Notes under the pieces: model-generated
The model's input: the letters and a program-made list of their open reading frames with translations, nothing else
What the model was told of the DNA's origin: nothing
Databases searched by the model: none
Sequence record: PV660453
Reading direction: 5' to 3' (one strand)
From: Escherichia phage LF82-10
DNA length: 52,895 nt
In this document: positions 1 through 52,895 of the stretch, piece after piece
Layout of the letters: each line of letters begins with the position of its first letter
Numbering within the stretch: position 1 is the stretch's first letter
Position numbers and translations under genes: made by a program

Positions 1-555
1 ATGTCACATGAAGAAGATAACGAATGGAAAAGCACGAGCGGCGCAGCCAATGAAGCGATCAAGAAAGGGAACTTTAAAGCACTGTATAACAAGAAGTATG
101 GCGACTTGTTTACGGTTTCAAAAAACCATGCTTTCACGCCTGAGCAGCTTTTTGATATGGCTGTTAAATACTTCACCTGGGCGGAAGAGAACGCGCTTAA
201 AGCAGCGGAAACGGCAAGCTTTCAGGGCATTGTGACTGAGAACCTCGTGCATAAGGTGCGCGTATTCACCCTTAACGGACTGTGCCTATTTTGCGGAATC
301 ACAGCCAACGCGATCCACAACTGGCGCAAGCAACCCGGATTTGGTGACGTGGTGGAGTTTATCGACAACGTGATCTATGAGCAGAAATTCCAGCTTGCGG
401 CTAACGGCATCATCAACGCCAGCTTTATTGGCAAGGAGATCGGCATTGATAAAGCGCCGGAAATTAACGTTGCAGCGACGGCGGCGGCTTCTGTTTCAGC
501 GCCAACCACTGAGGAAGTTAAAGACGCGGTGCGTGATATCCTGGGGGAATTATGA
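1..555 (+). CDS. putative terminase small subunit
   Basis: ATG at 1 with SD AAGGAGGG at window end; 184 aa; stop overlaps next start (ATGA 552-555); assigned by position upstream of terminase large subunit only. Confidence 0.4.
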   Translation: MSHEEDNEWKSTSGAANEAIKKGNFKALYNKKYGDLFTVSKNHAFTPEQLFDMAVKYFTWAEENALKAAETASFQGIVTENLVHKVRVFTLNGLCLFCGITANAIHNWRKQPGFGDVVEFIDNVIYEQKFQLAANGIINASFIGKEIGIDKAPEINVAATAAASVSAPTTEEVKDAVRDILGEL

Positions 556-2141
556 TCCAGTGGGAAGACTTGACGGCGGCGCATAAAGCCGCCATTAAAG
601 CGATGAGTGAAACATCGTTCGAGAAGATGCTGCGGATCTGGTTCCAGTTATGCCAGGCGCAGAAGTTCCAAAGCAACTGGCACTTTACCTATCTGTGCTG
701 GAAGGTTGAGCAGATCATCAAGGGTGAGGCTCAAAACGTGATATTCAACATCACGCCAGGATCGGGCAAAACTGAAATCTTCTCTATCCACATGCCTGTT
801 TACGGAATGCTGAAGAGTCCGAAGGTTAGAAACCTAAACCTTTCGTTTTCCGATAGCCTCGTGAAAGATAACGGCATTCGCACGCGTGAGATCATCGGCT
901 CTGACGAATTCCAGGAGCTATGGCCTTGCAAGATGGCGAAAGCCAGCGGTGGAGATATCACGGCGCTAAACGACAACCAGAAAGCGTGGCTTACGCTAAC
1001 CTCCCGCGCCATTGGTGGGCAGGTAACGGGTAAGCGTGGCGGTTACATGGATGATCCTAACAAGCCGTGGGAGTTTACCGGGATGTTGACGCTTGACGAC
1101 CCGGATAAGCCAAAGGATATGTTTTCCGCGATCAAGCGCAAGGCCGCGCACACCTTGCTGAAGAACACCGTGCGATCGCGGCGAATGACAGACCGCACGC
1201 CATGTGTTGTGGTTCAGCAGCGCCTACACGTCAACGATTCAACATGGTTCTTGATGAATGGCGGTATGGGCGGTATGAAGTTTGAGCAGGTTATTATTCC
1301 GGCTCTCGTAACTGAGGAATATAGAGACACGCTTCCTGACTGGTTGAAAGAAGAGTTTGACAATGACGTTTTATCGTCCGATCCGGTCTATATTGACGGC
1401 GTGGCGCATTACTCGTTTTGGCCTGCAAAGGAAAGCGCTGAAAGCCTGTTAGCTTTGCGCGAAGCTGATCTCTACACGTTTGAATCTCAGTACCAGCAGA
1501 AGCCGATCGCGCTTGGTGGTAACGCGTTTAAAGCGGAATGGTTCAAGTATTACGGAGAAAGCGAGAAAGCTGATTTTCCAGTGCCTGACCGCTTCGAATA
1601 CCTGTTTACAACGGCTGATACCGCTCAGAAGGCCGAAGAGATTCACGACTTTTCAGTTTTCGTGTTGTGGGGTAAATATCGCGATCGAATCTATTTCGTC
1701 GATGGGATTCGCGGGAAGTGGGAGGCACCTGATCTGGAAAAGGCCGCGCTGGGCTTCTACAACGAGTCATTCCTGAAGGCTAAGAAGATGAAGGTTGCGA
1801 TCAGAAAGGTTTACATCGAAGACAAGGCGAGCGGAACGGGATTGATTCAGTCGATTAACAAGAAATTGCCGATCGACATTACGCCAGTTCAGCGAAACAC
1901 GGATAAGGTAACGCGAGCTATGGATGCAGCGCCGATACTCAAGTCCGGGCGAGTTGTATTCCCTGATGATCACCCAATGCTTACAGAAATGGAGGCGGAG
2001 TTGGTGGGGTTCACCTTCGACGATAGTCACCCTCACGACGATATAGTTGATAACGTGGTTGACGCGGCAAACTTCGAAATGAACTTGCTTGATGATCCGG
2101 TAGAGCGCATGAAACGCTTAGCAGGAATGAAGAAACAGTGA
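552..2141 (+). CDS. terminase large subunit
   Basis: 529 aa; Walker A-like motif ITPGSGKTE; size and position before portal gene. Confidence 0.8.
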   Translation: MIQWEDLTAAHKAAIKAMSETSFEKMLRIWFQLCQAQKFQSNWHFTYLCWKVEQIIKGEAQNVIFNITPGSGKTEIFSIHMPVYGMLKSPKVRNLNLSFSDSLVKDNGIRTREIIGSDEFQELWPCKMAKASGGDITALNDNQKAWLTLTSRAIGGQVTGKRGGYMDDPNKPWEFTGMLTLDDPDKPKDMFSAIKRKAAHTLLKNTVRSRRMTDRTPCVVVQQRLHVNDSTWFLMNGGMGGMKFEQVIIPALVTEEYRDTLPDWLKEEFDNDVLSSDPVYIDGVAHYSFWPAKESAESLLALREADLYTFESQYQQKPIALGGNAFKAEWFKYYGESEKADFPVPDRFEYLFTTADTAQKAEEIHDFSVFVLWGKYRDRIYFVDGIRGKWEAPDLEKAALGFYNESFLKAKKMKVAIRKVYIEDKASGTGLIQSINKKLPIDITPVQRNTDKVTRAMDAAPILKSGRVVFPDDHPMLTEMEAELVGFTFDDSHPHDDIVDNVVDAANFEMNLLDDPVERMKRLAGMKKQ

Positions 2142-2148
2142 TATAATC

Positions 2149-2176
2149 AGCCGGGCTAATAACCCGGCTTTTTTAT
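2149..2176 (+). terminator. intrinsic terminator-like hairpin between terminase and portal genes
   Basis: GCCGGG-CTAATAA-CCCGGC followed by TTTTTTATT. Confidence 0.5.
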
Positions 2177-2189
2177 TGAGGAAATCGCT

Positions 2190-3506
2190 ATGACTAAGCA
2201 GAAAAAGCCCGTCAAAATGGACTCGTACAACGAGACATTCAAGGGCGCAGGTACAGACCGCGCGCACAGCGGCCTAAACTATTATTACAACGTCACGCAG
2301 TTCTACATTGACAACCCGCTAGCCCGTAAGATTATCGACGTTATACCGGAGGAAATGGTTTTTCCTGGGTTCGGTATCGACGGCGAAACGGATGAGAAGG
2401 AATTTAAATCCCGATGGGATGCGCTGAAGATGAACGAGCAGATTGTTGAAGCGTTTGCGTGGGAACGCCTTTACGGTGGCTCAGCAATCGTGGCTGTGAT
2501 CAATGACCGCCGCGCGCTCACTTCGCCAGCCAAAGAGGGTGCCCCGCTTGAGTCTATCCGAGTGTACGAAAAGGAGCAGGTCAAGATCCAGACGCGAGAA
2601 ACCAACCCGCGTAATGTTCGCTACGGTATGCCGAAGACGTACACCATCAACCCTGGTGGCTCTATGCCTGAGTACGAGATCCACTATTCGCGAATCTACA
2701 TCAACGATGGTGATCGCGTGCCCGGTTCGGTTCGCCGTCAAAATGAGGGGTGGGGTGCTTCCGTTCTTTCTCGCGGAATGATTGATGCCATCACGGACTA
2801 TGACTACTGCGAAGAGCTTGCAACTCAGCTTTTACGCCGTAAGCAGCAAGCGGTGTGGAAGGCTCGCGGCCTGGCTGATTTATGCGATGATGATGAAGGG
2901 CGCTACGCGGCACGAATCAGGCTTGCTCAGGTTGACGATAACAGCGGCGTTGGGCGTGCGGTTGGTATTGATGCCACGGATGAAGAGTACGAAATCTTGA
3001 ACTCCGATATCAACGGCGTTGACGCTTTTCTTGATAAGAAAATGGATCGCATCGTGAACTATTCCGGCATCCATGAAATCATCCTGAAGAATAAGAACGT
3101 GGGCGGCGTTTCAGCGAGCCAAAACACGGCGCTTGAGACATTCTACAAGATGATTGACCGCCGCCGTAACGAGCGATACAGGCCGCTTCTGGAGTGGTTG
3201 TTGCCGTTCATGATTCAAGAGCAAGAATGGTCTATCCGGTTCGACCCTCTCTCTATGCCGTCAGAGAAAGAACAGGCTGAGACATTCGAGCGTTACACCA
3301 ATGCGGTTGACAAGCTGATCACGAATCAGGCTATTGACACCGAAGAGGCGCGCGATACACTTGAATCTGTTTCTGATGTGCTCAAGCTGAAATCCGGCTT
3401 GCCGAAGTTGCCGCCGCGCGATAAGACTGGCAAAGATCAGCAGGGTAAAGAGAAAGTAACCACACTGCCAAAAGGGGCTACAGATGAAGGTTCAGGGGAT
3501 AGCTAA
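2190..3506 (+). CDS. portal protein
   Basis: 438 aa directly after terminase; preceded by terminator hairpin 2149-2176. Confidence 0.7.
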   Translation: MTKQKKPVKMDSYNETFKGAGTDRAHSGLNYYYNVTQFYIDNPLARKIIDVIPEEMVFPGFGIDGETDEKEFKSRWDALKMNEQIVEAFAWERLYGGSAIVAVINDRRALTSPAKEGAPLESIRVYEKEQVKIQTRETNPRNVRYGMPKTYTINPGGSMPEYEIHYSRIYINDGDRVPGSVRRQNEGWGASVLSRGMIDAITDYDYCEELATQLLRRKQQAVWKARGLADLCDDDEGRYAARIRLAQVDDNSGVGRAVGIDATDEEYEILNSDINGVDAFLDKKMDRIVNYSGIHEIILKNKNVGGVSASQNTALETFYKMIDRRRNERYRPLLEWLLPFMIQEQEWSIRFDPLSMPSEKEQAETFERYTNAVDKLITNQAIDTEEARDTLESVSDVLKLKSGLPKLPPRDKTGKDQQGKEKVTTLPKGATDEGSGDS

Positions 3507-4248
3507 ACAGTGGCGCTATCCAGAAGCAAGCGAGCGGGAATTATCCCGCTCTCTGGCAACGTTCGCGGGTGAGCTTATCGTGTTTGCTCGCGATCAACTG
3601 GATAAGATGAAGTTTGACGCTAGCGCCGATGAGATAGATCAGGCAGAAAGCGAGCTTGAAGATTACGCCGCGTATCTGATCGCAGGTCTGATGGCCTTGC
3701 TTCCATCGCTGGCGCTGAAGATTTACCGCTTCAACTCGCAGCAGTTTATTGATGTTGCCAAATCTGCTGGCGGGAAAAAGAATCCGGTTGTGGTTCTGCT
3801 TATCGCTCTGGGATATAACGCTAACGAGCCGTGGTATCGTGAGAAAGAAGATAACTGGCTATCTCTCACAGAGGCAAGTTATCGTAAGCTGGCGAATGAT
3901 ATCATTGCTGACTGGTCTAACACCGTAAGGATGGAAAACGCCAAAGGCAAGAGCCGTGAGTATATCGACGATGTGATTGAGCAGCGTTACAAGGTGTATA
4001 CTGGCTGGACGGTAAACAGATCTCGTGGAATCGTTGCGACTTGGAATAGTTTACTGATGCGCGCGCGCCTGGAAGATTCAGGAGTGACGCATTATTTTTG
4101 GCATGGTAAACTTGACGAACGCGAGCGCCTTAAGCACTTGTTATGGGAGAACAAACGAATCGCCATAAACAGCGATCACGTATTCCCAGGTGAAGAATAC
4201 GGTTGCCGATGCTGGGCAACTCCTGACTTTTACAATATCGAGGAATGA
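3484..4248 (+). CDS. minor head protein (Mu F / SPP1 gp7-like head morphogenesis)
   Basis: 254 aa after portal; C-terminal FPGEEYGCRCWATPDF-type motif typical of Mu F-like proteins; overlaps portal stop. Confidence 0.5.
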   Translation: MKVQGIAKQWRYPEASERELSRSLATFAGELIVFARDQLDKMKFDASADEIDQAESELEDYAAYLIAGLMALLPSLALKIYRFNSQQFIDVAKSAGGKKNPVVVLLIALGYNANEPWYREKEDNWLSLTEASYRKLANDIIADWSNTVRMENAKGKSREYIDDVIEQRYKVYTGWTVNRSRGIVATWNSLLMRARLEDSGVTHYFWHGKLDERERLKHLLWENKRIAINSDHVFPGEEYGCRCWATPDFYNIEE

Positions 4249-5375
4249 AAATGACCACTAAACAACGCTATGATAGCGCACCAATCAAGGCACGATTCGA
4301 TTCAAACGGATATCTTCATGATGAGCCAATCATCGCGCGAATCGGCATTCAATCGTACATGAAACCAGATGGAACCATGCAGCGTGAATTTCGCCCGGCT
4401 AGCGAGGTATTCAGCGAGAAGTCAATGAAGTCTTTTCAAGGGATGCCGATTGTTGAAGGTCACAAGGAGATCACCGTTAAGAACGCGCGAGGTGAGGTTG
4501 TTGGCGCGGTGAGCGGAGCGGCGCGCCGTGACGGAATCGGCTTGCTGTGCCCGATCGTAATTCACGATGGTGAATCAATCGAAAGCGCCAAACGAGGCGA
4601 TGCTGCTGAATTATCCGTAGGCTACAAAACAAACGATATTCATCGCGCCGGGTGGGGCAACGTGGTTACTGGTGAGTACGTATTCAAAGACGATGCGGAA
4701 ATGATGGAGAAGATTTTCCCCAGCGGAACCACGATGAGTGACGAATGGGAAGAGTTCGACGTGCTTCAAACAAACATCGTGCCCAACCACATCGCGAAGG
4801 TTCACAAAGGCCGCGCCGGAATCGCTCGTTTAAACCTTGACGGCTCCGAGGAAATCAAGTACGATTCAAGCGTTGACAATCAACCATCAAAGGAAAATGT
4901 TATGACCGTTAAAATTAAGATCGACTCCGCAGAAGTGGAAGTAACACAGGATGTGGCAAACCACATCGAAGCGCTGAAGGCAACCGCAACGGCAGCCAAA
5001 ACAAAGGCTGATACTCTGGAAGCAGAGCGCGACTCACTGAAAGTTAAGGTTGACGGCCTCCCGGCACTGATTGAAGCCGCGATCGCCGAAGCGAAAACAA
5101 AAGCCGATGCAGAAAACGAAATCAAAACTTTCGCCACTGAAATTGGCGTTAAGTGTGACGGCCTGGATAACAAAGCGATTAAAGTTGCAGTTATCAAAGA
5201 GGTGTTAGGTATCGACGCAGCAGAGAAAAGCGATGCTTATATTGATCAGTCATTTGAAATCGCGCGCGATTCTGATAAGATGGCGGCTAATCGCGTTAAA
5301 ATCTCCGGCTCTAACGGCAAGGAAGACGGCGCTGATACTGGCATCCCTGATGCTCAGGCTCGTTTCCGCAAGTAA
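4245..5375 (+). CDS. capsid scaffolding protein (possibly protease-scaffold)
   Basis: 376 aa; C-terminal Ala/Lys/Glu-rich coiled-coil-like region (EALKATATAAKTKADTLEAERDSLKVKV); position between portal/MuF and capsid genes. Confidence 0.5.
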   Translation: MKMTTKQRYDSAPIKARFDSNGYLHDEPIIARIGIQSYMKPDGTMQREFRPASEVFSEKSMKSFQGMPIVEGHKEITVKNARGEVVGAVSGAARRDGIGLLCPIVIHDGESIESAKRGDAAELSVGYKTNDIHRAGWGNVVTGEYVFKDDAEMMEKIFPSGTTMSDEWEEFDVLQTNIVPNHIAKVHKGRAGIARLNLDGSEEIKYDSSVDNQPSKENVMTVKIKIDSAEVEVTQDVANHIEALKATATAAKTKADTLEAERDSLKVKVDGLPALIEAAIAEAKTKADAENEIKTFATEIGVKCDGLDNKAIKVAVIKEVLGIDAAEKSDAYIDQSFEIARDSDKMAANRVKISGSNGKEDGADTGIPDAQARFRK

Positions 5376-5433
5376 TAAAACAAGCGGCTGAAATATGCCG
5401 CTTCACTCTCTCTGAAGAAAAGGAAAAATAATC

Positions 5434-5967
5434 ATGGCACTTATTCAAGCAAGCTACACCGTTCACCGTTCAAAGGCATACGCTGGTATGCACGCCGACA
5501 CCTCAGCTTACAACATCGACGGCACTTGCTGCGCTGGTGTTGACAAACTCCCGGTTGGCGTATTCGTCGCACTCGATCCGGCTGGCGGCGTTGTTGACGG
5601 TCACAAGGTAGTAACCAACGTTATCGACACTGCGGCAAGCAACCCTAATCTGGTTGGCGCAACTCTGATGAGCCACGCTTATTCACCTGAAGGTGTTTAC
5701 GATGAAGGTTCAGCAGTGAACGTAATGACCGCCGGGCGCATTTGGGTGCTGTGTGCTAAGTCTTTGGCTGATGCAAACAAGGCATTCAACGTTCAGGTTA
5801 ACATTAACGCAAAAGGTGAAGTTGTTAACCCTGGCTCCGGCGCAATCGGCACTGTTTACACCACCACTGGCGAATGGCTGAAGACTGACGATCCGAATTA
5901 CGACCTGATCAAGGTTCAGCTTACACAGGCTCAGTTCCAGCTTCCGGCATCCGGTGGCGGCGCGTAA
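5434..5967 (+). CDS. hypothetical capsid accessory/decoration protein
   Basis: 177 aa between scaffold and major capsid gene (lambda D-like position); followed by strong terminator; function by synteny only. Confidence 0.3.
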   Translation: MALIQASYTVHRSKAYAGMHADTSAYNIDGTCCAGVDKLPVGVFVALDPAGGVVDGHKVVTNVIDTAASNPNLVGATLMSHAYSPEGVYDEGSAVNVMTAGRIWVLCAKSLADANKAFNVQVNINAKGEVVNPGSGAIGTVYTTTGEWLKTDDPNYDLIKVQLTQAQFQLPASGGGA

Positions 5968-5974
5968 TTAAACA

Positions 5975-5998
5975 GGGAGCTTCGGCTCCCTTTTTATT
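5975..5998 (+). terminator. intrinsic terminator
   Basis: GGGAGC-TTCG-GCTCCC then TTTTTATTT. Confidence 0.6.
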
Positions 5999-6019
5999 TA
6001 TGTCTACCACAAAAAGATA

Positions 6020-6047
6020 TTGACCGTTTAGCAAAAAGTGCTATTAT
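6020..6047 (+). promoter_or_regulatory. sigma70-like promoter of major capsid gene (TTGACC-16-TATTAT) with TAGCA-box in spacer
   Basis: hexamers at 6020-6025 and 6042-6047; box TAGCAAAAAGTGCTA at 6029-6043. Confidence 0.5.
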
Positions 6048-6090
6048 TGACGCGTGACCTAATCACGCATTCAATCAAAAGGAAAATGTT

Positions 6091-7044
6091 ATGACCATGA
6101 AACTTGATTCATTCGAGCAGAACGAAATTACGGTAGGCCTTCGCAAGATGGGTGTTGCGGCAAGCAAAGCGGATCGCCTGGGTATCTGGACTGTAGAGCA
6201 GATGAAGCAGACGCTTAAGCGTCAGTATGAAGCGGCTTATCCCGAAACATCAGCGCTGGCGCTCTTCCCGGTTACAACCGAAATTGCACCAACAACCCGC
6301 ATCTTCGAATACATGAAGATTGACGGCGTGACCATGGCGAAAATCATCGCGGATTATACTGACGATCTGCCTCTGGTTGATGCGACCCATAGCCTGGAAA
6401 CAGGCCGCGTACACCGCCTGGGTAACGCGTGGATGATTTCCATTGACGAAATCAAAACTGGTGCGGCGCTGGGTTCTTCCCTGTCTGACCGCAAGGCAAC
6501 ACTGGCGCGCGAAGCGCACGAAACGCTGGTGAATACTCTGGTGTTCCAGGGTTCCAAGCCTCACAAAATTCTGTCTGTGTTCGACAACCCGAACATCACC
6601 CGCGTAACTTCAGCGGCTGGCGCGTGGGCTGACCCTGAAAAGGCAAGCGACGAACTGACGGATCTGATTGAGAAAATGGAAACCCTGACCAAAGGCAAGC
6701 ACAAGATCACCGATATTGTGATCCCGCCTTCTCAGCGTAAGATCCTGGCTAAGCGCATGCCGGAAACCACGATGAGTTACTTGCAGTGGTTTGAGTCTCA
6801 GAACGGCGGTATCACAATTAGCTCAATCTCTGAGCTTGAAGATATCGACGGCATCGGTACCAAAGGCATTCTTGCCTACGAGAAAGACCCGATGAACATG
6901 AGCATCGAGATCCCGGAAGCATTCAACATGCTCCCAATGCAGCCTAAAGACCTGCATTTCAAAGTGCCTTGTACGTCCAAGACTACTGGCCTGATCGTTT
7001 ATCGTCCTCTGACGATTATCTTGCTGGTTGGCGTAGGTAAGTAA
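6091..7044 (+). CDS. major capsid protein
   Basis: 317 aa; own promoter (TTGACC-16-TATTAT, 6020-6047) and flanking terminators imply high expression; size and position. Confidence 0.65.
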   Translation: MTMKLDSFEQNEITVGLRKMGVAASKADRLGIWTVEQMKQTLKRQYEAAYPETSALALFPVTTEIAPTTRIFEYMKIDGVTMAKIIADYTDDLPLVDATHSLETGRVHRLGNAWMISIDEIKTGAALGSSLSDRKATLAREAHETLVNTLVFQGSKPHKILSVFDNPNITRVTSAAGAWADPEKASDELTDLIEKMETLTKGKHKITDIVIPPSQRKILAKRMPETTMSYLQWFESQNGGITISSISELEDIDGIGTKGILAYEKDPMNMSIEIPEAFNMLPMQPKDLHFKVPCTSKTTGLIVYRPLTIILLVGVGK

Positions 7045-7049
7045 GACGA

Positions 7050-7079
7050 AGCCCCTGATTAATTTCAGGGGCTTTTTTG
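7050..7079 (+). terminator. intrinsic terminator after major capsid gene
   Basis: AGCCCCTGA-TTAATT-TCAGGGGCT then TTTTTTG. Confidence 0.6.
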
Positions 7080-7147
7080 TTGACACGCTGCCGGAAAGTT
7101 TTGTATATTGACGGCTCACAAACAAGTAAACCAAAAGGTGAATTATC

Positions 7148-7414
7148 ATGGCTGCAAAGAAAAACGTAATGAAGAACATTGGCGCTTGCCTGGTGCGTAT
7201 CGGCATGGTGGATGTTAAGCCGAACGAAACGATTGAGCTGACAGACGAACAGCTAAATTCACAGGGTGTTAAATCCCTGCTACACCGTGAGGTTTTGGAG
7301 TTCGAAGATGATCCGAAGCGCACGCGTGAACTTCTCGAAGTGATTCGCAAGAAGGCGAAACCAAAAGAAGAGAAGACCATTGAACAGCGTGAGAAAGCGC
7401 CGGATATCGAATAA
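7148..7414 (+). CDS. hypothetical head protein
   Basis: 88 aa, ATG with SD AAGGTG, flanked by terminators. Confidence 0.35.
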   Translation: MAAKKNVMKNIGACLVRIGMVDVKPNETIELTDEQLNSQGVKSLLHREVLEFEDDPKRTRELLEVIRKKAKPKEEKTIEQREKAPDIE

Positions 7415-7417
7415 CCG

Positions 7418-7446
7418 AAAGGGGGCGTAATGCTCCCTTTTTTTAT
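7418..7446 (+). terminator. intrinsic terminator
   Basis: AAGGGGGCG-TAA-TGCTCCCTT then TTTTTTT. Confidence 0.6.
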
Positions 7447-7460
7447 ACCTGGAGGAAACC

Positions 7461-7868
7461 ATGAACGAAGATGAAATGAAGATCGCAGAGATTATGCGAA
7501 AGCTTGCGCCAGCGCTAAAGAACGTGCCAGATCAGACGATTGTTGTTTGGATTAACCTTGCGGAAATGTTCGTGTGTGCCAATAAGTTTGGCGACAAGTA
7601 TCACCAGGCCGTCGCACTCTATACGATGCACCTGATGTTCCTTGATGGCGCGATGAAGGGCGAGAAAGAAACTCTTGAGAGTTATTCACGTCGTGTAACG
7701 TCATTCACTCTGAGCGGTGAATTTTCCACGAGCTACGGGGCAGTGACCGCCAATAATACCGGGCGATCAATCCATGATACGCCATGGGGCAAAATGTACG
7801 ATATTCTCAACAAGAAAAAAGGCGGCGGGTTCGGCCTGATTTCAGGAATCAGAGGTTGTGGGCGATGA
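7461..7868 (+). CDS. head-tail connector protein (putative)
   Basis: 135 aa; SD GGAGGAAACC before ATG; synteny. Confidence 0.4.
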   Translation: MNEDEMKIAEIMRKLAPALKNVPDQTIVVWINLAEMFVCANKFGDKYHQAVALYTMHLMFLDGAMKGEKETLESYSRRVTSFTLSGEFSTSYGAVTANNTGRSIHDTPWGKMYDILNKKKGGGFGLISGIRGCGR

Positions 7869-8245
7869 TAAATTATGCAGAGATTCAGAATCTGACCGAT
7901 CAGGGGATCAACGCTTTTGCTGGTGATGGCGGAGAGTTCGACGTGATCTTAACTGGTGGCGGCGTGCGGGTTGGCGACGATGGAAAGGAAATTGTCGTGC
8001 CGCCTCGGATGGGCAAAGTGCATGGCGCGGTTCGTGCGATCTCCTATCGCTACATCGACGGCGAAAACATACGGTTCGGTGACAAGCGCGCATTCTTCTC
8101 GAACGTCACGCCGCTTGAGAATGGAATGATCGTAATCATCGACGGCGAGCACTGGCGCATAGTTGACACGCGCCCGGTTAACCCTACACAAACGCACGTT
8201 ATCGCATATCGTCCTATACTGCGAAAGGTTGCGGCTCATGTCTAA
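7865..8245 (+). CDS. head-tail adaptor / head closure (putative)
   Basis: ATG at 7865 overlaps upstream stop (ATGA); 126 aa; synteny. Confidence 0.4.
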   Translation: MINYAEIQNLTDQGINAFAGDGGEFDVILTGGGVRVGDDGKEIVVPPRMGKVHGAVRAISYRYIDGENIRFGDKRAFFSNVTPLENGMIVIIDGEHWRIVDTRPVNPTQTHVIAYRPILRKVAAHV

Positions 8246-8681
8246 TTACCAGGTGCGCAAGTTTCACGGTGATATTTCTCGTTGGATTCTGCGCACTCAG
8301 AAGGGGCTAGAGGACGTGGTTAGAGAGTTCGTTAAATCGGTTCACGCGGAGCTTGTAAAGACCTCACCAGTAGATACAGGGCGATTCCGAGCTAACTGGC
8401 AGATAACCTATAACCACGTACCGCTATACGCTCTCAATGAGTACGACAAAACCGGAGAGAAAACGATCGCGTCAGGGGTTCGAATTGCAAACGCGTTGCC
8501 GTTGGGCAGAGGTGGCGCGGTTACTTCAATCTACTTTTCGAACATGTTAATCTATGCCAACGCGCTCGAATACGGGCATTCACGGCAAGCGCCAGCGGGT
8601 GTGCTGGGGTTGGTGGCGATACGCTTACGATCTCACATGGCGGCGGCGATTAAACAATCAAGGATTAAAAATGGTTTATGA
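8238..8681 (+). CDS. tail completion / neck protein (putative)
   Basis: in-frame ATG (MSNYQV...) at 8238 within ORF-track 8163..8681; synteny. Confidence 0.4.
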   Translation: MSNYQVRKFHGDISRWILRTQKGLEDVVREFVKSVHAELVKTSPVDTGRFRANWQITYNHVPLYALNEYDKTGEKTIASGVRIANALPLGRGGAVTSIYFSNMLIYANALEYGHSRQAPAGVLGLVAIRLRSHMAAAIKQSRIKNGL

Positions 8682-9081
8682 TGATCTGGATATGTCAGAG
8701 GCGGCGCGCTCCGCTCTCTTCGCTGAGTTCAGGCCGCGATTCGCCATCATGGCTGAAAACGTGGATTTCACAGAGCCTAGCCAGGGTCAGACCTGGCTAA
8801 AGTTCGACTACATCCCGGCTGATAAGATCTACCGCACTATTGACCGCAAGTGCATTTCTTTGCTTGCCATGGTTCAGATCGGCATAGTGTTTGCGCCGGG
8901 CAAGGGCATGACTGAGGCGCGCACCATTGCGAAAGAGATTGCAAACTTTTTCAGTGATGGTAAAATTCTCAACGTGGGTTATGTTTATGAGGGCGCAAGT
9001 TCTAAACCCGTACAGAAATCAGAGCGCGGCTGGATGTTACCAGTACGCTTCACAATGCGATACGATGAAAAGGAGCAGTAA
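8671..9081 (+). CDS. tail terminator-like protein (putative)
   Basis: in-frame ATG (MVYDDLD...) at 8671 preceded by SD-like AGGATT; 136 aa; synteny. Confidence 0.4.
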   Translation: MVYDDLDMSEAARSALFAEFRPRFAIMAENVDFTEPSQGQTWLKFDYIPADKIYRTIDRKCISLLAMVQIGIVFAPGKGMTEARTIAKEIANFFSDGKILNVGYVYEGASSKPVQKSERGWMLPVRFTMRYDEKEQ

Positions 9082-9083
9082 TT

Positions 9084-9764
9084 ATGGCACTTCCTAACGG
9101 TTCACAGGTCTTCATTGAGCAGACACGATCCATAACCGAAGTTGAAGCAACGAGCATCACCAACTCGAAAGAGCCAGTTGCGACGGTTGCCGATATTGGC
9201 GATCTGGTAAATGGTGATTACGTGCTGGTTCTCGAATCAGTATGGGCAGGTCTGAAAAACCGCGTCCTTCGCGTCAAGTCTATTGATGCGCTGAAGGTAA
9301 CTCTTGAGGGTGACGGCAGCACGGACACGAGCAACATCAACAAGTTCCCGGCTGGCGGCGCATCAACGCTGGTGAAGATCACAAGCTGGATTGAAATCCC
9401 ATGTATCAGCGACATCGCCAAAACTGGTGGCGAACAGCAGTTTTACACCAAGCAGTGTTTAGCTGATGAGCGAGAGAAGCAAACGCCAACCTTCAAGTCT
9501 GCAACGTCGATCGGCTACACGTTCGATTTCGACTACGCAAACCCGATTACTCAACTCCTGATCGGTTACGACGAAGACGGCAAAACCCGCGCGATGCGTA
9601 TGTTCGTTCCAAAGGCGAGCTACCCGATCCGCACCTTCTCTGGCGTGCCATCGTTCGACGATGTGCCAAACACGGTGATGAACGAAGACGAAACAACCGT
9701 CCTCAACATTTCCCTTGATGGCAAGTATACGCACATGAAGGAATATGTTGCACCGACACCATAA
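9084..9764 (+). CDS. major tail protein
   Basis: 226 aa immediately upstream of the chaperone-tape measure block; followed by terminator 9768-9797. Confidence 0.6.
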   Translation: MALPNGSQVFIEQTRSITEVEATSITNSKEPVATVADIGDLVNGDYVLVLESVWAGLKNRVLRVKSIDALKVTLEGDGSTDTSNINKFPAGGASTLVKITSWIEIPCISDIAKTGGEQQFYTKQCLADEREKQTPTFKSATSIGYTFDFDYANPITQLLIGYDEDGKTRAMRMFVPKASYPIRTFSGVPSFDDVPNTVMNEDETTVLNISLDGKYTHMKEYVAPTP

Positions 9765-9767
9765 TCC

Positions 9768-9797
9768 GAAGGGGGGCTATTGCTCCCCTTTTTCTTT
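9768..9797 (+). terminator. intrinsic terminator after major tail gene
   Basis: GGGGGGC-TAT-TGCTCCCC then TTTTTCTTTT. Confidence 0.6.
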
Positions 9798-9840
9798 TGT
9801 GATTTAATACGCGAAACACAACCAATCAGAGGATTTAATT

Positions 9841-10158
9841 ATGTCATTCAAAGTTAAACTGTCCGAGCGCCTCCCTGACTTCCCGCTTGATGTGAAATTC
9901 AACCTTCCGAACGGCACCGAGGCCGAAATTAAATTCACCGTCAAATCACTGAAGGCAAGCGAAGTTCAGGAGCTTTACACCAAGGCTGGCGAGGGCACTG
10001 GCGCTGAGTTCATTACCGCGCTGGCTACCGGGTGGAACCTGGAGGATGAATTTAACGAAGCCAACCAGAACGAGCTGGTAGACAGCTACCCGGCTGTAGT
10101 TCTTGCGCTGGTTTCCGCATACATGGAAGCGCTAGCGGGGTATCGAGCAAAAAACTAA
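9841..10158 (+). CDS. tail assembly chaperone (lambda gpG-like)
   Basis: 105 aa, acidic; ends in slippery heptamer A_AAA_AAC (10149-10155) just before TAA; directly upstream of tape measure. Confidence 0.65.
   Translation: MSFKVKLSERLPDFPLDVKFNLPNGTEAEIKFTVKSLKASEVQELYTKAGEGTGAEFITALATGWNLEDEFNEANQNELVDSYPAVVLALVSAYMEALAGYRAKN
10149..10155 (+). other. -1 programmed ribosomal frameshift slippery heptamer A_AAA_AAC
   Basis: X_XXY_YYZ heptamer in frame of 9841..10158, 1 nt before its TAA; -1 frame is open into 10176..10469. Confidence 0.6.
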
Positions 10159-10175
10159 AAAGGGCAGTCGAGCTA

Positions 10176-10469
10176 ATGTATCGACGAGTGCCCACAGAAG
10201 CAGAGCTTGCCGATTACGGCCTGACAATGGAAGATTACCTAAATGAAGACCCTGAGATCTTAGAGTTTGATTCAGAGCTTTATGCGTCATGGGAAATGTT
10301 TTGCGCGATGCAAACACAGTGGCGATCTTCCGGCGTTGGCGCAATTGGCCTTGATTATAACGTGTTGCCTATGTTGTTCCGAATCTATAAAATAGAAGAC
10401 GAAGAACTAGCCTTAAACGACGTGCGAATCATGGAAGCGGAAGCGCTGAAACGTATGCACAAAAAATAA
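10176..10469 (+). CDS. tail assembly chaperone T-like segment (likely made as G-T fusion by -1 frameshift)
   Basis: ORF in -1 frame relative to 9841..10158; frame is open from slippery site 10152 through 10176. Confidence 0.55.
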   Translation: MYRRVPTEAELADYGLTMEDYLNEDPEILEFDSELYASWEMFCAMQTQWRSSGVGAIGLDYNVLPMLFRIYKIEDEELALNDVRIMEAEALKRMHKK

Positions 10470-10490
10470 GCGCCTTCGGGCGCTTTTCTT
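10468..10490 (+). terminator. terminator/attenuator hairpin before tape measure gene
   Basis: AAGCGCC-TTCG-GGCGCTT then TTCTT. Confidence 0.5.
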
Positions 10491-10503
10491 ATATGGGGGT
10501 TTT

Positions 10504-13203
10504 ATGACCGAACAGTATGCAGGTTTGAGCCTTGAAGTTGACGTGTCGCAGGTTGACAAAGCTGCGGTTTCGCTTGAGAACTTCGCGAAGGCGAATGACA
10601 CGGCTGCGAAGGGTGTTGATAAGTTTATCAACCAGGAGCAGGTTGCACGCCAGAAACAAAAGGAATACGTAGAGGAGATCAAGAAGGGTAACGCCGAGTT
10701 TGCCAGGATCGAGAAGGTCATTGACCCGGCAGTGTCAAAGATCAAGCAATTGCAAACCGCTGGCGCAGATCTCGAAAAGCTATGGCAGAAAGGGCTTGTG
10801 CCTGATGAGCGCTTTTTCCAGTTGGGTGACGTTATCGACACTCAGATCGGGGCGCTGAAGAAGTCACAGCAAGCACTGACTGAGGAAGGCCGCGCAGCAC
10901 TGGAAAACGCGAAGGCGAAAGCACAGGCGCAACGTGACGGCGATCGCTTCATCAAGCAGTTGCAGGAGCAAGCCAACGCCGCAACCATGACCAAGACCGA
11001 GATCTTAGAAATGAAGGCCGCGCAGTTGGGCGTTACGGCACAGGCCGCGCCACTGATCGCAGCCATGAACAAGCAGACTAGCGCCATCAATCTTGCTGGC
11101 ATTTCGGCTGGGCAGTACAACCAGGCAATGCGAATGCTTCCGGCGCAGATCACGGACGTTGTGACTTCATTAGCATCAGGGATGCCTGTTTGGCTTGTTG
11201 CCATCCAGCAGGGCGGCCAGATCAAGGACAGCTTCGGCGGAATCGGTAACACGTTCAAAGTGTTGTTGTCTTACCTCAATCCGCTTAATGTTGGCATTGG
11301 CCTGACGGTTGGCGCGCTGGGCGCTCTCATCTTCCAGGTTGTGAAGGCTCGCGGAGAGATTACGGCAGCGCAGAAAGCCGTTGCAGAGTCATTGGGCATG
11401 ACTGGTGATTACGCCGATAAGCTGGCGTTAAACCTTCGCAACATTGCTGACGCTTCAAAGCAGACAGCAGAGGAGGCGGCTAAGGCTTTCATTTCCACGA
11501 AAGATAAAGCGGCAGAGGCACAGGCCAAACTGATTGATGTTGGTTTCAGCTACGACGAAGCGCGCCAGATGGTTGAGAAGTACAAAGGATCGTCTGATTT
11601 CACTTTCCTTAACACGGAGATTGAGCGCCATCGCCTTGAGGTGCTGGGCATTAAAGATGCGTGGAGTGATGCGGCTGAGGAAGTCAAGAACTACTACACC
11701 GGGGCGAAGGAAGGCAAGCAAAGCGTAGCGCTGGGCGGCGCGATTGACCCTATCATCAAGATCATCGAGCGTGCCAAAAATCTCCAGGTTGAGACTAACA
11801 AGGCGCGAATCGAAGGTAACAAGATCGTAAATGATACCGTCAACCTCGTTGAAAAAGAGTACCTTGCAAGCAACCGCGTTGCTGCGGCTAAGAAGGCTCT
11901 TACTGAGGCCGAGAAGTACGCGAAAACAATCGCGGCATCCGGCAACGCTGAGGCGATCAAGCAGTCGAAAGAGCTGATTGAGATTCGCAAGAAGGAGATC
12001 AAGCAAGCTGAGGAGGCTGAAGCGAAGAAGAACAAGCCTAAGAAAGTTTCACAGGGCGCAATTGTTCGATCGCCTGAAGAGCAGCTTGACAAAGAGCTTT
12101 ACACGCTCAAAGCTCAGTTGAAGGTGTTGCAGGAGCATCAAAACATCGGTGAGCGCATTTCAAGCCAGCGTAAATCATTGTGGAGCGTTGAGGCTCAGAT
12201 CTCAATCCTTCAGGAAGCGCAGAGTAAGCGCCGATTGTCGAATGAGGAAAAGGCGTTGCTGACGAGCCAGCAAAAGGTGCTGGCGATGGCTCAGGAGAAA
12301 GCGGAGTTAGGCGATCAGATTTTGGCTCAAGAGAAGTTAAACGCTCTTAATGACAAATCGCTTGCCTTTGTGATCCAAATGAACCAGTCAGCACAAGCCC
12401 TCAACGAAACACGCGCCATGGGCAACCGTGAGGCAGAGCGTGCGGCGGCGAAGGCTAAGATCACCTCTGATTACATGGCGCAGGGTGGCGGCAAGGATGA
12501 TGCAGCGTTGCAGAAGATGATCAAAGCACAGGACGACTACTACGCGGCTGAAGATGCGAAGCGTGCAGACTGGTTAGCCGGGGCGAAAAACGCCTTTGCC
12601 AACTACGGTGACGCGGCAACGGATATGTACTCCAACGTTGGGCAGATTGCCAGCAGCGCGCTTAACGGAATGTCAGATATGATGGCGGAGTTTCTCATGA
12701 CGGGCAAAGCCAACTTTGAGGACTTCGCGAAGAGCATCATCAGCCAGATCATTAAGATGATCACACAGATGGTAATCTTTAACAGCATTTCCGGCATGAT
12801 GGGCGGCGGCGGTTGGTCATTCGCTGGTGCTGGTTTCTCTGGTGGTGGCTACACTGGCGACGGCGGGAAGTATCAGCCAGCCGGAACGGTTCACCGTGGC
12901 GAGTTTGTCATGACCAAGGAAGCAACAAAGAGGATTGGCGTTGACAACCTGTATCGACTGATGCGAGGCTATGCTAACGGCGGTTATGTTGGCGGCTCAT
13001 CTTCCGGCACTGGTGCTGGCGGTAGCTTCGGCGGCGGATTCTCTCTGACGATTGGCAGCATCCCGGTTGACGTGAACAACGGAGGCGATCCGAAAGGCAT
13101 GGAGCAGGGAATTAAGGCAATCTTCCAGCAGATGATTCAGGAGTCATGCGCGCAGGGAGGAGAGGTTTACAACTTCATTCAACAGAAAACAGGAGCGGGT
13201 TAA
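10504..13203 (+). CDS. tail tape measure protein
   Basis: 899 aa, Ala/Gln/Lys-rich coiled-coil-like N-terminal two-thirds, Gly-rich C-terminal part; position. Confidence 0.85.
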   Translation: MTEQYAGLSLEVDVSQVDKAAVSLENFAKANDTAAKGVDKFINQEQVARQKQKEYVEEIKKGNAEFARIEKVIDPAVSKIKQLQTAGADLEKLWQKGLVPDERFFQLGDVIDTQIGALKKSQQALTEEGRAALENAKAKAQAQRDGDRFIKQLQEQANAATMTKTEILEMKAAQLGVTAQAAPLIAAMNKQTSAINLAGISAGQYNQAMRMLPAQITDVVTSLASGMPVWLVAIQQGGQIKDSFGGIGNTFKVLLSYLNPLNVGIGLTVGALGALIFQVVKARGEITAAQKAVAESLGMTGDYADKLALNLRNIADASKQTAEEAAKAFISTKDKAAEAQAKLIDVGFSYDEARQMVEKYKGSSDFTFLNTEIERHRLEVLGIKDAWSDAAEEVKNYYTGAKEGKQSVALGGAIDPIIKIIERAKNLQVETNKARIEGNKIVNDTVNLVEKEYLASNRVAAAKKALTEAEKYAKTIAASGNAEAIKQSKELIEIRKKEIKQAEEAEAKKNKPKKVSQGAIVRSPEEQLDKELYTLKAQLKVLQEHQNIGERISSQRKSLWSVEAQISILQEAQSKRRLSNEEKALLTSQQKVLAMAQEKAELGDQILAQEKLNALNDKSLAFVIQMNQSAQALNETRAMGNREAERAAAKAKITSDYMAQGGGKDDAALQKMIKAQDDYYAAEDAKRADWLAGAKNAFANYGDAATDMYSNVGQIASSALNGMSDMMAEFLMTGKANFEDFAKSIISQIIKMITQMVIFNSISGMMGGGGWSFAGAGFSGGGYTGDGGKYQPAGTVHRGEFVMTKEATKRIGVDNLYRLMRGYANGGYVGGSSSGTGAGGSFGGGFSLTIGSIPVDVNNGGDPKGMEQGIKAIFQQMIQESCAQGGEVYNFIQQKTGAG

Positions 13204-13550
13204 TGGCACTTGATATTTTTAAATGGTGCGTGCAGTTGCAGAATGGCGGTGGCGTGATGAGCGTCACCAACAATGACAGGCAAGTGCAGTTTGGCAACGG
13301 TTTCCGGCAGGTAGGATCTGCTGGGTTCAACACGGAGCGGCGAGAGTATGCGATCGTCTATTTCGGTGAGGACTGGCGCGAGGTTCGGCAATTCCTGCGA
13401 GATCACCGATTGAAACCTTTCGCATTCACGCCACCAGAGGACACGATCGGAATATTCTTGCTGAAGCCTGACACTCTGGCAACCGCACCAAAGGGTAAAG
13501 GTTTGCTTGAGGTAACTTGCACACTTGTAGAACAATTCACAGCAGCGTAA
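13203..13550 (+). CDS. minor tail protein (lambda gpM-like)
   Basis: ATG 13203 overlaps tape measure stop (TAATG); 115 aa; synteny with L/K/I/J. Confidence 0.6.
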   Translation: MALDIFKWCVQLQNGGGVMSVTNNDRQVQFGNGFRQVGSAGFNTERREYAIVYFGEDWREVRQFLRDHRLKPFAFTPPEDTIGIFLLKPDTLATAPKGKGLLEVTCTLVEQFTAA

Positions 13551-13555
13551 AATAA

Positions 13556-13580
13556 AGCCTCCTAACGGGGGCTTTTTTAT
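13556..13580 (+). terminator. intrinsic terminator
   Basis: AGCCTCC-TAAC-GGGGGCT then TTTTTTATT. Confidence 0.55.
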
Positions 13581-13590
13581 TGGGGGTAAT

Positions 13591-14337
13591 ATGTCACCAG
13601 CATTTGAGAACGCACTAGCCAGTTTATACCCTGGCGAAATCATCACATTGATAGAGGTTGACGGCACCAAGTTTGGCGCGCAGGTCTACCGCTTCCACGG
13701 CGAAAACATCGCCTTTACTCCTGAAGAGATTCTTGCGGCTACTCAGCCGGGCGGAAGTCTTCAGCCGAAAACAATCACGTTCCAGGGTAACGAATACGGC
13801 GCGCGCCCGTTCGGGATTTCTGGCGTTAACTTCAACGGCAACGGCAAGGCAGGAAAGGTCACGCTCACGCTGTCAAACATTGATAGCCAGGTATCGGCGC
13901 TTATCCGCTCGTATAACGGGATGATGCAAGCGAAGGTCACTATCTGGATAACTCAGAAAGATTTGCTTGCCGACGATGGCACCGTTTCGCCAGGTGACTT
14001 CAGAAAGCTTGTGTACTTCATCGAGCGACCAAATTTTGTGGATCAGAACGTGGCGCGGTTCGAGCTTACCAGCCCATACGATATGGATGGCATCATGATC
14101 CCGGCGCGAATCACTCAGAGCGTTTGCTATTGGGCGCAGCGCGGTTGGTATCGCTCAGGTAAGGGTTGCAGCTACAACGGCAACCGATATTTCGATAAAG
14201 ACAACAATCCGACAGACGACCCAAGCCAGGACGTTTGCGCAGGAACAGCAACGGCGTGCAAGCTTCGCTTCGGCTCAGATCAGGAACTTGATTTCGGCGG
14301 TTGCGCAGTGGCTTCACTTGACAGAAGGAATCAATGA
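13591..14337 (+). CDS. minor tail protein (lambda gpL-like)
   Basis: 248 aa; C-terminal four-Cys cluster (C..C..C..C) as in gpL-type proteins; synteny. Confidence 0.7.
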   Translation: MSPAFENALASLYPGEIITLIEVDGTKFGAQVYRFHGENIAFTPEEILAATQPGGSLQPKTITFQGNEYGARPFGISGVNFNGNGKAGKVTLTLSNIDSQVSALIRSYNGMMQAKVTIWITQKDLLADDGTVSPGDFRKLVYFIERPNFVDQNVARFELTSPYDMDGIMIPARITQSVCYWAQRGWYRSGKGCSYNGNRYFDKDNNPTDDPSQDVCAGTATACKLRFGSDQELDFGGCAVASLDRRNQ

Positions 14338-15062
14338 TGTTACAGCCAAAAATTAAGATGGCAATCTTCGAACATGCGAAAGAGGTTTACCCGCACGAGT
14401 GTTGCGGCGTGGTGACTCAAAAGGGGCGAGTGCAGAAATATTGGCGAGTGGATAACGTACACTCTGATCCTGAAAATCATTTCCAGATGCATCCTGTGCA
14501 ATACGCCGAAATCGAAGACGACGCGGAGCTAACCACGATCGCCATCGTTCACAGTCACACAGGAGACGGTGCAACAACGCTACCGAGCGCGCACGACAAG
14601 TGCATAATGAATGAAATGCAAGTGCCATGGGTTATCGTTAGCTTGCCGGAGGGTGATTTGAGGGTTGTTAATCCAGAGTCAATCCCTCTGATTGGTAGAC
14701 CCTGGGCGCTTGGATCGTATGATTGCTGGGGGCTGGTGATGGCGTGGCACCGTGAGCAGGGCGTGATCTTGAATGACTTCAGAAAGCCCTACGAGTGGTG
14801 GAAGCCGGAGCATGGAGAAAACCTCTATCAAGAAAACTATCTTGCGGAGGGGTTCGTTGAAACAGGTAAAGATCCAGAGCCAGGGGATATGGTAATATTC
14901 CAGCTACAGGCTAACGTATGGAACCATGCGGGAATCTACGTGGGCAACAACCAAATCCTTCATCACGCATTCGGAAAGCTGTCAAGGCACGATATTTATT
15001 CTGGATGGTATCAGGATCACGCGGTAATGATTTGCAGACATAAGGACTTAAAACCATGCTGA
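14334..15062 (+). CDS. tail assembly protein (lambda gpK-like; JAB/MPN + NlpC/P60)
   Basis: 242 aa; JAMM-like HSHTGDGATTLPSAHD motif and C-terminal Cys/His region (YDCWGLV...NHAGIYVG...LHH) typical of NlpC/P60. Confidence 0.8.
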   Translation: MMLQPKIKMAIFEHAKEVYPHECCGVVTQKGRVQKYWRVDNVHSDPENHFQMHPVQYAEIEDDAELTTIAIVHSHTGDGATTLPSAHDKCIMNEMQVPWVIVSLPEGDLRVVNPESIPLIGRPWALGSYDCWGLVMAWHREQGVILNDFRKPYEWWKPEHGENLYQENYLAEGFVETGKDPEPGDMVIFQLQANVWNHAGIYVGNNQILHHAFGKLSRHDIYSGWYQDHAVMICRHKDLKPC

Positions 15063-15649
15063 AGACGATTAAACTTTCAGGCTCGTTGGGCAAACGCTTT
15101 GGCGTATTCCACAAATTTTGCGTAGACAGCTACCCGGAGGCAATTCGGGCGCTTTCATCCCAGGTTGAAGGATTTAAGGAATACATGCAAAGCGAGGTTG
15201 GATCGCGAATGAGCTACGCAATTTTTGTGGACGGCAAGAACATTGGCGCTACGGATGAGCACGCCTTCGCCATCGCGAAAGAGATTCGCATCATCCCGGT
15301 TCCGACTGGCTCAAAATCTGGCGGACTGTTTCAGATTGTGGTTGGCGCTGTGATCATGGTTGCGGCATTCTATACTGGCGGAGCGTCGCTGGCGCTAATG
15401 GGAACGTTCGCAACGTCAGCTTTCATGATGGGCGGTGCAATGGTGCTGGGCGGCGTGATGCAGATGATCTCACCGCAGCAGGGCGGAATGAAGATGGAAA
15501 TGCAGAGCAGCAAGAACAAGCCATCATACGCATTCGGCGGAGCAGTAAATACCACGGCGGCTGGCTATCCTTTGCCGCTACCATACGGACGACGAACGAA
15601 CGGCGGCGCGGTGTATTCAGCCGCGAGTGTTGCCGAAGATATGAGCTAA
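15056..15649 (+). CDS. tail assembly protein (lambda gpI-like)
   Basis: 197 aa with Gly/Ala/Met-rich hydrophobic C-terminal half; between K-like and J-like genes. Confidence 0.65.
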   Translation: MLKTIKLSGSLGKRFGVFHKFCVDSYPEAIRALSSQVEGFKEYMQSEVGSRMSYAIFVDGKNIGATDEHAFAIAKEIRIIPVPTGSKSGGLFQIVVGAVIMVAAFYTGGASLALMGTFATSAFMMGGAMVLGGVMQMISPQQGGMKMEMQSSKNKPSYAFGGAVNTTAAGYPLPLPYGRRTNGGAVYSAASVAEDMS

Positions 15650-15652
15650 CAG

Positions 15653-15678
15653 AAGCCCGCCTTGCGCGGGTTTTTTTT
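15653..15678 (+). terminator. intrinsic terminator before J-like gene
   Basis: AAGCCCGC-CTTG-CGCGGGTT then TTTTTTTT; followed by -10 TGTATAAT (15683-15690). Confidence 0.6.
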
Positions 15679-15726
15679 CGCCTGTATAATGGGTTCTTCT
15701 ATAAACCGCACGAAAAGGTAAACACA

Positions 15727-18700
15727 ATGAATAAAAAAGTGTTAGTGCATGGCTCAAAGGGTGGTTCACCAAAGCCGCACACGCCACAGGAAATGGAAGA
15801 CAACTTAATTTCAATCAACAAAATTAAGGTGCTTCTGGCTATTTCTGACGGTGAGATTGATCCTGATTTCAGCCTTAAAGATCTGTATCTCAATGACGTT
15901 CCTGTGCAGTCGAAAGAAGGAACGATGAACTACGATGGCGTGATTGCCGAGTTTAGACCGGGAACGCAAACGCAATCTTACATTCAGGGTTTTACTGACA
16001 CGGCAAGCGAGGTGACTGTAAACCGAGCGCTGAAGCAAGATAACCCTTTCATCTTCCCGGTAACGAACAAAAGCATTTCAGCGGTACGCGTTAAGATCTT
16101 CATGCCTCGCGGCGTAAAGACAGAATCAAATGGAGATATGGTTGGCGTTAGGGTTGAATACGCGATTGATTTCGCGGTTGATGGTGGATCATACCAGGAG
16201 GTTCTTAAGGACGTAATCGACGGTAAGACGATGAGCGGCTACGACAGAACCAAACGGATTAACCTTCCTGAATTCAACGATCAGGTATTGGTGCGCGTGC
16301 GTCGTGTAACGATGGATTCAACAGACGCAAGATTGATTGATGAGATCAGCGTGCAATCATATGCTCAAGTTGTCGATGCTAAATTCCGTTACCCCCTGAC
16401 CGGGCTGTTATACGTTGAGCTGAACAGCGCAATGTTCCCACAAATGCCAAATATCAGCGTCAAGAAAAAATGGAAGCTGGTGAAGGTTCCGAGCAACTAC
16501 GATCCAGTAGCGCGCGAGTATCACGGCACATGGGATGGCAGTTTTAAACAGGCATGGAGCAATAACCCTGCATGGGTGCTTTACGACTTGATCACCAATC
16601 AGAGATACGGACTCGACCAGCGCGAATTAGGGATTGATGTTGATAAGTGGAGCTTGTACGAAGCCGGGCAGTATTGCGATCAGCTCGTGCCGGACGGCAA
16701 AGGCGGAACAGAACCGCGCTACCTGTGCGACGTTGTGATTCAGTCTCAGATTGAAGCGTACACGCTAGTGCGTGATATTTGCTCTATCTTCCGTGGGATG
16801 AGCTTTTGGAACGGTGAAAGCCTATCTATCGTGATTGACAGGCCGCGTGATGCGTCTTACATCTTCACGAATGATAACGTGGTGGGCGGTTCATTCTCCT
16901 ACACGTTCGCCAGTGAAAAGAGCATGTACACAACATGCAACGTGACGTTTGACGATGAGCTGAACATGTACCAGCAGGACGTTGAAGCTGTGTTTGATCT
17001 GGATGCGTCTATTCGATTCGGGCACAACCCGACAAGCATAACGGCGATCGGATGCACGCGACGGAGTGAGGCAAACCGCCGAGGGCGCTGGATTCTGAAA
17101 ACGAACTTGCGCAGCACGACAGTTAGCTTTGCTACCGGGCTTGAAGGTATGATCCCAATGGTGGGCGATGTGATTGCGGTTGCGGATAACTTCTGGCAAA
17201 GCAATCTGACGCTTTCCCTTTCCGGGCGATTGATGGAGGTTTCAGGCATTCAGTGCTTCACTCACTTCCGAGTTGATGCGCGGCCAGGTGATTTCATTAT
17301 CGTTAACAAGCCTGATGGTAAGCCAGTGCGCCGCACGATTGCTAACGTATCAGCAGACGGAAAGACCATTGAACTAAATATCGGCTTCGGCTTTGCGGTT
17401 CAGCCAAACGCGGTATTCGCGATTGACCGTCAAGATCTGGCGCTTCAGCAGTATGTTGTTACCGGAATCAGCAAGGGTGATGGAGACGAGGAGTTTACTT
17501 ACTCGATCACGGCGGTTGAGTACGACCCGAACAAGTATGACGAGATTGATTACGGCGTTAACATCGACGACAGGCCGACGAGCATCATCGACCCTGACAA
17601 CATGCAGCCGCCAGAAAATATCAGCGTTTCGTCATATTCCAGGATCGTGCAGGGCATGAGCGTTGAGACGATGGTTATCGGGTGGGATAAGGCGCAGTAC
17701 GCGAGCACATACGATGTTCAATGGCGCAAGGATAATGGTAACTGGATTAACACTCCACGCACCGCAAACACAGAGGTTGAGGTTGAAGGCATCTATGCTG
17801 GCGTTTACCACGTCCGAGTAAGATCGACTTCAGCGGCTGGTAACTCTTCGCCATGGTCAAGCGTAGTGACGGTGAGCTTAACTGGCAAGGTTGGAAAGCC
17901 AGGAGCGCCGACGAGCATCACGGCGAGCACGGATGAGGTGTTTGGTATTCGCGTTAAGTGGGGTATGCCAGCAGGATCAGAGGACACGGCCTACATCGAG
18001 CTTCACCAGTCGAAAGACGGAACGCCGGACAATGCAAGCCTGTTAACGATGATTCCTTATCCTCAGTTTGAATACTGGCACGCGGTGCTCCCGGCTGGTT
18101 ATGTGAACTGGTATCGGGCGCGAGCAGTTGACCGAATCGGCAACGTCTCTGATTGGTCTGACTTCGCACGCGGCATGGCTTCGGATGATGTGGATCAGAT
18201 TTTGGACGTTATCAAGATTGACATTGAGGACAGCGAGATTTTCAAAGAGCTTGCCGAAAATGCAGTTGATACCGCCAACAAGATCAAAGACCAGGCGCAG
18301 ACGGATATTCAGAACGCATTAGCGAATGACTACAACCTGCAATGGACTCGCAAGCAGAACGGCGCACGTAAGGCCGAATACGGTCAAGCGGTGATTCTCA
18401 TTGCCAATGAGACAGAAGCTCGTGTAGCGGCGATTGAGGAGCTTAGAGCGTCAATCAATGACGATATCATTGCTCAAATCAAAACGATTCGAGAAGCGGT
18501 AGCAAATGAGGAGGAGGCACGAGTTAAGGCGGTTCAGGAGCTTGACGCTAAGTTTGCCGGGCAGATTGGAGACTTGCAGACAGCAACAGAGGCGAGCGTA
18601 TCGCGTCTGGATGAGGCGATCGCAAATGAGTCAGAGGCAAGAACTCAGGCAATTTCACAACTCGATGCGAAGTTCCAGGGCGTCATTGATGGAGTTAAGG

Positions 18701-19278
18701 CCGACACTGAAGCCAGCATTACGCGAGTTGATAAAGCCATTGCTAGCGAGACTCAAGCCAGGGTTGAGGCAGATACAGCGCTTGGTGTTCGGGTTGGTAA
18801 CACTGAATCCGCCATCACGCAAAAGCTTGATTCATGGATTCAGAACGGGCAGCCGGGAGCGTCGTATAACGTCAAGTTGGGTATCAAGTACAACGGGCAG
18901 GAGTATAGCGCAGGGATGGGGATGCAGTTGGTTAGCGATCAGTATGGCGTTAGATCGCAAATCCTGTTTGACGCTGACCGATTCGCAGTTGGCAAGATTG
19001 AGAATGGCTCTATTCGTCAGTTGCCGTTTGTGATTGAGGGTAATCAGGTATTCATTCGTGATGCGCTGATTAAAAACGGCTCCATCACTAACGCAATGAT
19101 CGGAAACGTCATTCAGTCAAACAACTATGTTGCTGGTTGGGCTGGTTGGAGAATGGACAAGAACGGAAACCTTGAGATTAACGGCAGCGCCGGAAACGGA
19201 AGGCTGACCATTAACAACAACATCATTGCCGTATATGATGGTAACGGTGTGTTAAGAGTTCGAATGGGATTGTTCTAA
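15727..19278 (+). CDS. tail tip host specificity protein (lambda gpJ-like)
   Basis: 1183 aa; largest tail gene after K/I; C-terminal ~22-aa tandem repeats (EARxxAxxxLDAKFxG); own extended -10 promoter after terminator. Confidence 0.85.
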   Translation: MNKKVLVHGSKGGSPKPHTPQEMEDNLISINKIKVLLAISDGEIDPDFSLKDLYLNDVPVQSKEGTMNYDGVIAEFRPGTQTQSYIQGFTDTASEVTVNRALKQDNPFIFPVTNKSISAVRVKIFMPRGVKTESNGDMVGVRVEYAIDFAVDGGSYQEVLKDVIDGKTMSGYDRTKRINLPEFNDQVLVRVRRVTMDSTDARLIDEISVQSYAQVVDAKFRYPLTGLLYVELNSAMFPQMPNISVKKKWKLVKVPSNYDPVAREYHGTWDGSFKQAWSNNPAWVLYDLITNQRYGLDQRELGIDVDKWSLYEAGQYCDQLVPDGKGGTEPRYLCDVVIQSQIEAYTLVRDICSIFRGMSFWNGESLSIVIDRPRDASYIFTNDNVVGGSFSYTFASEKSMYTTCNVTFDDELNMYQQDVEAVFDLDASIRFGHNPTSITAIGCTRRSEANRRGRWILKTNLRSTTVSFATGLEGMIPMVGDVIAVADNFWQSNLTLSLSGRLMEVSGIQCFTHFRVDARPGDFIIVNKPDGKPVRRTIANVSADGKTIELNIGFGFAVQPNAVFAIDRQDLALQQYVVTGISKGDGDEEFTYSITAVEYDPNKYDEIDYGVNIDDRPTSIIDPDNMQPPENISVSSYSRIVQGMSVETMVIGWDKAQYASTYDVQWRKDNGNWINTPRTANTEVEVEGIYAGVYHVRVRSTSAAGNSSPWSSVVTVSLTGKVGKPGAPTSITASTDEVFGIRVKWGMPAGSEDTAYIELHQSKDGTPDNASLLTMIPYPQFEYWHAVLPAGYVNWYRARAVDRIGNVSDWSDFARGMASDDVDQILDVIKIDIEDSEIFKELAENAVDTANKIKDQAQTDIQNALANDYNLQWTRKQNGARKAEYGQAVILIANETEARVAAIEELRASINDDIIAQIKTIREAVANEEEARVKAVQELDAKFAGQIGDLQTATEASVSRLDEAIANESEARTQAISQLDAKFQGVIDGVKADTEASITRVDKAIASETQARVEADTALGVRVGNTESAITQKLDSWIQNGQPGASYNVKLGIKYNGQEYSAGMGMQLVSDQYGVRSQILFDADRFAVGKIENGSIRQLPFVIEGNQVFIRDALIKNGSITNAMIGNVIQSNNYVAGWAGWRMDKNGNLEINGSAGNGRLTINNNIIAVYDGNGVLRVRMGLF

Positions 19279-19282
19279 TAGA

Positions 19283-19312
19283 AAAGGGAGCCTTGCGGCT
19301 CCCTCTTTTTTT
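19283..19312. terminator. bidirectional terminator between J-like gene and Cor-like gene
   Basis: GGGAGCC-TTGC-GGCTCCC flanked by A-run upstream and T-run downstream. Confidence 0.6.
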
Positions 19313-19643
19313 ACATCACTTTATTGTAGATAACCGGGCTTCGGCTGGTTTGCTGGGTAATCATGTCAAGCTTGTATTCAGCGCCGCGATTCCACTCGAA
19401 GCGTAGCGTATAAGTGTTTACGTCGCCGTAGCACATTACGTGTTTGAACTTGCGCAGGTGCTTATCAAATATCACGTTTGTGCTTTCTTCAATATTCACC
19501 GTCCGATCCTGGCAGTTTACAACCGCCACGGTTGAGCCAGTAAGAGACATTCTGGAAGCGTCAACCGGATATCCGATATTAACGTTCAAAGCCATAGCGT
19601 TTAAAGGAGCTAAGAGAGCCATAGCGAGCATGATTTTTTCCAT
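19311..19643 (-). CDS. secreted protein, possible Cor-like superinfection exclusion factor
   Basis: ATG at 19643 (SD GAGGAA); signal-peptide-like N-terminus MEKIMLAMALLAPLNAMA; sits right after the J-like gene on the opposite strand; function speculative. Confidence 0.3.
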   Translation of the reverse strand: MEKIMLAMALLAPLNAMALNVNIGYPVDASRMSLTGSTVAVVNCQDRTVNIEESTNVIFDKHLRKFKHVMCYGDVNTYTLRFEWNRGAEYKLDMITQQTSRSPVIYNKVM

Positions 19644-19702
19644 TGGTGTTTCCTCGATTCGTTTATTTAAATTGATTATATCCACCAATCAGGGCGCGTG
19701 CT

Positions 19703-19717
19703 TAGCAATTCGTGCTA
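19703..19717 (-). promoter_or_regulatory. TAGCA-box (TAGCACGAATTGCTA) upstream of Cor-like gene
   Basis: -10 TATAAT at 19675-19680 (minus), 37 bp from box start; adjacent to stop of 19718..20368. Confidence 0.55.
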
Positions 19718-20368
19718 TTAGTTCCACCCAAGGAATCGAGCCATTGGAATCTTTAGGTTTCCGCGACCGTTGAAAATATCATTAAACCCTCGCTGATTTC
19801 GTCTGATCCATGTAGTCTGCAACTCCGAGCCAGTCCAGCGCATGAGGTTGCCAGAGTAACCAGAGGCAACGCCATCCGTTGACATTTCACCCATGCAGGA
19901 CTCCCACAGAAAGAATGGGTTGTAACCAGGTGATACGCTGGCAACGTTACCCTCAAGAGGCCAATTCCCGGCAACCTCAAGGAAGCCAGTTACACGAGGC
20001 ATTGAGGCAGCGCCCAAAGCAGACCAGATCAGTTGCCCGGAACCGTCGAACACGTCAAGCACGCCAGATGGAAAGTTTGCGTTTCTGGTTGTCCTGATCA
20101 CGCGGATTGAGTTTGGTAGGAACATATCAGATCCCGGAAACCCCCACGCGCCGTTAGAAAGAAATTGCACCCAATGCAAATATCCGTCTTGCTTCCTCGT
20201 GTTTTGGTTTAGGTAAGCCAGTGAGCTTATGTTGCCAAAAGGTGTGTTTAGGTTGTAGTCACCAGTATTTAAATATGACGGGTTGAAAGATGAGTGGTAG
20301 ATCGTGTGTTTCTGATCTGAGTTAATCATCATCGCCCCGGCGTTATTGTATACCTCAAAACCAGGCAT
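19718..20368 (-). CDS. hypothetical protein (MPG-paralog A)
   Basis: 216 aa, Asn/Gly/Ser/aromatic-rich; SD GAGGGGG; N-terminus paralogous to the next gene. Confidence 0.45.
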   Translation of the reverse strand: MPGFEVYNNAGAMMINSDQKHTIYHSSFNPSYLNTGDYNLNTPFGNISSLAYLNQNTRKQDGYLHWVQFLSNGAWGFPGSDMFLPNSIRVIRTTRNANFPSGVLDVFDGSGQLIWSALGAASMPRVTGFLEVAGNWPLEGNVASVSPGYNPFFLWESCMGEMSTDGVASGYSGNLMRWTGSELQTTWIRRNQRGFNDIFNGRGNLKIPMARFLGWN

Positions 20369-20377
20369 ATTGCCCCC

Positions 20378-20677
20378 TCAGTTAAATTTGTAAATTTCGA
20401 TATCCATCGTCACATCGTTAAACGGGTTGCTTGTTGGTAGGTAGATAACATCAACAGCATTCTCACGCGTTACGCAAGCGTAAGCACTCCCTATGTAGAT
20501 GTTTGCGTATTTGATGCAAGCAAACGAGTTGTAACCGTTTATTCCGACAACAGCAAAAGACACGATCGAAGTCGAGCGCGGGAACACGATTTGCTGACGA
20601 TGCACAAAGCGAGTGCTGAAATCTCCGAGATCCACAATCAGATTTCCCGACCCATCCCATGCTTGTAAACCAGGCAT
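20378..20677 (-). CDS. hypothetical protein (MPG-paralog B)
   Basis: 99 aa; SD GAGGTGG; N-terminus MPGLQAWDGSGNLIVD aligns with MPGFEVYNNAGAMMIN of the downstream gene. Confidence 0.45.
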   Translation of the reverse strand: MPGLQAWDGSGNLIVDLGDFSTRFVHRQQIVFPRSTSIVSFAVVGINGYNSFACIKYANIYIGSAYACVTRENAVDVIYLPTSNPFNDVTMDIEIYKFN

Positions 20678-20795
20678 AATGCCACCTCGTGAGTTTGTTT
20701 GATTGAGTGCAAATAATACACCAGCGAGCAGACAAAATCAAAGTCAACATGTCGTTCCTGTAGTTAGCTGTTAAGAAAATCACTTTCCGGCGATT

Positions 20796-20814
20796 TCGAT
20801 ACACGCAACTACAG
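20796..20814 (+). repeat. direct repeat TCGATACACGCAACTACAG, copy 1
   Basis: identical 19-mer recurs at 21013-21031; related copy AATACGCACTACAAC at 42082-42096. Confidence 0.7.
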
Positions 20815-20838
20815 AAAACTACAGCGTTATACATTGCG

Positions 20839-20880
20839 TAAGTATATATATAATAAGGGTTTATCTAATATTATTATTAT
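20839..20880 (+). repeat. AT-rich element (TAAGTATATATA...GGTTT...ATCTAAT), copy A
   Basis: homologous to 41900-41950. Confidence 0.6.
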
Positions 20881-21012
20881 TACTATATTCATGTTGTAGT
20901 TAGTGTAACGGTATCGTTTGGTGATTCCCGGATATCTTTTCGAATAGTTGAGTTAATTGTGTGGTTATTAGGATGCCGATACCTGGCTACCCCTCCGCAA
21001 TCCGCGTTAAAA

Positions 21013-21031
21013 TCGATACACGCAACTACAG
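21013..21031 (+). repeat. direct repeat TCGATACACGCAACTACAG, copy 2
   Basis: identical to 20796-20814; preceded by CCCCTCCGCAATCCGC which recurs as CCCCTCCGAAATCCGC at 42056-42071. Confidence 0.7.
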
Positions 21032-21115
21032 TCAGCATTCATGCGGGTTTGAAGGGTGTTTTTTGTAACGAATGCCATTATCGACAAAAAATAACACTAA
21101 CGACACGTTATATAT

Positions 21116-21143
21116 TTGACAAAGCGAATGAACCGCGTATACT
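21116..21143 (+). promoter_or_regulatory. sigma70-like promoter TTGACA-16-TATACT for recombination operon
   Basis: near-consensus hexamers 30 bp upstream of 21174 start. Confidence 0.55.
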
Positions 21144-21173
21144 CAGCCACATCAACCACAACTGAGGAATAAA

Positions 21174-22232
21174 GTGATGAATCCAACAAGACCTGAATCA
21201 GATTTTTTCTGGTTCACCAGCGATGAAATGCCGAACGATTTTTACCACGACAAAGAGGCATGGACTTTTGATTTCGTATCAGGCTCCAGCCTTTGCGACA
21301 TTCACCAATCGTCACCCGCTTCATGGTTCTTCGCCAAAAACGAGATCACAAAGGCGCTTGAGTTTGGTACTCAGTCACACACCAACTTTGAATCGAAGTC
21401 GCTGTTTGATGCAACGTATCGACGCGCACCAGCCCCGGAAGACTTCGAAAACTTGATTACGTCTCAGGCAGCGCTGGCTACGAAGTTGAAATCATTCGGC
21501 CTGACTGGTACAAGCGGGAAGCAATATCCAGAGCTGATCAAAATGATGGTTGATTGCGGTGAAGATCTTAACGTGTTGTGGCTTATTGATATGATCGCAC
21601 AGTGCCAGGCTTGGGCTGATGGCGTTGAGTTGGTCAAGGCTGAGGATTACGACAAGTGCAAGATGATGCGCGCCGTTCTGGAATCAGTGCCGGAATACGC
21701 AATGATGATGGAAAGCCCAACGGCAATGCACGAGCTTTCATTGTTCGGAAAGATCAGCGGCGTTGACGTAAAAGTCAGACTTGACTACGTTGACACGGTT
21801 ACTGATCCAAACCTCATTCGTCATTTTGGGTACGATCCAGAGCTACACCCTGAAATCATTGTGATTATGGACTACAAAACGACGAGCAGCGCCAACCCGG
21901 CAGATTTTGACCGAAAGGCATTCGATCTTGGGTATTATCTGAAGATGGCATTGCAGCGTGATTTATTCGTCAAAGTGTACGATGAGAAGCGCCCCGTTTG
22001 CTTGGTTCTGCTTACACAGGAAAAGAAAGAGCCATTCTTGCCACTTGGAAGGCCAATGACGCGCGAGCAGCTTCTTTTAGGCCGCAAGCAGTATATGGGT
22101 GTCATTCACACTTACTCGATCTGCAAGGAATCAAACGTTTGGCCTGGCTATGCAAACGGCGCTCCTTTCGTTAGCCTTGAAACGCCTGACTACATCAAGC
22201 GCCAGCATAAGGATATTTTCGGCGGAGAGTAA
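21174..22232 (+). CDS. recombination exonuclease (PD-(D/E)XK, RecE/YqaJ-like)
   Basis: 352 aa; PD-(D/E)XK-like segment IVIMDYKTT; precedes Erf-like and SSB genes. Confidence 0.5.
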   Translation: MMNPTRPESDFFWFTSDEMPNDFYHDKEAWTFDFVSGSSLCDIHQSSPASWFFAKNEITKALEFGTQSHTNFESKSLFDATYRRAPAPEDFENLITSQAALATKLKSFGLTGTSGKQYPELIKMMVDCGEDLNVLWLIDMIAQCQAWADGVELVKAEDYDKCKMMRAVLESVPEYAMMMESPTAMHELSLFGKISGVDVKVRLDYVDTVTDPNLIRHFGYDPELHPEIIVIMDYKTTSSANPADFDRKAFDLGYYLKMALQRDLFVKVYDEKRPVCLVLLTQEKKEPFLPLGRPMTREQLLLGRKQYMGVIHTYSICKESNVWPGYANGAPFVSLETPDYIKRQHKDIFGGE

Positions 22233-22247
22233 TAGCACTAAAAGCTA
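22233..22247 (+). promoter_or_regulatory. TAGCA-box (TAGCACTAAAAGCTA) upstream of Erf-like gene
   Basis: starts 1 nt after exonuclease stop; -10 TATAAT at 22269-22274 within inverted repeat. Confidence 0.55.
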
Positions 22248-22311
22248 AACAAAAGCGGTGATGTTTGGTATAATCACCGCTCAATCAAACGAACGAAAAG
22301 AGGCATAAGCA

Positions 22312-22971
22312 ATGCGAACTTCAGAAAGTATTATCAATGTTTCAAAGGCTCTCATCGAGGCGAAAAAGAAATTTGCCATCGCCAAAAAATCCGGTTTTAA
22401 CAAACACCTCAACTCCCATTATTCAAACCTGACGGATGTATTGGAGGCGATCGAGCCAGCGCTGAAAGAGCTTGATTTGATGGTTATTCAGTCAAACCTT
22501 GAAAGCACGACAGATAAGGTTATGCACATCGAAACGCTGATCCTTCATACATCCGGCGAATGGCTTGCATTCCAGTACAACATGCCTATAGAGAAAATCC
22601 AGGCTCAGGCATACGGCTCAACAACATCATACGGGCGACGTTATGCACTTTGTGCCGCGCTCAGCATCACTCAGAGCGACGACGACGCAGAGATCGCGAA
22701 ACGCACCGCGTCGGATTACAAAAAGCTGGTAGCAGATTGCAACGATATCGAGGCGCTTGGAACCATTTACCAAAGTGCCAAGCAATCACTCGGAGCGGCA
22801 GAGTGGAAAATTGCAGAGGAGCATTTGCGCAAACGCAAAGCAGAATTGCAAGCCGGAACGGCGCGAGGATTTAACCCACCTCAAAAGCAGGAAGCGCCAA
22901 AGAAACAAAATCAGGTTGAAGAGAAGCCACAACATCCGGTAGACTCTCAAAACATCGAAGACTTTAACTAA
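22312..22971 (+). CDS. single-strand annealing protein (Erf-like)
   Basis: 219 aa; N-terminal region resembles Erf family; between exonuclease and SSB. Confidence 0.55.
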   Translation: MRTSESIINVSKALIEAKKKFAIAKKSGFNKHLNSHYSNLTDVLEAIEPALKELDLMVIQSNLESTTDKVMHIETLILHTSGEWLAFQYNMPIEKIQAQAYGSTTSYGRRYALCAALSITQSDDDAEIAKRTASDYKKLVADCNDIEALGTIYQSAKQSLGAAEWKIAEEHLRKRKAELQAGTARGFNPPQKQEAPKKQNQVEEKPQHPVDSQNIEDFN

Positions 22972-23012
22972 ACCAAAGGGGGCGAAAGCCCCCTCACTAA
23001 CAGGAAATCAAA

Positions 23013-23498
23013 ATGCCGCACATCATCACAGGTGAGATCAAAAAAGCCCCGTACACCAAAGACGGAAGCAACAATAACGGGCGATGGAAAATGTACATTG
23101 TCGATCTGAGTGAGCGCATGAAAGTGCGCAACCCTGACACACAGGCCGATGAAGTTGTTTACACAAACTACAAGGCAACCTTCTTTGCAAAAGAAAACGT
23201 CATGCAGTGGTACGATGAAGCGTTCCAGGTTGGCAAGGTAATCAGCGTAACGTGTGACACGCTGCAAATCACCAGCCGAGATCACAACGGCAATACGTAT
23301 CTTACGGCTGAAATGATCCGGCCTCAACTGACCTTCAGCCAGCGAGAGGCTCAGCAGCAGGGATGGGGGCAACCACAGCAGCCGCAAGGCAATCAGCAAC
23401 AAAGCCAGCACAGACCACCACAGCAGCGACCACAGCAGCGACCACAGCAGCAACAGCCACAGCAGGGAAATCAGTTTGACGATGACATTCCATTCTGA
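23013..23498 (+). CDS. ssb: single-stranded DNA-binding protein
   Basis: 161 aa ending in the canonical acidic SSB tail DDDIPF, preceded by Gln/Pro-rich linker. Confidence 0.8.
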   Translation: MPHIITGEIKKAPYTKDGSNNNGRWKMYIVDLSERMKVRNPDTQADEVVYTNYKATFFAKENVMQWYDEAFQVGKVISVTCDTLQITSRDHNGNTYLTAEMIRPQLTFSQREAQQQGWGQPQQPQGNQQQSQHRPPQQRPQQRPQQQQPQQGNQFDDDIPF

Positions 23499-23503
23499 CG
23501 GGT

Positions 23504-23536
23504 AAAAATAAAGGAGCCTTTCGGCTCCTTTTTTAT
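23504..23536. terminator. bidirectional terminator between ssb and tail fibre gene
   Basis: AAAAATAAA-GGAGCC-TTTC-GGCTCC-TTTTTTATTT. Confidence 0.6.
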
Positions 23537-25899
23537 TTCAGCAATAACGACTCAAGTTTAGCAAGGCGCTCTTCCATTTCCTCCATTCTGTTACCCATGT
23601 AAACCATAGCACAGGCCATATCAGTAAGCATGACGTTTGAATCAAGAGCTAGCGTATCGTCCTTAAATCCAGTCTCGATCTGCCTGGCAACGTACTCCTC
23701 ACCATTCTCGTTGACTCCGATAACATCTTCAAAGATCGGAGCGCCAGGGACTACTTTCACATACTGACTATCAACTTTATTCAAGTCCTGAGCAATCAGA
23801 CCGAATCTCTGTGTGTCAGATCCCTTATACTTGAACATGGTTGGGAGCCACTGCATTACGCGATCATAGCTCTCCTTTCCTTCGGTGTATTTGATATCCC
23901 ACTTAAGATCCCGGTCAGACGTTGGCGCTTTCTGGAATGTATACCCCCCATCCCATCCTCCACCCTGACCCCATGAGATAATATCTGATGATGGTGCATG
24001 GAATTCAAATCCGCGATGGTACGCACCATCACCAAGCATCTTAATTACTGCGCGAGGCCATCCGTTGTTCCCGCTAGAAATCATACCAAGAGAGGTATTC
24101 ATTCGATACCCGCCAGTTGATGTGGTTGCCCCTGAGATCAATGAAGCATATCCGGCATCATTACCCGTTACATCACCAGCAAAGAACGTACTCCCCATGT
24201 AATCATTTGGCTGCGCCCAACCTCCTTGAGTTAACTTACCAAGAAACCCCCTTGGAGAAGATATGTGACCGCCGTATGAGTTTATGAATTTAAACTCCTT
24301 CCAGTCACTTCCTTGGTTGTTCACTCCGATCTTGAAGTGATCAATATCAGTGCCACTACCGCGAACCCCCCCAATCTGCCAGTAACCAGAGTACCAGTTA
24401 CCTTGAACCAGGTTAACCCAACTATTAACAGAGCCATCACCAGCAGCGTTTTGAATCAGGATGTTTTTGTTTCCGCCACTCTGAGTTGAAACAACGATCG
24501 ATTTACCCTGCTTTGCCTCTACGTTTCCGTTTGTTGCAACCAGAGCGCCGCCGCTAATCGTTCCGACGGCTGTCAGCGATGCAACTCCGGTAATGTTCCC
24601 CGCCTCATCAAACTGATAGTAGTTCCCCTTTCCTCCAGCCGTGTTTGCCGTGTGAATCGTTGTCTTTACAACGCCGCCTTGTAGTTCATTGTAAAATCTT
24701 GAGTTTGATTGCAGCGTTGCGCCGTCAGCAGAAAGCCTTTTACTCTCAATCAGCCCCCCACTAGTTGCTGAGCCAAGTGTTGTAGCCTCCACGCCTCCAA
24801 ATCTCACCGCTTGACCCGAGCCGATACCAAGATTGTTTCTTGCTCCGTCAGCAGTTGTTGATCCAGTGCCACCAGATCCGATAGGGATCGGGATTACATT
24901 TCCGTTACTATCCTGCCACTGGAAAATCCCATCATCGCCAATCGTCAGCCTTTTTGTTCTATCTGGCGTGCTAATGTAGTTACGCGTTCCAATGTGGCGC
25001 AGCCAGTCAAGATCAAGGTTCGTCCTCGCGGCTTGTACGTCAGTAAGATCAGATAGGTTATTTGCCTTCTTTAGCTGTTCGTCAGGGTTAGCCGTTGCTG
25101 CGCGGTCTGCTTCAGCCTTGGCTCGTGCTGCATCGTCACGAGCGGCGGCGGCAGATTGCCCGGCGCTGGTTTCGCTGTTTGCTGCATTCGTCTCGCTTAC
25201 CCTGGCGGCATCCTTGCTGGCTCCGGCTTGGGTTGCGGCAACTTCGGCGGCTTGACGATGCGCGGCAGCTTCGCCGTTAGATTGAGCGGCTGAGCTTGCG
25301 CTATTACCCGCATTTGTCTCGCTAGTCTTCGCATTGAATGCAGAATCGGCGGCAGCGTTCTTTGCGCTTGTTGCGGTTGCAGCGTCAGCGGCGGAGCTAG
25401 ATGCAGATGCGGCAGCGGCGTTTTTATCTTGCTGTGCAGACTGAGCAGATCCGGCGGCGGCGTTCTTGCTTGCCTCAGCTTCGTTTGCGTTAACTTCAGT
25501 ACGATCAGCATCAACGCGAACGGCAGACTGAAGATCTTTCAGCTCTTGCAGGTTAAAGTTCTTGAAGAAATCCATAGCCTCCTCGATCACAGTTTCCTTG
25601 CTTTGGTAGTAGCGCAGAGTTTCAGCCACATCTTGAGCAAGGCCATCAACAGTGATTGAGTCATGCAGCAGGATTACATAGTTCGTACCATCCGGCACAA
25701 CTGCATCATCCGTTTGGATCGCTCGCATTTCCGTGTCACTCACGATCGCGGAAATAGTAACCAGCGTTAGTGGTTGAGTTAAAAACACCATCGTTGCCCC
25801 AACGCGAATCAGAGACAGCTTGTCTTGCCATTTCGTATCAACGCCAGTTACAACGCCGTTAGCGGCCAATCCCGCCGTTCCTCTACGATAAATCGCCAT
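23533..25899 (-). CDS. tail fibre with C-terminal intramolecular chaperone (S74-like) domain
   Basis: ATG at 25899 (SD AGGTG); Ala/Ser/Asn-rich low-complexity segment; C-terminal region (DRDLKWDIKY...LIAQDLNKV...LAKLESLL) resembles auto-cleaving fibre chaperone domains. Confidence 0.75.
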   Translation of the reverse strand: MAIYRRGTAGLAANGVVTGVDTKWQDKLSLIRVGATMVFLTQPLTLVTISAIVSDTEMRAIQTDDAVVPDGTNYVILLHDSITVDGLAQDVAETLRYYQSKETVIEEAMDFFKNFNLQELKDLQSAVRVDADRTEVNANEAEASKNAAAGSAQSAQQDKNAAAASASSSAADAATATSAKNAAADSAFNAKTSETNAGNSASSAAQSNGEAAAHRQAAEVAATQAGASKDAARVSETNAANSETSAGQSAAAARDDAARAKAEADRAATANPDEQLKKANNLSDLTDVQAARTNLDLDWLRHIGTRNYISTPDRTKRLTIGDDGIFQWQDSNGNVIPIPIGSGGTGSTTADGARNNLGIGSGQAVRFGGVEATTLGSATSGGLIESKRLSADGATLQSNSRFYNELQGGVVKTTIHTANTAGGKGNYYQFDEAGNITGVASLTAVGTISGGALVATNGNVEAKQGKSIVVSTQSGGNKNILIQNAAGDGSVNSWVNLVQGNWYSGYWQIGGVRGSGTDIDHFKIGVNNQGSDWKEFKFINSYGGHISSPRGFLGKLTQGGWAQPNDYMGSTFFAGDVTGNDAGYASLISGATTSTGGYRMNTSLGMISSGNNGWPRAVIKMLGDGAYHRGFEFHAPSSDIISWGQGGGWDGGYTFQKAPTSDRDLKWDIKYTEGKESYDRVMQWLPTMFKYKGSDTQRFGLIAQDLNKVDSQYVKVVPGAPIFEDVIGVNENGEEYVARQIETGFKDDTLALDSNVMLTDMACAMVYMGNRMEEMEERLAKLESLLLK

Positions 25900-25922
25900 T
25901 GTCAACACCTCTTGTTAGTAAA

Positions 25923-25937
25923 TAGCACGAATTGCTA
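25923..25937 (+). promoter_or_regulatory. TAGCA-box (TAGCACGAATTGCTA) over predicted start site of tail fibre transcript
   Basis: minus-strand -10 TATAAT at 25944-25949 lies upstream of box; operator-like position. Confidence 0.45.
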
Positions 25938-25965
25938 AAACGCATTATATCAGGCATTCAGGCAA

Positions 25966-25990
25966 TAAAAAACCCTCCGAAGAGGGTTGT
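25966..25990 (-). terminator. terminator for primase transcript (minus strand)
   Basis: minus-strand reading CAACCCTCTTCGGAGGGTTTTTT. Confidence 0.5.
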
Positions 25991-25998
25991 TGTTCGAT

Positions 25999-26934
25999 TT
26001 ACTCCAGTCTGTCAATAAGAGATTGCGGATCGTATAGCCTACGCTGCATCCCCTGGCGGAAATTGTCATTGTTCGGCAAGATTACCCTCAGATCCCGATC
26101 GTCAGCCATGCACAGGGTTTGGTAATCGGTAGACAGGCAAGCAACGCGAAGCTCACGATCTCCTTTGTATCGCCAAGCCACAATTTCAAGGTTCTCGGGC
26201 GTGAAAGTGACCCATACTTCCTGATTGGTTGCCGTCGCTACGCGATGCCCTTCGATTATGTCGCACACCAGATAAATAGAGCCAGTGCCAGCACCAAGCT
26301 TAACAACTGAACCGCGAGAATGATCGCGAGCCATAAAAGAATATTCCCCACTTTCATTAACAAACAGGATATTACACATTTCATCATCCAATCCTTCCGG
26401 TTGAGCGAGATAGCACGGATATGCATGAATAAGCGATTCTCCGCCATTCTCGCGAGGTTTTACGCCTACAATGAATGATTCATCCAATAGGCACTCATAA
26501 ACGCTTAGAGGCGTGCTGGCTCGCAATTCAGTGCGCTCCATAACAGCCATACAGGCATCGTGATCAACTTGCTTGCCAATATTGGCATCGGTTGTTCTCG
26601 CTATGCGCTTGTAAGCCTTCACGCGGTACTCTTGCGGAACCTTGCCCAAGAAGCGCCCCAGGATGTTAACCGCCTCGCTGTATGGCTCACCAGTCAGCTT
26701 CATGACCCAGCCAATGCCTTTATCGTTACCGCATGCGTTACAGATCGCCCCGCCGTCACCCTTCGACTCAAGGTTATCAGTCCAGCGGAAGCGGTCATTG
26801 CCGCCACAGTTTGGGCATGGCTGGTGTTTGCCATTGAATACGGTTGAGGGAAGAGCGCATATTGACTGCAACGCCTCGCGCCATAATCCTTTCATGTATG
26901 GCAAAACTTCCTCTTTCTGGTACATCATCGACAT
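25999..26934 (-). CDS. putative DNA primase
   Basis: 311 aa; N-terminal zinc ribbon CPNCGG-(x19)-CNACG like primase zinc-binding domains; adjacent to helicase module. Confidence 0.5.
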   Translation of the reverse strand: MSMMYQKEEVLPYMKGLWREALQSICALPSTVFNGKHQPCPNCGGNDRFRWTDNLESKGDGGAICNACGNDKGIGWVMKLTGEPYSEAVNILGRFLGKVPQEYRVKAYKRIARTTDANIGKQVDHDACMAVMERTELRASTPLSVYECLLDESFIVGVKPRENGGESLIHAYPCYLAQPEGLDDEMCNILFVNESGEYSFMARDHSRGSVVKLGAGTGSIYLVCDIIEGHRVATATNQEVWVTFTPENLEIVAWRYKGDRELRVACLSTDYQTLCMADDRDLRVILPNNDNFRQGMQRRLYDPQSLIDRLE

Positions 26935-26989
26935 CGCAAAAACTCCAGTATAAAAAAGGGTTGCACCGATTATGGCACAACCCGCGAGA

Positions 26990-27448
26990 TCATTGATTAG
27001 CTTTTCGTGCTTTCAGTGTTTTCCAGGATGGTTGCTCCGGCTTGGTTTCTAACTCTTCCTTTCTCACCACGCGCAGCATGTGACGCTTTTTGCATCGGAC
27101 TGTTAGCGGCTTGCCGTTGCCGTCGAATGACAGATCAGGGCGGCACCACGACGCGCGGAAACCTCCGCCATTTCGTTTATATGCGTTGTGCGCCAGTTGC
27201 GCGCCTCGCGCTGAAATCATGCCGCGTTGCCGCCACTCATAAACAACCTGAAGCGAAACGCGCAATTCTTTCGCCAGCTTTGCAGGTGAGCCGTAGAATT
27301 CAAGGATGGTATCTAATCTAGCCTTAAGCCCGGCCTTTACTTCGTCTCGTAAAACATAGTAACCTACTGGACGTTTTCGGCGCTTAGCGTCACTTCCGCG
27401 CTTCGTTCCATTGTTCCCATTAAGCGTGCGTTTATCTACGGTTTCCAT
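26990..27448 (-). CDS. Cro/CI-type HTH DNA-binding protein (candidate regulator)
   Basis: 152 aa, basic; HTH-like segment LAKELRVSLQVVYEWRQRGMIS; its leader contains a TAGCA-box. Confidence 0.55.
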   Translation of the reverse strand: METVDKRTLNGNNGTKRGSDAKRRKRPVGYYVLRDEVKAGLKARLDTILEFYGSPAKLAKELRVSLQVVYEWRQRGMISARGAQLAHNAYKRNGGGFRASWCRPDLSFDGNGKPLTVRCKKRHMLRVVRKEELETKPEQPSWKTLKARKANQ

Positions 27449-27461
27449 AATTATTCCTCAA

Positions 27462-27476
27462 TAGCATTTTTTGTTA
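27462..27476 (+). promoter_or_regulatory. TAGCA-box variant (TAGCATTTTTTGTTA) in divergent HTH-helicase control region
   Basis: -10 TGTATTAT 27496-27503 for helicase at +36; same box lies between minus-strand -10 (27499-27504) and the HTH gene SD. Confidence 0.55.
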
Positions 27477-27540
27477 AAACTGGATTGTTGAGGCGTGTAT
27501 TATATCAATCAAACGAACGAACATCAAAGGCATTAACACG

Positions 27541-29610
27541 ATGAAAATCAAGAGCATCAAGAAGCAGATTGAGGAGTTAGGCGAGGATAAGATCGCAGAG
27601 CTTCAAAAGAAATTCACTTTTGGTGACATTGTTCCTTATGCGTATCAGTGCGTCATGTACGACGAGATCGCAAAGCGCATTTCCGCATACAAACACCCAT
27701 TCTTTGTTAAGGCTTCCGTGTCGGCTGGCAAAACAGTTGGGTTTGCCATGGTGGCGGCGCGGTGCAGGGAAATGACTAGCGCAAAGTTTCCAAAGGGTTT
27801 ATCAATGGCAATCCTCGCTCGCCAGGGTGAGATCGTATCTCAGGATAGCCAGGAGCTAACAAACTTCGGCGTGCCGAATAGCGTTTACTGCGCCGGGCTT
27901 GGTACTAAATCTGCATACTTCCCGATCGTCGTTGGCTCTGAGGGTTCAGTTGCAAACGGGCTTTTCAAGGCTCTCGGAGACTTCGCGCCAATGGTTGTCG
28001 GCATCGACGAATGTCACCAGGTGGATTGGGAAGACCTTGCAGACTCGATCGAGAAGAACGAAAGCTATGAGGAAATGAGCAGACCAAAGGATGAGGCTTA
28101 CATGATCAATGGCGAAGTAGTCGATCGCGGGTTGAAGATATCAAGCCTCATGGAAACCCTGGGAACAGTTGCACCAGGTGCCGGGCGCTCTCAGTACACG
28201 ATAATCATTCGTGAGTTGCAGCGTCGATGCCTGGAAGTTCACGGAAAGGAACTACGCATATTCGGCATGACTGGTTCAGAGTTTCGCGGCACAACTCCGA
28301 TCCTTGTTGAGAATATGAAACTCAAAGGCTTCTGGCGCGAGCAGGTAACGAACATTGATACGAACTACCTCATTGAGTTTGGCTCGGTTGTTCCAACCGT
28401 CTTCGGCTCAACTGGCGGGTTAGGCTACGATCTGGAAGAGTTCAAAGCGTCAAGCGAAGATGGAACAAAAGACTTTGACGCGAAAGTAATGAAGAAGATG
28501 GAGGAGAAGATCCACAAGGATGCTTCCATGACGGCAAGAATTATGGCGGCGGTTGTGGAGGAAGCGAAGAAGCGAAACGGCGTTCTAATTACTTGCTCAG
28601 GGCAACGACACTGTAAAGAGGCGGCTAGTTACCTGCCTGAAGGCTCAACGTATGCGATCATTACTGAGAAGACCGGAACGAAACAGCGCCAGCAAATCCT
28701 TGATGATGCAAACCAGGGAAAGATAAAGTACATCTTCCAGGTTGTGGCATTGACGACTGGCGTTAACGTGCCGTTTTGGGATTTCTCCGTGATACTCCGT
28801 AAGATTGGCTCTCTCACATTGCTGATACAGTTGCTTGGGCGCGGAATGCGACTTTTAAAGGCGTGGCAAATCGCAATGGGGATGGTGAAGACAGATCACC
28901 TTGTTTGGGATTTTGCCGGAACTATGGACGAATTAGGCCAACTTTACTTTGACCCGATTCTTGAGGAAGCTCAGTATCAACGCCGTTTCGACTCGAAGAA
29001 GGAGCCTAAAAAATGCCCTATTTGCGGTCATGAAAACAGTTTCTTTGCTCGTCGCTGTATCAGTCGGGATTTGAACGGAAACAGATGTGAGTATTTCTGG
29101 AAGTCGAGAACGTGCGAGGATCAGGTTGACGATCGAACCGGGAAAGTTATTGTGAAGGGTTGCGGTGTTCAAAATGATGTTGTAGCTCGAATCTGTAGGG
29201 GTTGTGATGCTAGCCTAACAGATCCCAACGCCAACTTAACCGGGAAGGCGTACACAAAAAACGACTGGTGCCAGGTTCTCAGCTTTGAGGTTGGGCTTAC
29301 CAAAAACCAGACCGGGATCATTTATAAATATCGCTTGCGTGATATGCTCGGAGAGGAGTTTAACGCATACGAGAAGTTTTTCCCTGAGTCTCAGGCTCAG
29401 GTATGCCACACGATATGGAAAACAAAAGGCGTGCTTCCACACGTTCACGATTCGAAAGTGGCAAAGCTTATGGCAGCATACAGGAGCGCGCGCCTGATCT
29501 TACAAAACGCGCACCACATCGCGCACCCGGTACGGGTTACGCATCGCAAAAACGCAAAGGGCGAAGATATCATTTCGCGCAAGGACTTCGGTCTTAATGA
29601 GGGCTTATGA
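27541..29610 (+). CDS. ATP-dependent DNA helicase (SF2, DExH)
   Basis: 689 aa; Walker A SVSAGKTVG, DECH box (GIDECHQV); C-terminal Cys-rich zinc-finger-like cluster. Confidence 0.8.
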   Translation: MKIKSIKKQIEELGEDKIAELQKKFTFGDIVPYAYQCVMYDEIAKRISAYKHPFFVKASVSAGKTVGFAMVAARCREMTSAKFPKGLSMAILARQGEIVSQDSQELTNFGVPNSVYCAGLGTKSAYFPIVVGSEGSVANGLFKALGDFAPMVVGIDECHQVDWEDLADSIEKNESYEEMSRPKDEAYMINGEVVDRGLKISSLMETLGTVAPGAGRSQYTIIIRELQRRCLEVHGKELRIFGMTGSEFRGTTPILVENMKLKGFWREQVTNIDTNYLIEFGSVVPTVFGSTGGLGYDLEEFKASSEDGTKDFDAKVMKKMEEKIHKDASMTARIMAAVVEEAKKRNGVLITCSGQRHCKEAASYLPEGSTYAIITEKTGTKQRQQILDDANQGKIKYIFQVVALTTGVNVPFWDFSVILRKIGSLTLLIQLLGRGMRLLKAWQIAMGMVKTDHLVWDFAGTMDELGQLYFDPILEEAQYQRRFDSKKEPKKCPICGHENSFFARRCISRDLNGNRCEYFWKSRTCEDQVDDRTGKVIVKGCGVQNDVVARICRGCDASLTDPNANLTGKAYTKNDWCQVLSFEVGLTKNQTGIIYKYRLRDMLGEEFNAYEKFFPESQAQVCHTIWKTKGVLPHVHDSKVAKLMAAYRSARLILQNAHHIAHPVRVTHRKNAKGEDIISRKDFGLNEGL

Positions 29611-30026
29611 TTACTGACAAGGGCGATTATCTTGAATATTACACCCCTGATAAGGGGTGTACCCTGAAGGAAGAGACTCACCAGGTTAACGGCGTTTCGT
29701 GGCTAAAGTACCACTACCCAAACCTGATGTTTTGGCACACGGTCAACGAGGGGCAGAAGCACATAAACACAGCCCTAAAAGATGAGCAAGCCGGGCTTAA
29801 GAAAGGTGTCAGCGACTTCGTATTTCTGATTGGTCATTTCGATCGGAAATATTGCTTTGGGGCTATTGAGCTGAAGCGCACCAACAAGAGCGGAAAGTAC
29901 AAGGCATCACCAGTCAGTAAGGAGCAGAAAGCTTTCCTTCTCGGTGTGCGTGAACGTGGGGGGTTCGCGGCTGTGGCTTACGGATTCGAGGAGTTGAAGA
30001 AAGCCGTTGAGGACATGATGAAATAG
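29607..30026 (+). CDS. VRR-NUC domain nuclease
   Basis: 139 aa; PD-(D/E)XK-like core (DFVFLIG...GAIELK) consistent with VRR-NUC; overlaps helicase stop. Confidence 0.55.
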   Translation: MITDKGDYLEYYTPDKGCTLKEETHQVNGVSWLKYHYPNLMFWHTVNEGQKHINTALKDEQAGLKKGVSDFVFLIGHFDRKYCFGAIELKRTNKSGKYKASPVSKEQKAFLLGVRERGGFAAVAYGFEELKKAVEDMMK

Positions 30027-30038
30027 CACTATTTGCTA
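30024..30038 (+). promoter_or_regulatory. TAGCA-box (TAGCACTATTTGCTA) upstream of dam
   Basis: TAG is stop of VRR-NUC gene; -10 CATAAT 30061-30066 after hairpin TGCCGG/CCGGCA. Confidence 0.55.
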
Positions 30039-30096
30039 AACCTGTGCCGGAACAATCCGGCATAATGCAACTACACAAACAAACAGGAATGAGATC

Positions 30097-30810
30097 ATGA
30101 TTGACGAGAACGATAAAGACACAATGACGTTTGAAGAAATGGAGCACGGCTTGTATTCAACTCGCGCACTGGTTGCCGGGTGCCACTACCAGCCAGTGAA
30201 GCCGGAAACGTACTATCGCGTTTCAGGGCATCGTTACGTTGGCAGCAAAACGCCTGACGTTGTGCGTGACTTGTGGGCAACCGATCGCGAATTGATTTCG
30301 TGGATGGAAGAGCGTTACGGAAAGTATGATATCGACGCAGCGGCAAGCGCGAATAATGCCGTGTGCGAAAAGTTCTACGACGAGCAACGTAACTGCCTGA
30401 AAATCTGGTGGGGAAAGAATAAGCACATCTGGCTTAACCCTCCGTACTCACATCCTGATCCATTCGTGAAGAAGGCCATTGAGCAGATGGAGCATGACAA
30501 CCAGATTGATATGCTTCTTCCTGGCGACAACTCAACGGCATGGTTTGCAGAGGCGCGCAAAAACGCTGCTGAGATCATCTGGATTGAGGCTGAGATCACA
30601 GAGATTGACCAGCAGGAATATTGCCGAACCGGGCGACTCGCTTTTATTTCCGGCCTAACCGGAAAGCCAGTTGACGGCAACAACAAAGGGAGTGTGATTT
30701 TCATCATGCGCAAACTGAAAGAGGGTGAGACGCAACAAACACACTATGTGAGCGTTTCTGAGATCTGCCCAGGCGTAAGCCGCAAGAAACCACGTAAACG
30801 GAGCGTTTAA
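30097..30810 (+). CDS. dam: DNA N6-adenine methyltransferase (phage Dam-type)
   Basis: 237 aa; catalytic NPPY motif (WLNPPYSHP). Confidence 0.8.
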   Translation: MIDENDKDTMTFEEMEHGLYSTRALVAGCHYQPVKPETYYRVSGHRYVGSKTPDVVRDLWATDRELISWMEERYGKYDIDAAASANNAVCEKFYDEQRNCLKIWWGKNKHIWLNPPYSHPDPFVKKAIEQMEHDNQIDMLLPGDNSTAWFAEARKNAAEIIWIEAEITEIDQQEYCRTGRLAFISGLTGKPVDGNNKGSVIFIMRKLKEGETQQTHYVSVSEICPGVSRKKPRKRSV

Positions 30811-30812
30811 AA

Positions 30813-31025
30813 ATGGCTACTGCATTCGGACTGTATAAGGCAAAAGTTATTCGCGCTCTGATGGCGGCTGGATTCAAGCACAACGCGGAGGAATTCGCTG
30901 ATTGCCTTGATATGAGCTTTGACGAGATCAAGCATCTTCACCACACGCAATGGGGAGAATCAATCAAGCGCGATCTCGAAGAGTACCGGAAAGAGAATCC
31001 GCACGAATTCGCAACACAGCACTAA
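30813..31025 (+). CDS. hypothetical protein
   Basis: 70 aa ORF, ATG immediately after dam. Confidence 0.4.
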   Translation: MATAFGLYKAKVIRALMAAGFKHNAEEFADCLDMSFDEIKHLHHTQWGESIKRDLEEYRKENPHEFATQH

Positions 31026-31031
31026 TTGCTA
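31017..31031 (+). promoter_or_regulatory. TAGCA-box variant (CAGCACTAATTGCTA)
   Basis: -10 TATTAT 31054-31059 after hairpin ACCCGG/CCGGGT. Confidence 0.5.
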
Positions 31032-31087
31032 AACGTACCCGGCGAAAGTCGGGTATTATTATTTTACACCAACAAGAGGAATCACCC

Positions 31088-31336
31088 ATGAAAACCAAAC
31101 TCACCATCAAAGACACCATGAGCACTTACAACTTTACTGAGTCTCGCGGTAAAGTGCTGATGCCTCACATGCTGAAGCTTGCACAGCAGACCGCGCGCGA
31201 GTCCATTGAGCTTGGATCTGATGGCGGCCTTCATGAGGTGATTTCAGTTGTATACCTCCGCGCAGCGTATGGTCACTTGGAGGTTTCCACCCTTGAGCAA
31301 ATGGCGGAGGCGTTCGATCTGTATGGTAATAGTTGA
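31088..31336 (+). CDS. hypothetical protein
   Basis: 82 aa; SD AGAGGAA; downstream of box/-10 at 31017-31059. Confidence 0.45.
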   Translation: MKTKLTIKDTMSTYNFTESRGKVLMPHMLKLAQQTARESIELGSDGGLHEVISVVYLRAAYGHLEVSTLEQMAEAFDLYGNS

Positions 31337-31556
31337 AGAGGGTAAACGCGCCGTTTGGGAGCACTGCAAAGAGGCTGGCATTGACGGCGACATAGCGCTA
31401 ATCGCAAAGTATTTCGATATCAAGGATATTTGCCTGATCTACAATGGCAAAATGACCTACATCGAAGATAGGCCGCGAAAGATGGTTAGGATCGCGGTAG
31501 CCACCAAGCCGGATAAAGACGTAGCGGCGTACATCAAGGAAACAAAGAAAAAATGA
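31323..31556 (+). CDS. hypothetical protein
   Basis: in-frame ATG (MVIVEEGK...) within ORF-track 31248..31556; 77 aa. Confidence 0.35.
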   Translation: MVIVEEGKRAVWEHCKEAGIDGDIALIAKYFDIKDICLIYNGKMTYIEDRPRKMVRIAVATKPDKDVAAYIKETKKK

Positions 31557-31810
31557 ACCTCCCGCACCTGGATTTCAACCCGCATGATTACGATGAATAC
31601 TCAGGGCAGGTAACAGACGGCGATTACCGAATGATTCCGTTCGCTGACTGGTTGCCTCCTGACTTTGAAGACGTTCTATGCAGTCGAGGCGGCGCGTTCA
31701 AACTGATGTACTTTAGCCCGGCTACTGGTATGATGGTTCCCAGCGAAACAGAATGCGCAAGCGAAGCGCTTGAACCTTCACAGCTCACTATATGGTTGAA
31801 AAAGATTTGA
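31553..31810 (+). CDS. hypothetical acidic protein
   Basis: 85 aa, Asp/Glu-rich; ATG overlaps upstream stop. Confidence 0.4.
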   Translation: MNLPHLDFNPHDYDEYSGQVTDGDYRMIPFADWLPPDFEDVLCSRGGAFKLMYFSPATGMMVPSETECASEALEPSQLTIWLKKI

Positions 31811-31893
31811 TGCGCTGTTTAATTCCTGTATTATTACCGCCGATTATCGGTTTTATTATTATCTATCAACTAATTATGAGTTAAGGATTTGTT

Positions 31894-33030
31894 ATGTCAC
31901 TGAAGAAAATCACCGACGAGCAGTTAAACGCCGAGCGAGAGTCGGGTAAAACTTACCGCCAGATCGCGGAAGAGTACGGAATGAACATACGCACCGTCGA
32001 GGCTCGCGGCGCACGCCTGGCTAAGAAAGGTTTCGGTCACGGTAACGGCGATGCATCGCGATTTGTTCCAGAAGGCTTCATGGTTAAGGGCACATCAACC
32101 ATGCACCGCGCGAACGGAGAGGTTATCGTTAGCTGGACGAAAACCAATCAGGATCATGAGAAGTTAGCCGCCATGCTTGAGCACGCGATCGAGGCGTTTT
32201 GCGTTGAGCTTCCACGCGCAGCCGCTACACCTTCCAACGTTGGTGAGGTGATGGAGAACCAGCTCGCGCTTTATCCTGTATTCGATCTGCATATCGGTGC
32301 AATGGCTCATAAGCATGAGTGCGGCGAGAACTACTCAACCGATATTGCCGAGAAGGTTTTGGGCGATTTCTTCAAGTACGCTGTGAACGTTGCGCCGAAG
32401 GCGAAGAAGGCGGTTGTGCTGGTTGGCGGTGACTACCTCCACTCTGACGGCCTGGACGCTGTAACACCCGCAAGCGGTCACGTTCTGGATCAGGACTCAC
32501 GTTACGCTAAGCTGGTTCACGTTGCCATTCGCTCACTCCGTCGCGGCGTTGCGCTTCTGCTTGATAAGCATGAAGAGATTGAGATCCAGATTATCGAAGG
32601 CAACCACGATCAGGCGGGTATGATTTGGCTACGCGCTGCAATGGCGGCATACTTCGAAGATGAGCCGCGCGTCACGGTTGACACATCGCCTATGATCCTT
32701 CACCGTACCAAGTGGGGCAAAACGCTGTTAGGCTACACTCACGGTCACACGATGAAGAAAGCAGAAACCCGCCTCCAGGCGCTGGCTACTGACTTCCGTT
32801 CTGAGTTCGGCACGAGTGAATTCGTTTATACTCACTCAGGGCATTGGCATCACCAGACGCTTACAGAGCACACCTTAGGCATTGACGAGGTTCACGGTCA
32901 GTTAGGTGCCAAAGATGCGTATGCGGCTCGCGGTGGATGGCGCTCATATCGCCAGGCGGCGGTAATTGTCTATGATAAAGAATTTGGCGAGGTAGGCCGA
33001 TTCGTTTATCGTCCTCAGATGAGCAAATAG
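31894..33030 (+). CDS. HTH domain fused to calcineurin-like metallophosphoesterase
   Basis: 378 aa; N-terminal HTH-like KTYRQIAEEYGMNIRTVEARGARL; phosphoesterase motifs DLH, GGDYLHSD, GNHD, HGH, GHWH in canonical order. Confidence 0.7.
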   Translation: MSLKKITDEQLNAERESGKTYRQIAEEYGMNIRTVEARGARLAKKGFGHGNGDASRFVPEGFMVKGTSTMHRANGEVIVSWTKTNQDHEKLAAMLEHAIEAFCVELPRAAATPSNVGEVMENQLALYPVFDLHIGAMAHKHECGENYSTDIAEKVLGDFFKYAVNVAPKAKKAVVLVGGDYLHSDGLDAVTPASGHVLDQDSRYAKLVHVAIRSLRRGVALLLDKHEEIEIQIIEGNHDQAGMIWLRAAMAAYFEDEPRVTVDTSPMILHRTKWGKTLLGYTHGHTMKKAETRLQALATDFRSEFGTSEFVYTHSGHWHHQTLTEHTLGIDEVHGQLGAKDAYAARGGWRSYRQAAVIVYDKEFGEVGRFVYRPQMSK

Positions 33031-33042
33031 CACTTTTTGTTA
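33028..33042 (+). promoter_or_regulatory. TAGCA-box (TAGCACTTTTTGTTA)
   Basis: TAG is stop of 31894..33030; -10 TATACT 33065-33070 after hairpin AGCCGA/TCGGCT. Confidence 0.55.
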
Positions 33043-33099
33043 AAAGCCGATCGCGTTGGTCGGCTATACTCATTTCATCAACTCAGAGGAGTAACGGAA

Positions 33100-33204
33100 A
33101 TGAAATCTATCTTAATCAACGTGGTCTGTTTTGCATTGGGCGCTGGCGTAGTTGCTTCCAGCCTTTGGGTTATCAATCTCGCTTCAGTATTCAAGGGCTT
33201 CTAA
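33100..33204 (+). CDS. small hydrophobic peptide (34 aa)
   Basis: ATG with SD GAGGAG; single predicted TM segment; below ORF-track size cut-off. Confidence 0.3.
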   Translation: MKSILINVVCFALGAGVVASSLWVINLASVFKGF

Positions 33205-33378
33205 ATGAAAGTTAAATGTATTCGCAATGACTCTAAATCGCTCCCGTTCCATGTGAACCAGTTTTACTCTATCGGGTTCGATCACGGCGGCGGGAACTTC
33301 GAAATTTATGACGGTTGCGGCTCCTGTATTATTGCCCCGCTAAATGGGCATTATCTGGAATTCGTTATCGTCAAATAA
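33205..33378 (+). CDS. hypothetical small protein (MKxKC-family)
   Basis: 57 aa; TAAATG coupling to upstream peptide; N-terminus MKVKCIRN shared with 45397..45762. Confidence 0.4.
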   Translation: MKVKCIRNDSKSLPFHVNQFYSIGFDHGGGNFEIYDGCGSCIIAPLNGHYLEFVIVK

Positions 33379-33404
33379 AGCAACACATTCATCACCTTAC
33401 CTAT

Positions 33405-33445
33405 CGGGAGCCTTTTACGGCTCCCTTTTTTGCTTCTTTTTTATT
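33405..33445 (+). terminator. intrinsic terminator before lysis cassette
   Basis: CGGGAGCC-TTTTAC-GGCTCCC then TTTTTTGCTTCTTTTTT. Confidence 0.6.
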
Positions 33446-33510
33446 CCGAGCCGGGTTACAATCCTTTTACTAACTAAATATTGACATTCAAAGAGTTTAA
33501 GGATCTGATC

Positions 33511-33729
33511 ATGAGGGAAGTAATCAATGCAGTAACCAGCGCCACAGGCGGCGCGTCACTAACCGGAGCGGCTACAGGTCAGTTAGTTATTGCTGGCGCA
33601 ACGTTCGTGCTATTCGTTGGCTTCGGTGTTTGGGGTGCTTACTGGAAATACCAGGACAGCAAAGCAATTCGTGAAGCCCTCAAATCCGGCAATCTGGAAG
33701 AGGCGATCAAACTAAACGGGAAAAAGTAA
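33511..33729 (+). CDS. holin (pinholin-like)
   Basis: 72 aa from ATG 33511; Gly/Ala-rich TM1 and hydrophobic TM2; immediately upstream of SAR endolysin. Confidence 0.6.
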
Positions 33730-33730
33730 C

Positions 33731-34216
33731 ATGAAGAGATTAGTAGCCGGGGCTGCATTCGGTGCAGCTCTCGCCTTAACGCCTCCCCTGGTGGAGCAGG
33801 TTGAAGGCATTCATTACGATCCATACAAAGACATTGCCGGGATCTGGACGGTGTGCGCTGGCATTACCGGGAGCGATGTAGTGCTAGGGAAGCGATATAC
33901 TCAGCGCGAGTGCGATGCGTTGCTTTTCAAGCATATCGAGATCGCAAGGAAGGAAGTTGACAAGCGCGTAAACTATCCGATCCCGGACACGATGCGCGCA
34001 GCAATGTACAGCTTCACGTTTAACGCTGGCACTGGCGCTTTTCGTGGCTCTACAATGCTGAAGCTTATCAATCAGGGCAAGTTGCCTGAGGCATGTAATC
34101 AGCTTTGGAGCTGGACTTACTACACCAACCCGAAGACCGGGAAAAAAGAGAAGTCGAAGGGGTTGAAGAACCGCCGCGCCTTTGAATACAACTACTGCAT
34201 GAAGGAATTAAAATGA
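33731..34216 (+). CDS. SAR endolysin (GH24 lysozyme, phage P21 R-like)
   Basis: 161 aa; N-terminal Gly/Ala-rich signal-anchor-release segment; E-D-T catalytic region [23 protein letters not shown] and [13 protein letters not shown] resemble P21 lysozyme from memory. Confidence 0.85.
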
Positions 34217-34644
34217 AACGCGTAAGCAACTCAATGCTGATCTTCGTAACCATCCTCGTGTTCGTTGCAGTGACTTCGCTATCTGGTTGCTCAACGGCTG
34301 GCGCTCTGACTGGTTTGATCGGCAGCAAGCCGGAAATCTCAGCACAGGCCGGAGCGGAAAACACGAAACAGACGGTTGGCCTAAACAACAAAGTGGATCA
34401 GTCAAGCGAGGTGGAAACCACGATTCGTGATTCAAAGGTTGGAAAGGTTGACAGCTCTAACGGAAAGAAGACCAGCGCATCAAGCATCACGGCTGAAACC
34501 ATCAAGGCCGACAAGATCGAGATTCGCAATAGTGATGGAGAGGCGTTTGGTATTGCGGCTGGTTTCTTCGTCGCTGGTCTGATTGCAGGTTCAAGCGCCG
34601 TTGCATACTTAGCAACGAGACGCAGAAACAACAAAGGAGCCTAA
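34213..34644 (+). CDS. unimolecular spanin (u-spanin)
   Basis: 143 aa; N-terminal lipoprotein signal with lipobox LSGC and C-terminal TM segment ([21 protein letters not shown]) followed by RRRNNKGA; architecture as in T1 gp11. Confidence 0.7.
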
Positions 34645-34660
34645 CGGCTCCTTTTTTATT
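34634..34660. terminator. bidirectional terminator between spanin gene and leftward accessory operon
   Basis: AAAGGAGCC-TAAC-GGCTCC-TTTTTTATT; overlaps both stop codons. Confidence 0.6.
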
Positions 34661-34850
34661 TGTAACGCTTTGCCAGTATCAGAAGTTCACCAGCATCATT
34701 GCACAACGTGTGCTCATCCTTCTTCCCGGCTCGCATCGAACTATTCAGCAGTGACAGCAGGGCGTAATTTAACTCGTCCTCCGTCACCCCTTGAGAGGCG
34801 CAAGCCTCAATAATCGCGTTGATTAGGTTTTGAGCAACCAAAAAGTTCAT
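34656..34850 (-). CDS. hypothetical protein
   Basis: in-frame ATG (MNFLVAQ...) at 34850; 64 aa; last gene of leftward accessory operon. Confidence 0.35.
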   Translation of the reverse strand: MNFLVAQNLINAIIEACASQGVTEDELNYALLSLLNSSMRAGKKDEHTLCNDAGELLILAKRYK

Positions 34851-35169
34851 CGTCGCTGAGCTTGTCAATATTCATCATCTCCCATGTGTAACGATCCTCT
34901 TCACCGCCGTAACAGTTGAAATCAAATTCAAAGGGGCGCTTCTGCGCCCCCTTGCTCCAGTACCAGAGGTTTACGCCGTCAAGGTAGCCCAACCCCATCA
35001 TCCTTGCAACAAACTCCTTAGAAGCGCTTGAGGCGAAGTAACGAGGGGTTACGTTAGCGGCCTTTGCAAGCCGCTCGCACTCGTGATGCTTGAAAATGAA
35101 TTGCGCCAAGTGTTGGCGGTTGAATTTCGTGTAACTCTCACAGAACTTATACAGATCCAGAAGGAACAT
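34807..35169 (-). CDS. hypothetical protein
   Basis: 120 aa; ATG 2 nt after upstream stop. Confidence 0.4.
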   Translation of the reverse strand: MFLLDLYKFCESYTKFNRQHLAQFIFKHHECERLAKAANVTPRYFASSASKEFVARMMGLGYLDGVNLWYWSKGAQKRPFEFDFNCYGGEEDRYTWEMMNIDKLSDDELFGCSKPNQRDY

Positions 35170-35171
35170 GA

Positions 35172-36758
35172 TTACCCCAGCAAGCGTGGATTAACGTAAA
35201 TCTTATCACCGATCAGGCAAGTGTAATTCTTCTCGTCAAGCATCGGCAGCAAGTGATCTTTGATTCGTGTCATTGTTCCGGCCTGGCCTTCGAATGGTCG
35301 AACCTTGCGCGCGGCCTCGTAAAGCGCCCGAAGACCAACAACGCCCTTCCCCTGCTTTCCGCTCTTGATCAGCAAGTCAATAAGCTTGTTCATTTCTGCT
35401 GAATCGCCAGCGTGCCCGGCAGACGACGCGGAAGAAAGATAGGTCTTGCTCAGCTCGTTAAACATGATCACGGCCTCCTGCATTGTGTCAAGCTCAATCT
35501 CTCGACTCTTCGGCGCATTGCTTCCGTTTGGTGAGAACCAGTTACGGATCACATGCAGAACCGACGCGATACGAATCGCCTGTTTATCGAACTTGCCCAG
35601 CGCACCGCGTAACATGGTGTGCGAGTATTTCCCGCCGTCTGCCAAGTGTGGCTCCATCGCCTGGCGTGCGTTGTTAAGGTACTTCATCGCGCTCTTGCTC
35701 ACCGTGAGCTTAACGTCAACCTCACTCATGATGGCGTGTATCAGCTTGAAGTAATCAGCTTTCAGGCCGCCGTCAATAGGCTCGTAAGTTGACTCGCCAT
35801 TGTCATTCACGAAAACACGCTCACCAAGGAATGACTTCTCACGAACCAGCAAGAAACGCTCAGAAACACCGATACCGCGCGCACCTGCATTCATGATCGC
35901 GTTGATTGTCTCGTCCTGCGCGATAACCGAAATACAACCCATAGCCACGAATGACATGTTGTTATCAGCGTTCGCACGAGCGATAGACACGTTCCCTGCA
36001 TCCCATGCTTTCAGCACAAGCTCGCTGTTTGTCTTCTTCGAACCGTCACCATACGTCATGCCCAACAGGCTGTTAACGGATGTCGCTTCGTCCGAGATCA
36101 CAGCGAAGTTGCCTTGACGGTTGTTAATGCGTGCCAAGCCTTCAGGCGTGGTATCTGAAACAGGGAAAACGATATCGCAAAGGCGCTCAAGCTTCTCTTC
36201 AAGATCCTCTTTCTCCTCAAACAGCGAGGCCATTTCAGATGGCGCTTTCTCCTGTTTCATTTCCTTCGCCAGCGCAGACAGTTTGGCGAGAATCTTTTTA
36301 CGCTCACGCTTACGAGCCTCGTTGAGTCGCTCAGTCTCCGCGATCATTGGCGCGATGGATAGCGAGTTGATTGCGGATTTCCCCGTTGATGGTGGCTGAC
36401 TGGTTACAACGTAGAGCGCAGTTGGTTGTTGCGTTCCGTGATAGTCAACCGTGAACCTACCCAGCATGGCGGCAGACACGCAACCTACAAAGTGCATATA
36501 GGCTGAAGACTCAGGGAATTGAACCGATCTCGCGGCGTTGCGTGAGAGCTTGCCGACCACATCACTATCGTTGCCCAGGGAAATAACAGGATATTTATCA
36601 TTACCTGAATCAATCTCTACCGGAGCCTTCCAGAAGGATTGGGATTGACGATATCCATTCGCATTTATGGCAACGCGGAGCGGCGGCAACCCTTCGGCCT
36701 TTGCAACCTCGATCACTTGTTCCGGCGAAAGTTTATCATCATTGAAAATATCGAACAT
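35172..36758 (-). CDS. large P-loop-like protein of unknown function
   Basis: 528 aa; strong SD AAGGAG; deviant Walker A-like TSQPPSTGKS; own box/-10 promoter (36815-36829 / 36786-36791). Confidence 0.5.
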   Translation of the reverse strand: MFDIFNDDKLSPEQVIEVAKAEGLPPLRVAINANGYRQSQSFWKAPVEIDSGNDKYPVISLGNDSDVVGKLSRNAARSVQFPESSAYMHFVGCVSAAMLGRFTVDYHGTQQPTALYVVTSQPPSTGKSAINSLSIAPMIAETERLNEARKRERKKILAKLSALAKEMKQEKAPSEMASLFEEKEDLEEKLERLCDIVFPVSDTTPEGLARINNRQGNFAVISDEATSVNSLLGMTYGDGSKKTNSELVLKAWDAGNVSIARANADNNMSFVAMGCISVIAQDETINAIMNAGARGIGVSERFLLVREKSFLGERVFVNDNGESTYEPIDGGLKADYFKLIHAIMSEVDVKLTVSKSAMKYLNNARQAMEPHLADGGKYSHTMLRGALGKFDKQAIRIASVLHVIRNWFSPNGSNAPKSREIELDTMQEAVIMFNELSKTYLSSASSAGHAGDSAEMNKLIDLLIKSGKQGKGVVGLRALYEAARKVRPFEGQAGTMTRIKDHLLPMLDEKNYTCLIGDKIYVNPRLLG

Positions 36759-36814
36759 GTTAAAAACTCCTTGTTTGGTTGCTCAATGATAGAGCAACCA
36801 ATGATAGTGCGTTT

Positions 36815-36829
36815 TGGCAAAAAGTGCTA
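36815..36829 (-). promoter_or_regulatory. TAGCA-box (TAGCACTTTTTGCCA) upstream of 528-aa gene
   Basis: -10 TATCAT at 36786-36791 (minus). Confidence 0.5.
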
Positions 36830-36833
36830 TTGG

Positions 36834-37250
36834 TTATAAATATTTTGCTTCAAATGTTGTGCCGTCTGCGATCGAAAATCCAACCTCCTCGCGGTAAAGG
36901 TTCCACGGTGAGCCGTCCTCGTCAAAGATAAGCCCGGCAACCCCACCAAGCGCCCTGCCTGAATCCACCTGGTAGCGCTTGCCAACCTTAAAGGATTTCT
37001 TCATTGGGTTCTTGTGATCCAGCGTCATGCACTTCAGGGTTTTAGTTTTCATCTCAACGAATGTTGCAGCAACGACGCCATCCGATGAAACGAAAATATC
37101 ACCGCTTACGCCAACCGAAAGCACGATCTTAGCCTTGCCCTTGCCGATTGAAATGTTGCCTTCATCGTCAACTTTCGCCTTATACATGTGGTTAGCGTTG
37201 AAGGTTTTAGTTAATGACATGGTGCATTTGATCTTGATTGACTTTGACAT
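36834..37250 (-). CDS. hypothetical protein (IKIKCT N-terminus, MKxKC-family)
   Basis: in-frame ATG at 37250 (MSKSIKIKCT...), SD AGGA; 138 aa. Confidence 0.45.
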   Translation of the reverse strand: MSKSIKIKCTMSLTKTFNANHMYKAKVDDEGNISIGKGKAKIVLSVGVSGDIFVSSDGVVAATFVEMKTKTLKCMTLDHKNPMKKSFKVGKRYQVDSGRALGGVAGLIFDEDGSPWNLYREEVGFSIADGTTFEAKYL

Positions 37251-37307
37251 TTTTAGTTCCTCGTTGTTGGTGTGAATGAATAATAACAAAACCCGCCGAA
37301 GCGGGTT

Positions 37308-37322
37308 TAACAAAAAGTGCTA
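37308..37322 (-). promoter_or_regulatory. TAGCA-box (TAGCACTTTTTGTTA)
   Basis: TAG is stop of 37320..38012; followed by hairpin CCCGCTTCGGCGGG and -10 TATTAT 37280-37285 (minus). Confidence 0.55.
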
Positions 37323-38012
37323 TTTGTAACGGTTGTACTGGAAGACGGCGCGAGCGAATCCGCGCGGAGTTAGGGAGCGGAGTTGCTTAGTCTTCGCAGA
37401 CTTTCCGCCGAGGAACTTCCAGCCCCAAAAGAAATGCAAGCCTTCCTCTTTTGGTAATGGTGCCTTCTCTGGCTCGCGGAAACCGTTGCCATGCCAGATG
37501 CAAGTTTTTTTCGTGTAGCCGTCTCGCAGTGGCATTTTGGGGTGCCAGGAGCCTTCACGCGCATCGACGTATTGCCCGAAGTCACGAGGATGGAAATAGA
37601 ATTTAGGCTTGCCCAGGTTTTCCGGCTTTGACATTGCCCCTACCGGGTTTTCAATCATCCACGGGATCTGGTAGCGTTCGCCAATCTCAATGACAACCTT
37701 TGCACACTCAAGCGCATATTTCATTTCGGCGTCGTCTCTCTCGTGCTGCGCGCCAGATTGGGCAAACAGAGTGCAATCCGGGAAGCCAAAAACGATATCA
37801 GGCTTGGGCAACCCCAGGATCTCAGCCTTTGTGATGAAATCCTTATCAATCCACGTATTCACATATCGGATATTTGGGTGATTCATCTTCACGGCGTACT
37901 CGCCATGATTGCCGGAGTCAGCGTTGAAGCATATCACCTGACAACCAACCTCAGCCCAAGGCAATCCCATAATGCCGGAGCCGTCAAACAGCGACCATAC
38001 AACACGCTTCAT
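37320..38012 (-). CDS. short C5-cytosine methyltransferase-like SAM-dependent protein
   Basis: 230 aa; motif I-like LFDGSGIMG, motif IV-like GFPDC (Pro-Cys region), motif VI-like ENPVG; no room for a normal target-recognition domain; stop TAG embedded in box 37308-37322. Confidence 0.5.
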   Translation of the reverse strand: MKRVVWSLFDGSGIMGLPWAEVGCQVICFNADSGNHGEYAVKMNHPNIRYVNTWIDKDFITKAEILGLPKPDIVFGFPDCTLFAQSGAQHERDDAEMKYALECAKVVIEIGERYQIPWMIENPVGAMSKPENLGKPKFYFHPRDFGQYVDAREGSWHPKMPLRDGYTKKTCIWHGNGFREPEKAPLPKEEGLHFFWGWKFLGGKSAKTKQLRSLTPRGFARAVFQYNRYK

Positions 38013-38230
38013 TCTGCCACCTCTTCAAATTTAGCCACGCCCAGGATTACCCATCCTTTATGGTGCATAGTAACCGCTTGCCACTCGAATGAGCCGTTGC
38101 GGCGCTTCTCATCGCCAGTGATCACAGCATCACCGCCAACCTTCACGGCATCGTAGATTTTACCTTTCGTGAAGTGTGGCTTTTGCTTCTTATCGGTTGG
38201 CGAAACAGCGCCAGTACATTTCAGTTTCAT
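38009..38230 (-). CDS. hypothetical small protein (MKLKCT, MKxKC-family)
   Basis: 73 aa; SD AAGGA; stop overlaps next start (ATGA). Confidence 0.45.
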   Translation of the reverse strand: MKLKCTGAVSPTDKKQKPHFTKGKIYDAVKVGGDAVITGDEKRRNGSFEWQAVTMHHKGWVILGVAKFEEVAE

Positions 38231-38239
38231 TGCAGATCC

Positions 38240-38479
38240 TTAAAATGGAATTTCATCTTTGCAAGCTTGACATACTTTCTCAGGCGTGCATGAGCAGTTA
38301 TAAGCGCAAACAGAAACCGGATTATTGCCGATAACCTTGCTTTCTGATTGGTGATCCATTCCACCAAGAGCATCATCAAGCTCTATGCACCCATAGGCAA
38401 CCATCATTGCCCACTCGTCGTTAAGCCCGGCATCCTTAGCCGCGCGGTGGCGGCTCCAGAAGTTATTGACGTTCTTCAT
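38240..38479 (-). CDS. hypothetical Cys-containing small protein
   Basis: in-frame ATG (MKNVNNFW...) with SD GGGAG inside ORF-track 38240..38770; 79 aa. Confidence 0.35.
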   Translation of the reverse strand: MKNVNNFWSRHRAAKDAGLNDEWAMMVAYGCIELDDALGGMDHQSESKVIGNNPVSVCAYNCSCTPEKVCQACKDEIPF

Positions 38480-38705
38480 TCTCGCGCTCCCGATCCTGAT
38501 AGCCGATTTCAACGAGCGCGGAGCCAGCAGCCTCGACGAATTCCATGTTGCAGCACATAAAGAAAAGTTCCTTGTATTGCTGAGGAACATCAAGCGCATC
38601 GATAATCTCTCTTGCGCGATCTTCATCGATATCGTTGCGATATAGCCCGATCTGGCGCGAATGCATACGGAACGTCGCGCCAGCTTCAATCTTGTTGATA
38701 GCCAT
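38463..38705 (-). CDS. hypothetical protein
   Basis: 80 aa; ATG directly after upstream stop codons, SD GGAG. Confidence 0.4.
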   Translation of the reverse strand: MAINKIEAGATFRMHSRQIGLYRNDIDEDRAREIIDALDVPQQYKELFFMCCNMEFVEAAGSALVEIGYQDRERENEERQ

Positions 38706-38708
38706 TTA

Positions 38709-38933
38709 TTAGCTCCAGGAGTTGATAAACATTGCGTTACCTTCAAGAACCTGAATAACTTCAAACTCACTGTATTTCGTCAGGCCGGAACCTGGGGTTT
38801 TGCCAACCACAAAGGAGCCATCACGGCGAGCGGTAATGCAAATCTGAGTCAGGCCGGATGCGCGATCCAATTTCACGCGAACGGAGCCAGTTTTATCCAG
38901 GTGTGCCATGATATTTGCGGTTTTAACTTTCAT
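38709..38933 (-). CDS. hypothetical protein
   Basis: start placed at in-frame ATG (MKVKTANIM...) with SD AAGGAA; downstream of box 38992-39006. Confidence 0.4.
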   Translation of the reverse strand: MKVKTANIMAHLDKTGSVRVKLDRASGLTQICITARRDGSFVVGKTPGSGLTKYSEFEVIQVLEGNAMFINSWS

Positions 38934-38991
38934 CTTCATTTCCTTGTTTGTTGGTGTAACTGCATTATTGCAGATCACGCCGATTTAGTTT

Positions 38992-39006
38992 TAACAAAAA
39001 GTGCTA
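38992..39006 (-). promoter_or_regulatory. TAGCA-box (TAGCACTTTTTGTTA)
   Basis: TAG is stop of 39004..39351; weak -10 AATAAT at 38964-38969 (minus). Confidence 0.5.
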
Positions 39007-39351
39007 TTTGATGCCGTCAAAGGTTGTGTATTTCAGGTTCACACTGACCTTGCCATCATCGAAATGGAAAGCGGGAGCCTCAAAGCGGATGATGTTATTC
39101 ATCGTTCCGGCCTCTACGTAGCGTCGTGCGCCATTTCTCATGGGGATAACGCTGACTCTCTTTGCCGCATCGAATGGATTTGAAACGCCAAAGTATCGAC
39201 ATACAGCGCCGCGCAACGCCTCATCTTCATGCTTATGCATATCACGGATGAGGCGATTTTTAGCGTCCATCATCACATCATAGCTTGCACAGCTAGAGCC
39301 GATGTTGCTATATTCGCGCATTCCGCCAACCTTGAATTGATTGTTGTTCAT
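39004..39351 (-). CDS. hypothetical protein
   Basis: 115 aa; stop TAG embedded in box 38992-39006. Confidence 0.4.
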   Translation of the reverse strand: MNNNQFKVGGMREYSNIGSSCASYDVMMDAKNRLIRDMHKHEDEALRGAVCRYFGVSNPFDAAKRVSVIPMRNGARRYVEAGTMNNIIRFEAPAFHFDDGKVSVNLKYTTFDGIK

Positions 39352-39596
39352 GGTAACTTTACCTCGTTGTATTCACAGAATTCGATTACATATTCACAGC
39401 TATCGGTTGACTCAGTGCCGCGCAGAACATCACAGCCGCCATCACTACCCAAGAAGGCCGGGCATGAAGCGCACAGCGCGCCGCCGCAATTCGATTCGAC
39501 GATTGACATTCCGTTACACCTTCCGCCGCCGAATCGGTGCGGAAAGTCATAGGCGCGGCAGTCGCACGTAACCTGGTGTCGCTTACGCTTTTGCAT
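39348..39596 (-). CDS. cysteine-rich small protein
   Basis: 82 aa with ~10 Cys in CxC / CxxC-like spacing. Confidence 0.4.
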   Translation of the reverse strand: MQKRKRHQVTCDCRAYDFPHRFGGGRCNGMSIVESNCGGALCASCPAFLGSDGGCDVLRGTESTDSCEYVIEFCEYNEVKLP

Positions 39597-39807
39597 CTGC
39601 CAGCCACTTAGCGTATTTTGCGCGCTGATTCATTGAGCAGGTGATCCCCTCTTCCTTCATGTTGCTCGCGCGGTAGATCTCAACCTGTGATTCCGTGTTT
39701 AACTTGCCATCACGAACGTAAACGGAGCCACGGAAGGTGTGGAAAACTACATCTTTCATGGTTGCAGCCAGCGCCAGGAATTCAGACTTTTTCATCATAT
39801 GTGCCAT
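39583..39807 (-). CDS. hypothetical protein
   Basis: 74 aa; downstream of box 39867-39881 and -10 CATAAT. Confidence 0.4.
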   Translation of the reverse strand: MAHMMKKSEFLALAATMKDVVFHTFRGSVYVRDGKLNTESQVEIYRASNMKEEGITCSMNQRAKYAKWLADAKA

Positions 39808-39866
39808 TTGCTTATCTCCGTTTCGTTTTAGTGGTTACATTATGCCGGGTTTCCGCCCGGCACGTT

Positions 39867-39881
39867 TAGCAATTAGTGCTA
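39867..39881 (-). promoter_or_regulatory. TAGCA-box (TAGCACTAATTGCTA)
   Basis: abuts stop of 39882..40088; -10 CATAAT 39839-39844 (minus) after hairpin. Confidence 0.55.
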
Positions 39882-40088
39882 TCAGATTGATTCGATTACC
39901 GCGTGGAAATCTTTGCGGGTTTTGCAGTCTGCCAGGCGTGCATAACATGCTTTAGCGTAGTCAGTATCGGCCTGAGTTTCGAAGATGCCACACTCTTTGG
40001 CGATAGCTTTTAATGTACGCTTTCCGCTTTCGATATCAGCCTTGATGCCGTTGATGGTGTTGATGTCGATGATGTTAAGAGTTGTCAT
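39882..40088 (-). CDS. hypothetical protein
   Basis: 68 aa; downstream of box 40155-40169. Confidence 0.4.
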   Translation of the reverse strand: MTTLNIIDINTINGIKADIESGKRTLKAIAKECGIFETQADTDYAKACYARLADCKTRKDFHAVIESI

Positions 40089-40154
40089 TTTGCTATCCTT
40101 TTGTGTGCTTCGTTTCGATGGAGTAATAATAGCAAAAGCCAGATCGGGAGTTTT

Positions 40155-40169
40155 AGCAAAAAGTGCTAT
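40155..40169 (-). promoter_or_regulatory. TAGCA-box (TAGCACTTTTTGCTA)
   Basis: -10 TATTAT 40126-40131 (minus). Confidence 0.5.
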
Positions 40170-40230
40170 TTTCCCGATCCGGCGCGCGGAACATCTGCCC
40201 CATGGTTTGGGGTGTTAACCAGTCAGAGCG

Positions 40231-40659
40231 TCATGCGTAATAAAGCCCTGATGTTAGTTTCTCAACGTCAACCTTCGCCTTGTACGGCTTATCACACCCA
40301 AGGCACCAGGCTATATAATCAGCGCCATGATCACAAGACGAAATCCAGACGCGCCATTGCTTTGACCCGGCGTGCCAGCGATACAGAACCTTGTAATCCT
40401 CACTATGGAAGTAAACGCCATCATCATCATCGCGGATGATATGCCCACGCTCAAACAGCTTGAAGCGCTTCACGGTTTCGATGATGTAGCGCGCCTGAGG
40501 GTTAGCGCTCCCGGTTTTGTACACGCGCCCGGCTGACATTTTGCCTTCACTATCACTGATGCGAACCATCGTCATTCCACCATCGACGTGCTGACGGGTA
40601 ACAGTGGCACCACGGCTTTTGGCGAACTCCAGCGCCTTGATCAGATGTTTGTTTTTCAC
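40231..40659 (-). CDS. hypothetical protein
   Basis: 142 aa ORF. Confidence 0.4.
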   Translation of the reverse strand: MKNKHLIKALEFAKSRGATVTRQHVDGGMTMVRISDSEGKMSAGRVYKTGSANPQARYIIETVKRFKLFERGHIIRDDDDGVYFHSEDYKVLYRWHAGSKQWRVWISSCDHGADYIAWCLGCDKPYKAKVDVEKLTSGLYYA

Positions 40660-40871
40660 GCTTTATTCCTCGTTAATTTGAAAGTCAATTCAACCTCGCC
40701 CACAACCTCCGCCATCCCATGATTTACCATGTAACGAAACTCTTCATAGGTAAATGCGGTTTGCGCTGGCAGGCCATCCATGATGCGCATACAAGGCAAC
40801 TCACTGTAGCGCGTCATTGGGATCGCGTACTCGCGCCCGGTTGTCTTAATGCGGATAAGTTTCATTTTCAT
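40656..40871 (-). CDS. hypothetical protein
   Basis: 71 aa; stop overlaps downstream start. Confidence 0.4.
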   Translation of the reverse strand: MKMKLIRIKTTGREYAIPMTRYSELPCMRIMDGLPAQTAFTYEEFRYMVNHGMAEVVGEVELTFKLTRNKA

Positions 40872-41026
40872 TGCGCCTCCATCTCCTCAACTGAACCACA
40901 GTACCCTTTCTCATTGTTGATCTCATCCTCACGAGCAACCGCATCACTCTCTTTAAGCCATACGCTATCAACCTCTGAGTCTCCGCCACTAAAGAACTCG
41001 TGACGCATCACAACGTATACGATCAT
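40868..41026 (-). CDS. hypothetical small protein
   Basis: start placed at in-frame ATG (MIVYVV...) adjacent to upstream stop; acidic C-terminus; weak. Confidence 0.25.
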   Translation of the reverse strand: MIVYVVMRHEFFSGGDSEVDSVWLKESDAVAREDEINNEKGYCGSVEEMEAQ

Positions 41027-41271
41027 AACCACTCCATTGCTTTGATGATGCACTCTGCCTGTGAGCCGATAAACGAGTTGTCTTTGGTATCAGCTCTCCA
41101 CTGACGCGATCCTTTTGCCACCTGGGTGCACGTAATCATAACGCCACCACGATAACCAACCTTGAACGCGTTTGATGTCTTGCCATTACTGCGCTTACGG
41201 AAATGGTCAGTAACGATTACTCCGTTGTCAGTTGCAGCGTCGATTGCTTGCTGAATGGTTAACTTGCTCAT
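41023..41271 (-). CDS. hypothetical basic protein
   Basis: 82 aa, 3 nt after upstream stop. Confidence 0.4.
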   Translation of the reverse strand: MSKLTIQQAIDAATDNGVIVTDHFRKRSNGKTSNAFKVGYRGGVMITCTQVAKGSRQWRADTKDNSFIGSQAECIIKAMEWL

Positions 41272-41274
41272 AAA

Positions 41275-41514
41275 TTACCCCTTGATAGTCAGGCCGAAAG
41301 CCTCAACCAGAATGTCACTTGCAGCGTGCATTTCGCAACGAGCAACCTCACGGTCATCAAAATTCTCTACAGCGTACATCACAACACCACGAGCCTGATC
41401 AGCTTCTACAAACTGGTTGCAACGGTCATTCAGTTCTTTCGCTAACTCAGCGTCAAAATCAGCCGTTACGCCTTCGATAAACTCCGCCTCGGTGATGATG
41501 TTCATGTAGCGCAT
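41275..41514 (-). CDS. hypothetical acidic protein (first gene of leftward accessory operon)
   Basis: 79 aa; downstream of box 41575-41589 and -10 TATAGT. Confidence 0.4.
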   Translation of the reverse strand: MRYMNIITEAEFIEGVTADFDAELAKELNDRCNQFVEADQARGVVMYAVENFDDREVARCEMHAASDILVEAFGLTIKG

Positions 41515-41574
41515 TGCTGTTTCCTCAGTTCGTTTCGTTGAGATAACTATAGCCGAAACATCCTGAGTGGTTTT

Positions 41575-41589
41575 AGCAAAAAGTGCTAT
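41575..41589 (-). promoter_or_regulatory. TAGCA-box (TAGCACTTTTTGCTA), first of leftward accessory operon
   Basis: -10 TATAGT 41546-41551 (minus). Confidence 0.55.
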
Positions 41590-41602
41590 TGATTCGATTT
41601 AT

Positions 41603-41664
41603 CCAATTATTCCATTATTCCAACTATTCTGGAATATTCCTGAATAACCGAATATCTGGAATAG
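41603..41664. repeat. cluster of GGAATA/TATTCC motifs including perfect palindrome GGAATATTCC (41631-41640)
   Basis: ATTATTCCA x2, GGAATATTCC, CTGGAATAG in 62 bp; GGAATAATTGGAATAG recurs at 42931-42946. Confidence 0.6.
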
Positions 41665-41709
41665 TCAAAATGACTATGGCTCTCCGTTCGTTTTAGCGAA
41701 CAAACGTTC

Positions 41710-41730
41710 GATGTGATGTGATGTGATGTG
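41710..41730 (+). repeat. (GATGT)4 microsatellite
   Basis: GATGTGATGTGATGTGATGTG. Confidence 0.8.
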
Positions 41731-41899
41731 AATGAGGGTGAGGAGGCGATCAGATCTGATCCCGAAACTTTTTCCCTCACCGCACGATTTGCTAATGAAT
41801 TGTCGTGCCTGTAGTTGTATGTTGTGTTTTACGTTTTCCGTGGAAATCGGTACGCGCTACTACGCGGAATAACAATGTTATGCTTTATATATAGATATA

Positions 41900-41950
41900 T
41901 AAGTATATATAAAATAAAGGTTTTTTATTATATATATTATCTAATTTCAT
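41900..41950 (+). repeat. AT-rich element (TAAGTATATATA...GGTTTTTT...ATCTAAT), copy B
   Basis: homologous to 20839-20880. Confidence 0.6.
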
Positions 41951-42162
41951 AACACTTTATAACGTGTTGTGTTTGTTCCGCCGGACGCGGAGTGATTGAT
42001 ATGTTTCGCGGCCTATTTATGCCTATATTGTGAAATATGGGTAGGGGGATATATACCCCTCCGAAATCCGCAACAAACGCTTAATACGCACTACAACCCA
42101 GCAGGAATGCACCATGTAGAGGAGATTTTGTTGATAATGGCAATAATCGACACAAATTAATC

Positions 42163-42191
42163 TTGACTACAATTAAGCTTTTCCGCATTAT
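42163..42191 (+). promoter_or_regulatory. sigma70-like promoter TTGACT-17-CATTAT for rightward accessory operon
   Basis: hexamers at 42163-42168 and 42186-42191, 33 bp upstream of 42224. Confidence 0.55.
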
Positions 42192-42223
42192 GGCGGCTCA
42201 ACCAATCAGATGAGGTATCACCC

Positions 42224-42721
42224 ATGACACTTGCAGAAGTATTGCGCTATATGGCAACCGAAGCCATGAAATCCCCTGAGAAGGAGATCACCGTGCCAGT
42301 GTGGCAAATCCTGGTTCAGGCACACAATCTGGACGCTGACGAGCGCCGCGCATTACAGGCAGACTTTGACAAGCGCGTTGAGCTGGTAGCAAGTGAGAAG
42401 CGCCTGACCAACTCGTACATCACCAACACCTGCAACCGCATGAAGGAAATGATCGCGGCTGACCTATCCATCACCACAAAGCGTGGCGAGGACGACGGCG
42501 GGAATCGGACGCTCACCCTGGGCGTTAAGCCCGGCGCAATGAAGCTGGGCAGTCGGAGCAAGTCGGAGAACATCGCGGCGAAGAATGCAGTGCAGGATTT
42601 TGCCCGGCGCATCATGGAGATTGCCCCAGCACTAGATAGCCTGAGCGATGATCGCGTTGCTGGTGCCGTCGATGGCGTGCGCATGATGAAAGAGCTGATT
42701 GCCAGGGAGGCCGGACTATGA
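42224..42721 (+). CDS. hypothetical protein (first gene of rightward accessory operon)
   Basis: 165 aa; SD GAGGT; downstream of sigma70-like promoter TTGACT-17-CATTAT (42163-42191). Confidence 0.45.
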   Translation: MTLAEVLRYMATEAMKSPEKEITVPVWQILVQAHNLDADERRALQADFDKRVELVASEKRLTNSYITNTCNRMKEMIAADLSITTKRGEDDGGNRTLTLGVKPGAMKLGSRSKSENIAAKNAVQDFARRIMEIAPALDSLSDDRVAGAVDGVRMMKELIAREAGL

Positions 42722-42930
42722 AGCTTCGAATAGCTATCGTTTCCGTTGTGCTGCCATTCAGCGGCGAGCGCAAAAACACATACGCCGTTCAAAAGCGGAT
42801 CGGCTTCTTCTGGTGGCAGACGCTTACCCTGTGTGACAGCTTGCCCCAGGCGCGCCACTATGTACGCCACACCCTGGAAGATCGCAGTGGTGAAAAGCTG
42901 GTCAAGGTTCTGAATCGTTATTCCTCTTGA
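42718..42930 (+). CDS. hypothetical protein
   Basis: 70 aa; ATGA coupling. Confidence 0.35.
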   Translation: MKLRIAIVSVVLPFSGERKNTYAVQKRIGFFWWQTLTLCDSLPQARHYVRHTLEDRSGEKLVKVLNRYSS

Positions 42931-42945
42931 ATGGAATAATTGGAA

Positions 42946-42960
42946 TAGCACGAACTGCTA
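42946..42960 (+). promoter_or_regulatory. TAGCA-box (TAGCACGAACTGCTA)
   Basis: preceded by GGAATA repeats; -10 CATAAT 42983-42988 inside palindrome GGGGCTATGCCATAATAGCCCC. Confidence 0.55.
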
Positions 42961-43019
42961 AAACACCAGATCGGGGCTATGCCATAATAGCCCTACACCA
43001 ACAAAACGAGGTTAGCACA

Positions 43020-43235
43020 ATGGAAACTGTAACAATCGGCGCTAAGCCGCCATCATTTGACAACTTCCCGTCGCAATTCGTTGAGGATGAATACGGTGAC
43101 GAAACAGAGGTGTCTTTAATTCACTCGTCAGGCAACAAGTCTGTACTCATGGAAAGCGGCAACATGATTTTCACGCCAGATCAGGCGCGCGAACTGGCTG
43201 CGGCTCTCATCAAGGCGGCTGAGGTGTGCGAATGA
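43020..43235 (+). CDS. hypothetical acidic protein
   Basis: in-frame ATG (METVTIG...) after box 42946-42960; 71 aa, Asp/Glu-rich. Confidence 0.4.
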   Translation: METVTIGAKPPSFDNFPSQFVEDEYGDETEVSLIHSSGNKSVLMESGNMIFTPDQARELAAALIKAAEVCE

Positions 43236-43441
43236 AGTTCAAAACTACATACGTATCACCGCGCGCTCGCGTTGCATTCAACCTGCGCAAGGGTATGACA
43301 TACGACGCTGAGAAGATTGGCAATCAGATTTCGGTGCGCGTGCCTATCGGTAGGCTCATCATCAAGCTCCAGGGAGAGAGGTTCATGAGTCGCTCAATGA
43401 CGGGCGAATTACTCGCGGCATGGGAGGAAGTGAAAAAATGA
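43232..43441 (+). CDS. hypothetical protein
   Basis: ATG 43232 overlaps upstream stop (ATGA); 69 aa. Confidence 0.4.
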   Translation: MKFKTTYVSPRARVAFNLRKGMTYDAEKIGNQISVRVPIGRLIIKLQGERFMSRSMTGELLAAWEEVKK

Positions 43442-43746
43442 TGATTTTGAATGACCGAGAGGAGCTACAGGAAGCCGTGAGACTGGCGCTAAAATCAGAC
43501 GTGCCATTTATCGAAGTTGTGCTTTGCGTGGCTGCCAGCCTCGATGTACGGCCCCGTGTGGCTGCTTTCATGGTTCACTCTAACACCTTCGATATGGCTG
43601 GCACATTCCAGGGTGATAAATTCCTTGAATTCTTGATGCAGCTAACCGATAAGTTCGAAGCCATGCATCCTGACCGGATAAGCGCCAGTGGGCAGATCCT
43701 GATCGAGGAGTTCACCAACTTTGTGATTCGCGGTACATGGCGATAG
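43438..43746 (+). CDS. hypothetical protein
   Basis: ATG 43438 overlaps upstream stop; 102 aa; stop TAG embedded in box 43744-43758. Confidence 0.4.
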   Translation: MMILNDREELQEAVRLALKSDVPFIEVVLCVAASLDVRPRVAAFMVHSNTFDMAGTFQGDKFLEFLMQLTDKFEAMHPDRISASGQILIEEFTNFVIRGTWR

Positions 43747-43758
43747 CACTTTTTGTTA
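43744..43758 (+). promoter_or_regulatory. TAGCA-box (TAGCACTTTTTGTTA)
   Basis: TAG is stop of upstream gene; -10 CATACT 43781-43786 after hairpin TGCCGG/CCGGCA. Confidence 0.55.
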
Positions 43759-43816
43759 AACGTGTGCCGGGCTAATCCGGCATACTGTCACCACACCAAC
43801 CAATCAAGAAGTCAAC

Positions 43817-44095
43817 ATGAAGACGTTAAAAGAGATTTTGGCAGAAATTGACGAGGCTGCGCTCAAGGATAATGACGACGAGGCCACAACAAGCAAGAAG
43901 ATCCTGACTTGCGGAGCCACTCACATTGCGCAAGATGCAGACGGCGCAGTATTCGCATTCAGGGGTAAGCCAACCGCCACGAAAATTGAGGATATGACGG
44001 AGTGGTTTAGCGGCGAAAAAGGTGAAGTGCTGTTATTCTGCGCAGACCTGGAAAAGCCAGAAGATTGGACGCAGTGCATTTGGGAGCTGCCATAA
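43817..44095 (+). CDS. hypothetical protein
   Basis: 92 aa. Confidence 0.4.
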   Translation: MKTLKEILAEIDEAALKDNDDEATTSKKILTCGATHIAQDADGAVFAFRGKPTATKIEDMTEWFSGEKGEVLLFCADLEKPEDWTQCIWELP

Positions 44096-44415
44096 TGAAA
44101 AAGTTTGTCGGATCGTGTTTGCTGGTTTCTGTCCTGGCGCTGGCGTTCATCGCTCTCGCAGGGTGTGACGACTCAACCCGCGTGCCTCGTGAGCAGCGTA
44201 GCAAGGTGCGGGTCACAACGGCTGAATCCGGGCGCGTGCAGGTGCGCAAGATCAGCGAATTCCGTGACGACCTGGCTTATGACAGCTATCGAGGCGTGTA
44301 CATCATCACGGACACTGAAACCGGGCAGGAGTTCATAGGCGTTAGCGGTGTTGGTATCAGTGCTATCGGGCAACACAATTGCGGCAAAAACTGCTGGAAG
44401 AAAGATGAGAGATAG
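44095..44415 (+). CDS. putative lipoprotein
   Basis: ATG overlaps upstream stop (TAATG); signal peptide with lipobox LAGC. Confidence 0.5.
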   Translation: MKKFVGSCLLVSVLALAFIALAGCDDSTRVPREQRSKVRVTTAESGRVQVRKISEFRDDLAYDSYRGVYIITDTETGQEFIGVSGVGISAIGQHNCGKNCWKKDER

Positions 44416-44427
44416 CACTTTTTGTTA
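44413..44427 (+). promoter_or_regulatory. TAGCA-box (TAGCACTTTTTGTTA)
   Basis: TAG is stop of lipoprotein gene; -10 CATAAT 44450-44455. Confidence 0.55.
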
Positions 44428-44484
44428 AAACTGCCCGGAGCGATTCGGGCATAATGATTTCACACCAAACGAGAGGAAGTGAAA

Positions 44485-45099
44485 ATGTTTAAATTAGTTC
44501 GCGGCGTAACAACTCCAAATGACATTCTTATCCATGTTGCATCCGGCGCACGCTATGACGTTCCTGACAACACCAAACAGGTTGCAGTAGATCAGGATGG
44601 AGAAATATACGCCTATGAATCCGGCATGGCTAAAGTAGAGCACGGGCACACCGGATGGAGTGATAACGGATATGATGGTTTTGTCAAGTGCATCGGTAAG
44701 ATTCCGAGCGATCAGGAAAACATGCCGAAAGGTGTATTCCCTGGATGGCTGGACTCATTGACAAGCATCGACGCGCTTAAGCTTTCGCCGGAATACGCCC
44801 CGCTAGGCAGTAAGAAAAAGATTGAGATCGCAACACCCGTTCGCATTGGCGGCTCACAACTCCGCGCTCGTGTCACGGAATATCTTGACCGCAAGATGAA
44901 GGATAACGTTGTCGGATCTGTTCGGGCGCGCCACTTCCTTTCTGACATTCGAAGCGAGGGCTTCACGTTCGAGAACTACCGCACAGCCGATCTCGTCCTG
45001 GCTCTGGTTACTATCGGGTGCGATCTCAAGCTGGCTCGTGACTATGCAGCATTCCGCGCCATTGATGATGCGGTTCACTTTGTGCGAGGTGAGGCATGA
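44485..45099 (+). CDS. hypothetical protein
   Basis: 204 aa from ATG 44485, SD GAGGAAG. Confidence 0.45.
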   Translation: MFKLVRGVTTPNDILIHVASGARYDVPDNTKQVAVDQDGEIYAYESGMAKVEHGHTGWSDNGYDGFVKCIGKIPSDQENMPKGVFPGWLDSLTSIDALKLSPEYAPLGSKKKIEIATPVRIGGSQLRARVTEYLDRKMKDNVVGSVRARHFLSDIRSEGFTFENYRTADLVLALVTIGCDLKLARDYAAFRAIDDAVHFVRGEA

Positions 45100-45227
45100 A
45101 CCTAACAACTCTTGAGGCGATCATTGTCGCTACCGCTGGCTTACTCGTTGCTGGCATCATCATTGAGCAAATTGCCTATACCTGGTTGCAGATTGTTAAG
45201 CGCCGGAAGGAGAAAGGTGATGATTAA
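45096..45227 (+). CDS. small hydrophobic peptide (43 aa)
   Basis: ATGA coupling to upstream gene; one TM segment followed by KRRKEK. Confidence 0.3.
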   Translation: MNLTTLEAIIVATAGLLVAGIIIEQIAYTWLQIVKRRKEKGDD

Positions 45228-45324
45228 TGCAATCGGCGCGGCATGTCTTCTTGCTTCCGTCACTGTGGTTGCGGTTGGCGCTGTTTGGCTAATGGCAAAA
45301 ATATTGCGTGAGATTGACGAATAG
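45220..45324 (+). CDS. small hydrophobic peptide (34 aa)
   Basis: ATG overlapping upstream stop; one TM segment; stop TAG embedded in box 45322-45336; alternative is a 70-aa TTG-initiated ORF 45112..45324. Confidence 0.25.
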   Translation: MINAIGAACLLASVTVVAVGAVWLMAKILREIDE

Positions 45325-45336
45325 CACGAATTGCTA
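45322..45336 (+). promoter_or_regulatory. TAGCA-box (TAGCACGAATTGCTA)
   Basis: -10 TATCAT 45359-45364 inside inverted repeat CGGCATG/CATGCCG. Confidence 0.55.
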
Positions 45337-45396
45337 AAACGGCATGGCTCCTGAGTGGTATCATGCCGTTACACCAAACAAACAGGAGTCACCCAA

Positions 45397-45762
45397 ATGA
45401 AAGTTAAATGCATTAGTTCAGACGTTTTGCTTGATGGTTACTACACCCCAGGTAGAGTCTACCGATTAAGGCGAGAAAGGGGCAAAAGCTATAGAACCGT
45501 TAAATCAAACAGAGGCGTTGATCTTGGTGTTATCCACGACCCATTAAAAAGAGGTCGGTTTTTCGTTGCTGGATTTGAACGTTGTGTGTTTGATTCGGCT
45601 CCGCACCGATTCGTGAAGCGCAACCAAAGCGCCGCGCTGGGGCAGATTGAGATCGACTATACGCGATGCAAGCGCAGCATTCGCAATCAGGCTCGCAACA
45701 TCGCAAAAGAGCACTTCTCGTGCGGCAAGCTTGAGAAGATTGCGCGAGGCTATAAGCGATAG
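45397..45762 (+). CDS. hypothetical basic protein (MKVKCI, MKxKC-family)
   Basis: 121 aa from ATG 45397, SD CAGGAG. Confidence 0.45.
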   Translation: MKVKCISSDVLLDGYYTPGRVYRLRRERGKSYRTVKSNRGVDLGVIHDPLKRGRFFVAGFERCVFDSAPHRFVKRNQSAALGQIEIDYTRCKRSIRNQARNIAKEHFSCGKLEKIARGYKR

Positions 45763-45774
45763 CACTTTTTGCTA
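45760..45774 (+). promoter_or_regulatory. TAGCA-box (TAGCACTTTTTGCTA)
   Basis: -10 TATAGT 45797-45802 inside inverted repeat AAGGGCA/TGCCCTT. Confidence 0.55.
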
Positions 45775-45842
45775 AAACTTCCGCAAGGGCATTTGATATA
45801 GTGCCCTTATTGAAGCAGAGCAAACCAATCAGAGGATTCAAC

Positions 45843-46052
45843 ATGGCAATACCAACATTTACCCGTAAGCAGTTTACCGAGTTCTTCCGCCTGGTTAACA
45901 TGAGCGGCAGCCCGCACCAGATGGATCGCATCACTAGCCGCCTTGAAATGCCCAAGTTCGTTGAGGCAGTCGGGCGCAAGAATTGCAATAGCATGTGGGC
46001 GCTGATTAATGGCGGCGTTACACCATCAACCTTAGACCCGGAGATCAAATAA
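45843..46052 (+). CDS. hypothetical protein
   Basis: 69 aa, SD AGAGGA. Confidence 0.4.
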   Translation: MAIPTFTRKQFTEFFRLVNMSGSPHQMDRITSRLEMPKFVEAVGRKNCNSMWALINGGVTPSTLDPEIK

Positions 46053-46417
46053 TGCGCATTCGTTTATTAAACCCGTCAATCTATACCGGAATGGAGCTGA
46101 GCAAATACAACTCAGATCCTATGCACGACGAAAGCAACTACCCGGTTATTGTTGAAGCGTCAGAGAAGGATCACAACGGCTTTGAATTCACAGGCCGGGC
46201 GCATGTAAGCTACAAGGAGCTTGATCGCGTATTCCCATACGGATTCGAGCGCGACAAGTGCGAACCTGGGAAGGGCATTGGCTGGTGGAATAACCCGGTA
46301 AAACGAGACGCTAAAACGCCTCAAATCTCATGGGAGCCAGTATCACCGTTTGACTACTGGAACAAGCTGAAATCATCCCGCCCGGTTGGTGACGTGGTTC
46401 CGGCGGGGTACTTATGA
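46052..46417 (+). CDS. hypothetical protein
   Basis: 121 aa; TAATG coupling. Confidence 0.4.
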   Translation: MRIRLLNPSIYTGMELSKYNSDPMHDESNYPVIVEASEKDHNGFEFTGRAHVSYKELDRVFPYGFERDKCEPGKGIGWWNNPVKRDAKTPQISWEPVSPFDYWNKLKSSRPVGDVVPAGYL

Positions 46418-46665
46418 GAAAATTAACCCGCGATGAGGAGCGTTTTAAATCGTGCCTCAAGAAGTCAAAGCAGAAGGCTATCATCATGGATCGCAACTCA
46501 TCCGGTCAAGCCTTCTGGCATTTCCCGGACGTTGAGCAAACGGGATGGCACCCGGACACTATACGAGATCTCATGCGTGATGATCTTGTTGAGTTCGGGT
46601 TAATGGATAGTGGGCACCCTAACGGACAGCCGCGATACAGTAACGCAAAGTGGATAGGGGGTTGA
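46414..46665 (+). CDS. hypothetical protein
   Basis: 83 aa; ATGA coupling. Confidence 0.4.
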   Translation: MRKLTRDEERFKSCLKKSKQKAIIMDRNSSGQAFWHFPDVEQTGWHPDTIRDLMRDDLVEFGLMDSGHPNGQPRYSNAKWIGG

Positions 46666-46666
46666 T

Positions 46667-46855
46667 ATGCAGATCTACAAATCGCCAGGCGGAGCAAGAT
46701 ATGTCGTTGTTGATGGCGTTGTTTACTGCAAGCCAGCAGATGGAAGCATGGTTTACAGGCCGCGCATGACGGTTGAGCGATATCTTGAGCTTATCGCTGG
46801 CGGTCTTCTGACATTCCATTGCGTTATTCGCCCGGTAATGTTCAAAAAGCACTAA
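46667..46855 (+). CDS. hypothetical protein
   Basis: 62 aa. Confidence 0.35.
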   Translation: MQIYKSPGGARYVVVDGVVYCKPADGSMVYRPRMTVERYLELIAGGLLTFHCVIRPVMFKKH

Positions 46856-46861
46856 TTGCTA
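46847..46861 (+). promoter_or_regulatory. TAGCA-box variant (AAGCACTAATTGCTA)
   Basis: -10 TATAGT 46884-46889 inside inverted repeat AAGAGGCA/TGCCTCTT. Confidence 0.5.
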
Positions 46862-46927
46862 AAACTTGCTAAGAGGCATTTGTTATAGTGCCTCTTGTCG
46901 AGTTAACACAAATACAGAGGATTTGAA

Positions 46928-47632
46928 ATGAGCATTCAACGCTACTACCCTGAAGTGAAGTACACAGTGCGGGAAACTCGCGTTAATATGGCTCCACACG
47001 AGCGCGGAAGCTATGTGACCTATGAATCACACATCGAAGAATTGCGCCGCGTACAGGCCGAATTAGACGCCTTAAAAGCGATGCAAAAAAGCGATTTTTT
47101 CTATCACCTAAAGCCAGTCTTCGAAAAGGCGCTTGAAGAGGCGATTGCTATCGTCGTGAAGCAAGCCAGCCAATCAGTTTTCAAGGTTGACGCTGAGGCG
47201 CTAATTGCTGCTGACGTTGGCCGTTGGATGGAGAAGCACATGAACGAGCGCGCCGGATTTGCAACTGGCAGCCTGTTTGTGGGTGATGTAGAGGTTGATT
47301 TCGACAACAACAAAGTCAAGATCACCGATGCGCTAATCAAGAGCGGCGTTGTGACTGAAAGCGAATTATTCTCTTTCCCTAAGGCACGAAAGAACATTGT
47401 CGTTTGCACAAGCGCCGATGAAGGTAGCGGTTTCACTATTGGAAAGAAATACGCATTCGATCGCAATGAAGGGAACATTATCCGAATCTGCCAGGATGAT
47501 TTTGTTTCAGATCTCGCAGAGGATGATTGCTGGATTGCAAGCCGCCGCCGAAACCTGGTAAGCGGTGAATTCAGATACTTCTTACAGGGGCATACAGAAG
47601 GCAAGCGCGCATCTTTCGAGATCGTTGAATAG
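46928..47632 (+). CDS. hypothetical protein
   Basis: 234 aa; contains internal CT...GKKY motif of the MKxKC family; stop TAG embedded in box. Confidence 0.45.
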   Translation: MSIQRYYPEVKYTVRETRVNMAPHERGSYVTYESHIEELRRVQAELDALKAMQKSDFFYHLKPVFEKALEEAIAIVVKQASQSVFKVDAEALIAADVGRWMEKHMNERAGFATGSLFVGDVEVDFDNNKVKITDALIKSGVVTESELFSFPKARKNIVVCTSADEGSGFTIGKKYAFDRNEGNIIRICQDDFVSDLAEDDCWIASRRRNLVSGEFRYFLQGHTEGKRASFEIVE

Positions 47633-47644
47633 CACGAATTGTTA
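47630..47644 (+). promoter_or_regulatory. TAGCA-box (TAGCACGAATTGTTA)
   Basis: -10 TATCAT 47667-47672 inside inverted repeat GGCATGTG/CATGTGCC. Confidence 0.55.
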
Positions 47645-47702
47645 AACGGGCATGTGTTCCGACTGGTATCATGTGCCAACACAAACAAGCAAGGGGCTTT
47701 AA

Positions 47703-47870
47703 ATGTTCGAAGAAAAGAAACACAGGCCGGAACAAGCTTACTCAAGGGTATCACGCACCGTTAAAGAGCGTAGGCGCTGGGTTAAGTATTTCATGAATCA
47801 AGGCCACACCAGATCGGTTGCGATTGGCCTGGCTAAGTGGGCAACAAACAACTACAACGGGAAAAACTGA
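47703..47870 (+). CDS. hypothetical basic small protein
   Basis: 55 aa; stop overlaps next start; below ORF-track cut-off. Confidence 0.3.
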   Translation: MFEEKKHRPEQAYSRVSRTVKERRRWVKYFMNQGHTRSVAIGLAKWATNNYNGKN

Positions 47871-48502
47871 TGAACTTTCAAATGTACACTATGATCAAGC
47901 ATCACTTACTTACTCATCCAGATCAGCCAGTCTACATCTTCGACTATGACGGCACGCTTTCGGATGGCTCTCACCGACTGGACAAGTTGCCAACAAAAGA
48001 TTTGCACCTCACCGAAAGCTGGGAAGAGTTCAATCGCCTTGCTTCATTCGATGAGCCGATCGAAACAACCATTCAGGTGATGAATTCACTTTATAAGGCT
48101 GGCGCTTTCGTTATCGTGTTAACCGGGCGCGCCGATAGCGTTGTTGAAGAGTCAACACAATGGCTGCATGATGCTGGGGCGAAATATACAGTGATGGTGA
48201 TGCGTGGGCGTGACGACAATCGCAAGGACACGATCATCAAGGAGGAATTCTTGCGCTACATCGGACTTGAGCGAATTACAGCGGCGTGGGATGATAGCCC
48301 AAAAGTGATCGAGCATTTCCGATCGCTGGGCATCACAACCTACCAGGTTTGTGATTATGGCGATAAGACTCACGCGCATCTACAGTCACACGGCGTGAAA
48401 GATGCTGGCGGAGAGTGTGAGCATATTTGGGAGCGTCACAGTATTGGTGACGATTATTATGAATGCTGTGTTTCATGCGGCAGATCAAGAGGCATTAAGT
48501 AA
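47870..48502 (+). CDS. HAD-family phosphatase (T4 Pnk 3'-phosphatase-domain-like)
   Basis: 210 aa; HAD motif I FDYDGTL; later segments (VLTGRAD, RGRDDNRKDTIIKEEF, AWDDSPKVIEHFRSLGITTYQV) resemble the T4 polynucleotide kinase phosphatase domain from memory. Confidence 0.6.
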   Translation: MNFQMYTMIKHHLLTHPDQPVYIFDYDGTLSDGSHRLDKLPTKDLHLTESWEEFNRLASFDEPIETTIQVMNSLYKAGAFVIVLTGRADSVVEESTQWLHDAGAKYTVMVMRGRDDNRKDTIIKEEFLRYIGLERITAAWDDSPKVIEHFRSLGITTYQVCDYGDKTHAHLQSHGVKDAGGECEHIWERHSIGDDYYECCVSCGRSRGIK

Positions 48503-49110
48503 TGGCAACTATCATCATTCTGAATGCGCCGCCGCGCGCCGGGAAAGACACGATCGCGAAAATCATCGACGAGCAATACGGCTTGCCAGTTGTGAGCTTC
48601 AAAACTCCGATGTTCAACATTGCTCGCGGCATCTTGGGCGAAGCGGATTTTAAAGAGTTCATGGCGGTTTACGAAACAGACCGCAAGGACACACAGCCGT
48701 TAAGTATTCTGCATGGCAGCACTTGCCGCGAGTTTATGATCTGGATTAGCGAATCCGTGATTAAGCCTCATTTCGGCAAGAAGCATTTCGGCTGGCTTAT
48801 GGCTGATTTGCTCAGCGAAATGGAGGATGATGTTGATCTCACAATTTGCAGCGATGGCGGGTTCCCGGATGAGGTAGAGGCGTTGATTGACTTCGGGCAC
48901 CGTGTCAAGCTGGTTCGTATGCACCGTGAAGGCTTCGACTTCTCGAAAGATAGCCGTGACTACATCTACCTTTCCGAAGAGTACAAGAGCAAGCCTGGTG
49001 TTGTTGAGTTCGATCTGACATTGCAGGACGGTTGCCCTAATCTGGCTGCTGAGACTATCGCGTCATTGTTCATTGCCCATCATAAACCAGATAACGAGAT
49101 CCCTTGGTAA
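48502..49110 (+). CDS. P-loop kinase (T4 gp1 dNMP-kinase-like)
   Basis: 202 aa; Walker A LNAPPRAGKDT and later ICSDGGFPDEVEA resemble T4 dNMP kinase; start overlaps phosphatase stop (TAATG). Confidence 0.55.
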   Translation: MATIIILNAPPRAGKDTIAKIIDEQYGLPVVSFKTPMFNIARGILGEADFKEFMAVYETDRKDTQPLSILHGSTCREFMIWISESVIKPHFGKKHFGWLMADLLSEMEDDVDLTICSDGGFPDEVEALIDFGHRVKLVRMHREGFDFSKDSRDYIYLSEEYKSKPGVVEFDLTLQDGCPNLAAETIASLFIAHHKPDNEIPW

Positions 49111-49111
49111 A

Positions 49112-49126
49112 TAGCACTTTTTGTTA
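49112..49126 (+). promoter_or_regulatory. TAGCA-box (TAGCACTTTTTGTTA) fused to terminator-like hairpin
   Basis: 41 bp identical (inverted) to 37282-37322; hairpin CCCGCTTCGGCGGG 49129-49142 then TTTTGTTATTC. Confidence 0.5.
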
Positions 49127-49183
49127 AACCCGCTTCGGCGGGTTTTGTTATTCTTGCTTTAACGAAACGAAATGGAGTGAAGA

Positions 49184-49414
49184 ATGAAAACTTTATCAGA
49201 GCTGAAGTCGATCGCGGCTGACTTGCAGGAGCGAATGAAGCCACTAAACCACAAGCTGGAAAACTCGCGCATTACTATAGCCTCAAGAATGTCTATCGAG
49301 TGCTCACTGCGCGAACTTAAAATCATGTGGCATGATGCCATGTGCGACGTTCACGCTCACCCTGAGTACGAAGGTGAGTTTAAATTCCAGAAAGAAAACA
49401 ACCCATACCGATAA
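49184..49414 (+). CDS. hypothetical protein
   Basis: 76 aa. Confidence 0.4.
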   Translation: MKTLSELKSIAADLQERMKPLNHKLENSRITIASRMSIECSLRELKIMWHDAMCDVHAHPEYEGEFKFQKENNPYR

Positions 49415-49424
49415 GGATTCAATA

Positions 49425-49721
49425 ATGAACACTATCAAAAAGTTGACTCCAAACATGGCAACCAAAATCAAGTACGAGATCCCGGAGGATGGCACATTCT
49501 TAGCCGTCTGGACTTATCGCGAGATCCCGTACTCCGGTACTTATCAATGGCGAAACGGCGAGCTTGCCGTGTGGGTTGATGGCGTTGGCTGGGAAATTGC
49601 CGGGCATGGAGCGGCGGAGGACTATTACGATTTCAACTGCCTCGTGTCTATGGCTAGTGGTGAGAATTACGGCGGTGCTTGTCACTTTGTTGCGGTTGTA
49701 GTGGTTGAGGAAACAGCGTGA
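49425..49721 (+). CDS. hypothetical protein
   Basis: 98 aa from in-frame ATG (MNTIKK...). Confidence 0.4.
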   Translation: MNTIKKLTPNMATKIKYEIPEDGTFLAVWTYREIPYSGTYQWRNGELAVWVDGVGWEIAGHGAAEDYYDFNCLVSMASGENYGGACHFVAVVVVEETA

Positions 49722-49891
49722 AGACTTTTATTATTTTCCTAGTTGGCGCTTGCATGGTTAGCGTTTCTGATAACTTCACAGTTTTCGTTGGCGCTGCGAT
49801 GGTGTCGTGGGCTTACTACCGATGCGGAAAGGCTGACGGAATAGCGGAAGGTAAACGCCAGGCGCTGGCATCCGGCACTAAGTTAAAGTAG
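49718..49891 (+). CDS. small membrane protein (GTG start)
   Basis: 57 aa, two hydrophobic segments; GTGA overlap with upstream stop; TAG embedded in box 49889-49903. Confidence 0.25.
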   Translation: MKTFIIFLVGACMVSVSDNFTVFVGAAMVSWAYYRCGKADGIAEGKRQALASGTKLK

Positions 49892-49903
49892 CACGATTTG
49901 TTA
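49889..49903 (+). promoter_or_regulatory. TAGCA-box (TAGCACGATTTGTTA)
   Basis: -10 TGGTATAAT 49923-49931 inside inverted repeat GGGGAT/ATCCCC. Confidence 0.55.
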
Positions 49904-49961
49904 AAAGGGGATTCGTCCTGACTGGTATAATCCCCACATCAACCAAGCAGAGGAAACGATC

Positions 49962-50414
49962 ATGAAATTAGTTTGCACATCATCACGCGTCAAAAGCTTC
50001 ACCGTTGGAAAGAAATATGAAAGCCGCACAGTCGAGCATTACGGAATTGTTACGCACGAGGTGGACGGAGACACCGCTTGCGGCTGGGTGATTAACGATG
50101 GCCTGAGCATTTGCGGAGCTGATCACTCAAACCCAATGGCAACTTTCCGCAAGGATAAGAGCATGATGAAGATGCTTGTTCGCGCATTCGTATTGGTTGC
50201 AAAGGCTCGCGGTTGGGGTGATAGCAAGAGCGGGGCTTACAAATCCTGGAGCGGCACACCTTACAAAAACTCCAGAGATTGGGCGCGAGCTATTGCCTTC
50301 AGCTACGATGTTGGGAGTGTTGCGCGCGAGATAATTGATGAAGATCCTAACGTGAAACTCATCGACCAGGAAGCGGTAAACCTGTTTGCCGAAAACGAGA
50401 TCGACAACTGGTAA
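49962..50414 (+). CDS. hypothetical protein (MKLVCT, MKxKC-family)
   Basis: 150 aa; SD GAGGAA. Confidence 0.45.
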   Translation: MKLVCTSSRVKSFTVGKKYESRTVEHYGIVTHEVDGDTACGWVINDGLSICGADHSNPMATFRKDKSMMKMLVRAFVLVAKARGWGDSKSGAYKSWSGTPYKNSRDWARAIAFSYDVGSVAREIIDEDPNVKLIDQEAVNLFAENEIDNW

Positions 50415-50476
50415 TTTGCGCAAGGCCGTTTATAATAGCGGCCTTACTCAGACAAACCAATCAGAAGGAAATCACC

Positions 50477-50905
50477 ATGAAATTACGTTGCACATTCCTT
50501 GAGCCAGCTTTCGCAAAAGCTCTGGCTGAGTTCTACACCATCGGCAAAACTTACGCCGCATCCATCAAGCCGGGATCAAAGGTTGGCGCTGTGCTGGTGG
50601 AGTCAAACGAAGGCAATGAAGGCGATCAGCTTGCAGCAGTTCCGAGCCGCTCAGGGTTCGAGGTTCAAATTAAGAACCAAATTCCGATCGCAAAGTTCGA
50701 GGTTGTTGGCAAGCGTGCGGTGAAGCTTGTTAAGACTGAGAAGCGCGTAACGCTGAAACTTGATGGCGTGGGGAAATCAGATAAGCGCCGATTCCGCCGT
50801 GTTTGCCGCCAGTATCGAAAGTTGAAATTCATCAACCCTGGATTCTATTATGATCTGGAATCCGATCGCCACATGGCTAAACTTGCGCGACATCACCGCC
50901 GATAG
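50477..50905 (+). CDS. hypothetical basic protein (MKLRCT, MKxKC-family)
   Basis: 142 aa; SD AGAAGGAA. Confidence 0.45.
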   Translation: MKLRCTFLEPAFAKALAEFYTIGKTYAASIKPGSKVGAVLVESNEGNEGDQLAAVPSRSGFEVQIKNQIPIAKFEVVGKRAVKLVKTEKRVTLKLDGVGKSDKRRFRRVCRQYRKLKFINPGFYYDLESDRHMAKLARHHRR

Positions 50906-50917
50906 CACTTTTTGCTA
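50903..50917 (+). promoter_or_regulatory. TAGCA-box (TAGCACTTTTTGCTA)
   Basis: -10 TATAGT 50940-50945 inside inverted repeat CGGGGTT/AACCCCATCG. Confidence 0.55.
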
Positions 50918-50978
50918 AAACTCGAAATCGGGGTTGCGATATAGTAACCCCATCGAAACGCAACGGAGCAAACGAAAA

Positions 50979-51209
50979 ATGAAAAAGTACCCAACTGCGA
51001 TGATTATCCGCACCACTAACCGCGTAGAAGCCGATGCACTCACCCTGGCCGAATGTGGTTTCAAGGTTGGTGATATCATCGAGCTTGACGGATGCTACTG
51101 CGACGGCACAGCAAGTGCAAAAGCGATTCGCGAAGGGCTTGGGATTCGCGTAGGCGATAACGTCAGCCTTGAGGCTTGCGAATATGTTGTTGTGGAGGGT
51201 TCTATATGA
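50979..51209 (+). CDS. hypothetical protein
   Basis: 76 aa from in-frame ATG (MKKYPT...). Confidence 0.4.
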   Translation: MKKYPTAMIIRTTNRVEADALTLAECGFKVGDIIELDGCYCDGTASAKAIREGLGIRVGDNVSLEACEYVVVEGSI

Positions 51210-51511
51210 TTTGGGTTCACACTTACGGCGTGGGCAAGTTCGGCAAGCGCATTATAAAAACCATCCACGAGAGCGCCGAAAGCGCTGAGGACTCACAAAA
51301 AGTCCTTGGTGGAACGGTTGAGCAGTTCATGAGCACAGAAGAGGTTGCGATCGAGAAATACCATATCGCCAACGCTGCGCGCCAGGAAGTTAGCGATATC
51401 ATTGACGACTTCAGCAAGCACGATCCGGCATCCTACGGTTCGCCGGGATGGGATGCGAAAAAGCTGAAGGCGTGCAACATGATCAACCAGATTATCGAAG
51501 GGGATTTTTGA
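51206..51511 (+). CDS. hypothetical protein
   Basis: 101 aa; ATGA coupling. Confidence 0.4.
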   Translation: MIWVHTYGVGKFGKRIIKTIHESAESAEDSQKVLGGTVEQFMSTEEVAIEKYHIANAARQEVSDIIDDFSKHDPASYGSPGWDAKKLKACNMINQIIEGDF

Positions 51512-51745
51512 ATGTTCGGACTGAGTGAGCCGCACTGGAACATAGTTAAGAGCCAGGCGCGAAAGCTGAATGAAGCGGTTAAAGCAATGCCGGAGAAAGA
51601 TCGCAAAAATGACCGCCTGATGATTCAGGTTATCGACAAGCATCACCAGCCGATCGCCACCATCATTGAGCGCTTGAAATTCACTTGGACGGCTGGATAT
51701 TTAGCCGGGCGCGTGGGAAATAAAACTAACGGAGATTATGAGTAA
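51512..51745 (+). CDS. hypothetical protein
   Basis: 77 aa. Confidence 0.4.
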   Translation: MFGLSEPHWNIVKSQARKLNEAVKAMPEKDRKNDRLMIQVIDKHHQPIATIIERLKFTWTAGYLAGRVGNKTNGDYE

Positions 51746-51927
51746 TGGCAGGATTTGACAGCACGAAAAAAGACGCTACGCAAGAAGAGTGGAAGGAACA
51801 GCTTGATTGCATCGTCGAACTAAACGGCTACAACCCTGATTTCATCCCTGATTCATGGCTTGATGCATATGATGGCGGCGCTGAAGTGGCTGATTTCTTT
51901 TACGATAACTATGACTCGGAGGAATAA
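51745..51927 (+). CDS. highly acidic small protein
   Basis: 60 aa, ~30% Asp/Glu with aromatic residues; TAATG coupling. Confidence 0.4.
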   Translation: MAGFDSTKKDATQEEWKEQLDCIVELNGYNPDFIPDSWLDAYDGGAEVADFFYDNYDSEE

Positions 51928-52133
51928 TGTTTAAGCATCTGCCAAAGAAAGGCGAAATCATTCGCTGTGATTCAGTAGTTGGAGCCGCGCCGTTTATGGT
52001 TGGCGTTGAGTACACCGTTGAACATGTTGATCGCAAAGTTGGTCACATCTACGTTTACGGTGACGAAGGCAACCTCGAGGCGATCGACTACCCGCAAGAC
52101 GCTGTACACGGAAAGTTTTCAAAAGTTGATTGA
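51927..52133 (+). CDS. hypothetical protein
   Basis: 68 aa; TAATG coupling. Confidence 0.4.
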   Translation: MFKHLPKKGEIIRCDSVVGAAPFMVGVEYTVEHVDRKVGHIYVYGDEGNLEAIDYPQDAVHGKFSKVD

Positions 52134-52297
52134 CGACACCTTCGCTGAGTGGTAAATTAAAAAGCGTAGACAGAAGAGGCGCTTAGAGCGCAACGGGCAT
52201 CACGTTTGATGCAACTTAGTTTACAGCGTCATTGATGGCGCTTTCATTCGGTGCATAGTGGTAAGCACGCCGTAGACCCGTAAGCGGCACAAATTCA

Positions 52298-52385
52298 GGA
52301 AGGTTGGCAGAGTGGACGATCGCGCACGGTTGCTAACCGTCAAGCCGGAAACGGCTCAAGGGTTCGAATCCCTTACCTTCCACCA
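52298..52385 (+). tRNA. type II tRNA, probably tRNA-Ser (anticodon GCU)
   Basis: perfect 7-bp acceptor stem GGAAGGT/ACCTTCC, discriminator A and encoded CCA; T-arm AAGGG-TTCGAAT-CCCTT; long variable arm GCCG-GAAA-CGGC; anticodon loop TTGCTAA; one C-C mismatch at base of anticodon stem. Confidence 0.7.
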
Positions 52386-52400
52386 ATCAAAGAGGTTTGC

Positions 52401-52580
52401 ATGTTTGATGTTAAACTCACTATCTTGTTAATGGGGCGCTCATGCGCATCATGCAAGCAACACTTCGAGTGCACCGTTGAGGCGGAAACATCCGAAGATG
52501 CCGTGTCAAAGGCAAAGGCAATGGCGGGAGCCGATCCCACTACTCACAAGTTTTTAGTTAACTACGTAAGGAAAAAGTAA
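52401..52580 (+). CDS. hypothetical Cys-containing small protein
   Basis: 59 aa; SD AGAGG; below ORF-track cut-off. Confidence 0.3.
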   Translation: MFDVKLTILLMGRSCASCKQHFECTVEAETSEDAVSKAKAMAGADPTTHKFLVNYVRKK

Positions 52581-52581
52581 A

Positions 52582-52815
52582 ATGCTGAATTCAATTTTGT
52601 TTATCGTCCTGGGTGTGATTATTGGCGTTATCGTCGTTGTTGCGTGGGCTGGCCTGTGGTCGCGAAAGCTACTGGCAAAGAACCAATTCGCCTCAGCGCG
52701 CTTCGATACGAAATCAAAAGAATGGCGCATTTGCGGCAAGTACGCAAAGATCGCACAGGAGTTGGTAGACATTCGCGAAGGACGAAAGCCTGGCGCGATT
52801 AAGTACATCGACTGA
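52582..52815 (+). CDS. small membrane protein
   Basis: 77 aa; N-terminal TM segment LFIVLGVIIGVIVVVAWAGLW; followed by terminator 52820-52843. Confidence 0.45.
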   Translation: MLNSILFIVLGVIIGVIVVVAWAGLWSRKLLAKNQFASARFDTKSKEWRICGKYAKIAQELVDIREGRKPGAIKYID

Positions 52816-52819
52816 TAAA

Positions 52820-52843
52820 CAACCCGCTTCGGCGGGTTTTTTT
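52820..52843 (+). terminator. intrinsic terminator at end of rightward accessory operon
   Basis: AACCCGCTTCGGCGGG then TTTTTTT. Confidence 0.6.
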
Positions 52844-52855
52844 GCGTCTGCAATC

Positions 52856-52864
52856 TGGTATAAT
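52856..52864 (+). promoter_or_regulatory. extended -10 promoter (TGGTATAAT) for terminase operon
   Basis: follows terminator 52820-52843; precedes SD and the ATG at position 1. Confidence 0.5.
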
Positions 52865-52895
52865 CGAACCTCATCAACAAAGGAGGGAAGGAACA

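What the first reader, a model, noticed from the sequence alone, without database searches (positions are those of the whole stretch)
31894..33030. HTH domain fused to a calcineurin-like metallophosphoesterase
The N-terminal ~50 residues look like a DNA-binding HTH and the remainder carries all canonical metallophosphoesterase motifs in order (DxH, GDxxD, GNHD, H, GH, GHxH). Such a fusion could be a DNA-targeted nuclease or phosphatase, or a regulator whose activity depends on phosphoester hydrolysis of a signalling nucleotide. Its stop codon is embedded in a TAGCA-box.
Basis: partly seen in the sequence, partly recalled or inferred. Interest (0 to 1): 0.5.

Follow-up and report, generated by a model that had tools for sequence, protein, structure and literature searches.

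The report
Phage T1 gp16-type HTH–metallophosphoesterase
This gene encodes a DNA-binding helix-turn-helix domain fused to a probably active Mre11-like metallophosphoesterase; it is the already annotated "DNA repair exonuclease" (T1 gp16 family) found in nearly all T1-like phages, and its real job has never been tested.

Summary
ORF 31894-33030 (+, 378 aa) is real. The window is Escherichia phage LF82-11 (100% identity), where this gene is annotated "DNA repair exonuclease". It is the orthologue of phage T1 gp16 (64% identity) and matches PHROG 704 over its full length (E 5e-149).

Residues 8-46 form a three-helix LuxR/GerE/sigma-region-4-type HTH. Residues ~111-378 form a metallophosphoesterase (MPE) core. 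The metal-ligand motifs are DLH131-133, GDYLH179-183 (not GDxxD), GNHD236-239, H283 and GHWH316-319. They are invariant or nearly so in 240 related loci and 116-144 distant representatives.

The family is very large: 4,459 clusters at 50% identity and 2,037 phage records. It is found only in phages and has no Pfam model.

Among solved MPEs the closest are DNA nucleases (Mre11/SbcD). However, there is no capping domain and no Rad50/SbcC partner. Neighbouring genes vary (DNA metabolism, lysis or tail modules), so no conserved partner exists.

Most likely it is a stand-alone, HTH-tethered DNA phosphodiesterase. This is inferred, not shown.

The "TAGCA box" over the stop codon is one of 24 TAGCA-N5-TGCTA palindromes that lie about 41.5 bp upstream of -10 hexamers. 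These are confined to T1-like phages and are not tied to this protein family.

Verdict: an ordinary, already annotated gene of an uncharacterised family.

The parts
31883..31887 (+). Ribosome-binding site AAGGA, 7 nt before the ATG
   Evidence: Read directly from the sequence
31894..33030 (+). CDS of the HTH-MPE protein (378 aa plus TAG). Orthologue of T1 gp16; member of PHROG 704
31894..32067 (+). Residues 1-58: three-helix HTH of LuxR/GerE/sigma-region-4 type. Helices 8-16, 21-27 and 32-46; the last is the putative recognition helix
   Evidence: GerE profile match, E 0.03
32068..32223 (+). Residues 59-110: conserved beta-hairpin (62-86, carrying the near-invariant W81-x-K83) followed by a helix (88-103). 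It links the HTH to the MPE core. Function unknown
32224..33027 (+). Residues 111-378: metallophosphoesterase alpha/beta-sandwich core. There is no C-terminal capping domain
32284..32292 (+). MPE motif I, D131-L-H133 (context FDLHIG)
32428..32442 (+). MPE motif II, G179-D-Y-L-H183 (GDxxH, Mre11-like)
32479..32511 (+). Family-specific conserved insert between motifs II and III: H196-V-L-D199-Q-D201-S-R203-Y-A-K206. Low pLDDT, so probably a substrate or partner loop
32599..32610 (+). MPE motif III, G236-N-H-D239
32740..32748 (+). MPE motif IV, H283-G-H285 (H283 invariant)
32839..32850 (+). MPE motif V, G316-H-W-H319
31017..31059 (+). Nearest upstream boxed promoter-like unit: palindrome CAGCACTAATTGCTA, a GC hairpin, then TATTAT at 31054-31059. 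It probably drives the small ORFs and the MPE gene (inferred)
33027..33070 (+). Boxed promoter-like unit that overlaps the stop codon: ATAGCAC/TAGCACTTTTTGTTA at 33028-33042, a hairpin, then TATACT at 33065-33070. It drives the downstream small ORFs. It belongs to the neighbouring genes, not to the protein
   Evidence: T1 has the same arrangement after gp16

Best explanation
The gene encodes a stand-alone, binuclear-metal (Mn2+/Mg2+-type) phosphodiesterase of the Mre11/SbcD-like branch of the calcineurin-like superfamily. A small N-terminal LuxR/sigma-4-type HTH, and perhaps the conserved beta-hairpin after it, tethers the enzyme to DNA.

Shown:
- the two-domain architecture;
- an intact set of metal ligands kept under strong purifying selection in thousands of phages;
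- no Rad50/SbcC-type partner, no capping domain and no conserved neighbouring gene.

Inferred:
- The HTH takes over the DNA-holding role that Rad50 and the capping domain play for Mre11.
- The enzyme cuts DNA, as an endo- and/or 3'-5' exonuclease, during the middle-to-late phase of infection.
- The most likely purposes are breaking down the host chromosome or trimming ends and secondary structures of replicating or recombining phage DNA.
For: Domains.
- PHROG 704 matches over the full length, E 4.8e-149.
- AF2 model: mean pLDDT 80; HTH, hairpin and MPE core.
- Best Foldseek PDB hits are M. jannaschii Mre11-DNA complexes, E 5.7e-7.
- In a profile search of PDB sequences, the only MPEs that surface are T. 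maritima Mre11/SbcD, with motifs I, II, III and V colinear (SDWHLG / GDLLHS / GNHD / GHIH), and the Lhr-associated 'Nuclease MPE'.

Catalytic residues are invariant.

The HTH is supported across the family, and some members carry two HTHs.

Context.
- In T1-like phages the gene closes the helicase / VRR-NUC / Dam operon.
- In LIMEzero it follows the 5'-3' exonuclease and endonuclease VII.
- The genome encodes no SbcC/Rad50.

Precedent. A stand-alone mycobacteriophage MPE (A10ZJ24 gp48) degrades host DNA in vivo and in vitro. That activity is needed for phage DNA replication in M. tuberculosis (PMC12287305).
Against: - No activity was measured for any member of this family.
- The Mre11 profile match is not significant (E 0.33).
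- The MPE core is net acidic (-6).
- In many lineages the gene sits next to lysis or tail genes rather than DNA-metabolism genes.
- The mycobacteriophage precedent is a different MPE family (4.4 bits against the family profile).
Confidence: 0.5

Rival explanations
1. Nucleotide or second-messenger phosphodiesterase. The MPE core would hydrolyse a small phosphodiester, such as cyclic mono-, di- or oligonucleotide immune signals, or nucleotide-pool intermediates. The HTH would only localise or regulate the enzyme.
For: - In many T1-like phages the next genes encode a polynucleotide-kinase/phosphatase-like protein and a dNMP kinase.
- The variable, moron-like genomic positions resemble those of anti-defence genes.
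Against: - A DNA-binding domain is conserved in essentially every member, and sometimes duplicated. A soluble signal-degrading enzyme has no use for one.
- No match in PADLOC.
- Motifs I and II have the Mre11 flavour.
- As far as I know, the known phage signal-degrading enzymes (Acb1, Apyc1, AcrIII-1) have other folds.
Confidence: 0.15
2. Transcription factor. The HTH would read phage promoter or operator DNA, for example the TAGCA-N5-TGCTA palindromes centred near -41.5 or the promoter of the adjacent lysis cassette. The MPE domain would act as a sensor, timer or co-regulatory enzyme.
For: - The HTH is of LuxR/GerE/sigma-4 type. From general knowledge, dimers of that type act from about -42.
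- There are 24 palindromes in the window against 1.75 expected, each 29-30 nt from a -10-like hexamer and lacking a properly spaced -35.
- The gene sits directly upstream of the lysis cassette in 508 of 522 Drexlerviridae. It lies beside non-homologous endolysins in other lineages. This is the position Q occupies in lambdoid phages.
Against: - The palindrome is restricted to T1-like phages: 272 per 770 kb, against background in all other lineages with the protein.
- Jerseyvirus SETP7 has a very similar recognition helix (RRNVQLRSARLAKKG versus IRTVEARGARLAKKG) but no such site.
- The boxed promoters mostly serve the blocks of small, unannotated non-structural genes (which I take to be early), plus several replication/recombination genes. 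Early genes must fire before any phage protein is made.
- A separate Cro/YdaS-like regulator is encoded at 26990-27448.
- Autographiviridae and N4-like phages, which bring their own RNA polymerases, also keep the protein.
- The invariant catalytic site argues for an enzyme.
Confidence: 0.1
3. Nucleic-acid end-healing enzyme. The protein would be a 3'-phosphatase or 2',3'-cyclic phosphodiesterase that cleans DNA or RNA ends, working with the nearby polynucleotide-kinase-like and ligation functions.
For: - PNK-like genes lie directly downstream in AAS23 and many Drexlerviridae, and two genes downstream in LIMEzero.
- From general knowledge, MPE domains carry out this chemistry in bacterial Pnkp.
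Against: - The phage 'PNK' proteins here are HAD-type (DxDGT) phosphatase-like domains, so a 3'-phosphatase is already encoded.
- Jerseyvirus has the MPE but no PNK homologue.
- The motifs are GNHD/GDxxH, not the lambda-phosphatase type (GDxVDRG/GNHE) used by Pnkp (general knowledge).
Confidence: 0.08
4. Virion-carried or late-acting protein. It would be made with the structural genes, bound to DNA through the HTH, and either packaged and ejected with the genome or used at lysis to destroy unpackaged DNA. This could coexist with nuclease chemistry.
For: - Metagenomic relatives lie co-directionally inside tail modules: after gpK/gpI-like genes and before a 1,752-aa protein, or just before an 'internal virion protein' (PHROG 511).
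- In Jerseyvirus the gene sits between the major tail and tail-chaperone genes.
- The AAS23 homologue gp38 was detected in purified virions by LC-MS/MS.
Against: - The AAS23 detection rests on one peptide and 2.67% coverage, which fits carry-over.
- In Jerseyvirus the gene is on the strand opposite the tail genes.
- In T1-like phages, Autographiviridae and N4-like phages it lies in non-structural regions.
Confidence: 0.07

Closest known systems
Phage T1 gp16 (ST16) / PHROG 704 'DNA repair exonuclease' / 'putative phosphoesterase' of Drexlerviridae
   Same: - 64% identity over 376 aa.
- Full-length profile match, E 4.8e-149.
- Same synteny: helicase, VRR-NUC, Dam, small ORFs, this gene, a boxed promoter, then the lysis cassette.
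- Persistent gene in 508 of 522 Drexlerviridae.
   Different: No real difference: it is a member. The family name is a homology-based guess, and I found no biochemical or genetic study of it.
Mre11 / SbcD nuclease subunits (e.g. PDB 4tug, 2q8u, 7dog)
   Same: - Same metal ligands.
- DxH[LI]G and GDxxH versions of motifs I and II, colinear with T. maritima Mre11.
   Different: - Only 12-18% identity, and the profile E-value of 0.33 is not significant.
- No capping domain and no Rad50/SbcC-binding helices.
- No SMC-type ATPase gene in the genome.
- Has an N-terminal HTH plus hairpin, and a family-specific HxLDxDxRxxK insert.
Mycobacteriophage cluster A MPE (A10ZJ24 gp48, Bxb1 gp47, L5 gp54)
   Same: A stand-alone phage MPE with no Rad50 partner. 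gp48 has phosphodiesterase and DNase activity, degrades host DNA and is needed for phage DNA replication (PMC12287305). It is the best functional analogy.
   Different: - About 255 aa with no HTH.
- Motif I in Bxb1 gp47 is DTQ.
- No family-level similarity: 4.4 bits against the family profile and hhalign probability 2.8%.
Lhr-associated 'Nuclease MPE' (PDB 6nvo/6nvp) and PdeM (TIGR04123)
   Same: Small bacterial MPE DNA endonucleases. They give weak matches around motif III (E about 2, E 0.0011).
   Different: - Matches cover only about 20-35 residues and fall far below the cut-offs (18.4 versus 150 bits).
- No HTH.
- They are encoded next to helicase or ligase partners, which are absent here.
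LuxR/GerE and sigma-70 region 4 HTH domains
   Same: Three-helix HTH. GerE profile match E 0.03 with a T-x-R-E-x-E-V...T-V-R pattern. Fold matches have TM 0.6-0.74. Pfam hits in relatives reach E 1.5e-9.
   Different: Here the HTH is N-terminal and fused to an enzyme rather than to a receiver or ligand domain. Its sequence is the least conserved part of the protein (24% versus 37% identity to distant relatives).
Lambda Ser/Thr protein phosphatase (PPP family)
   Same: A phage-encoded MPE-superfamily enzyme.

Membership tests
Calcineurin-like metallophosphoesterase superfamily | Motifs I-V (DxH, GDxx[DH], GNH[DE], H, GHxH) that supply seven metal ligands, in order | tested here: met
   D131/H133, D180, N237/H238, H283, H317/H319. 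Conserved in 236-240 of 240 relatives.
Calcineurin-like metallophosphoesterase superfamily | Four-layer alpha/beta-sandwich fold | tested here: met
   [not shown]
Calcineurin-like metallophosphoesterase superfamily | Passes the Pfam Metallophos (PF00149) gathering score | tested here: not met
   15.2 bits against a cut-off of 21.5. Among 116 relatives, 27 match PF00149 and 19 match PF12850 at E<0.01. The family is a divergent branch without its own Pfam model.
Calcineurin-like metallophosphoesterase superfamily | Metal-dependent phosphoester hydrolysis | not testable with these tools
   Needs an enzyme assay.
Mre11/SbcD nucleases | Nuclease-domain sequence signature (DxHLG, GDLFH/D, GNHD, GHxH) with significant homology | tested here: inconclusive
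   The motifs are colinear with T. maritima Mre11, but E is 0.33. These are the best fold hits but cannot be told apart from other MPEs.
Mre11/SbcD nucleases | C-terminal capping domain and Rad50-binding helices | tested here: not met
   The protein ends at residue 378, right after the last core strands.
Mre11/SbcD nucleases | Cognate Rad50/SbcC ATPase encoded alongside | tested here: not met
   None among the 92 annotated genes of the identical genome. No conserved neighbour family in 240 loci.
T1 gp16 / PHROG 704 family | Full-length profile match and conserved synteny in Drexlerviridae | tested here: met
   E 4.8e-149 with residues 4-377 aligned to profile positions 2-389 of 390. 64% identity to T1 gp16. 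Synteny is the same.
LuxR/GerE / sigma-70 region 4 type HTH | Three-helix HTH fold with a family-level sequence match | tested here: met
   Helices 8-16, 21-27 and 32-46. Almost all top fold hits are HTH DNA-binding domains. GerE profile E 0.03. Relatives reach E 1.5e-9. The query alone is below threshold (16.4 versus 25.7 bits).
LuxR/GerE / sigma-70 region 4 type HTH | Binds DNA (sequence-specific or not) | not testable with these tools
   Needs EMSA, footprinting or SELEX. Comparative genomics gives no support for the TAGCA palindrome as its target.
PPP-type protein phosphatases (lambda PPase) | GDxVDRG and GNHE motifs | tested here: not met
   [not shown]
Mycobacteriophage cluster A MPE (Bxb1 gp47 / A10ZJ24 gp48) | Family-level sequence similarity | tested here: not met
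   4.4 bits against the family HMM; hhalign probability 2.8%.
Known anti-phage defence proteins (PADLOC) | Match to any PADLOC model | tested here: not met
   No families at E<=1.

The most novel reading that the evidence does not exclude
The HTH-MPE would be the missing factor that reads the TAGCA-N5-TGCTA palindromes centred near -41.5 at about 24 T1-type promoters, which lack a properly spaced -35. Alternatively it would control the adjacent lysis cassette. Either way, phage transcription would be coupled to a phosphodiesterase reaction, and the protein might be delivered with the virion so that it can act on the presumed early promoters. That would be a transcription factor with an Mre11-like catalytic domain, a combination with no described precedent.
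Probability: 0.06. Interest if true: 0.75.

Novelty: new member of a known kind. Interest (0 to 1): 0.3.

Why it matters
The gene itself is not new. It is identical to an annotated GenBank gene and orthologous to T1 gp16.

It belongs, however, to one of the larger phage protein families with no experimental function. The family has about 4,500 clusters at 50% identity and occurs in 2,037 sequenced phages of Escherichia, Klebsiella, Salmonella, Vibrio, Rhodobacter, roseobacters and others. It has no Pfam model.

The label 'DNA repair exonuclease' is only a homology guess. If the protein is a Rad50-independent, HTH-guided Mre11-like DNase, that would identify a simple and widespread way for phages to destroy or process DNA. 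It could also name the long-unassigned host-DNA-degradation function of T1-like phages. That function affects transduction frequency and the triggering of DNA-damage-sensing defences, which matters for therapeutic phages of the Drexlerviridae and Jerseyvirus groups.

Tried and rejected
- Direct sequence search of the PDB with the protein and with the A2 profile found no significant MPE hits; only weak HTH matches appeared.
- NCBIfam gave only a sub-threshold PdeM fragment. PADLOC gave nothing.
- Nine literature searches for any functional study of T1 gp16 or Drexlerviridae 'phosphoesterase' found only genome descriptions. The exception is the unrelated mycobacteriophage MPE paper. A Lamassu preprint and an m6-dAMP preprint were read and proved irrelevant to this protein.
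- I looked for a conserved partner gene. I called ORFs in 240 related loci, ran all-against-all BLASTP clustering and tallied neighbours per lineage. No family follows the gene across lineages. The most widely shared neighbours are endolysins of three unrelated families, and only in a minority of loci.
- I rejected the idea that the downstream 540-aa 'internal virion protein' (PHROG 511) is a split-off part of the MPE. The MPE protein does not match PHROG 511.
- I rejected the sigma-54 promoter reading of the box (TGGCAC-N5-TTGC). The spacing is two bases short and GG is replaced by AG (from the sequence; general knowledge).
- I rejected a homing-endonuclease reading. The gene is persistent and sits at a fixed position in Drexlerviridae.
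- The search for related loci with the broad alignment A4 failed because no stretch was conserved enough.
- I tested the mycobacteriophage MPE for family membership; the result was negative.
Full report
**What is there.** The window is a complete T1-like siphovirus genome. It is 100% identical to Escherichia phage LF82-11/-12/-19/-40; window coordinates equal record coordinates minus 84. The finding is a real gene: ORF 31894..33030 on the + strand, 378 aa, ATG start with an AAGGA ribosome-binding site 7 nt upstream. GenBank annotates it 'DNA repair exonuclease'. It matches PHROG 704 end to end (E 4.8e-149, residues 4-377 on profile positions 2-389 of 390). It is 64% identical to phage T1 gp16/ST16. 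The synteny is the same as in T1: helicase, VRR-NUC, Dam methylase, small ORFs, this gene, then the lysis cassette. [quoted passage not shown]

**The observation checks out.** The MPE motifs are D131-L-H133, G179-D-Y-L-H183, G236-N-H-D239, H283-G-H285 and G316-H-W-H319. The motifs are not degenerate:
- In 240 proteins encoded at related viral loci, D131, D180, H183, N237, H238 and H283 are 240/240. H133 and H319 are 239/240, and H317 is 236/240.
- They also hold in alignments of 116-144 representatives only 30-41% identical to the query.

The family has further near-invariant residues of its own: W81-x-K83 in a beta-hairpin, H196-x-L-D199-x-D201-x-R203-x-x-K206 between motifs II and III, and D341 and G365. 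Two of these segments have low model confidence. That suggests loops which become ordered on binding a substrate or partner.

**The N-terminus is an HTH.** AlphaFold2 gives helices 8-16, 21-27 and 32-46 at pLDDT 82-89, both in the full model and in a separate model of residues 1-58.
- Almost all of the 50 best PDB fold matches of the isolated domain are HTH DNA-binding domains: DosR, EsrB, LiaR, EvgA, VpsT, TraR, SdiA, RcsB, ECF-sigma region 4 and mariner transposase. TM-scores are 0.6-0.74. E-values are not significant because the domain is so small.
- Pfam is sub-threshold for this protein (Sigma70_r4_2, E 0.007).
- Among 116 distant relatives, HTH_1 is hit 23 times, HTH_8 16 times, Sigma70_r4_2 12 times (best 1.5e-9) and GerE 5 times (best 2.4e-8).
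- The family profile aligns to GerE at E 0.03.
- Nearly all members carry a 60-120-residue extension before W81. One longer member has two HTHs.
- The HTH is the least conserved part: 24% identity to distant relatives, against 37% for the MPE core.

**What kind of MPE is it?** The model (mean pLDDT 80) matches MPE structures only.
- Foldseek ranks M. jannaschii Mre11-DNA complexes first (E 5.7e-7).
- In a sequence-profile search of the PDB, the only MPEs that appear are T. maritima Mre11/SbcD (E 0.33, not significant) and the Lhr-associated 'Nuclease MPE'. The Mre11 alignment is colinear through motifs I, II, III and V: SDWHLG, GDLLHS, GNHD, GHIH.
- PPP-type phosphatase signatures are absent.

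The domain therefore works most like an Mre11/SbcD nuclease core, but it is not a member of that family. It has no capping domain. The genome encodes no Rad50/SbcC.

**Size and spread of the family.**
- 4,459 clusters at 50% identity at E<=0.001, of which 919 are at E<=1e-30. Typical length is about 390 aa.
- tblastn finds it in 2,037 phage records of Escherichia, Klebsiella, Salmonella, Vibrio, Flavobacterium, Rhodobacter, Ruegeria and others. 1,947 of these are near full length.
- The few 'bacterial' entries sit on phage-sized contigs of about 50 kb.
- It has no Pfam or NCBIfam model and no PADLOC match.

**Genomic context.** The context varies by lineage:
- T1-like phages: at the end of the replication/modification operon, just before the lysis cassette.
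- Jerseyvirus: a three-gene, opposite-strand island between the major tail and tail-chaperone genes.
- Casjensviridae RcLkye: after holin and endolysin.
- A Vibrio siphovirus: between an endonuclease and an endolysin.
- LIMEzero (Autographiviridae): after the 5'-3' exonuclease and endonuclease VII.
- An N4-like roseophage: next to ThyX.
- Metagenomic lineages: co-directional inside tail modules, either after gpK/gpI-like genes and before a 1,752-aa protein, or before a PHROG 511 'internal virion protein'.

A systematic neighbour tally over 240 loci found no family that travels with the gene. The most shared neighbours are three unrelated endolysin families, and only in a minority of loci. The protein is therefore self-contained.

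**Most likely mechanism (inferred).** The protein is a stand-alone DNA phosphodiesterase. The HTH, perhaps with the conserved hairpin, holds DNA in place of Rad50 and the capping domain. The binuclear centre then cleaves the DNA. The best functional analogy is the mycobacteriophage cluster A MPE. A10ZJ24 gp48 has phosphodiesterase and DNase activity, fragments host DNA in vivo, is toxic through its catalytic residues, and is needed for phage DNA replication in M. tuberculosis (PMC12287305). That protein is a different MPE family and has no HTH, so the analogy is functional only. From memory, T1 is known to degrade host DNA, and the gene responsible has not been assigned. I could not check this in the library.

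My confidence that the protein is an active MPE with a DNA-binding HTH is about 0.85-0.9. My confidence that its substrate is DNA is about 0.5. Any specific biological role is less certain still.

**Rivals.** The alternatives are:
- a small-molecule or signal phosphodiesterase;
- a transcription factor;
- an end-healing phosphatase working with the PNK-like neighbours;
- a virion-carried or late-acting protein.

The end-healing idea is weakened because the phage 'PNK' proteins are themselves HAD-type phosphatase domains (DxDGT), and because Jerseyvirus lacks them. The virion idea rests on tail-module contexts and on one LC-MS/MS peptide (2.67% coverage) for the AAS23 homologue (PMC8004638).

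**The TAGCA box.** The stop codon TAG (33028-33030) does lie in ATAGCAC.
- The box is a 15-bp inverted repeat, TAGCA-N5-TGCTA. The window has 11 perfect copies and 24 with at most one mismatch, against 0.05 and 1.75 in shuffles. T1 has 10 and 21.
- In 22 of the 24 copies a TATAAT-like hexamer on the gene-ward side starts 29-31 nt from the palindrome centre (two, at 6029 and 25923, show no clear hexamer at that distance). This puts the centre near -41.5.
- The embedded TTGCTA is 21-22 nt from the -10, too far to serve as a normal -35.
- GC hairpins often fill the spacer, and the T1 record annotates those as terminators.
- The copy over this gene's stop codon drives the downstream small ORFs. 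T1 has the same arrangement after gp16.

The palindrome occurs 272 times in 770 kb of T1-like loci but only at background level in all other lineages that carry the HTH-MPE. Jerseyvirus SETP7 has a very similar recognition helix but no such site. It has a different palindrome, AATAG-N4-CTATT, at its promoters. Nothing therefore ties the HTH to the box, although lineage-specific recognition is not excluded. A Cro/YdaS-like regulator at 26990-27448 is an alternative reader of the box.

**Verdict.** The finding is correct but ordinary. The remaining interest is that this very large phage family has never been studied experimentally. Its name is a guess, and it may represent a simple Rad50-independent Mre11-like DNase.

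Noticed in passing
window, 24 sites, e.g. 19703, 22233, 25923, 27462, 30024, 31017, 33028, 36815-41574 (- strand), 42946-50903 (+ strand): The 'TAGCA box' is an inverted repeat, TAGCA-N5-TGCTA. There are 11 perfect copies and 24 with at most one mismatch, against 0.05 and 1.75 in shuffles. In 22 of the 24 the palindrome centre lies 29-31 nt from a TATAAT-like hexamer, so about -41.5, and there is no correctly spaced -35. These look like activator- or operator-type promoters. The same element is in T1 (10 and 21 copies) and in 58 of 61 T1-like loci, but not in other phage groups. The binding factor is unknown.
   Followed up: partly
window 31035-31056, 33043-33064, 37270-37300 and others; T1 (L009) 38973-39001, 41980-42007: The spacers of many boxed promoters contain GC-rich hairpins followed by T-runs that merge into the -10 hexamer. 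The T1 record annotates these as rho-independent terminators. The intergenic cassettes therefore appear to be combined terminator and promoter units about 45 bp long.
   Followed up: partly
L008 (Salmonella phage SETP7) 14330, 26541, 30458, 36800, 37671: Jerseyvirus has its own repeated palindrome, AATAG-N4-CTATT, with 5 perfect copies that overlap -10 regions. One copy lies directly upstream of the gp23-gp22(HTH-MPE)-gp21 island. It is enriched in Jersey-like loci (24 in 263 kb).
   Followed up: partly
window 33205-33378 (+): A 57-aa ORF between the MPE gene and the holin is a DUF7244 stand-alone SH3 domain (Pfam E 5e-27). It is the lysis-module-associated SH3 recently described for phage KanT1 (PMC13164509).
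   Followed up: yes
window 33101-33204 (+): A 34-aa, strongly hydrophobic ORF (MKSILINVVCFALGAGVVASSLWVINLASVFKGF) lies just downstream of the boxed promoter and upstream of the SH3 gene. It may be a small membrane protein of the lysis region.
   Followed up: no
window 47930-48397 (+); T1 (L009) 4948-5478; LIMEzero (L007) 5314-5817: The genes annotated 'polynucleotide kinase' carry the HAD phosphatase motif DxDGTLSD and align with one another. They correspond to the 3'-phosphatase half of T4 Pnkp, not the kinase half.
   Followed up: partly
window 29607-30026 (+) and 26990-27448 (-): The 'hypothetical protein' after the helicase is a VRR-NUC nuclease (Pfam E 5.4e-9). The 152-aa 'transcriptional regulator' has a weak Cro/YdaS-type HTH and faces a boxed promoter at 27462.
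   Followed up: partly
L010 6001-8830; L012 1776-4568; L152-group loci: In several metagenomic phage lineages the HTH-MPE gene lies co-directionally inside tail or virion modules. In some it sits immediately before a 540-aa PHROG 511 'internal virion protein'. In others it sits between gpK/gpI-like tail genes and a 1,752-aa protein with a peptidase-like motif.
   Followed up: partly
L253 (Bxb1) 5876-6788: In this copy of the Bxb1 record the product name 'site-specific recombination directionality factor RDF' is attached to gp46 (46 aa). From memory, the published RDF is the MPE protein gp47, so this is probably an annotation shift.
   Followed up: no

Follow-up and report, generated by a model that had tools for sequence, protein, structure and literature searches.

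Small proteins sharing an N-terminal motif in the early arm of a T1-like coliphage: a predicted family of six-stranded β-barrels and putative binding adaptors

The window, a stretch of 52,895 nucleotides of Escherichia phage LF82-10 (PV660453), contains a long series of short genes between positions 33205 and 52133, and the question raised by this locus is whether the small proteins which share an N-terminal K-x-K-C-[TI] ... [FY]-x-[VI]-G-K-x-Y motif belong to one family, and what such a family might do. The phage is a T1-like coliphage (Drexlerviridae), and over this region it matches Escherichia phage LF82-11 (PV660454) at 100% identity. The region contains 51 genes (50 annotated CDS and one missed ORF) with a median protein length of 80 aa, 31 of them encoding 100 aa or less, a coding density of 90% and 19 start/stop overlaps, 13 of four bases and six of one base, in agreement with the approximately 50 short, tightly coupled genes of the original prediction. 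Named products are limited to a holin, an endolysin, a spanin, a helicase, a C5-methyltransferase, a polynucleotide kinase and a dNMP kinase; Pfam and PHROG searches with 30 proteins of the region gave matches to DUF or "unknown function" families only. Inspection of the translations and computed isoelectric points also recovered the other protein types that had been noted: a lipoprotein (44095, lipobox LAGC), membrane peptides (33100, 45096, 45220 and 49718) and acidic proteins (51745, with a pI of 4.05, and also 40868, 41275 and 43020). The description of this stretch as an accessory island did not hold: it contains the core lysis cassette, the helicase, the methyltransferase and the nucleotide kinases, and is the counterpart of T1's standard early arms, being syntenic with the two arms adjoining the physical ends of that phage. 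Its GC content is like that of the remaining genome, and this composition together with the synteny rules out a horizontally acquired island; the region is the arm for lysis, replication and early genes that T1-like genomes ordinarily have. Gene content is mosaic, since the nearest non-identical relatives cover 18-34% of the region versus 77-86% of the structural arm.

The proposed family comprises eight proteins of the region with nine domain copies. The seven proteins named in the original prediction all carry the motif at the correct coordinates, and to them are added an eighth, the 51927 protein, and a second copy inside the 36834 protein. Predicted standalone barrels are the 33205 protein (33205..33378, plus strand, 57 aa), between the exonuclease gene and the holin gene; the 38009 protein (38009..38230, minus strand, 73 aa), whose gene shows a four-base overlap with the start of the methyltransferase gene; and the 51927 protein (51927..52133, plus strand, 68 aa, domain at 51951-52130), absent from the earlier list and orthologous to T1 gp58. 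The 36834 protein (36834..37250, minus strand, 138 aa) consists of two predicted barrels in tandem, A (37044-37241) and B (36837-37046); the motif is indeed present in it, but the better copy is the second, C-terminal repeat (KTLKCM...FKVGKRY) and not the N-terminal one that had been listed. The 45397 protein (45397..45762, plus strand, 121 aa) has a predicted barrel at its N-terminus (45397-45624) followed by a C-terminal extension, and the 46928 protein (46928..47632, plus strand, 234 aa) has a helical or coiled-coil N-terminal part followed by a putative C-terminal barrel (47393-47629). The remaining two are fusions: the 49962 protein (49962..50414, plus strand, 150 aa), with a predicted N-terminal barrel (49962-50162) and a C-terminal helical domain, and the 50477 protein (50477..50905, plus strand, 142 aa), with a predicted N-terminal barrel (50477-50716) and a basic C-terminal tail (DKRRFRRVCRQY...). 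In the family alignment, the C-terminal domain of 49962 is found alone at about 21 related loci and fused to the barrel only here and in NBD2; most T1-like phages encode it separately. Other phages, too, show domain fusions and tandem arrays, and T1 has five copies, in four genes (gp7, gp14, gp58 and gp68).

The motif is present far above chance. The pattern [KR][LIVM]xC[TIVM] is found in 6 of 54 proteins (0.63 expected from shuffles), [FY]xxG[KR]xY also in 6 of 54 (0.17 expected), and both in order in four proteins versus none in 2000 shuffles, with patterns that were written down after the data had been seen and a protein set originally chosen by eye for the motif. When the proteins of the region were compared with one another by BLASTP, no pair rose above noise, and therefore pairwise similarity cannot carry the family claim. 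At the profile level the proteins are related: all-against-all hhalign of 54 family profiles placed 11 of the 15 top pairs inside the eight-protein set, to which 28 of the 1431 pairs belong (hypergeometric 2e-17), the top pair of all being 50477 with 38009 (66%). Leave-one-family-out HMMs, searched against 9832 mostly spurious ORFs, gave E values from 2e-7 to 2e-4 for 36834, 50477 (1.4e-5), 49962 (1.8e-4) and 38009, while 33205, 45397 (0.16, not significant), 51927 (0.16) and 46928 failed this strict test. Iteration seeded on the first four recruited 33205 (3.9e-5), 45397 (1.8e-4) and 51927 (2.5e-5, first at iteration 9), each at E<1e-3 before inclusion, and no other ORF of the window. Compared by hhalign with a profile of non-window sequences, the eight proteins reach 82-98.5% and the other 46 proteins 3.5% or less; 45397 scores 86%, 51927 97% with its orthologues in the template, and 46928 82% with its NBD2 orthologue inside the template. 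Judged by its sequence, 46928 is the weakest putative member, with HMM E values of 0.01-1.6 that are never significant alone, and it was the C-terminus of the NBD2 orthologue which iteration recruited.

Domain length and a closing F-E-x-h strand are common to the copies, and the cross-family sequence signal is confined to strands β1 and β2. An HMM of the C-terminal part, the approximately 40 residues left without β1-β2, gave zero cross-family signal (E 18-640), so that the sequence support rests on the same motif used to choose the set. Iterative searches of 55 related loci, started from each window protein in turn, left the window paralogues unconnected, word-indexed searches of large databases returned close orthologues only (six for 38009 and nine for 49962), and an alignment query of a large database matched mostly sequences from two T1-like subfamilies. 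Further candidates picked by eye and rejected as members are 43232 (hhalign 3.5%, HMM E 0.06-0.75) and 40656, 38709 and 50979, which failed in hhalign against the non-window profile. Some very large repetitive proteins obtained by exhaustive search were set aside because they match only profile positions ~28-48, a D-rich "DEDGD" turn. Taken as shuffle counts, HMMs and profile comparison, the support for the motif exceeds chance, and we infer common descent of all eight proteins.

Two members were modelled independently, and both models fold into the same rare small β-barrel, six-stranded and with a long loop between β1 and β2, and share a single PDB match; these models cover two of the eight proteins, and the alignment behind the 38009 model mixes families. 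A BFVD model of a 132-aa protein of phage ESCO41, probably the orthologue of 50477, matches the 38009 model with a probability of 1.0 and a TM score of 0.65. The profile searches and structure predictions that had been proposed as checks support a shared small fold diversified by duplication: HMM iteration and hhalign isolate the named proteins from the others, 36834 is a tandem duplication and the two models give one barrel. The PDB match is Gp54 of Escherichia phage Bas11 (PDB 9AXB; PF25180, "Phage antiviral trigger protein Gp54"), the sole studied protein of this fold, which is non-essential and sets off the CapRel defence system, whose crystal structure shows a six-stranded barrel of very rare topology with a prominent β1-β2 loop, and which binds CapRel directly; close Gp54 homologues in other phages fail to trigger CapRel (PMC11578894). 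Canonical SH3 and SH3-like barrels (eukaryotic SH3, FeoA, PsaE and the DtxR C-terminal domain) have five strands and a 3-10 helix instead of six strands, score well under the Gp54 match and show no sequence relation to the window family. Gp54 itself lacks the K-x-K-C and G-K-x-Y signatures. Sequence homology to Gp54 was not supported, with hhalign below 1% and zero PF25180 matches in a Pfam scan of the family members with that model in the library, which leaves fold similarity and gene adjacency; phmmer with an ORF of the Gp54 family matched no ORF of the window, which has no Gp54 homologue. The family profile matched no PDB sequence, so that 9axb was missed by sequence, and a fold search of BFVD returned uncharacterised phage proteins only, among them a 210-aa NBD2 protein, and gave no functional lead.

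The best explanation, to which we assign a probability of roughly 60% as a whole, is that the domain is a cytoplasmic six-stranded SH3-like β-barrel of ~60-70 residues, as the models suggest, and that this early arm carries eight genes with nine copies of it, duplicated and shuffled, which serve as binding adaptors. K-x-K-C-[TI] would form strand β1, the variable spacer the long β1-β2 loop, [FY]-x-x-G-K-x-Y would open β2 and the conserved h-F-E-x-h segment would be the closing strand β6. Copies would have arisen by duplication and module shuffling, giving the tandem pair, the fusions to a helical domain and to a basic tail, and the copy behind a coiled-coil part. The barrels may be expressed early and act by binding, and with their divergent loops and surface each copy could dock on a different host or phage macromolecule, alone or delivering its fused module. 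Such docking would serve host takeover or counter-defence, and the same binding property might expose the barrels to immune sensing, by analogy with the activation of CapRel by Gp54 of Bas11.

Among the other explanations, the one that survives best, although unlikely, is that the barrels are nucleic-acid-binding small β-barrels (Sm, KOW or Tudor-like) regulating phage or host transcription or translation. The weak matches to barrels of this kind are generic to the fold, the basic tail is missing from most copies, Pfam shows no known nucleic-acid-binding motif in the family members, and Gp54, the only characterised protein of this fold, binds protein.

Somewhat less probable still is a function as SH3b-like cell-wall-binding lysis auxiliaries that tune the binding of the endolysin to peptidoglycan, as proposed for the DUF7244 protein of KanT1. 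DUF7244 (PF23896, SH3 clan) was described as the "standalone SH3 of the Drexlerviridae lysis module", an orthologue was modelled independently as SH3, and its position between the exonuclease and holin genes is reported as conserved, with 188 of 522 Drexlerviridae genomes encoding it (Eremina et al. 2026, PMC13164509); SH3b domains of Gram-positive phage endolysins bind cell walls (PMC13164509). The 33205 protein, sited between the exonuclease and holin genes, is a true member over its full length (E=5e-27, 94.2 bits versus a cut-off of 27, residues 1-57 of 57), and a distant match of the family profile (P0078) also passes the Pfam DUF7244 cut-off (3.9e-9). The other seven proteins (36834, 38009, 45397, 46928, 49962, 50477 and 51927) gave no match to DUF7244 at E<=1; they show the same β1-β2 signature, are joined to 33205 through the iterative HMM and, as far as sequence goes, appear related to DUF7244 only at superfamily level. 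Against a lysis function, these seven are encoded on both strands at distances of 3.5-19 kb from the lysis genes and belong to other transcription units, several of them being tandem or fused, whereas the published DUF7244 protein adjoins the lysis genes; its lysis role cannot be extended to them. The "exclusive" lysis linkage (PMC13164509) arises because the DUF7244 model was searched at E<=1e-5, out of reach for divergent paralogues. Even 33205, the only copy near the lysis cassette, is divided from the holin gene by a terminator-like hairpin at 33406-33425, and neither endolysin fusion nor immediate linkage was found. By inspection, the eight sequences contain no N-terminal signal peptide or membrane segment that would give access to the peptidoglycan, and where lysis proceeds by pinholin and SAR-endolysin (PMC13164509), a protein of the cytoplasm would presumably reach it only once the cell has lysed.

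The least probable, and largely refuted already, is that the motif is a recurrent β-hairpin pattern of unrelated small proteins, which would fit the negative BLAST, the absence of signal outside β1-β2 and the choice of the set by eye, but not a combined motif that shuffles never reproduce, leave-one-family-out E values between 2e-7 and 2e-4 in a set of about 9800 ORFs, most of them spurious, a common domain length and closing strand, one rare fold with one PDB match in two independent models, and hhalign scores of 3.5% or less for the 46 other proteins.

Beyond the binding adaptors proposed for this phage, a tentative extension, which we regard as possible but doubtful, is that Drexlerviridae keep a diversifying multi-copy Gp54/DUF7244-like six-stranded barrel (4-9 copies per genome), standalone, in tandem or fused, as a library of binders against host factors and defence proteins, with Gp54 and the "lysis-module SH3" as two of its branches. 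Two recent papers (PMC11578894, PMC13164509) each handled one such barrel in isolation, and in the KanT1 study DUF7244 was assigned to the lysis module since its HMM matched only there (PMC13164509). If both proteins belong to one shuffled, multi-copy superfamily occupying the early arms of T1-like phages, the lysis assignment should be revisited, and the native role of Gp54 becomes approachable through many paralogues. Partner screens and defence-panel assays also gain a small, concrete set of genes in phages that are easy to work with, four of them in T1 and eight in this phage.

The genes of this arm are also marked by a TAGCA box, with 21 matches at three mismatches or fewer versus 0.31 expected, 16 of them inside the region. 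Every match points in the direction of the gene downstream, whose ATG follows after 70-77 nt, and as had been suggested each unit, though not each gene, shows its own box, a unit comprising one to six genes. Usually the box opens on the TAG that ends the preceding gene, and a private inverted repeat lies between the -35-like and -10-like hexamers; a TAGCAC example (TAGCACGATTTGTTAAA), at 49889..49905 on the plus strand, likewise opens on such a TAG, and its start precedes the ATG of 49962 by 73 nt. This box is the known 21-nt direct repeat of T1-like phages, the DR element of phage TLS (aaATAGCACnnnTTGnTAAAA), which is intergenic, runs along the transcription direction and lies about 76 nt before the start codon (PMC11447400). 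Consensus, orientation and distance (about 72-76 nt ahead of start codons) are those of the box here, and the available portion of the TLS description mentions neither the start at a TAG stop nor the private inverted repeat, with no essential difference otherwise (PMC11447400). Sub-types in the middle of the box are TTT, GAA/GAT or TAA here and AAA, TTT and GAA in TLS (PMC11447400); the number of copies is 21 both here and in T1.

The N-terminal pattern K-x-K-C-[TI] ... [FY]-x-[VI]-G-K-x-Y is present in all the proteins for which the original prediction had reported it. A regular expression for its β1 part matches 6 of the 54 window proteins (0.63 expected) and one for G-K-x-Y also matches 6 of 54 (0.17 expected); both match jointly in four proteins and in 0 of 2000 shuffles, and since the patterns were written post hoc, these figures show enrichment and carry no formal P-value. 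The family contains eight proteins, designated by gene start coordinate: 33205, 36834, 38009, 45397, 46928, 49962, 50477 and 51927. Since 36834 is a tandem, they comprise nine copies, all within the region 33205-52133; the rest of the window has no scoring ORF. All-pairs BLASTP shows no pair above noise. From 55 fetched T1-like loci, family alignments were made for the 54 window proteins and all 1431 pairs were compared by hhalign. Eleven of the 15 best pairs are inside the eight-protein set, to which 28 of the 1431 pairs belong (hypergeometric 2e-17), with 38009-50477 (66%), 38009-49962 (27%), 49962-50477 (25%) and 33205-36834 (25%) in the lead. The other top-15 pairs are two that align hydrophobic segments, 43817-44485, and 38009-43232; protein 43232 was later rejected as a member.

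Leave-one-family-out HMMs, searched against 9832 mostly spurious ORFs, recover 36834 (E=2e-7), 50477 (1.4e-5), 49962 (1.8e-4) and 38009 (1.9e-4), and miss 33205, 45397, 51927 and the C-terminus of 46928 (E 0.16-1.6 among the 9832 ORFs). Iteration of an HMM seeded with the four supported families brings in 33205 (3.9e-5) and 45397 (1.8e-4) in the fourth round and 51927 (2.5e-5) in the ninth; 46928 is marginal, its NBD2 orthologue being recruited through the C-terminus, and no further window ORF joins, inside or outside the region. Profile searches, the check named in the original prediction, set the eight proteins apart from the other 46: against a profile of non-window sequences they reach 82-98.5% and the others at most 3.5%, which measures separation and not independence, because the template holds orthologues of the eight. 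When the proteins are cut after the invariant Tyr, the remaining ~40 residues show no cross-family signal (E 18-640); therefore, the sequence evidence is contained in β1-β2, the original motif, and a short closing h-F-E-x-h segment common to the alignments. A chance origin of the motif is largely excluded.

The AF2 models made here cover two of the eight proteins. That of 38009 (73 aa, 31-sequence superfamily alignment; pLDDT 78.6) shows six strands and a 16-residue β1-β2 loop, and that of 36834 (138 aa; pLDDT 84.4, pTM 0.76), from an independent alignment of 11 sequences of its own family only, shows two six-stranded domains with the same strand order. Placed on the models, K-x-K-C-[TI] corresponds to β1 and F-E-x-h to β6; G-K-x-Y starts β2, and the variable spacer ahead of it forms the β1-β2 loop. 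For a 132-aa protein of ESCO41, which from its length and locus is probably the 50477 orthologue, the BFVD model agrees with that of 38009 (probability 1.0, TM 0.65). The top PDB match of both models is Gp54 of phage Bas11 (PDB 9AXB), a direct protein binder. The proposal of a shared small fold diversified by duplication is upheld by the profile-level family and by the same six-strand order in the two modelled members. The evidence supports a structural motif, belonging to a superfamily of Gp54/DUF7244-like SH3-like barrels spread via duplication and fusion.

T1 contains five copies, in gp7 (tandem), gp14, gp58 and gp68, and other T1-like phages contain one to six per partial locus. The helical C-terminal domain of 49962 (50163-50414, phrog_8758) is a stand-alone gene of ~83-92 aa in ~21 related loci, and among related T1-like loci it is joined to the barrel only in the window and NBD2. 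A basic tail is added in 50477 and T1 gp68, and in 46928 the barrel is C-terminal. Across 1.84 billion representatives, exhaustive searching with the profile gives 51 proteins at E <=1e-3; among them are tandems of two to three copies, in some cases with downstream coiled coils, and two proteins with four to six copies. One match, P0078, is above the Pfam cut-offs of DUF7244 (PF23896; 3.9e-9) and DUF6501, which ties the family profile to a curated family. Six matches (P0072, P0074-P0076, P0083 and P0087) are huge repetitive proteins that match only profile positions ~28-48, an aspartate-rich turn, and were taken to be composition-driven false positives.

Protein 33205 is a full-length DUF7244 member; the seven other window proteins match no Pfam family above cut-off, and most family members from other loci are also without a Pfam match. 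The KanT1 paper (2026) describes the DUF7244 protein as a standalone SH3 domain of the Pfam SH3 clan, found in 188 of 522 Drexlerviridae and always adjoining the lysis cassette, and suggests that it assists lysis; the paralogues and Gp54 are absent from that paper (PMC13164509). As a general explanation of the barrels, lysis assistance fits poorly: seven of the eight genes are distant from lysis genes, none of the eight proteins shows an export signal by inspection, and even 33205 is cut off from the holin gene by a terminator-like hairpin with a T-run (33406-33425, plus strand), which bears on whether the gene published as a lysis-module SH3 shares its transcript with the lysis cassette.

Gp54 activates CapRel by partial unfolding, in which strands β1 and β6 come away and a new strand forms from the β1-β2 loop; its topology was termed very rare, and the authors suggested that Gp54 may inhibit another defence (PMC11578894). 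Gp54 and the window barrels are alike in predicted fold but unlike in sequence, with no similarity detected by hhalign (<1%). Gp54-family ORFs (PF25180) are present in six fetched loci and none is found in the window. In three of the six, the Gp54-family gene is directly upstream of, and overlaps, a K-x-K-C barrel gene of similar size (L012 4840-5243, L008 4865-5370 and L009 3719-4170, all minus strand).

Barrels of the small SH3-like type serve as binding modules. The copies vary chiefly in loop length and surface, and occur alone, in tandem or joined to other modules, in small-gene units of early arms. Because of these features, and since the best PDB match is a protein binder, the inferred function that we favour is that of early-expressed adaptors, each of which would bind a separate target in the host or phage, in the service of takeover or counter-defence; the drawback would be that such adaptors are open to immune sensing. 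A nucleic-acid-binding role may apply instead, above all to the basic-tailed members. Pfam already lists one member (33205), and one protein with this fold has a solved structure; in the searched literature, 4-9 grouped copies per T1-like genome, the Gp54 barrel match and module shuffling were not found combined. The main value of this combination is that it connects two isolated observations, DUF7244 and Gp54, and questions the lysis assignment.

Escherichia phage LF82-11 and three sister isolates carry the region with 100% identity. These phages infect E. coli LF82 and have genomes of ~53 kb; their closest kin are the T1-like Drexlerviridae NBD2, KLB19 and HazelMika, T1 being more distant. 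In the deposited annotation it contains holin, endolysin and spanin genes (33511-34644), a minus-strand block with a helicase and a C5-methyltransferase (34656-41514) and a plus-strand block with a polynucleotide kinase and a dNMP kinase (42224-52133). T1 carries both blocks at opposite physical genome ends, and the GC content equals that of the remaining window; therefore, the region is a normal T1-like lysis, replication and early arm and not an acquired island, and the original term accessory island is not supported. In its small genes it is unusually mosaic: the share covered by the top non-identical relatives is 18-34% (~75% identity), whereas for a 19-kb structural-arm piece the figure is 77-86%. 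The count of about 50 small ORFs stands (50 annotated genes and one missed ORF; median 80 aa), with 13 four-base and six one-base start/stop overlaps, and so does the lack of assignable function, as none of 30 scanned region proteins matches a known-function family. The additional ORF (39348-39596, minus strand), 82 aa and cysteine-rich, fills a 231-bp stretch without annotation in PV660454 (LF82-11); it matches phrog_5016 end to end (E=3e-35), overlaps the start of the next gene by 4 bases and is probably a gene missed by annotation. The window is 84 bases shorter than PV660454; positions 1-19000 map 1:1 and 33205 maps to 33289, which places an 84-bp indel between 19,000 and 33,205.

Between the two outward-facing early blocks, a divergent intergenic stretch of 709 bp (41515-42223) contains a run of (GATGT)n and is AT-rich in its core. 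It lies where T1 has its physical genome ends, and may contain packaging or replication signals. In the plus-strand block, 43817-44095 and 44485-45099 both match phrog_1972 (mutual hhalign 12%) and may be a second, separate paralogous small-domain pair. Between them, 44095-44415 encodes a 106-aa predicted lipoprotein (lipobox LAGC) that matches only unknown-function PHROGs; Cor and Llp offer a possible analogy, which would make it a candidate for superinfection exclusion.

The TAGCA box proved real, with 21 copies at <=3 mismatches where 0.31 are expected; the region contains 16 of these, and T1 also has 21 copies. Its layout is TAGCAC-nnn-TTG(C/T)TAAA, a spacer, a TATAAT-like hexamer and a ~30-nt leader with a ribosome-binding site. 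Examples are located at 33028-33044, 43744-43760 and 49112-49128 (plus) and at 37306-37322 and 41572-41588 (minus), and outside the region at 6027 (minus), 25923, 27462, 30024 and 31017. The box is the 21-nt direct repeat aaATAGCACnnnTTGnTAAAA of phage TLS, which PMC11447400 also notes in T1 and Rtp, leaving its role undecided among promoter element, UP element and operator. Most boxes open with the TAG that ends the upstream gene. Within every copy, an inverted repeat of its own separates the -35-like TTGnTA from the -10-like hexamer, and in some cases this repeat resembles a full intrinsic terminator (CCCGCTTCGGCGGGTTTTGTT at 37306 and 49112); the arrangement suggests combined terminator-promoter junctions.

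Follow-up and report, generated by a model that had tools for sequence, protein, structure and literature searches.

The segment from position 33,511 to position 34,644 on the plus strand of Escherichia phage LF82-10 (sequence record PV660453) very probably serves a virulent T1-like coliphage (Drexlerviridae) as its lysis module, most likely acting in three steps. The analysis covered the whole stretch of 52,895 nucleotides, called the window in the following. Three plus-strand ORFs occupy the segment, at 33511–33729, 33731–34216 and 34213–34644, with products of 72, 161 and 143 aa, respectively, which were identified as a T1-type holin, a lysozyme of the SAR (signal-anchor-release) type and a unimolecular spanin (u-spanin). 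The ORFs form one translational unit: a single nucleotide separates the holin stop from the endolysin ATG, and the endolysin stop and the spanin start overlap within the ATGA at 34213–34216. The GenBank labels are holin, endolysin and Rz-like spanin. A first-pass annotation made from the letters alone had described a compact three-gene lysis cassette at this place. The ORFs were present exactly there, and PHROG matches backed each of them, together with a Pfam match for the endolysin. The limits of the module turned out to be slightly larger than first described, with a small DUF7244 gene upstream and terminators on both flanks.

Gene order and relationship with T1-like phages

The region was 100% identical to that of the Escherichia phages LF82-11, LF82-12, LF82-19 and LF82-40. 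The local gene order, which is DNA repair exonuclease, DUF7244 protein, holin, endolysin, spanin, terminator and convergent helicase, is the order found in T1. The T1 cassette (NC_005833, positions 42878–43982) shows the same orientation and the same tight packing, with amino acid identities of 66% for gp13 (holin), 67% for gp12 (endolysin) and 39% for gp11 (spanin). It is likewise preceded by the exonuclease and DUF7244 genes and followed by a terminator and a convergent helicase gene. A difference was seen between the exonuclease and DUF7244 genes, where T1 possesses an HNH endonuclease gene and the present phage encodes a 34-aa membrane peptide. A tblastn comparison of the window ORFs with T1 showed that the whole genome is colinear, the main products sharing about 33–79% amino acid identity. 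The lysis module with this local gene order has been found in 508 of 522 Drexlerviridae (PMC13164509), and the cassettes of the T1 type have been described as consisting of a pinholin, a SAR endolysin and a u-spanin (PMC6139136, PMC4559738, PMC11447400, PMC13164509). The T1-like assignment made in the first-pass annotation is therefore sound, resting on the genome-wide colinearity, the T1 local gene order with homologues of gp13, gp12 and gp11, and the match with the Drexlerviridae module.

Outside the LF82 phages, the nearest relatives were Escherichia phage vB_EcoS_NBD2 (KX130668) and the Enterobacter phages Ec_L1 and Phc. At the NBD2-like locus (L016) the holin was 69% identical, the endolysin 71%, the spanin 66% and the 34-aa membrane peptide 58%. 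In Ec_L1 and Phc the C-terminal region of the spanin was 66–68% identical. Over most of the cassette, DNA identity with NBD2, Ec_L1 and Phc was below the reach of megablast. This low DNA identity fits the description of the 53-kb LF82 phages as a new, separate genus-level cluster having its best ICTV match in the Drexlerviridae (PMC12509680).

Signals and small genes around the cassette

A Shine–Dalgarno sequence (AAGGA, positions 33499–33503, plus strand), recognized by inspection, is located 7 nt 5′ of the holin ATG at position 33511. The in-frame TTG at position 33481 was considered as an alternative holin start and rejected, as it is devoid of a Shine–Dalgarno sequence and the resulting extension is not conserved in relatives. 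In the interval between the DUF7244 and holin genes, a terminator-like hairpin followed by a run of T was observed on the plus strand at positions 33406–33425. Its equivalent in T1 is at positions 42781–42807, and compensatory changes preserve the pairing in five relatives. The 3′ end of the cassette is marked by a bidirectional terminator-like hairpin (34633–34654) where the spanin gene meets the leftward genes that converge on it; the T1 equivalent is located at positions 43966–43991.

Within positions 33379–33510 (plus strand), the segment TCATCACCTTAC comes after the DUF7244 stop, is conserved across T1-like phages and is followed by the terminator hairpin. The motif (T)ATTGACA was present about 25 nt 5′ of the holin ATG in five out of six phages. 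If this motif were a −35 box, the transcript start would fall inside the holin ORF. A scan for sigma-70 promoters in 33426–33510 yielded no candidate that passed. Genome-wide, the conserved TATTGACA was not over-represented, with four copies found for 1.4 expected. Additional copies of TATTGACA were seen on the minus strand at 34863–34870 and 26010–26017, shortly 5′ of leftward genes, one of the two lying 13–20 nt before the ATG of a 64-aa gene at 34656–34850. The copies upstream of leftward genes may be the −35 boxes of host-type promoters.

The DUF7244 gene (33205–33378, plus strand) encodes a small SH3-like protein of 57 aa, which matches PF23896 (5e-27) and shares 77% identity with T1 ST14. 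Among 522 Drexlerviridae, DUF7244 was present in 188, always adjoining the lysis genes, and a 2026 paper proposed that this SH3-like protein is an accessory of the Drexlerviridae lysis module (PMC13164509). A role of DUF7244 in lysis is thus hypothesised. By inspection, the protein has no signal sequence. We list it as an associated part of the module, with an unproven role in lysis, because it lacks an export signal and because the terminator hairpin stands between its gene and the holin gene. With no export signal, a route to the peptidoglycan by way of a pinholin is hard to picture. Between the exonuclease and DUF7244 genes, positions 33100–33204 (plus strand) encode the 34-aa peptide MKSILINVVCFALGAGVVASSLWVINLASVFKGF, which has a single transmembrane domain (TMD). 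No Pfam, PHROG or NCBIfam match was obtained for this peptide, and its only counterpart among T1 and 20 related loci was that of the NBD2-like locus mentioned above.

The holin

Judged from its sequence, the 72-aa protein encoded at 33511–33729 (plus strand) is certainly a T1-type holin. In addition to its similarity with T1 gp13, it matched phrog_2877 over its full length at 5e-33, and its relatives carry the precomputed Pfam assignment PF27028. In the copies of Pfam and NCBIfam that were searched, no significant model was found for either the holin or the spanin. Residues 4–45 are uncharged and form two parts with no polar loop between them. The first part, residues 4–22, is composed of 74% Gly/Ala/Ser/Thr and is weakly hydrophobic (Kyte–Doolittle mean 0.87, Hessa sum about +6.8). 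The second part, residues 24–45, is a strongly hydrophobic TMD, whose best 19-residue window averages 2.1 on the Kyte–Doolittle scale, with a Hessa sum close to 0. The C-terminal tail has a net charge of +3. No dual start or antiholin was found in the gene, the ORF containing a single Met.

The first-pass annotation had proposed a pinholin-like holin with a Gly/Ala-rich first segment and had suggested an alignment with the S protein of phage 21 (P21). The Gly/Ala-rich composition of the first segment was confirmed, and no relationship with S21 was detected. S21 and the present holin are similar in size (68–71 and 72 aa, respectively) and in their two-part hydropathy with a weak first segment, but their sequences are unrelated: BLASTP produced no alignment, hhalign gave a probability of 0.3%, and the PHROGs differ (phrog_2877 for the present holin, 20 and 9876 for S21). 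The absence of a polar loop between the segments and of a dual start also sets the present holin apart from S21. The TMD1 of S21, which is established as releasable, is no more hydrophobic than segment 4–22 of the present holin, although its Gly/Ala/Ser/Thr fraction is about 0.45 as compared with 0.74. Given this weak hydropathy of S21 TMD1, the composition of the first segment fits a pinholin-like first helix. The family of T1 gp13-type holins has been annotated as class II pinholins by phage-lysis groups (PMC4559738, PMC11447400, PMC6139136). By analogy, it seems reasonable to call the 72-aa protein a pinholin, as a functional label and not as a statement of membership in the S21 family.

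The endolysin

The 161-aa protein encoded at 33731–34216 (plus strand) was identified as a SAR-type endolysin with a GH24 lysozyme domain of the phage 21 R type. It matched PF00959 (Phage_lysozyme) at 1.5e-34 and phrog_7 at 3e-51. The closest solved structures were those of phage 21 R (3HDE, 3e-39) and of its DLP12 twin, RrrD. The R protein of phage 21 (OL657228; PDB 3HDE and 3HDF) is a true homologue of the present endolysin, with 46% identity at this same E value, and the resemblance of the catalytic region to the P21 lysozyme noted in the first-pass annotation was thereby confirmed. The AF2 model had a mean pLDDT of 89. Its catalytic domain was confident and R21-like and its residues 1–20 were of low confidence. 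The best fold match was 3hde_A: the model fitted the full-length active form of R21 with an rmsd of 2.0 Å, as against 6.2 Å for the truncated form, 3HDF. The catalytic triad E25-X8-D34-X5-T40 (33803–33850, plus strand) aligns with E35, D44 and T50 of R21 and was invariant in all 48 aligned sequences of the family, a number that includes the sequence of the window itself. The two enzymes also share a conserved TVC motif and a Cys-free, Gly/Ala-rich N-terminal anchor, which is about 10 residues nearer to the N-terminus in the present endolysin.

The putative signal-anchor-release segment spans residues 4–21 (33740–33793, plus strand) and comes after the basic residues K2 and R3. As the first-pass annotation had noted, the N-terminus is rich in Gly and Ala, which make up 57% of the residues from L4 to T17. 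The fraction of Gly, Ala, Ser and Thr in the anchor is 0.50–0.64, compared with 0.61–0.65 in the SAR segment of R21. The arrangement was common to the whole alignment (48/48), in which one to three basic residues are followed by an uncharged stretch of 15–20 aa reaching the catalytic Glu. Residues 1–26 of the present endolysin are devoid of Cys, and Cys is absent from the N-terminal stretch in 47 of the 48 sequences. The lack of Cys in the anchor indicates an SAR enzyme of the R21 type and not of the disulfide-caged type of P1 Lyz. By comparison with R21, we infer a putative anchor that would remain uncleaved and be released upon depolarisation.

The spanin

The third gene (34213–34644, plus strand) encodes a 143-aa unimolecular spanin of the T1 gp11 family. 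The 39% identity with T1 gp11 extends over 132 aa (E 1e-27), and the match with phrog_1804 (Rz-like spanin) was at about 4e-45. Matches were found in 1145 phage records, many of them annotated as u-spanin. T1 gp11 possesses the lipobox LSGC and complements lambda Rz/Rz1, and its family is found in cassettes with a pinholin and a SAR endolysin (PMC6139136). This complementation provides the experimental anchor of the functional assignment as a spanin. In phage 21 the spanin is of the two-component, embedded Rz/Rz1 type, unlike the u-spanin of the present phage.

The first-pass annotation had attributed to this protein the T1 gp11 architecture, with an LSGC lipobox and a C-terminal transmembrane segment, and both elements were present. 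The lipobox L23-S-G-C26 (34279–34290, plus strand), located by inspection, is shared letter for letter with T1 gp11, as is the C-S-T sequence which begins with its Cys. The signal peptide has 25 residues (M1–G25), as compared with 21 in T1. The sequence predicts lipidation at Cys26 and, with Ser27 at position +2, sorting to the outer membrane. All 19 relatives examined have Ser, not Asp, at this position. Cys26 is the sole Cys of the protein. The periplasmic stretch that follows is free of Cys and measures 84 aa, for 84–89 residues in the 19 relatives. Its alternating composition, rich in Ser, Thr, Lys, Val and Ile, appears compatible with a domain rich in beta-strands. The C-terminal transmembrane segment comprises residues 112–134 (34546–34614, plus strand) within the uncharged stretch 111–135, with a Kyte–Doolittle mean of 1.8; the basic tail RRRNNKGA (charge +4) comes after it. 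Without exception, the 19 relatives have a C-terminal TMD of 17–25 aa, and their basic tails terminate in K[GE]A.

The TMD was the least conserved part of the spanin family. In the present phage it is Gly/Ala-rich with a GxxxG-like spacing (34546–34644, plus strand), whereas in the C-terminal region of the T1 spanin (43890–43982) it is rich in Leu, Ile and Phe, and the two do not align. The variability of the TMD sequence, together with the conservation of the span length and of the K[GE]A end, suggests that the TMD serves as a generic anchor, with selection acting on the length of the span.

On the plus strand of 33400–34760, no lipobox-bearing ORF was found besides the spanin gene, which argues against a hidden or embedded o-spanin in the cassette. 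A search for internal starts preceded by a Shine–Dalgarno sequence within the spanin gene found none. Such internal starts were reportedly described for T1 gp11 in a J Virol paper of 2018.

Alternative readings of the three proteins

The holin could also be a protein with one helix in an N-out/C-in orientation. The 23-residue N-terminus rich in Gly, Ala, Ser and Thr would then be periplasmic from the start, and the hole would perhaps be large. We consider this reading possible, if somewhat doubtful. It would account for the fact that residues 24–45 alone are clearly hydrophobic, in view of the values given above for residues 4–22, and that the two segments adjoin without a polar loop. The AF2 model, which was confident over residues 21–50 only and was built from a shallow alignment of 15 sequences, shows one continuous helix with no hairpin, although its low N-terminal confidence makes it uninformative on this point; the T1 GenBank record describes gp13 as having a “single transmembrane domain”; and the lack of homology with S21 points in the same direction. 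However, the hydropathy of S21 TMD1, whose release is proven, is equally weak, so that a low value is what is expected of a pinholin first helix, and two helices could fit in the uncharged run 4–45. The N-terminal segment is kept in the close relatives compared, the specialists' annotation cited above is that of a class II pinholin, and large holes are unnecessary with a SAR endolysin as the partner. Moreover, the active pinholin shares the N-out topology, and the two models would consequently differ in a transient state only. We retain the pinholin-like reading of the 72-aa holin as the probable one. It seems to us rather unlikely that the T1 gp13-type holins (PF27028/phrog_2877) would represent a distinct one-helix mechanism, in which the conserved N-terminus would act on timing in the periplasm or at the interface and the DUF7244 protein and the lineage-specific 34-aa peptide would be extra regulators of lysis.

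For the endolysin, we judge it very unlikely that the N-terminus is a cleavable Sec signal peptide giving rise to a soluble, secreted enzyme under some other control. The basic n-region (K2, R3), the short hydrophobic core and the sequence A13-L14-A15, which obeys the −3/−1 rule of a possible signal-peptidase site with G11 at −4, are what such a peptide would display. The evidence from the family alignment on a conserved site was mixed and not decisive: small residues at the positions of A13 and A15, forming an AXA-like pattern, occur in 35 of the 48 sequences, and the other 13 break the pattern, with Met, Leu or Val where residue −1 would be, which indicates that a cleavage site is not under selection. 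A peptide of 15 residues would also be unusually short among the signal peptides of E. coli. As in R21, the hydrophobic stretch leads without interruption to Glu25 of the catalytic triad, and in the crystal structure of active R21 (3HDE), a close homologue, the anchor is still in place. A freely secreted active muramidase would, in addition, cause premature lysis. The reading of the N-terminus as a signal-anchor-release segment is thus preferred. As to the 143-aa protein, other lipoproteins, Cor for example, are known from T1-like phages, and the Pfam copy searched contained no model for it, which would leave room for a superinfection-exclusion or other accessory lipoprotein. This is hardly conceivable for a homologue of T1 gp11, which functions in the place of lambda Rz/Rz1, when both membrane signals are present, the gene closes the cassette with a start that overlaps the stop of the endolysin gene, and no alternative spanin candidate occurs in the cassette.

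A proposed model of the lysis process

We propose that lysis by this phage would proceed in three steps. In the first step, the 72-aa holin would accumulate in the inner membrane, and its timed triggering would collapse the proton-motive force. The holes would be formed by the strongly hydrophobic helix 24–45, and the N-terminal segment rich in Gly, Ala, Ser and Thr probably behaves as a pinholin first helix that can be released. In the second step, the 161-aa GH24 lysozyme, already exported by Sec and held inactive at the membrane by the uncleaved anchor 4–21, would be freed by the depolarisation. It would then refold in the manner of phage 21 R, with no cysteine cage, and degrade the peptidoglycan. 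In the third step, the 143-aa spanin, lipidated at Cys26, would be attached to the outer membrane, its C-terminal helix staying in the inner membrane. Once the meshwork of the wall is gone, the spanin would fuse or disrupt both membranes and the virions would be let out.

The identity and homology of the genes, their architecture and their synteny come from the present analysis; the timing, the size of the holes, the release of the anchor and the fusion of the membranes are carried over from homologues that have been studied by experiment. In the literature searched, these were only T1 gp11 and phage 21 S and R, and no experimental tests of the present phage, of T1 gp12 or of T1 gp13 were found.

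Significance

The cassette is already known and annotated, and it is ordinary for T1-like phages. The novelty that is left concerns the whole family, in which T1-type holins and endolysins bear the names pinholin and SAR endolysin by prediction. The present results allow two GenBank labels to be made more precise, from “Rz-like spanin” to “unimolecular spanin, T1 gp11 family” and from “endolysin” to “SAR endolysin, R21 type”. In practical terms, the analysis confirms the standard Drexlerviridae lysis module in a phage infecting LF82, which helps in judging therapeutic candidates.

What the first reader, a model, noticed from the sequence alone, without database searches (positions are those of the whole stretch)
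35172..36758. 528-aa protein with deviant Walker A-like motif, the largest gene of the accessory region
This is the only large ORF in the leftward accessory operon. It has a strong SD, its own box promoter, and a P-loop-like segment TSQPPSTGKS in which the first conserved Gly is replaced. It is distinct from the annotated primase and helicase. Candidate roles are a second replication initiator or primase-associated NTPase, or an NTPase acting in host takeover.
Basis: inference. Interest (0 to 1): 0.55.

Follow-up and report, generated by a model that had tools for sequence, protein, structure and literature searches.

The report
T1-like phage DUF3987 replicative helicase
The 528-residue protein is the T1-like phage member of the DUF3987 family of MCM-like AAA+ helicases. 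It is already labelled "DNA helicase" in GenBank, and its odd-looking ATP-binding loop is the normal signature of that family, so the finding is real but ordinary.

The parts
35172..36758 (-). Coding sequence of the 528-aa DUF3987 protein (orthologue of phage T1 ST9), including the stop codon
   Evidence: ORF list. Pfam PF13148 at 135.6 bits against a cutoff of 27, residues 82-431. PHROG 2373 'DNA helicase', E 6e-250. 100% identical to XUQ13471.1 'DNA helicase' of phage LF82-11.
36459..36758 (-). N-terminal helical region (residues 1-100), function unknown; W43 and P82 are conserved
   Evidence: AF2 secondary structure and conservation. The region is kept in a DnaG-zinc-ribbon fusion relative, where profile positions 9-520 match residues 360-866 of P0160.
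36375..36401 (-). Walker A / P-loop, S120-Q-P-P-S-T-G-K-S128, with Gln121 in place of the first Gly
   Evidence: Follows strand 116-120 and starts helix 125 in the model. Among relatives, Q is present in 254/258, P in 253/258, K in 258/258 and S/T in 258/258.
36180..36350 (-). Long helical hairpin (coiled-coil-like) inserted after the Walker A helix, residues about 137-193
   Evidence: AF2 helices 125-167 and 173-192. The only PDB sequence-profile hits for this stretch are coiled coils, and they are weak. It is present in all 20 aligned homologues with low sequence conservation.
36087..36107 (-). Walker B strand, F218-A-V-I-S-D-E224
   Evidence: Strand 217-222 in the model. E224 is present in 262/262 relatives and S222 in 253/262; D223 is present in only 167/262, with A or S in the rest.
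35949..36053 (-). Low-confidence loop (residues 236-270) carrying the invariant R261; candidate pore or DNA-contact loop
   Evidence: pLDDT 41-57. R261 is present in 266/266 relatives. The assignment to a pre-sensor-1-type loop is inference from its position between helix 243-252 and strand 273-280.
35853..35942 (-). Strand 273-280 with A280-Q281 (candidate sensor 1), followed by G295-x-G297-x-S-E-R301-F (candidate arginine finger)
   Evidence: Q281 259/263, G297 262/262, R301 262/262. Strands 273-280 and 302-306 are in the model. The functional labels are inferred, not verified in three dimensions.
35418..35771 (-). Helical lid region (residues 330-447) with the invariant K389 (candidate sensor 2) and H402
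   Evidence: AF2 helices 330-344, 355-372, 381-406 and 423-447. K389 264/264 and H402 252/263. The weak hhalign alignment to the MCM lid covers residues 325-439.
35175..35405 (-). C-terminal winged-helix domain (residues 452-528)
36767..36772 (-). Shine-Dalgarno sequence AAGGAG, 8 nt before the ATG
   Evidence: Sequence read. Conserved in 5 of 7 orthologous leaders.
36775..36801 (-). 10-bp hairpin / near-perfect palindrome (GGTTGCTC...GAGCAACC core) with TATCAT in the loop, between the box and the SD
   Evidence: Inverted repeat I4. RNAfold gives -15.8 kcal/mol, z -6.7 and -4.7. A hairpin sits at the same place, with different stem sequences, in five other T1-like phages.
36813..36830 (-). Copy of the T1-like 21-nt box repeat (aaATAGCACnnnTTGnTAAAA) upstream of the gene
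   Evidence: 24 copies in the window against 0-1 in shuffles. The repeat is described in phage TLS with function unknown (PMC11447400). It is present upstream of the orthologue in 6 of 7 phages compared.
34633..34654 (.). Bidirectional terminator-like hairpin between the end of the leftward block and the convergent lysis cassette
   Evidence: Terminator scan found it on both strands. The equivalent site is annotated in T1 at 43966-43988.
34807..35169 (-). 120-aa gene starting 2 nt after the helicase stop codon (PHROG 2794, unknown function; T1 ST10 position); possible co-translated partner
   Evidence: ORF list and PHROG hit at 9e-61. The same position is occupied in T1, ACG-M12, phSE-2 and others. 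No function was found.
25999..26934 (-). Phage primase (311 aa, zinc ribbon, no helicase domain); inferred working partner
   Evidence: Pfam Zn_Ribbon_Prim at 1.7e-13. PHROG 510 'DNA primase' matches only positions 9-341 of a 667-position profile. Coordinates.
27541..29610 (+). SF2 helicase (689 aa; T1 ST22), followed by a VRR-NUC nuclease at 29607..30026; the third member of the conserved trio
   Evidence: Pfam ResIII plus Helicase_C, and VRR_NUC. PHROG 16, with a weak hit to a branch-migration helicase. It is contiguous with DUF3987 and primase genes in L003 and L005.

Best explanation
The gene encodes the T1-like phage member of the DUF3987 family, an AAA+ ATPase of the MCM-like (superfamily 6) type. 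It has an N-terminal helical region, an ATPase core with a Gln-containing P-loop, a helical lid and a C-terminal winged helix. The most likely role is the phage's own ring-shaped replication-fork helicase. It would bind and hydrolyse ATP at subunit interfaces, using Walker A Lys127/Ser128, Walker B Glu224 and a trans-acting arginine (candidate Arg301). It would translocate on single-stranded DNA through a central pore (candidate contact Arg261). It would work with the separately encoded zinc-ribbon primase (25999..26934) while the host polymerase copies the DNA. By analogy with the one characterised family member, and given relatives fused to the DnaB N-terminal primase-docking domain, it probably moves 5'-3' on the lagging strand. 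The winged helix may help it find or load at the origin. What is shown here: family membership, motif conservation, the MCM-like fold, and the link to primases by fusion and by gene neighbourhood. What is inferred: oligomeric state, polarity, the residue roles beyond Walker A and B, the partnership with this phage's primase, and essentiality.
Against: No experiment exists for any T1-like orthologue. In the window the gene is about 8.2 kb from the primase (36758 to 26934) and sits in a different, leftward block among small unknown genes, not in a replication cluster. My own profile-profile comparison with a three-sequence archaeal MCM profile was not significant (E 0.17 and 0.056) and aligned only the P-loop in register. 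The MCM link therefore rests here on structure and on the literature. The protein lacks an MCM-type N-terminal OB domain. The loop where a pre-sensor-1 hairpin would lie is modelled with low confidence. MCMs move 3'-5' whereas AgaPH moves 5'-3', so polarity cannot be read from the fold. I could not retrieve the old T1 data on dependence on host DnaB, so a role for the host helicase at the fork is not excluded.
Confidence: 0.75

Rival explanations
1. It is mainly an origin-recognising initiator or loader, like Orc1/Cdc6 (an AAA+ module plus a C-terminal winged helix). It would melt or mark the phage origin and recruit the host DnaB or the phage SF2 helicase, and would not itself be the processive fork helicase.
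Against: The ORC/Cdc6 hits are much weaker than the MCM hits and mostly cover only the winged helix (about 80-100 aligned residues against about 250 for MCM). Relatives replace the helicase domain in primase-helicase fusions and carry the DnaB N-terminal domain. AgaPH is a true helicase. No iterons or repeats lie in or next to the gene. An initiator-helicase that does both jobs is compatible with the best explanation and is not a real rival to it.
Confidence: 0.12
2. It is an accessory helicase for recombination-dependent replication, fork restart or concatemer processing, while host DnaB (or the SF2 helicase) drives the main fork.
For: The gene is separated from the primase in T1-like genomes and lies in a block of small accessory-looking genes. 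The phage carries a full recombination set: exonuclease VIII, Erf, SSB, VRR-NUC. In L003 and L005 the gene neighbours recombination genes as well as the primase.
Against: Fusion to primases and to the DnaB N-terminal domain is a recurring trait of the family and points to primosome function. The SF2 plus VRR-NUC pair is the better fit for junction processing. The gene is a core gene, conserved across 899 near-full-length phage matches.
Confidence: 0.1
3. It is an NTPase used for host takeover or counter-defence, unrelated to phage DNA replication.
Against: It has no match to defence-system models (PADLOC). Family, fold, fusions and neighbourhoods all point to replication.
Confidence: 0.02

Closest known systems
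Phage T1 ST9 and the Drexlerviridae 'DNA helicase' orthologues (PHROG 2373), e.g. Pantoea phage AAS23 gp49
   Same: They are direct orthologues at 57-100% identity. They have the same length and the same genomic position, convergent with the lysis cassette. Most also have the same upstream box repeat. They are already annotated as putative DUF3987 helicases.
   Different: Nothing of substance. T1 has an HNH endonuclease gene inserted directly upstream. No member of this group has been studied experimentally.
AgaPH, the PriCT-DUF3987 helicase associated with a pAgo-linked primase-polymerase (PMC11724360)
   Same: It belongs to the same Pfam family (DUF3987) and has the same conserved Walker A and B motifs. 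A relative with the same PriCT_2-DUF3987 architecture (P0234) aligns with the window protein across the ATPase core and shows EQPSGTGKS, SSE, ERF and an invariant Lys. It is the only family member with demonstrated activity: 5'-3' unwinding, ATP/dATP dependence and primase binding.
   Different: AgaPH has an N-terminal PriCT domain and partners with an AEP primase-polymerase on an integrated element of a Bacteroidota genome. The window protein has a different N-terminal helical region and presumably partners with a DnaG/P4-type zinc-ribbon primase encoded about 8 kb away. I could not obtain the AgaPH sequence for a direct comparison.
MCM helicases (archaeal MCM, eukaryotic MCM2-7, MCM8/9); superfamily 6, AAA+
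   Different: There is no Pfam MCM hit and no significant profile match in my hands. The protein has no N-terminal OB-fold/zinc domain. It has a long helical hairpin inserted after the Walker A helix. Gln replaces the first P-loop Gly, which MCM keeps. Its likely polarity (5'-3' in AgaPH) is opposite to that of MCM (3'-5').
SCCmec Cch (PDB 5dgk 'active helicase'); a DUF927 helicase of a Staphylococcus aureus mobile genomic island is described in the literature (PMC5862659)
   Different: It is a different Pfam family with a much lower structural score than true MCMs. It lacks the Gln P-loop signature, as far as I know from memory; I did not test this.
DnaB/T7 gp4/P4 alpha primase-helicase systems
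   Same: The inferred job is the same: a hexameric fork helicase coupled to a zinc-ribbon/toprim primase. One relative carries the DnaB N-terminal domain in front of a DUF3987 core (P0187). The window's primase matches the N-terminal half of a primase-helicase PHROG profile.
   Different: The motor is AAA+ (MCM-like), not RecA-type SF4 or D5/P4-type SF3. Helicase and primase are separate genes in different transcription blocks.

Membership tests
Pfam DUF3987 (PF13148) | Score above the curated gathering threshold over most of the model | tested here: met
   135.6 bits against a cutoff of 27, E 3.2e-39, model positions 3-349 of 364. All 120 listed homologues carry PF13148.
Pfam DUF3987 (PF13148) | Family P-loop signature Q-P-x-x-x-[GAS]-K-[ST] and an invariant Walker B glutamate | tested here: met
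   The window has S-Q-P-P-S-T-G-K-S and V-I-S-D-E. Across relatives, Q is 254/258, K 258/258 and E224 262/262, including primase-fused members.
PHROG 2373 'DNA helicase' (Drexlerviridae-type orthologue group) | Full-length profile match | tested here: met
   E 6.3e-250, residues 5-528 on profile positions 3-515 of 515.
AAA+ ATPases, MCM-like / superfamily 6 helicases | AAA+ core fold most similar to MCM-clade members | tested here: met
AAA+ ATPases, MCM-like / superfamily 6 helicases | Sequence-profile similarity to the MCM family | tested here: inconclusive
   No Pfam MCM hit at E<=1. hhalign against a three-sequence archaeal MCM profile gave E 0.17 and 0.056, with only the P-loop reliably in register; my MCM profile was thin. 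The literature reports 98% HHsearch probability for another DUF3987 protein.
AAA+ ATPases, MCM-like / superfamily 6 helicases | Trans-acting arginine finger, sensor 1 and sensor 2 residues | tested here: inconclusive
   Invariant candidates exist at the expected places in the secondary-structure order: Q281 after strand 273-280, R301 before strand 302-306, and K389 in the lid. I could not inspect coordinates or an oligomer, so the assignments are inferred.
AAA+ ATPases, MCM-like / superfamily 6 helicases | Pore loops (pre-sensor-1 beta hairpin, helix-2 insert) | tested here: inconclusive
   The segment 236-270, between helix 243-252 and strand 273-280, carries the invariant R261 but is modelled at pLDDT 41-57. 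No helix-2 insert is evident. Instead a helical hairpin follows the Walker A helix.
AAA+ ATPases, MCM-like / superfamily 6 helicases | C-terminal winged-helix domain | tested here: met
MCM family proper (Pfam PF00493 with the MCM N-terminal domain) | N-terminal OB-fold/zinc-binding domain preceding the ATPase | tested here: not met
   Residues 1-100 are helical with a short hairpin. No OB-fold is predicted and no Pfam MCM_N or MCM_OB hit was found. The protein is therefore MCM-like, not an MCM.
Replicative hexameric helicase (functional class) | Ring hexamer, ATP-driven unwinding of forked DNA, defined polarity | not testable with these tools
   Only one chain could be modelled. Activity is known only for AgaPH.
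Replicative hexameric helicase (functional class) | Genetic or physical association with a primase | tested here: met
   Fusions occur to Zn_ribbon_DnaG, PriCT_2, the BT4734-like AEP domain and the DnaB N-terminal domain. The gene is adjacent to primase genes in L003 and L005. In the window itself the primase is about 8.2 kb away.
DnaB-type SF4 helicases | RecA-type core with the DnaB_C domain | tested here: not met
Anti-phage defence ATPases | Match to a known defence-system model | tested here: not met
   No PADLOC family at E<=0.01.

The most novel reading that the evidence does not exclude
The most novel reading still open is that the T1-like DUF3987 protein is a self-sufficient initiator-helicase. 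On this reading an MCM-fold AAA+ ring finds the phage origin through its C-terminal winged helix and loads itself without a dedicated loader. It then runs 5'-3' on the lagging strand like DnaB, docking a separately encoded bacterial-type primase. That would be an MCM-like motor doing a DnaB-like job with the opposite polarity to MCM. The family-wide Gln-for-Gly P-loop and the dispensable Walker B aspartate would reflect a distinct nucleotide-binding geometry. This would fill the gap left by the missing initiator and loader in Drexlerviridae.
Probability: 0.2. Interest if true: 0.45.

Novelty: already known. Interest (0 to 1): 0.15.

Why it matters
As a discovery it matters little. The gene belongs to a recognised family, carries a helicase label in public records, and fits a published prediction for how small phages without their own polymerase replicate. 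It has some value as a pointer. T1-like phages are very common in phage-therapy collections (921 records carry this gene). Their replication has not been worked out biochemically, and some of the T1-like literature still names only the primase and the SF2 enzyme as the replication genes. If this protein is the real fork helicase, it is the natural target for studying how these phages recruit the host polymerase. It is also a tractable bacterial-virus model for an MCM-fold motor that may run with DnaB-like polarity.

Tried and rejected
1. NCBIfam and PDB sequence searches with the protein, and a PDB search with the family profile, gave nothing significant. No DUF3987 structure seems to be in the PDB.
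2. I compared the family profile with MCM. I fished three genuine archaeal MCM AAA+ sequences out of the PDB, aligned them and ran hhalign against both the 20-sequence and the 295-row family alignments. The results were not significant, so my hand mapping of SERF to the MCM SRFD motif and of K389 to the MCM sensor-2 arginine is unconfirmed. I report these only as candidates.
3. Model coordinates are not exposed, so residue positions could not be checked in three dimensions.
4. I looked for an origin (iterons) inside or beside the gene and found none.
5. The defence-system scan found no hit.
6. Literature searches for T1 host-gene requirements (dnaB, dnaG), for T1 genes 1 and 2, and for escape or essentiality data on this gene found nothing usable. 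No supplementary tables are held for the Kazlauskas survey.
7. The simple sigma-70 scan does not single out a promoter for the gene.
8. RNAalifold on an automatic alignment of the leaders gave a weak consensus because the stems were out of register. Folding each leader on its own was the informative test.
9. I considered SF3 (D5/P4 alpha-like) because of the PPxxGKS-style P-loop. I rejected it because no SF3 helicase appears among the top structural hits.

Full report
**Observation.** The window is essentially the genome of Escherichia phage LF82-11 (PV660454): 100% identity over the 4 kb tested. It is a T1-like siphovirus with the Drexlerviridae gene layout. Coordinates match the record up to at least 9.8 kb and are shifted by 84 bp from about 26 kb onward. 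The ORF at 35172..36758 on the minus strand is 528 aa and is the largest gene of the leftward block. AAGGAG lies 8 nt before its ATG. A copy of the genome-wide box repeat lies at 36813-36830. The peptide TSQPPSTGKS occupies residues 119-128. All the descriptive parts of the finding are therefore correct.

**Family assignment.** The protein matches Pfam DUF3987 at 135.6 bits against a cutoff of 27, and PHROG 2373 'DNA helicase' end to end at E 6e-250. The deposited record calls it 'DNA helicase'. The T1 orthologue is ST9, in the same position: convergent with the lysis cassette and followed by the same small gene. A tblastn search finds it in 921 phage records, 899 of them near full length, mostly Klebsiella and Escherichia T1-like phages. 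The deep profile search finds 5,902 cluster representatives at E<=1e-3.

**The 'deviant' Walker A.**
- In 20 homologues spanning 35-100% identity, Q121, P122, P123, G126 and K127 are invariant.
- In the wider set the motif is Q-P-[PSA]-[SGA]-x-[GAS]-K-[ST], with Q in 254/258 and K in 258/258. This includes relatives fused to primase domains.
- The Walker B glutamate (E224) is present in 262/262, but the aspartate before it in only 167/262.
- R261, G297, R301 and K389 are invariant.

The Gln is therefore a family hallmark and is compatible with activity. The one characterised DUF3987 protein, AgaPH, loses helicase activity when its Walker A or Walker B is mutated, and its authors describe the family's Walker A as 'GxxxxGKT/S, with some variation'.

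**Fold.**
- The AlphaFold model built from the 20-sequence alignment has pLDDT 83.6 and pTM 0.82. Low confidence is confined to residues 1-5 and 236-270.
- The C-terminal 75 residues hit winged-helix domains, including the MCM C-terminal one. Foldseek agrees.
- Against viral models the best matches are other DUF3987 proteins, many fused to primases or primase-polymerases.
- This reproduces the published classification of phage DUF3987 proteins as superfamily 6, MCM-related helicases with a C-terminal wHTH (PMC4889955).
- My own sequence-profile comparison with a small archaeal MCM profile was not significant and aligned only the P-loop in register. Here the MCM link rests on structure.
- The protein is MCM-like but not an MCM. 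It has no N-terminal OB domain. A long helical hairpin follows the Walker A helix. The first P-loop glycine that MCM keeps is Gln here.

**Association with priming.**
- Longer relatives carry, in front of the DUF3987 core, a DnaG-type CHC2 zinc ribbon, PriCT-2, a BT4734-like AEP domain, or the DnaB N-terminal domain, which is the part of DnaB that docks primase.
- In two phage contigs whose homologues are only 36-37% identical, the gene order is DUF3987, then zinc-ribbon primase, then SF2 helicase, then exonuclease, with ERF and SSB following in one of them.
- The window encodes the same trio, but the DUF3987 gene has been moved about 8.2 kb from the primase (25999..26934) and the SF2 helicase (27541..29610).
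- The window's primase matches only the N-terminal half of a primase-helicase profile, so it lacks a motor of its own.
- The SF2 enzyme is followed by a VRR-NUC nuclease and weakly resembles branch-migration helicases. That suits junction or fork processing better than fork unwinding; this is inference.
- No other helicase-type P-loop ORF is present. No polymerase, initiator or loader is annotated, as others have noted for Drexlerviridae.

**Mechanism.** I commit to the following, at about 0.75 confidence. The protein is the phage's hexameric fork helicase. It binds ATP at subunit interfaces (K127/S128, E224, candidate trans-arginine R301, candidate sensors Q281 and K389). It threads ssDNA through a pore lined by the loop carrying R261. 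It couples to the separately encoded primase while host Pol III synthesises DNA. AgaPH and the DnaB-N fusion suggest 5'-3' polarity. The winged helix may contribute to origin loading.
- Shown here: family membership, motif conservation, the fold, and the link to primases.
- Inferred: oligomer, polarity, residue roles other than the Walker motifs, the partner, and essentiality.
- Rivals: a pure initiator/loader (0.12), an accessory recombination or restart helicase (0.10), and a host-takeover NTPase (0.02).

**Novelty.** The finding is already known at the level of annotation and published prediction. Nothing here would surprise a specialist. There are three small additions:
- the family-wide statistics for the Gln P-loop and the variable Walker B aspartate;
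- the demonstration that the DUF3987-primase-SF2 trio is contiguous in related phages and split in T1-likes;
- the remark that some of the T1-like literature still names only the primase and the SF2 enzyme as replication genes.

**Side observation.** The 'box' is the 21-nt repeat aaATAGCACnnnTTGnTAAAA described in phage TLS, whose function is listed there as an open question.
- In this window 24 copies occur.
- 18 of them are followed within 42 nt by a stable hairpin whose stem sequence differs at every copy. Its loop or 3' arm carries a TATNAT-like hexamer.
- Upstream of the helicase gene, the box and the hairpin are kept in six of seven T1-like phages, with different stems each time.
- Structure conserved while sequence varies suggests a nucleic-acid-level element: a promoter with an unusual architecture, a terminator/antiterminator, or a processing site. 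I did not resolve which.

Noticed in passing
window, 24 sites, e.g. 22232-22249(+), 30023-30040(+), 36813-36830(-), 37306-37323(-), 38990-39007(-), 39865-39882(-), 42945-42962(+), 45759-45776(+), 46846-46863(+), 50902-50919(+): The known T1-like 21-nt box repeat (aaATAGCACnnnTTGnTAAAA) has 24 copies here. At 18 of them a stable hairpin follows within 42 nt (RNAfold z < -1.5; mean MFE -11.7 against -6.6 kcal/mol for random 42-mers). The stem sequence is different at each copy, and the loop or 3' arm holds a TATNAT-like hexamer. A conserved ACACCAAACAA-like tract then precedes the SD. One stem (47629 copy) needs G-U pairs, which hints at an RNA-level structure. The repeat is published with unknown function (PMC11447400). 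I did not see the covarying hairpin mentioned in the passages I read.
   Followed up: partly
window 36775-36801(-); loci L006-L009 and L011 at about positions 340-390: The leader of the helicase gene forms a 9-11 bp hairpin at the same position in six T1-like phages from different genera. The stems differ (GGTTGCTC, GGTGCG, GCGGGT, GGTGCGG, GTTGCCG, GGCGGTG), and TATCAT, TAACAT, TATAAT or TATTAT lies in or at the loop (z from -1.9 to -5.5). Klebsiella phage K62PH164C2 lacks the box at this site.
   Followed up: partly
window 41600-42300: This is the roughly 700-bp non-coding, AT-rich region (GC 0.43) between the divergent leftward and rightward early blocks. It holds TATTCCA/TGGAATA repeats forming an imperfect 31-nt palindrome (41608-41663), a GATGT x4.4 array (41710-41731) and a (TA)13 tract with nested palindromes (41886-41940). 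It is a candidate replication origin or control region. No origin is defined for T1-like phages in the papers I read.
   Followed up: no
window 27541-30026(+): An SF2 helicase (ResIII plus Helicase_C, 689 aa) overlaps by 4 nt with a VRR-NUC nuclease (139 aa). The same pairing of the SF2 helicase with a roughly 138-aa gene recurs next to DUF3987 and the primase in a distant phage contig (L003). It is probably a fork- or junction-processing pair. The T1-like literature treats this SF2 enzyme as 'the' replication helicase.
   Followed up: partly
family alignment, window residue D223 = nt 36090-36092: In the DUF3987 family the Walker B aspartate is replaced by Ala or Ser in about a third of members (D 167, A 58, S 31 of 262), while the following Glu is invariant. 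This is unusual for a P-loop NTPase and may go together with the Gln P-loop.
   Followed up: no
window 37320-38012(-) and 30097-30810(+): The window has two DNA methyltransferase genes. One is a Dam-like enzyme in the rightward block. The other is a short 230-aa protein two genes upstream of the helicase, with only a weak, sub-threshold match to the C-5 cytosine methylase family (E 0.0017, 18.3 bits against a cutoff of 22).
   Followed up: no
window 34929-34954(-), inside ORF 34807..35169: A strong terminator-like hairpin (11 pairs, 8 G-C, then a T-rich tail) lies inside the 120-aa gene immediately downstream of the helicase gene. It is near the start of the overlapping 64-70-aa ORF.
   Followed up: no
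window about 23533-25908(-) compared with PV660454 23533-25983: The window is 84 bp shorter than the LF82-11 record. Coordinates agree up to at least 9.8 kb and are offset by 84 from about 26 kb onward. The difference probably lies in or just upstream of the tail-fibre gene, whose ORF is 791 aa here against an annotated 816 aa.
   Followed up: no
BFVD and homologue lists: Several deposited T1-like genomes have this gene split or truncated: Salmonella phage 36 'Helicase' at 335 aa, Vibrio phage Vc1 'Helicase' at 345 aa plus a 529-aa protein labelled 'DNA primase' that is 62% identical to part of it, and Shigella phage 2019SD1 at 451 aa. These are most likely assembly or annotation errors and not biology.
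   Followed up: no

Follow-up and report, generated by a model that had tools for sequence, protein, structure and literature searches.

The window analysed here is the 52,895-nucleotide sequence of Escherichia phage LF82-10/-11, a T1-like siphovirus (record PV660453). Two operons of small genes diverge from a 709-bp non-coding region (41515..42223) that contains short repeats, an AT-rich block and a promoter of the form TTGACT-17-CATTAT (42163-42191). The leftward operon ends with a gene for a C5 DNA methyltransferase (37320..38012, minus strand), and the rightward one with a gene for a dNMP kinase (48502..49110, plus strand; stop codon TAA at 49108-49110). The outer ends of the two operons are marked by two copies, A and B, of one intergenic sequence. 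Copy A (37282..37325, minus strand) separates the methylase gene from the next gene leftward, a conserved gene for a 138-aa protein (36834..37250, minus strand) that is followed by a helicase gene (35172-36758). Copy B (49109..49152, plus strand) lies between the dNMP kinase gene and a 76-aa open reading frame (49184..49414, plus strand) in a slot that is variable among relatives. The 138-aa gene and the 76-aa frame are located downstream of the predicted A and B promoters, respectively.

An earlier note on this DNA had drawn attention to a perfect 41-bp inverted repeat. In an exact-repeat search, the 41-mer TAGCACTTTTTGTTAAACCCGCTTCGGCGGGTTTTGTTATT was indeed found at 37282-37322 on the minus strand and at 49112-49152 on the plus strand; it gave no matches in 100 shuffles. 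The identity runs three bases (AAA) further on the side of the box described below, yielding an exact 44-mer (AAATAGCAC...GTTATT in copy A, covering promoter positions of about -52 to -9) that is the longest exact repeat of the window, with one repeated 44-mer and no repeated 45-mers. The repeat is real but ordinary, as the cassette represented by A and B recurs about twenty times per T1-like genome.

The box within this cassette is the published 21-nt intergenic repeat of the Drexlerviridae (consensus aaATAGCACnnnTTGnTAAAA), described as DR1-DR18 in phage TLS by German, Kropinski, Misra et al. 2024 (PMC11447400), who left its function as an open question. At up to two mismatches, its 17-nt core TAGCACNNNTTGYTAAA has 25 matches in the window versus 0.8 expected, and 23 of these are clear members of the family. 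The consensus that we derive, aaATAGCACnnnTTGyTAAAa (21 nt), is the same as that of the TLS repeat. The relatives NBD2, TLS, Ec_L1, and T1 carry 17 to 23 copies per genome. With the exception of two reverse-oriented copies (6027-6043 and 25923-25939), the boxes in the window point toward the downstream gene, the start codon of which is 72 to 84 nt away. This resembles the TLS repeats, which are likewise intergenic and oriented with transcription at ~73 to 76 nt from the start codon (PMC11447400). The A and B boxes read AAATAGCACTTTTTGTTAAAC, with no mismatch to the consensus in the 17-nt core; both are intergenic and run along transcription, and the distance from box to ATG is 73 nt at either site. 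In copy A the box (TAGCACTTTTTGTTAAA; 37306..37322, minus strand) even provides, with its TAG, the stop codon of the methylase frame; the box of copy B occupies 49112..49128 on the plus strand. Papers on SU57, AHP24, and KLB phages do not discuss the repeat, and an Rfam scan of the whole window returned only tRNA and no family matching box or hairpin.

A common register emerged when 58 copies, taken from the three genera represented by the window, NBD2, and TLS, were aligned. The box is followed after 20 nt by an extended -10 element, TGnTATAAT, and after another 6 nt by a CA start, ~7 nt past the -10 element. In the ungapped logo the prominent positions are G36 (90%), A39 (88%), T43 (83%), and A50 (90%), and the spacer holds ~0.1 bit. 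This fixed arrangement of box, -10 element, and start places the 21-nt box at ~-51 to -31, and the 17-nt core at ~-49 to -33, of a promoter without a -35 element. In the published TLS work the 21-nt repeat had not been tied to a -10 element (PMC11447400); that tie is made here. Copy A has TGtTATTAT (37280..37288, minus strand) with the predicted start A at 37273, preceded by C, and copy B has TGtTATTCT (49146..49154, plus strand) with the predicted start A at 49161, preceded by T (TA); the -10 element of B (TATTCT) is weak. About 20 copies with the same design are found in T1. Sigma70 promoters with a -35 element show no enrichment in 36 to 52.9 kb (17 found versus 19.8 expected). Many of the box promoters sit inside operons, and the leftward arm itself begins with a box promoter (41572-41588). 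For that reason, the notion that immediate-early read-through stops at A is less secure on the left. In a literature search on T1-like phages, mapped transcription starts or transcript 5' or 3' ends were not found, and initiation and termination at A and B are predictions from sequence.

Two other promoter assignments for the box were tried and rejected. The TTGYTA motif is 22 nt from the -10 element and does not qualify as a -35 element. A sigma54 promoter (TGGCAC-N5-TTGC) was dismissed, as the box reads TAGCAC-N3-TTGC, with a spacing that is 2 bp short and AG in place of GG; the -10 element downstream of the box also contradicts it. For a UP element, an A/T-rich tract of little sequence specificity at -40 to -60, the picture is mixed. 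The box overlaps that zone, and early genes need a promoter for the unmodified host polymerase; yet G3, C4, G12, and other core positions are invariant (2 bits), with fixed G and C residues that speak against a simple UP element, and GAA is tolerated as the central triplet. With its center at -42, the box contains 5-bp dyad half-sites (TAGCA/TGCTA) spaced 10 bp apart around an asymmetric site center, and it may be bound by a sequence-specific protein acting near -42 in the manner of a class II activator. This is reminiscent of the CRP, FNR, and lambda cI sites near -41.5, with which the box promoters share a conserved box centered at ~-42, a good and often TG-extended -10 element, and the lack of a usable -35 element. 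The likeness to these promoters and to the middle promoters of phage T4, in which a MotA box stands in for the -35 element ahead of a good -10 element, is architectural only. In sequence and position the box differs from the MotA box (at about -30) and from CRP/FNR sites.

In both A and B, the spacer of the predicted promoter contains a predicted intrinsic terminator, CCCGC-UUCG-GCGGG followed by a U-run, and this U-run doubles as TG and -10 element. The hairpin of copy A (AAACCCGC-UUCG-GCGGGUUU, then UGUUAUUAUU) is at 37289..37308 on the minus strand, and that of copy B, which is followed by UGUUAUUCUU, at 49126..49145 on the plus strand. The third occurrence of the hairpin core listed in the note was recovered with its flanks (AACCCGCTTCGGCGGGTTTT) at 52821-52840 on the plus strand; here the hairpin itself (52821..52838) lacks a box and lies where the rightward arm ends. 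All three have an 8-bp stem with five G-C pairs and a UUCG loop, and all other terminator-like sites in 36 to 52.9 kb rank below them. Thus, the description of the repeat as a box plus terminator hairpin, or promoter-terminator cassette, was apt: the hairpin is the top-ranked predicted terminator of this region, and the box and an extended -10 element keep a constant spacing. The position of the 52821 hairpin is kept in NBD2 (L004 9946-9963), and ~23 nt downstream of it in the window, ahead of the small terminase gene, is a TGGTATAAT element. Strong hairpins between box and start are common in the family (17 of the 23 copies in the window; mean energy, -11.5 versus -6.7 kcal/mol for random 41-mers), with the U-run added at A and B only. 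Similar composites have been recorded elsewhere. In TLS, DR12 is directly followed by terminator T62, the box running into cccgctacggcggg plus a T-run, a hairpin that is nearly that of A and B, and the record of Citrobacter phage Stevie is annotated with a repeat_region plus terminator. Whereas TLS has one composite, at a different locus, the window and Vilniusvirus have two in opposite orientations at the ends of the divergent arms, and in the window phage these are identical over 44 bp.

The note had suggested that the repeats might support inversion or deletion of the segment between them, or mark a recent duplication of the cassette. With regard to the former, the 11.8-kb segment could invert or rearrange by recombination between the 44-bp inverted repeats, either serving as a switch or giving rise to structural variants. 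Phage single-strand-annealing systems work in a range that includes 44 bp of perfect identity, and among the genes of this phage are those for exonuclease VIII, an Erf-like annealing protein, and SSB. Furthermore, because the segment consists of two divergent operons, inversion through the repeat would be expected to recreate intact junctions and leave all genes co-oriented with their flanks. However, in a comparison with related genomes, the genes flanking A and B are arranged colinearly in all four LF82 genomes as well as in HazelMika, KLB19, and NBD2. A synthetic inversion junction, composed of the dNMP kinase end, the 44-mer, and the gene downstream of A, was covered for at least 80% in one place by none of 50,697 phage records, all consensus assemblies. 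Likewise, neither a serine invertase nor another site-specific recombinase is found among the annotated genes of the LF82-11 record. Also, the repeat is fully explained by regulatory sequence that is conserved separately at A and B. We therefore consider inversion or rearrangement of the segment highly improbable, and deletion is equally without support, although rare recombination isomers may occur in a phage population. The invertible G segment of Mu and C segment of P1 (Gin/Cin) and the Hin segment of Salmonella are similar in having short inverted repeats around a multi-kilobase segment. They differ in that no invertase gene is annotated here, the 11.8 kb contains early-type small genes rather than alternative tail-fiber or flagellin genes, the repeats belong to a 23-copy regulatory family, and the opposite orientation occurs in no relative examined.

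As a separate observation, the window and LF82-11 differ in length by 84 bp, of which at least 75 bp fall in the tail-fiber gene and the rest just downstream; this difference showed no sign of box-repeat involvement.

The second suggestion, recent duplication, can be assessed from the same relatives. Orthologues of site A are identical at 43 to 44 of 44 positions in HazelMika and KLB19, 43 of 44 in NBD2, and 42 of 42 in Ec_L1, with diverged flanks. The composite is also present at the orthologous position of site B in HazelMika, KLB19, and NBD2, in which the DNA around A and B is only ~75 to 78% identical to that of the window. In the stem at B, LF82 and HazelMika have cccGc/gCggg, KLB19 has a mismatch (cccTc/gCggg), and in NBD2 the pair is restored (cccTc/gAggg). 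This compensatory change concerns a single pair in few genomes; a pattern scan of IMG/VR for hairpin variants (TTGYTAAACCCNNTTCGNNGGGTTTTG) gave two contigs only, and a larger covariation set was not obtainable. Together, the orthologous conservation of both sites and the compensatory stem change indicate that the pair is old and under selection and did not arise by recent duplication.

Still, the identity of A and B might reflect a recent duplication, or gene conversion between the cassettes, in the lineage of the LF82 phages. Only A and B reach 20/20 spacer identity, which makes the pair an outlier in the family (second-best pair, 16/20; mode, 5 to 7). B differs from A at one to five positions in HazelMika, KLB19, and NBD2 but at none in LF82. 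In addition, Ec_L1 has the composite at a nonorthologous site (8708-), as a direct repeat of A, and TLS has a variant of it at another such site (39625+), implying some copying between box sites within the family, and gene conversion could have contributed to the A-B identity. On the other hand, the composite was already at both sites in every Vilniusvirus-like relative, and the identity ends exactly at the limits of the functional elements. Moreover, each character state of the LF82 B site recurs in at least one other B orthologue: the TTTTTGT box in NBD2 and KLB19, the CCCGC arm in HazelMika, and the TTCG loop in NBD2 and KLB19. By parsimony, the ancestral B thus already matched A and no recent event is needed, and we regard a recent duplication or conversion as rather unlikely. 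Two apparent traces of a past exchange between the A and B junctions were also rejected. NBD2_16, located downstream of B, is no more than a weak partial paralogue of the protein downstream of A (30% over 74 aa). A rearrangement behind the context shared upstream of B and a T1 box (…ATTCCCTGGTAAATAGCAC) was discarded; this context stems from a common C-terminal ...IPW* peptide on unrelated proteins.

We think it likely that A and B belong to the T1-like regulatory repeat family as compact terminator-promoter cassettes that punctuate transcription and are conserved at orthologous sites. Such a cassette would combine the 21-nt box at ~-51 to -31 with the CCCGC-UUCG-GCGGG terminator where other members carry other hairpins. 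The U-run of this terminator would serve, as DNA, as the extended -10 element (TGtTATTAT in A and TGtTATTCT in B), followed by a start ~7 nt on. After a short leader and the ribosome-binding site, the start codon would come at 73 nt from the box. Transcripts running outward from the divergence region at 41.5 to 42.2 kb would end at A on the left and at B on the right. The box-dependent promoter would restart transcription ~10 nt past the stop, into the 138-aa gene and the helicase gene on the left and the genes at 49.2 to 52.8 kb on the right. Conceivably, the two sites separate gene classes that are expressed at different times. The copies would owe their inverted orientation solely to the divergence of the two operons, and their identity to descent from one cassette variant in which nearly every position is functional.

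As to what reads the box, the candidates are a conserved 152-aa helix-turn-helix transcriptional regulator (phrog_2856; 26990..27448, minus strand), or host RNA polymerase alone. The promoter of this regulator gene (27527..27499) reads across a box at 27462-27478, and a PDB sequence search with the protein gave no matches. Another candidate activator, with a Sigma70_r4_2-like N terminus, is encoded at 31894-33030. Tentatively, the box might be the upstream element of ~20 promoters per genome of the extended -10 type without a -35 element. A phage protein, possibly the 152-aa regulator or the protein with the sigma-region-4-like N terminus, would activate them from -42 and repress at reverse boxes, with the A and B terminators bounding the first transcription units. 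The proposed targets of repression are the major-head and tail-fiber promoters and the reader's own leader.

Alternatively, the box might act on the elongating polymerase or on RNA, as a stoperator-like roadblock, an RNase processing signal beside a hairpin, or a nut-like antitermination box with its hairpin, with A and B as the terminators after it. Stoperators are among the possible roles named by the TLS authors (PMC11447400), and a protein bound to the reverse boxes over the major-head and tail-fiber promoters and the regulator leader would block rather than activate. Yet an unconserved spacer, with TGnTATAAT and CA at one constant ungapped distance from the box, characterizes promoters at the DNA level and would not be expected of an RNA signal, and no Rfam family matched. 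Also, the phage is virulent, repressor and integrase genes being absent according to its announcement paper. Altogether, action on RNA or elongation seems improbable to us.

With A and B as terminator-promoter cassettes, the 44-bp inverted repeat is family-wide regulatory punctuation and gives no hint that an accessory region is invertible or unstable. The two sites add new members to a known element, and the promoter reading of the box is mildly novel. The register fixed in 58 copies from three genera turns the open question on the 21-nt repeat into a concrete, testable prediction. T1-like phages are common laboratory contaminants and candidates for therapy. In T1, small gene groups are reportedly also punctuated by a terminator and then a promoter, as in the window, but in the latter the two physically overlap, with the hairpin in the promoter spacer and the U-run serving as TG and -10 element.

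The 41-mer inverted repeat reported in the earlier note was confirmed exactly at 37282-37322 (minus strand) and 49112-49152 (plus strand), and no shuffled sequence reproduced such a match. Since the identity continues for 3 bases beyond the 41-mer on the side of the box, the 21-nt intergenic repeat of T1-like phages, the exact repeat comprises 44 bp (site A, 37282-37325; site B, 49109-49152), the longest found in an exact-repeat search of the window. The third occurrence of the hairpin core, with its flanks, was likewise verified, at 52821-52840, where the box is missing. We find that A and B add two members to a known class of repeat-plus-terminator composites, one that is ordinary for this phage family.

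A search for TAGCACNNNTTGYTAAA allowing up to 2 mismatches gave 25 matches in the window against 0.8 expected, 23 of which are clear members of a single box family. Apart from two reverse-oriented copies, the boxes are co-oriented with the next gene, the start codon of which lies 72 to 84 nt away. Copies at 36.8 to 41.6 kb are on the minus strand and those at 42.9 to 50.9 kb on the plus strand, a switch that tracks the two small-gene operons diverging from a 709-bp noncoding region (41515-42223). The box is the 21-nt direct repeat of phage TLS (consensus aaATAGCACnnnTTGnTAAAA); in TLS, it occurs between genes 18 times, about 76 nt ahead of start codons, and it is also recorded in T1, Rtp, and Rogue1 (PMC11447400). 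The authors of that study consider the repeat as a possible stoperator, enhancer-binding site, or UP element and name its function as an open question (PMC11447400). Given that a TLS terminator, T62 (cccgctacggcggg plus a T-run), immediately follows repeat DR12 (PMC11447400, Table S1) and that the GenBank record of phage Stevie has the same repeat and terminator pair annotated, the kind of box-plus-terminator composite described in the earlier note was already on record.

Ungapped alignment of 58 box copies from the window, NBD2, and TLS, kept in the box register with the T of TAGCAC as position 1, placed the box itself at positions -1 to 18, followed by 16 positions nearly without information. 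Conservation resumes after this spacer with T35, G36 (90%), n, T38, A39 (88%), T40, A41, A42, and T43 (83%) and, past these, with C49 and A50 (90%). By this conservation pattern, positions 35 to 50 are a predicted promoter, comprising an extended -10 (TGnTATAAT) and a CA start 7 nt downstream, which would place the box at about -49 to -33, centered on -42. The TTGYTA within the box is 22 nt away from the -10, a distance too great for a -35. With 17 found versus 19.8 expected, canonical -35/-10 promoters show no enrichment in the 36- to 52.9-kb region, and T1 contains some 20 copies with the same box-promoter design. A strong, copy-specific hairpin is found between box and start in 17 of the 23 copies in the window, with a mean for this interval of -11.5 kcal/mol versus -6.7 for random 41-mers. 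More broadly, the fixed register makes an in silico case for the 21-nt repeat of the family as the upstream element of extended -10 promoters that lack a -35.

What sets A and B apart is their hairpin, AAACCCGC-UUCG-GCGGGUUU followed by UGUUAUU, which is predicted to be a canonical intrinsic terminator; these two hairpins and the third, which has no box, rank as the top three terminator-like sites of the 36- to 52.9-kb region. At the DNA level, the U-run of the terminator supplies both the TG and the -10 of the two predicted promoters, the extended -10 reading TGtTATTAT for A (minus strand; predicted start, 37273) and TGtTATTCT for B (plus strand; predicted start, 49161). The 44-mer extends from -52 to -9 of the promoter, and the sites cease to be identical within the -10 hexamer. 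Site A is located after the C5-methylase gene, the TAG stop of which is the start of the box, and B is located after the dNMP-kinase gene. They are inverted because each closes the outer end of one of the two divergent arms. In such an arrangement, transcripts from the divergence region would end at A and B, the box promoter would start transcription anew about 10 nt further on, and a sequence-specific protein would read the box, acting from -42. The gene slot directly after B is variable (window, 49153-49425; L002, 15947; NBD2, 6401-6625), being occupied by a 76-amino-acid open reading frame (ORF) in LF82 and by a 74-amino-acid ORF with weak similarity to the N-terminal half of the A-downstream protein in NBD2, while HazelMika and KLB19 carry no extra gene there.

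The LF82 phages are virulent T1-like siphoviruses, and, over the 14.5 kb compared (36000-50500), the window shows 100% identity to Escherichia phages LF82-11, -12, -19, and -40. The nearest classified relatives, NBD2, HazelMika, and KLB19 of the Drexlerviridae genus Vilniusvirus, show about 75 to 78% nucleotide identity where alignable. All relatives examined keep the genes around A and B in the same order and orientation, no invertase was found among the annotated genes, and a synthetic A x B inversion junction, searched at blastn sensitivity in 50,697 phage records, was covered by none of them, its halves always mapping apart. Inversion of the 37.3- to 49.1-kb segment, which the earlier note had considered, is thus unsupported; both sites are conserved in the genomes compared, with no sign of inversion. 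Rare inversion isomers are conceivable, since the phage encodes ExoVIII, an Erf-like annealing protein, and SSB and since no junction would be disrupted by an inversion through the repeat, but they are likewise unsupported.

Nor was the alternative suggestion of a recent duplication borne out. At site A, the LF82 sequence recurs without a mismatch over 44 nt in KLB19, over 43 nt in HazelMika, and over 42 nt in Ec_L1; NBD2 matches it at 43 of 44 positions. The flanks of the site, in contrast, diverge among these phages. Site B is present with another box triplet and a TCCG loop in HazelMika, with the stem cccTc/gCggg (one mismatch) in KLB19, and with cccTc/gAggg, in which the pair is restored, in NBD2. 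Because every character state of the LF82 B also occurs in another B orthologue, the ancestral B probably already matched A. Together with the conservation at both sites, this argues that the pair is old and maintained. Conceivably, gene conversion between box sites contributes to the A/B identity, as the composite also occurs at nonorthologous sites, namely, in Ec_L1 (8708, minus strand) and, in variant form, in TLS (39625, plus strand). In Ec_L1, the box-plus-CCCGCTTCGGCGGG composite is found twice, at 8708 and 11410 (both minus strand), as a direct rather than inverted repeat 2.7 kb apart, indicating that differing lineages have placed it at differing intergenic sites.

As for the protein that would read the box, a simple UP element is disfavored by the G/C positions, which are invariant, and by the GAA variants. 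A 152-amino-acid HTH regulator (26990-27448; phrog_2856), a core gene found in 828 phage records, is one candidate for this role. The -10 region of its minus-strand promoter (TTGATG-17-TATAAT with TG, 27527..27499, within 26990-27545) doubles as that of the helicase gene's box promoter on the plus strand, and the regulator transcript passes over a box (27462-27478) ahead of the start codon. This layout, which recurs in TLS (P57, DR11), looks autoregulatory. A second candidate is a 378-amino-acid phosphoesterase (31894-33030, plus strand; annotated as DNA repair exonuclease/phosphoesterase) with an N terminus resembling sigma70 region 4. Its N-terminal HTH scores 16.4 bits, below the Pfam cutoff, and that of the KP36 orthologue (L012, 40948-42078) scores 26.6 bits, above the cutoff of 25.7. 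A reverse box (6027-6043, minus strand) lies within the spacer and -10 of the near-consensus major head gene promoter (TTGACC-16-TATTAT with TG; 6020-6047, plus strand), a position conserved in NBD2, TLS, Ec_L1, and T1. Another (25923-25939, plus strand) lies just downstream of TGATATAAT, an extended -10 on the minus strand (25952-25944) before the tail-fiber gene. These positions, where a box-binding protein would block both late structural promoters, are compatible with a reader that represses as well.

The 709-bp noncoding region (41515-42223) contains GGAATA/TATTCC repeats, (GATGT)4, a GATCAGATCTGATC palindrome, a long TATATA-rich block, two hairpins, and a TTGACT-17-CATTAT promoter (42163-42191). 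The whole region probably serves as a replication origin, as an early control region, or as both. The dNMP kinase (48502-49110) ends in ...DNEIPW (...SDDIPW in the NBD2 orthologue), resembling the tail of the phage's own SSB (23013-23498), ...FDDDIPF, a canonical SSB C-terminal tail; an unrelated acidic 69-amino-acid T1 protein (L011, 47118-47327) ends in ...DDYIPW. Such ends may target other phage proteins to SSB partners. A 12-nt tandem repeat, ACCACAGCAGCG (23417-23463), is located toward the 3' end of the SSB gene, where the protein is Gln/Pro-rich. The window is 84 bp shorter than LF82-11, and at least 75 bp of this difference falls within the adjacent tail-fiber gene (23533-25908).
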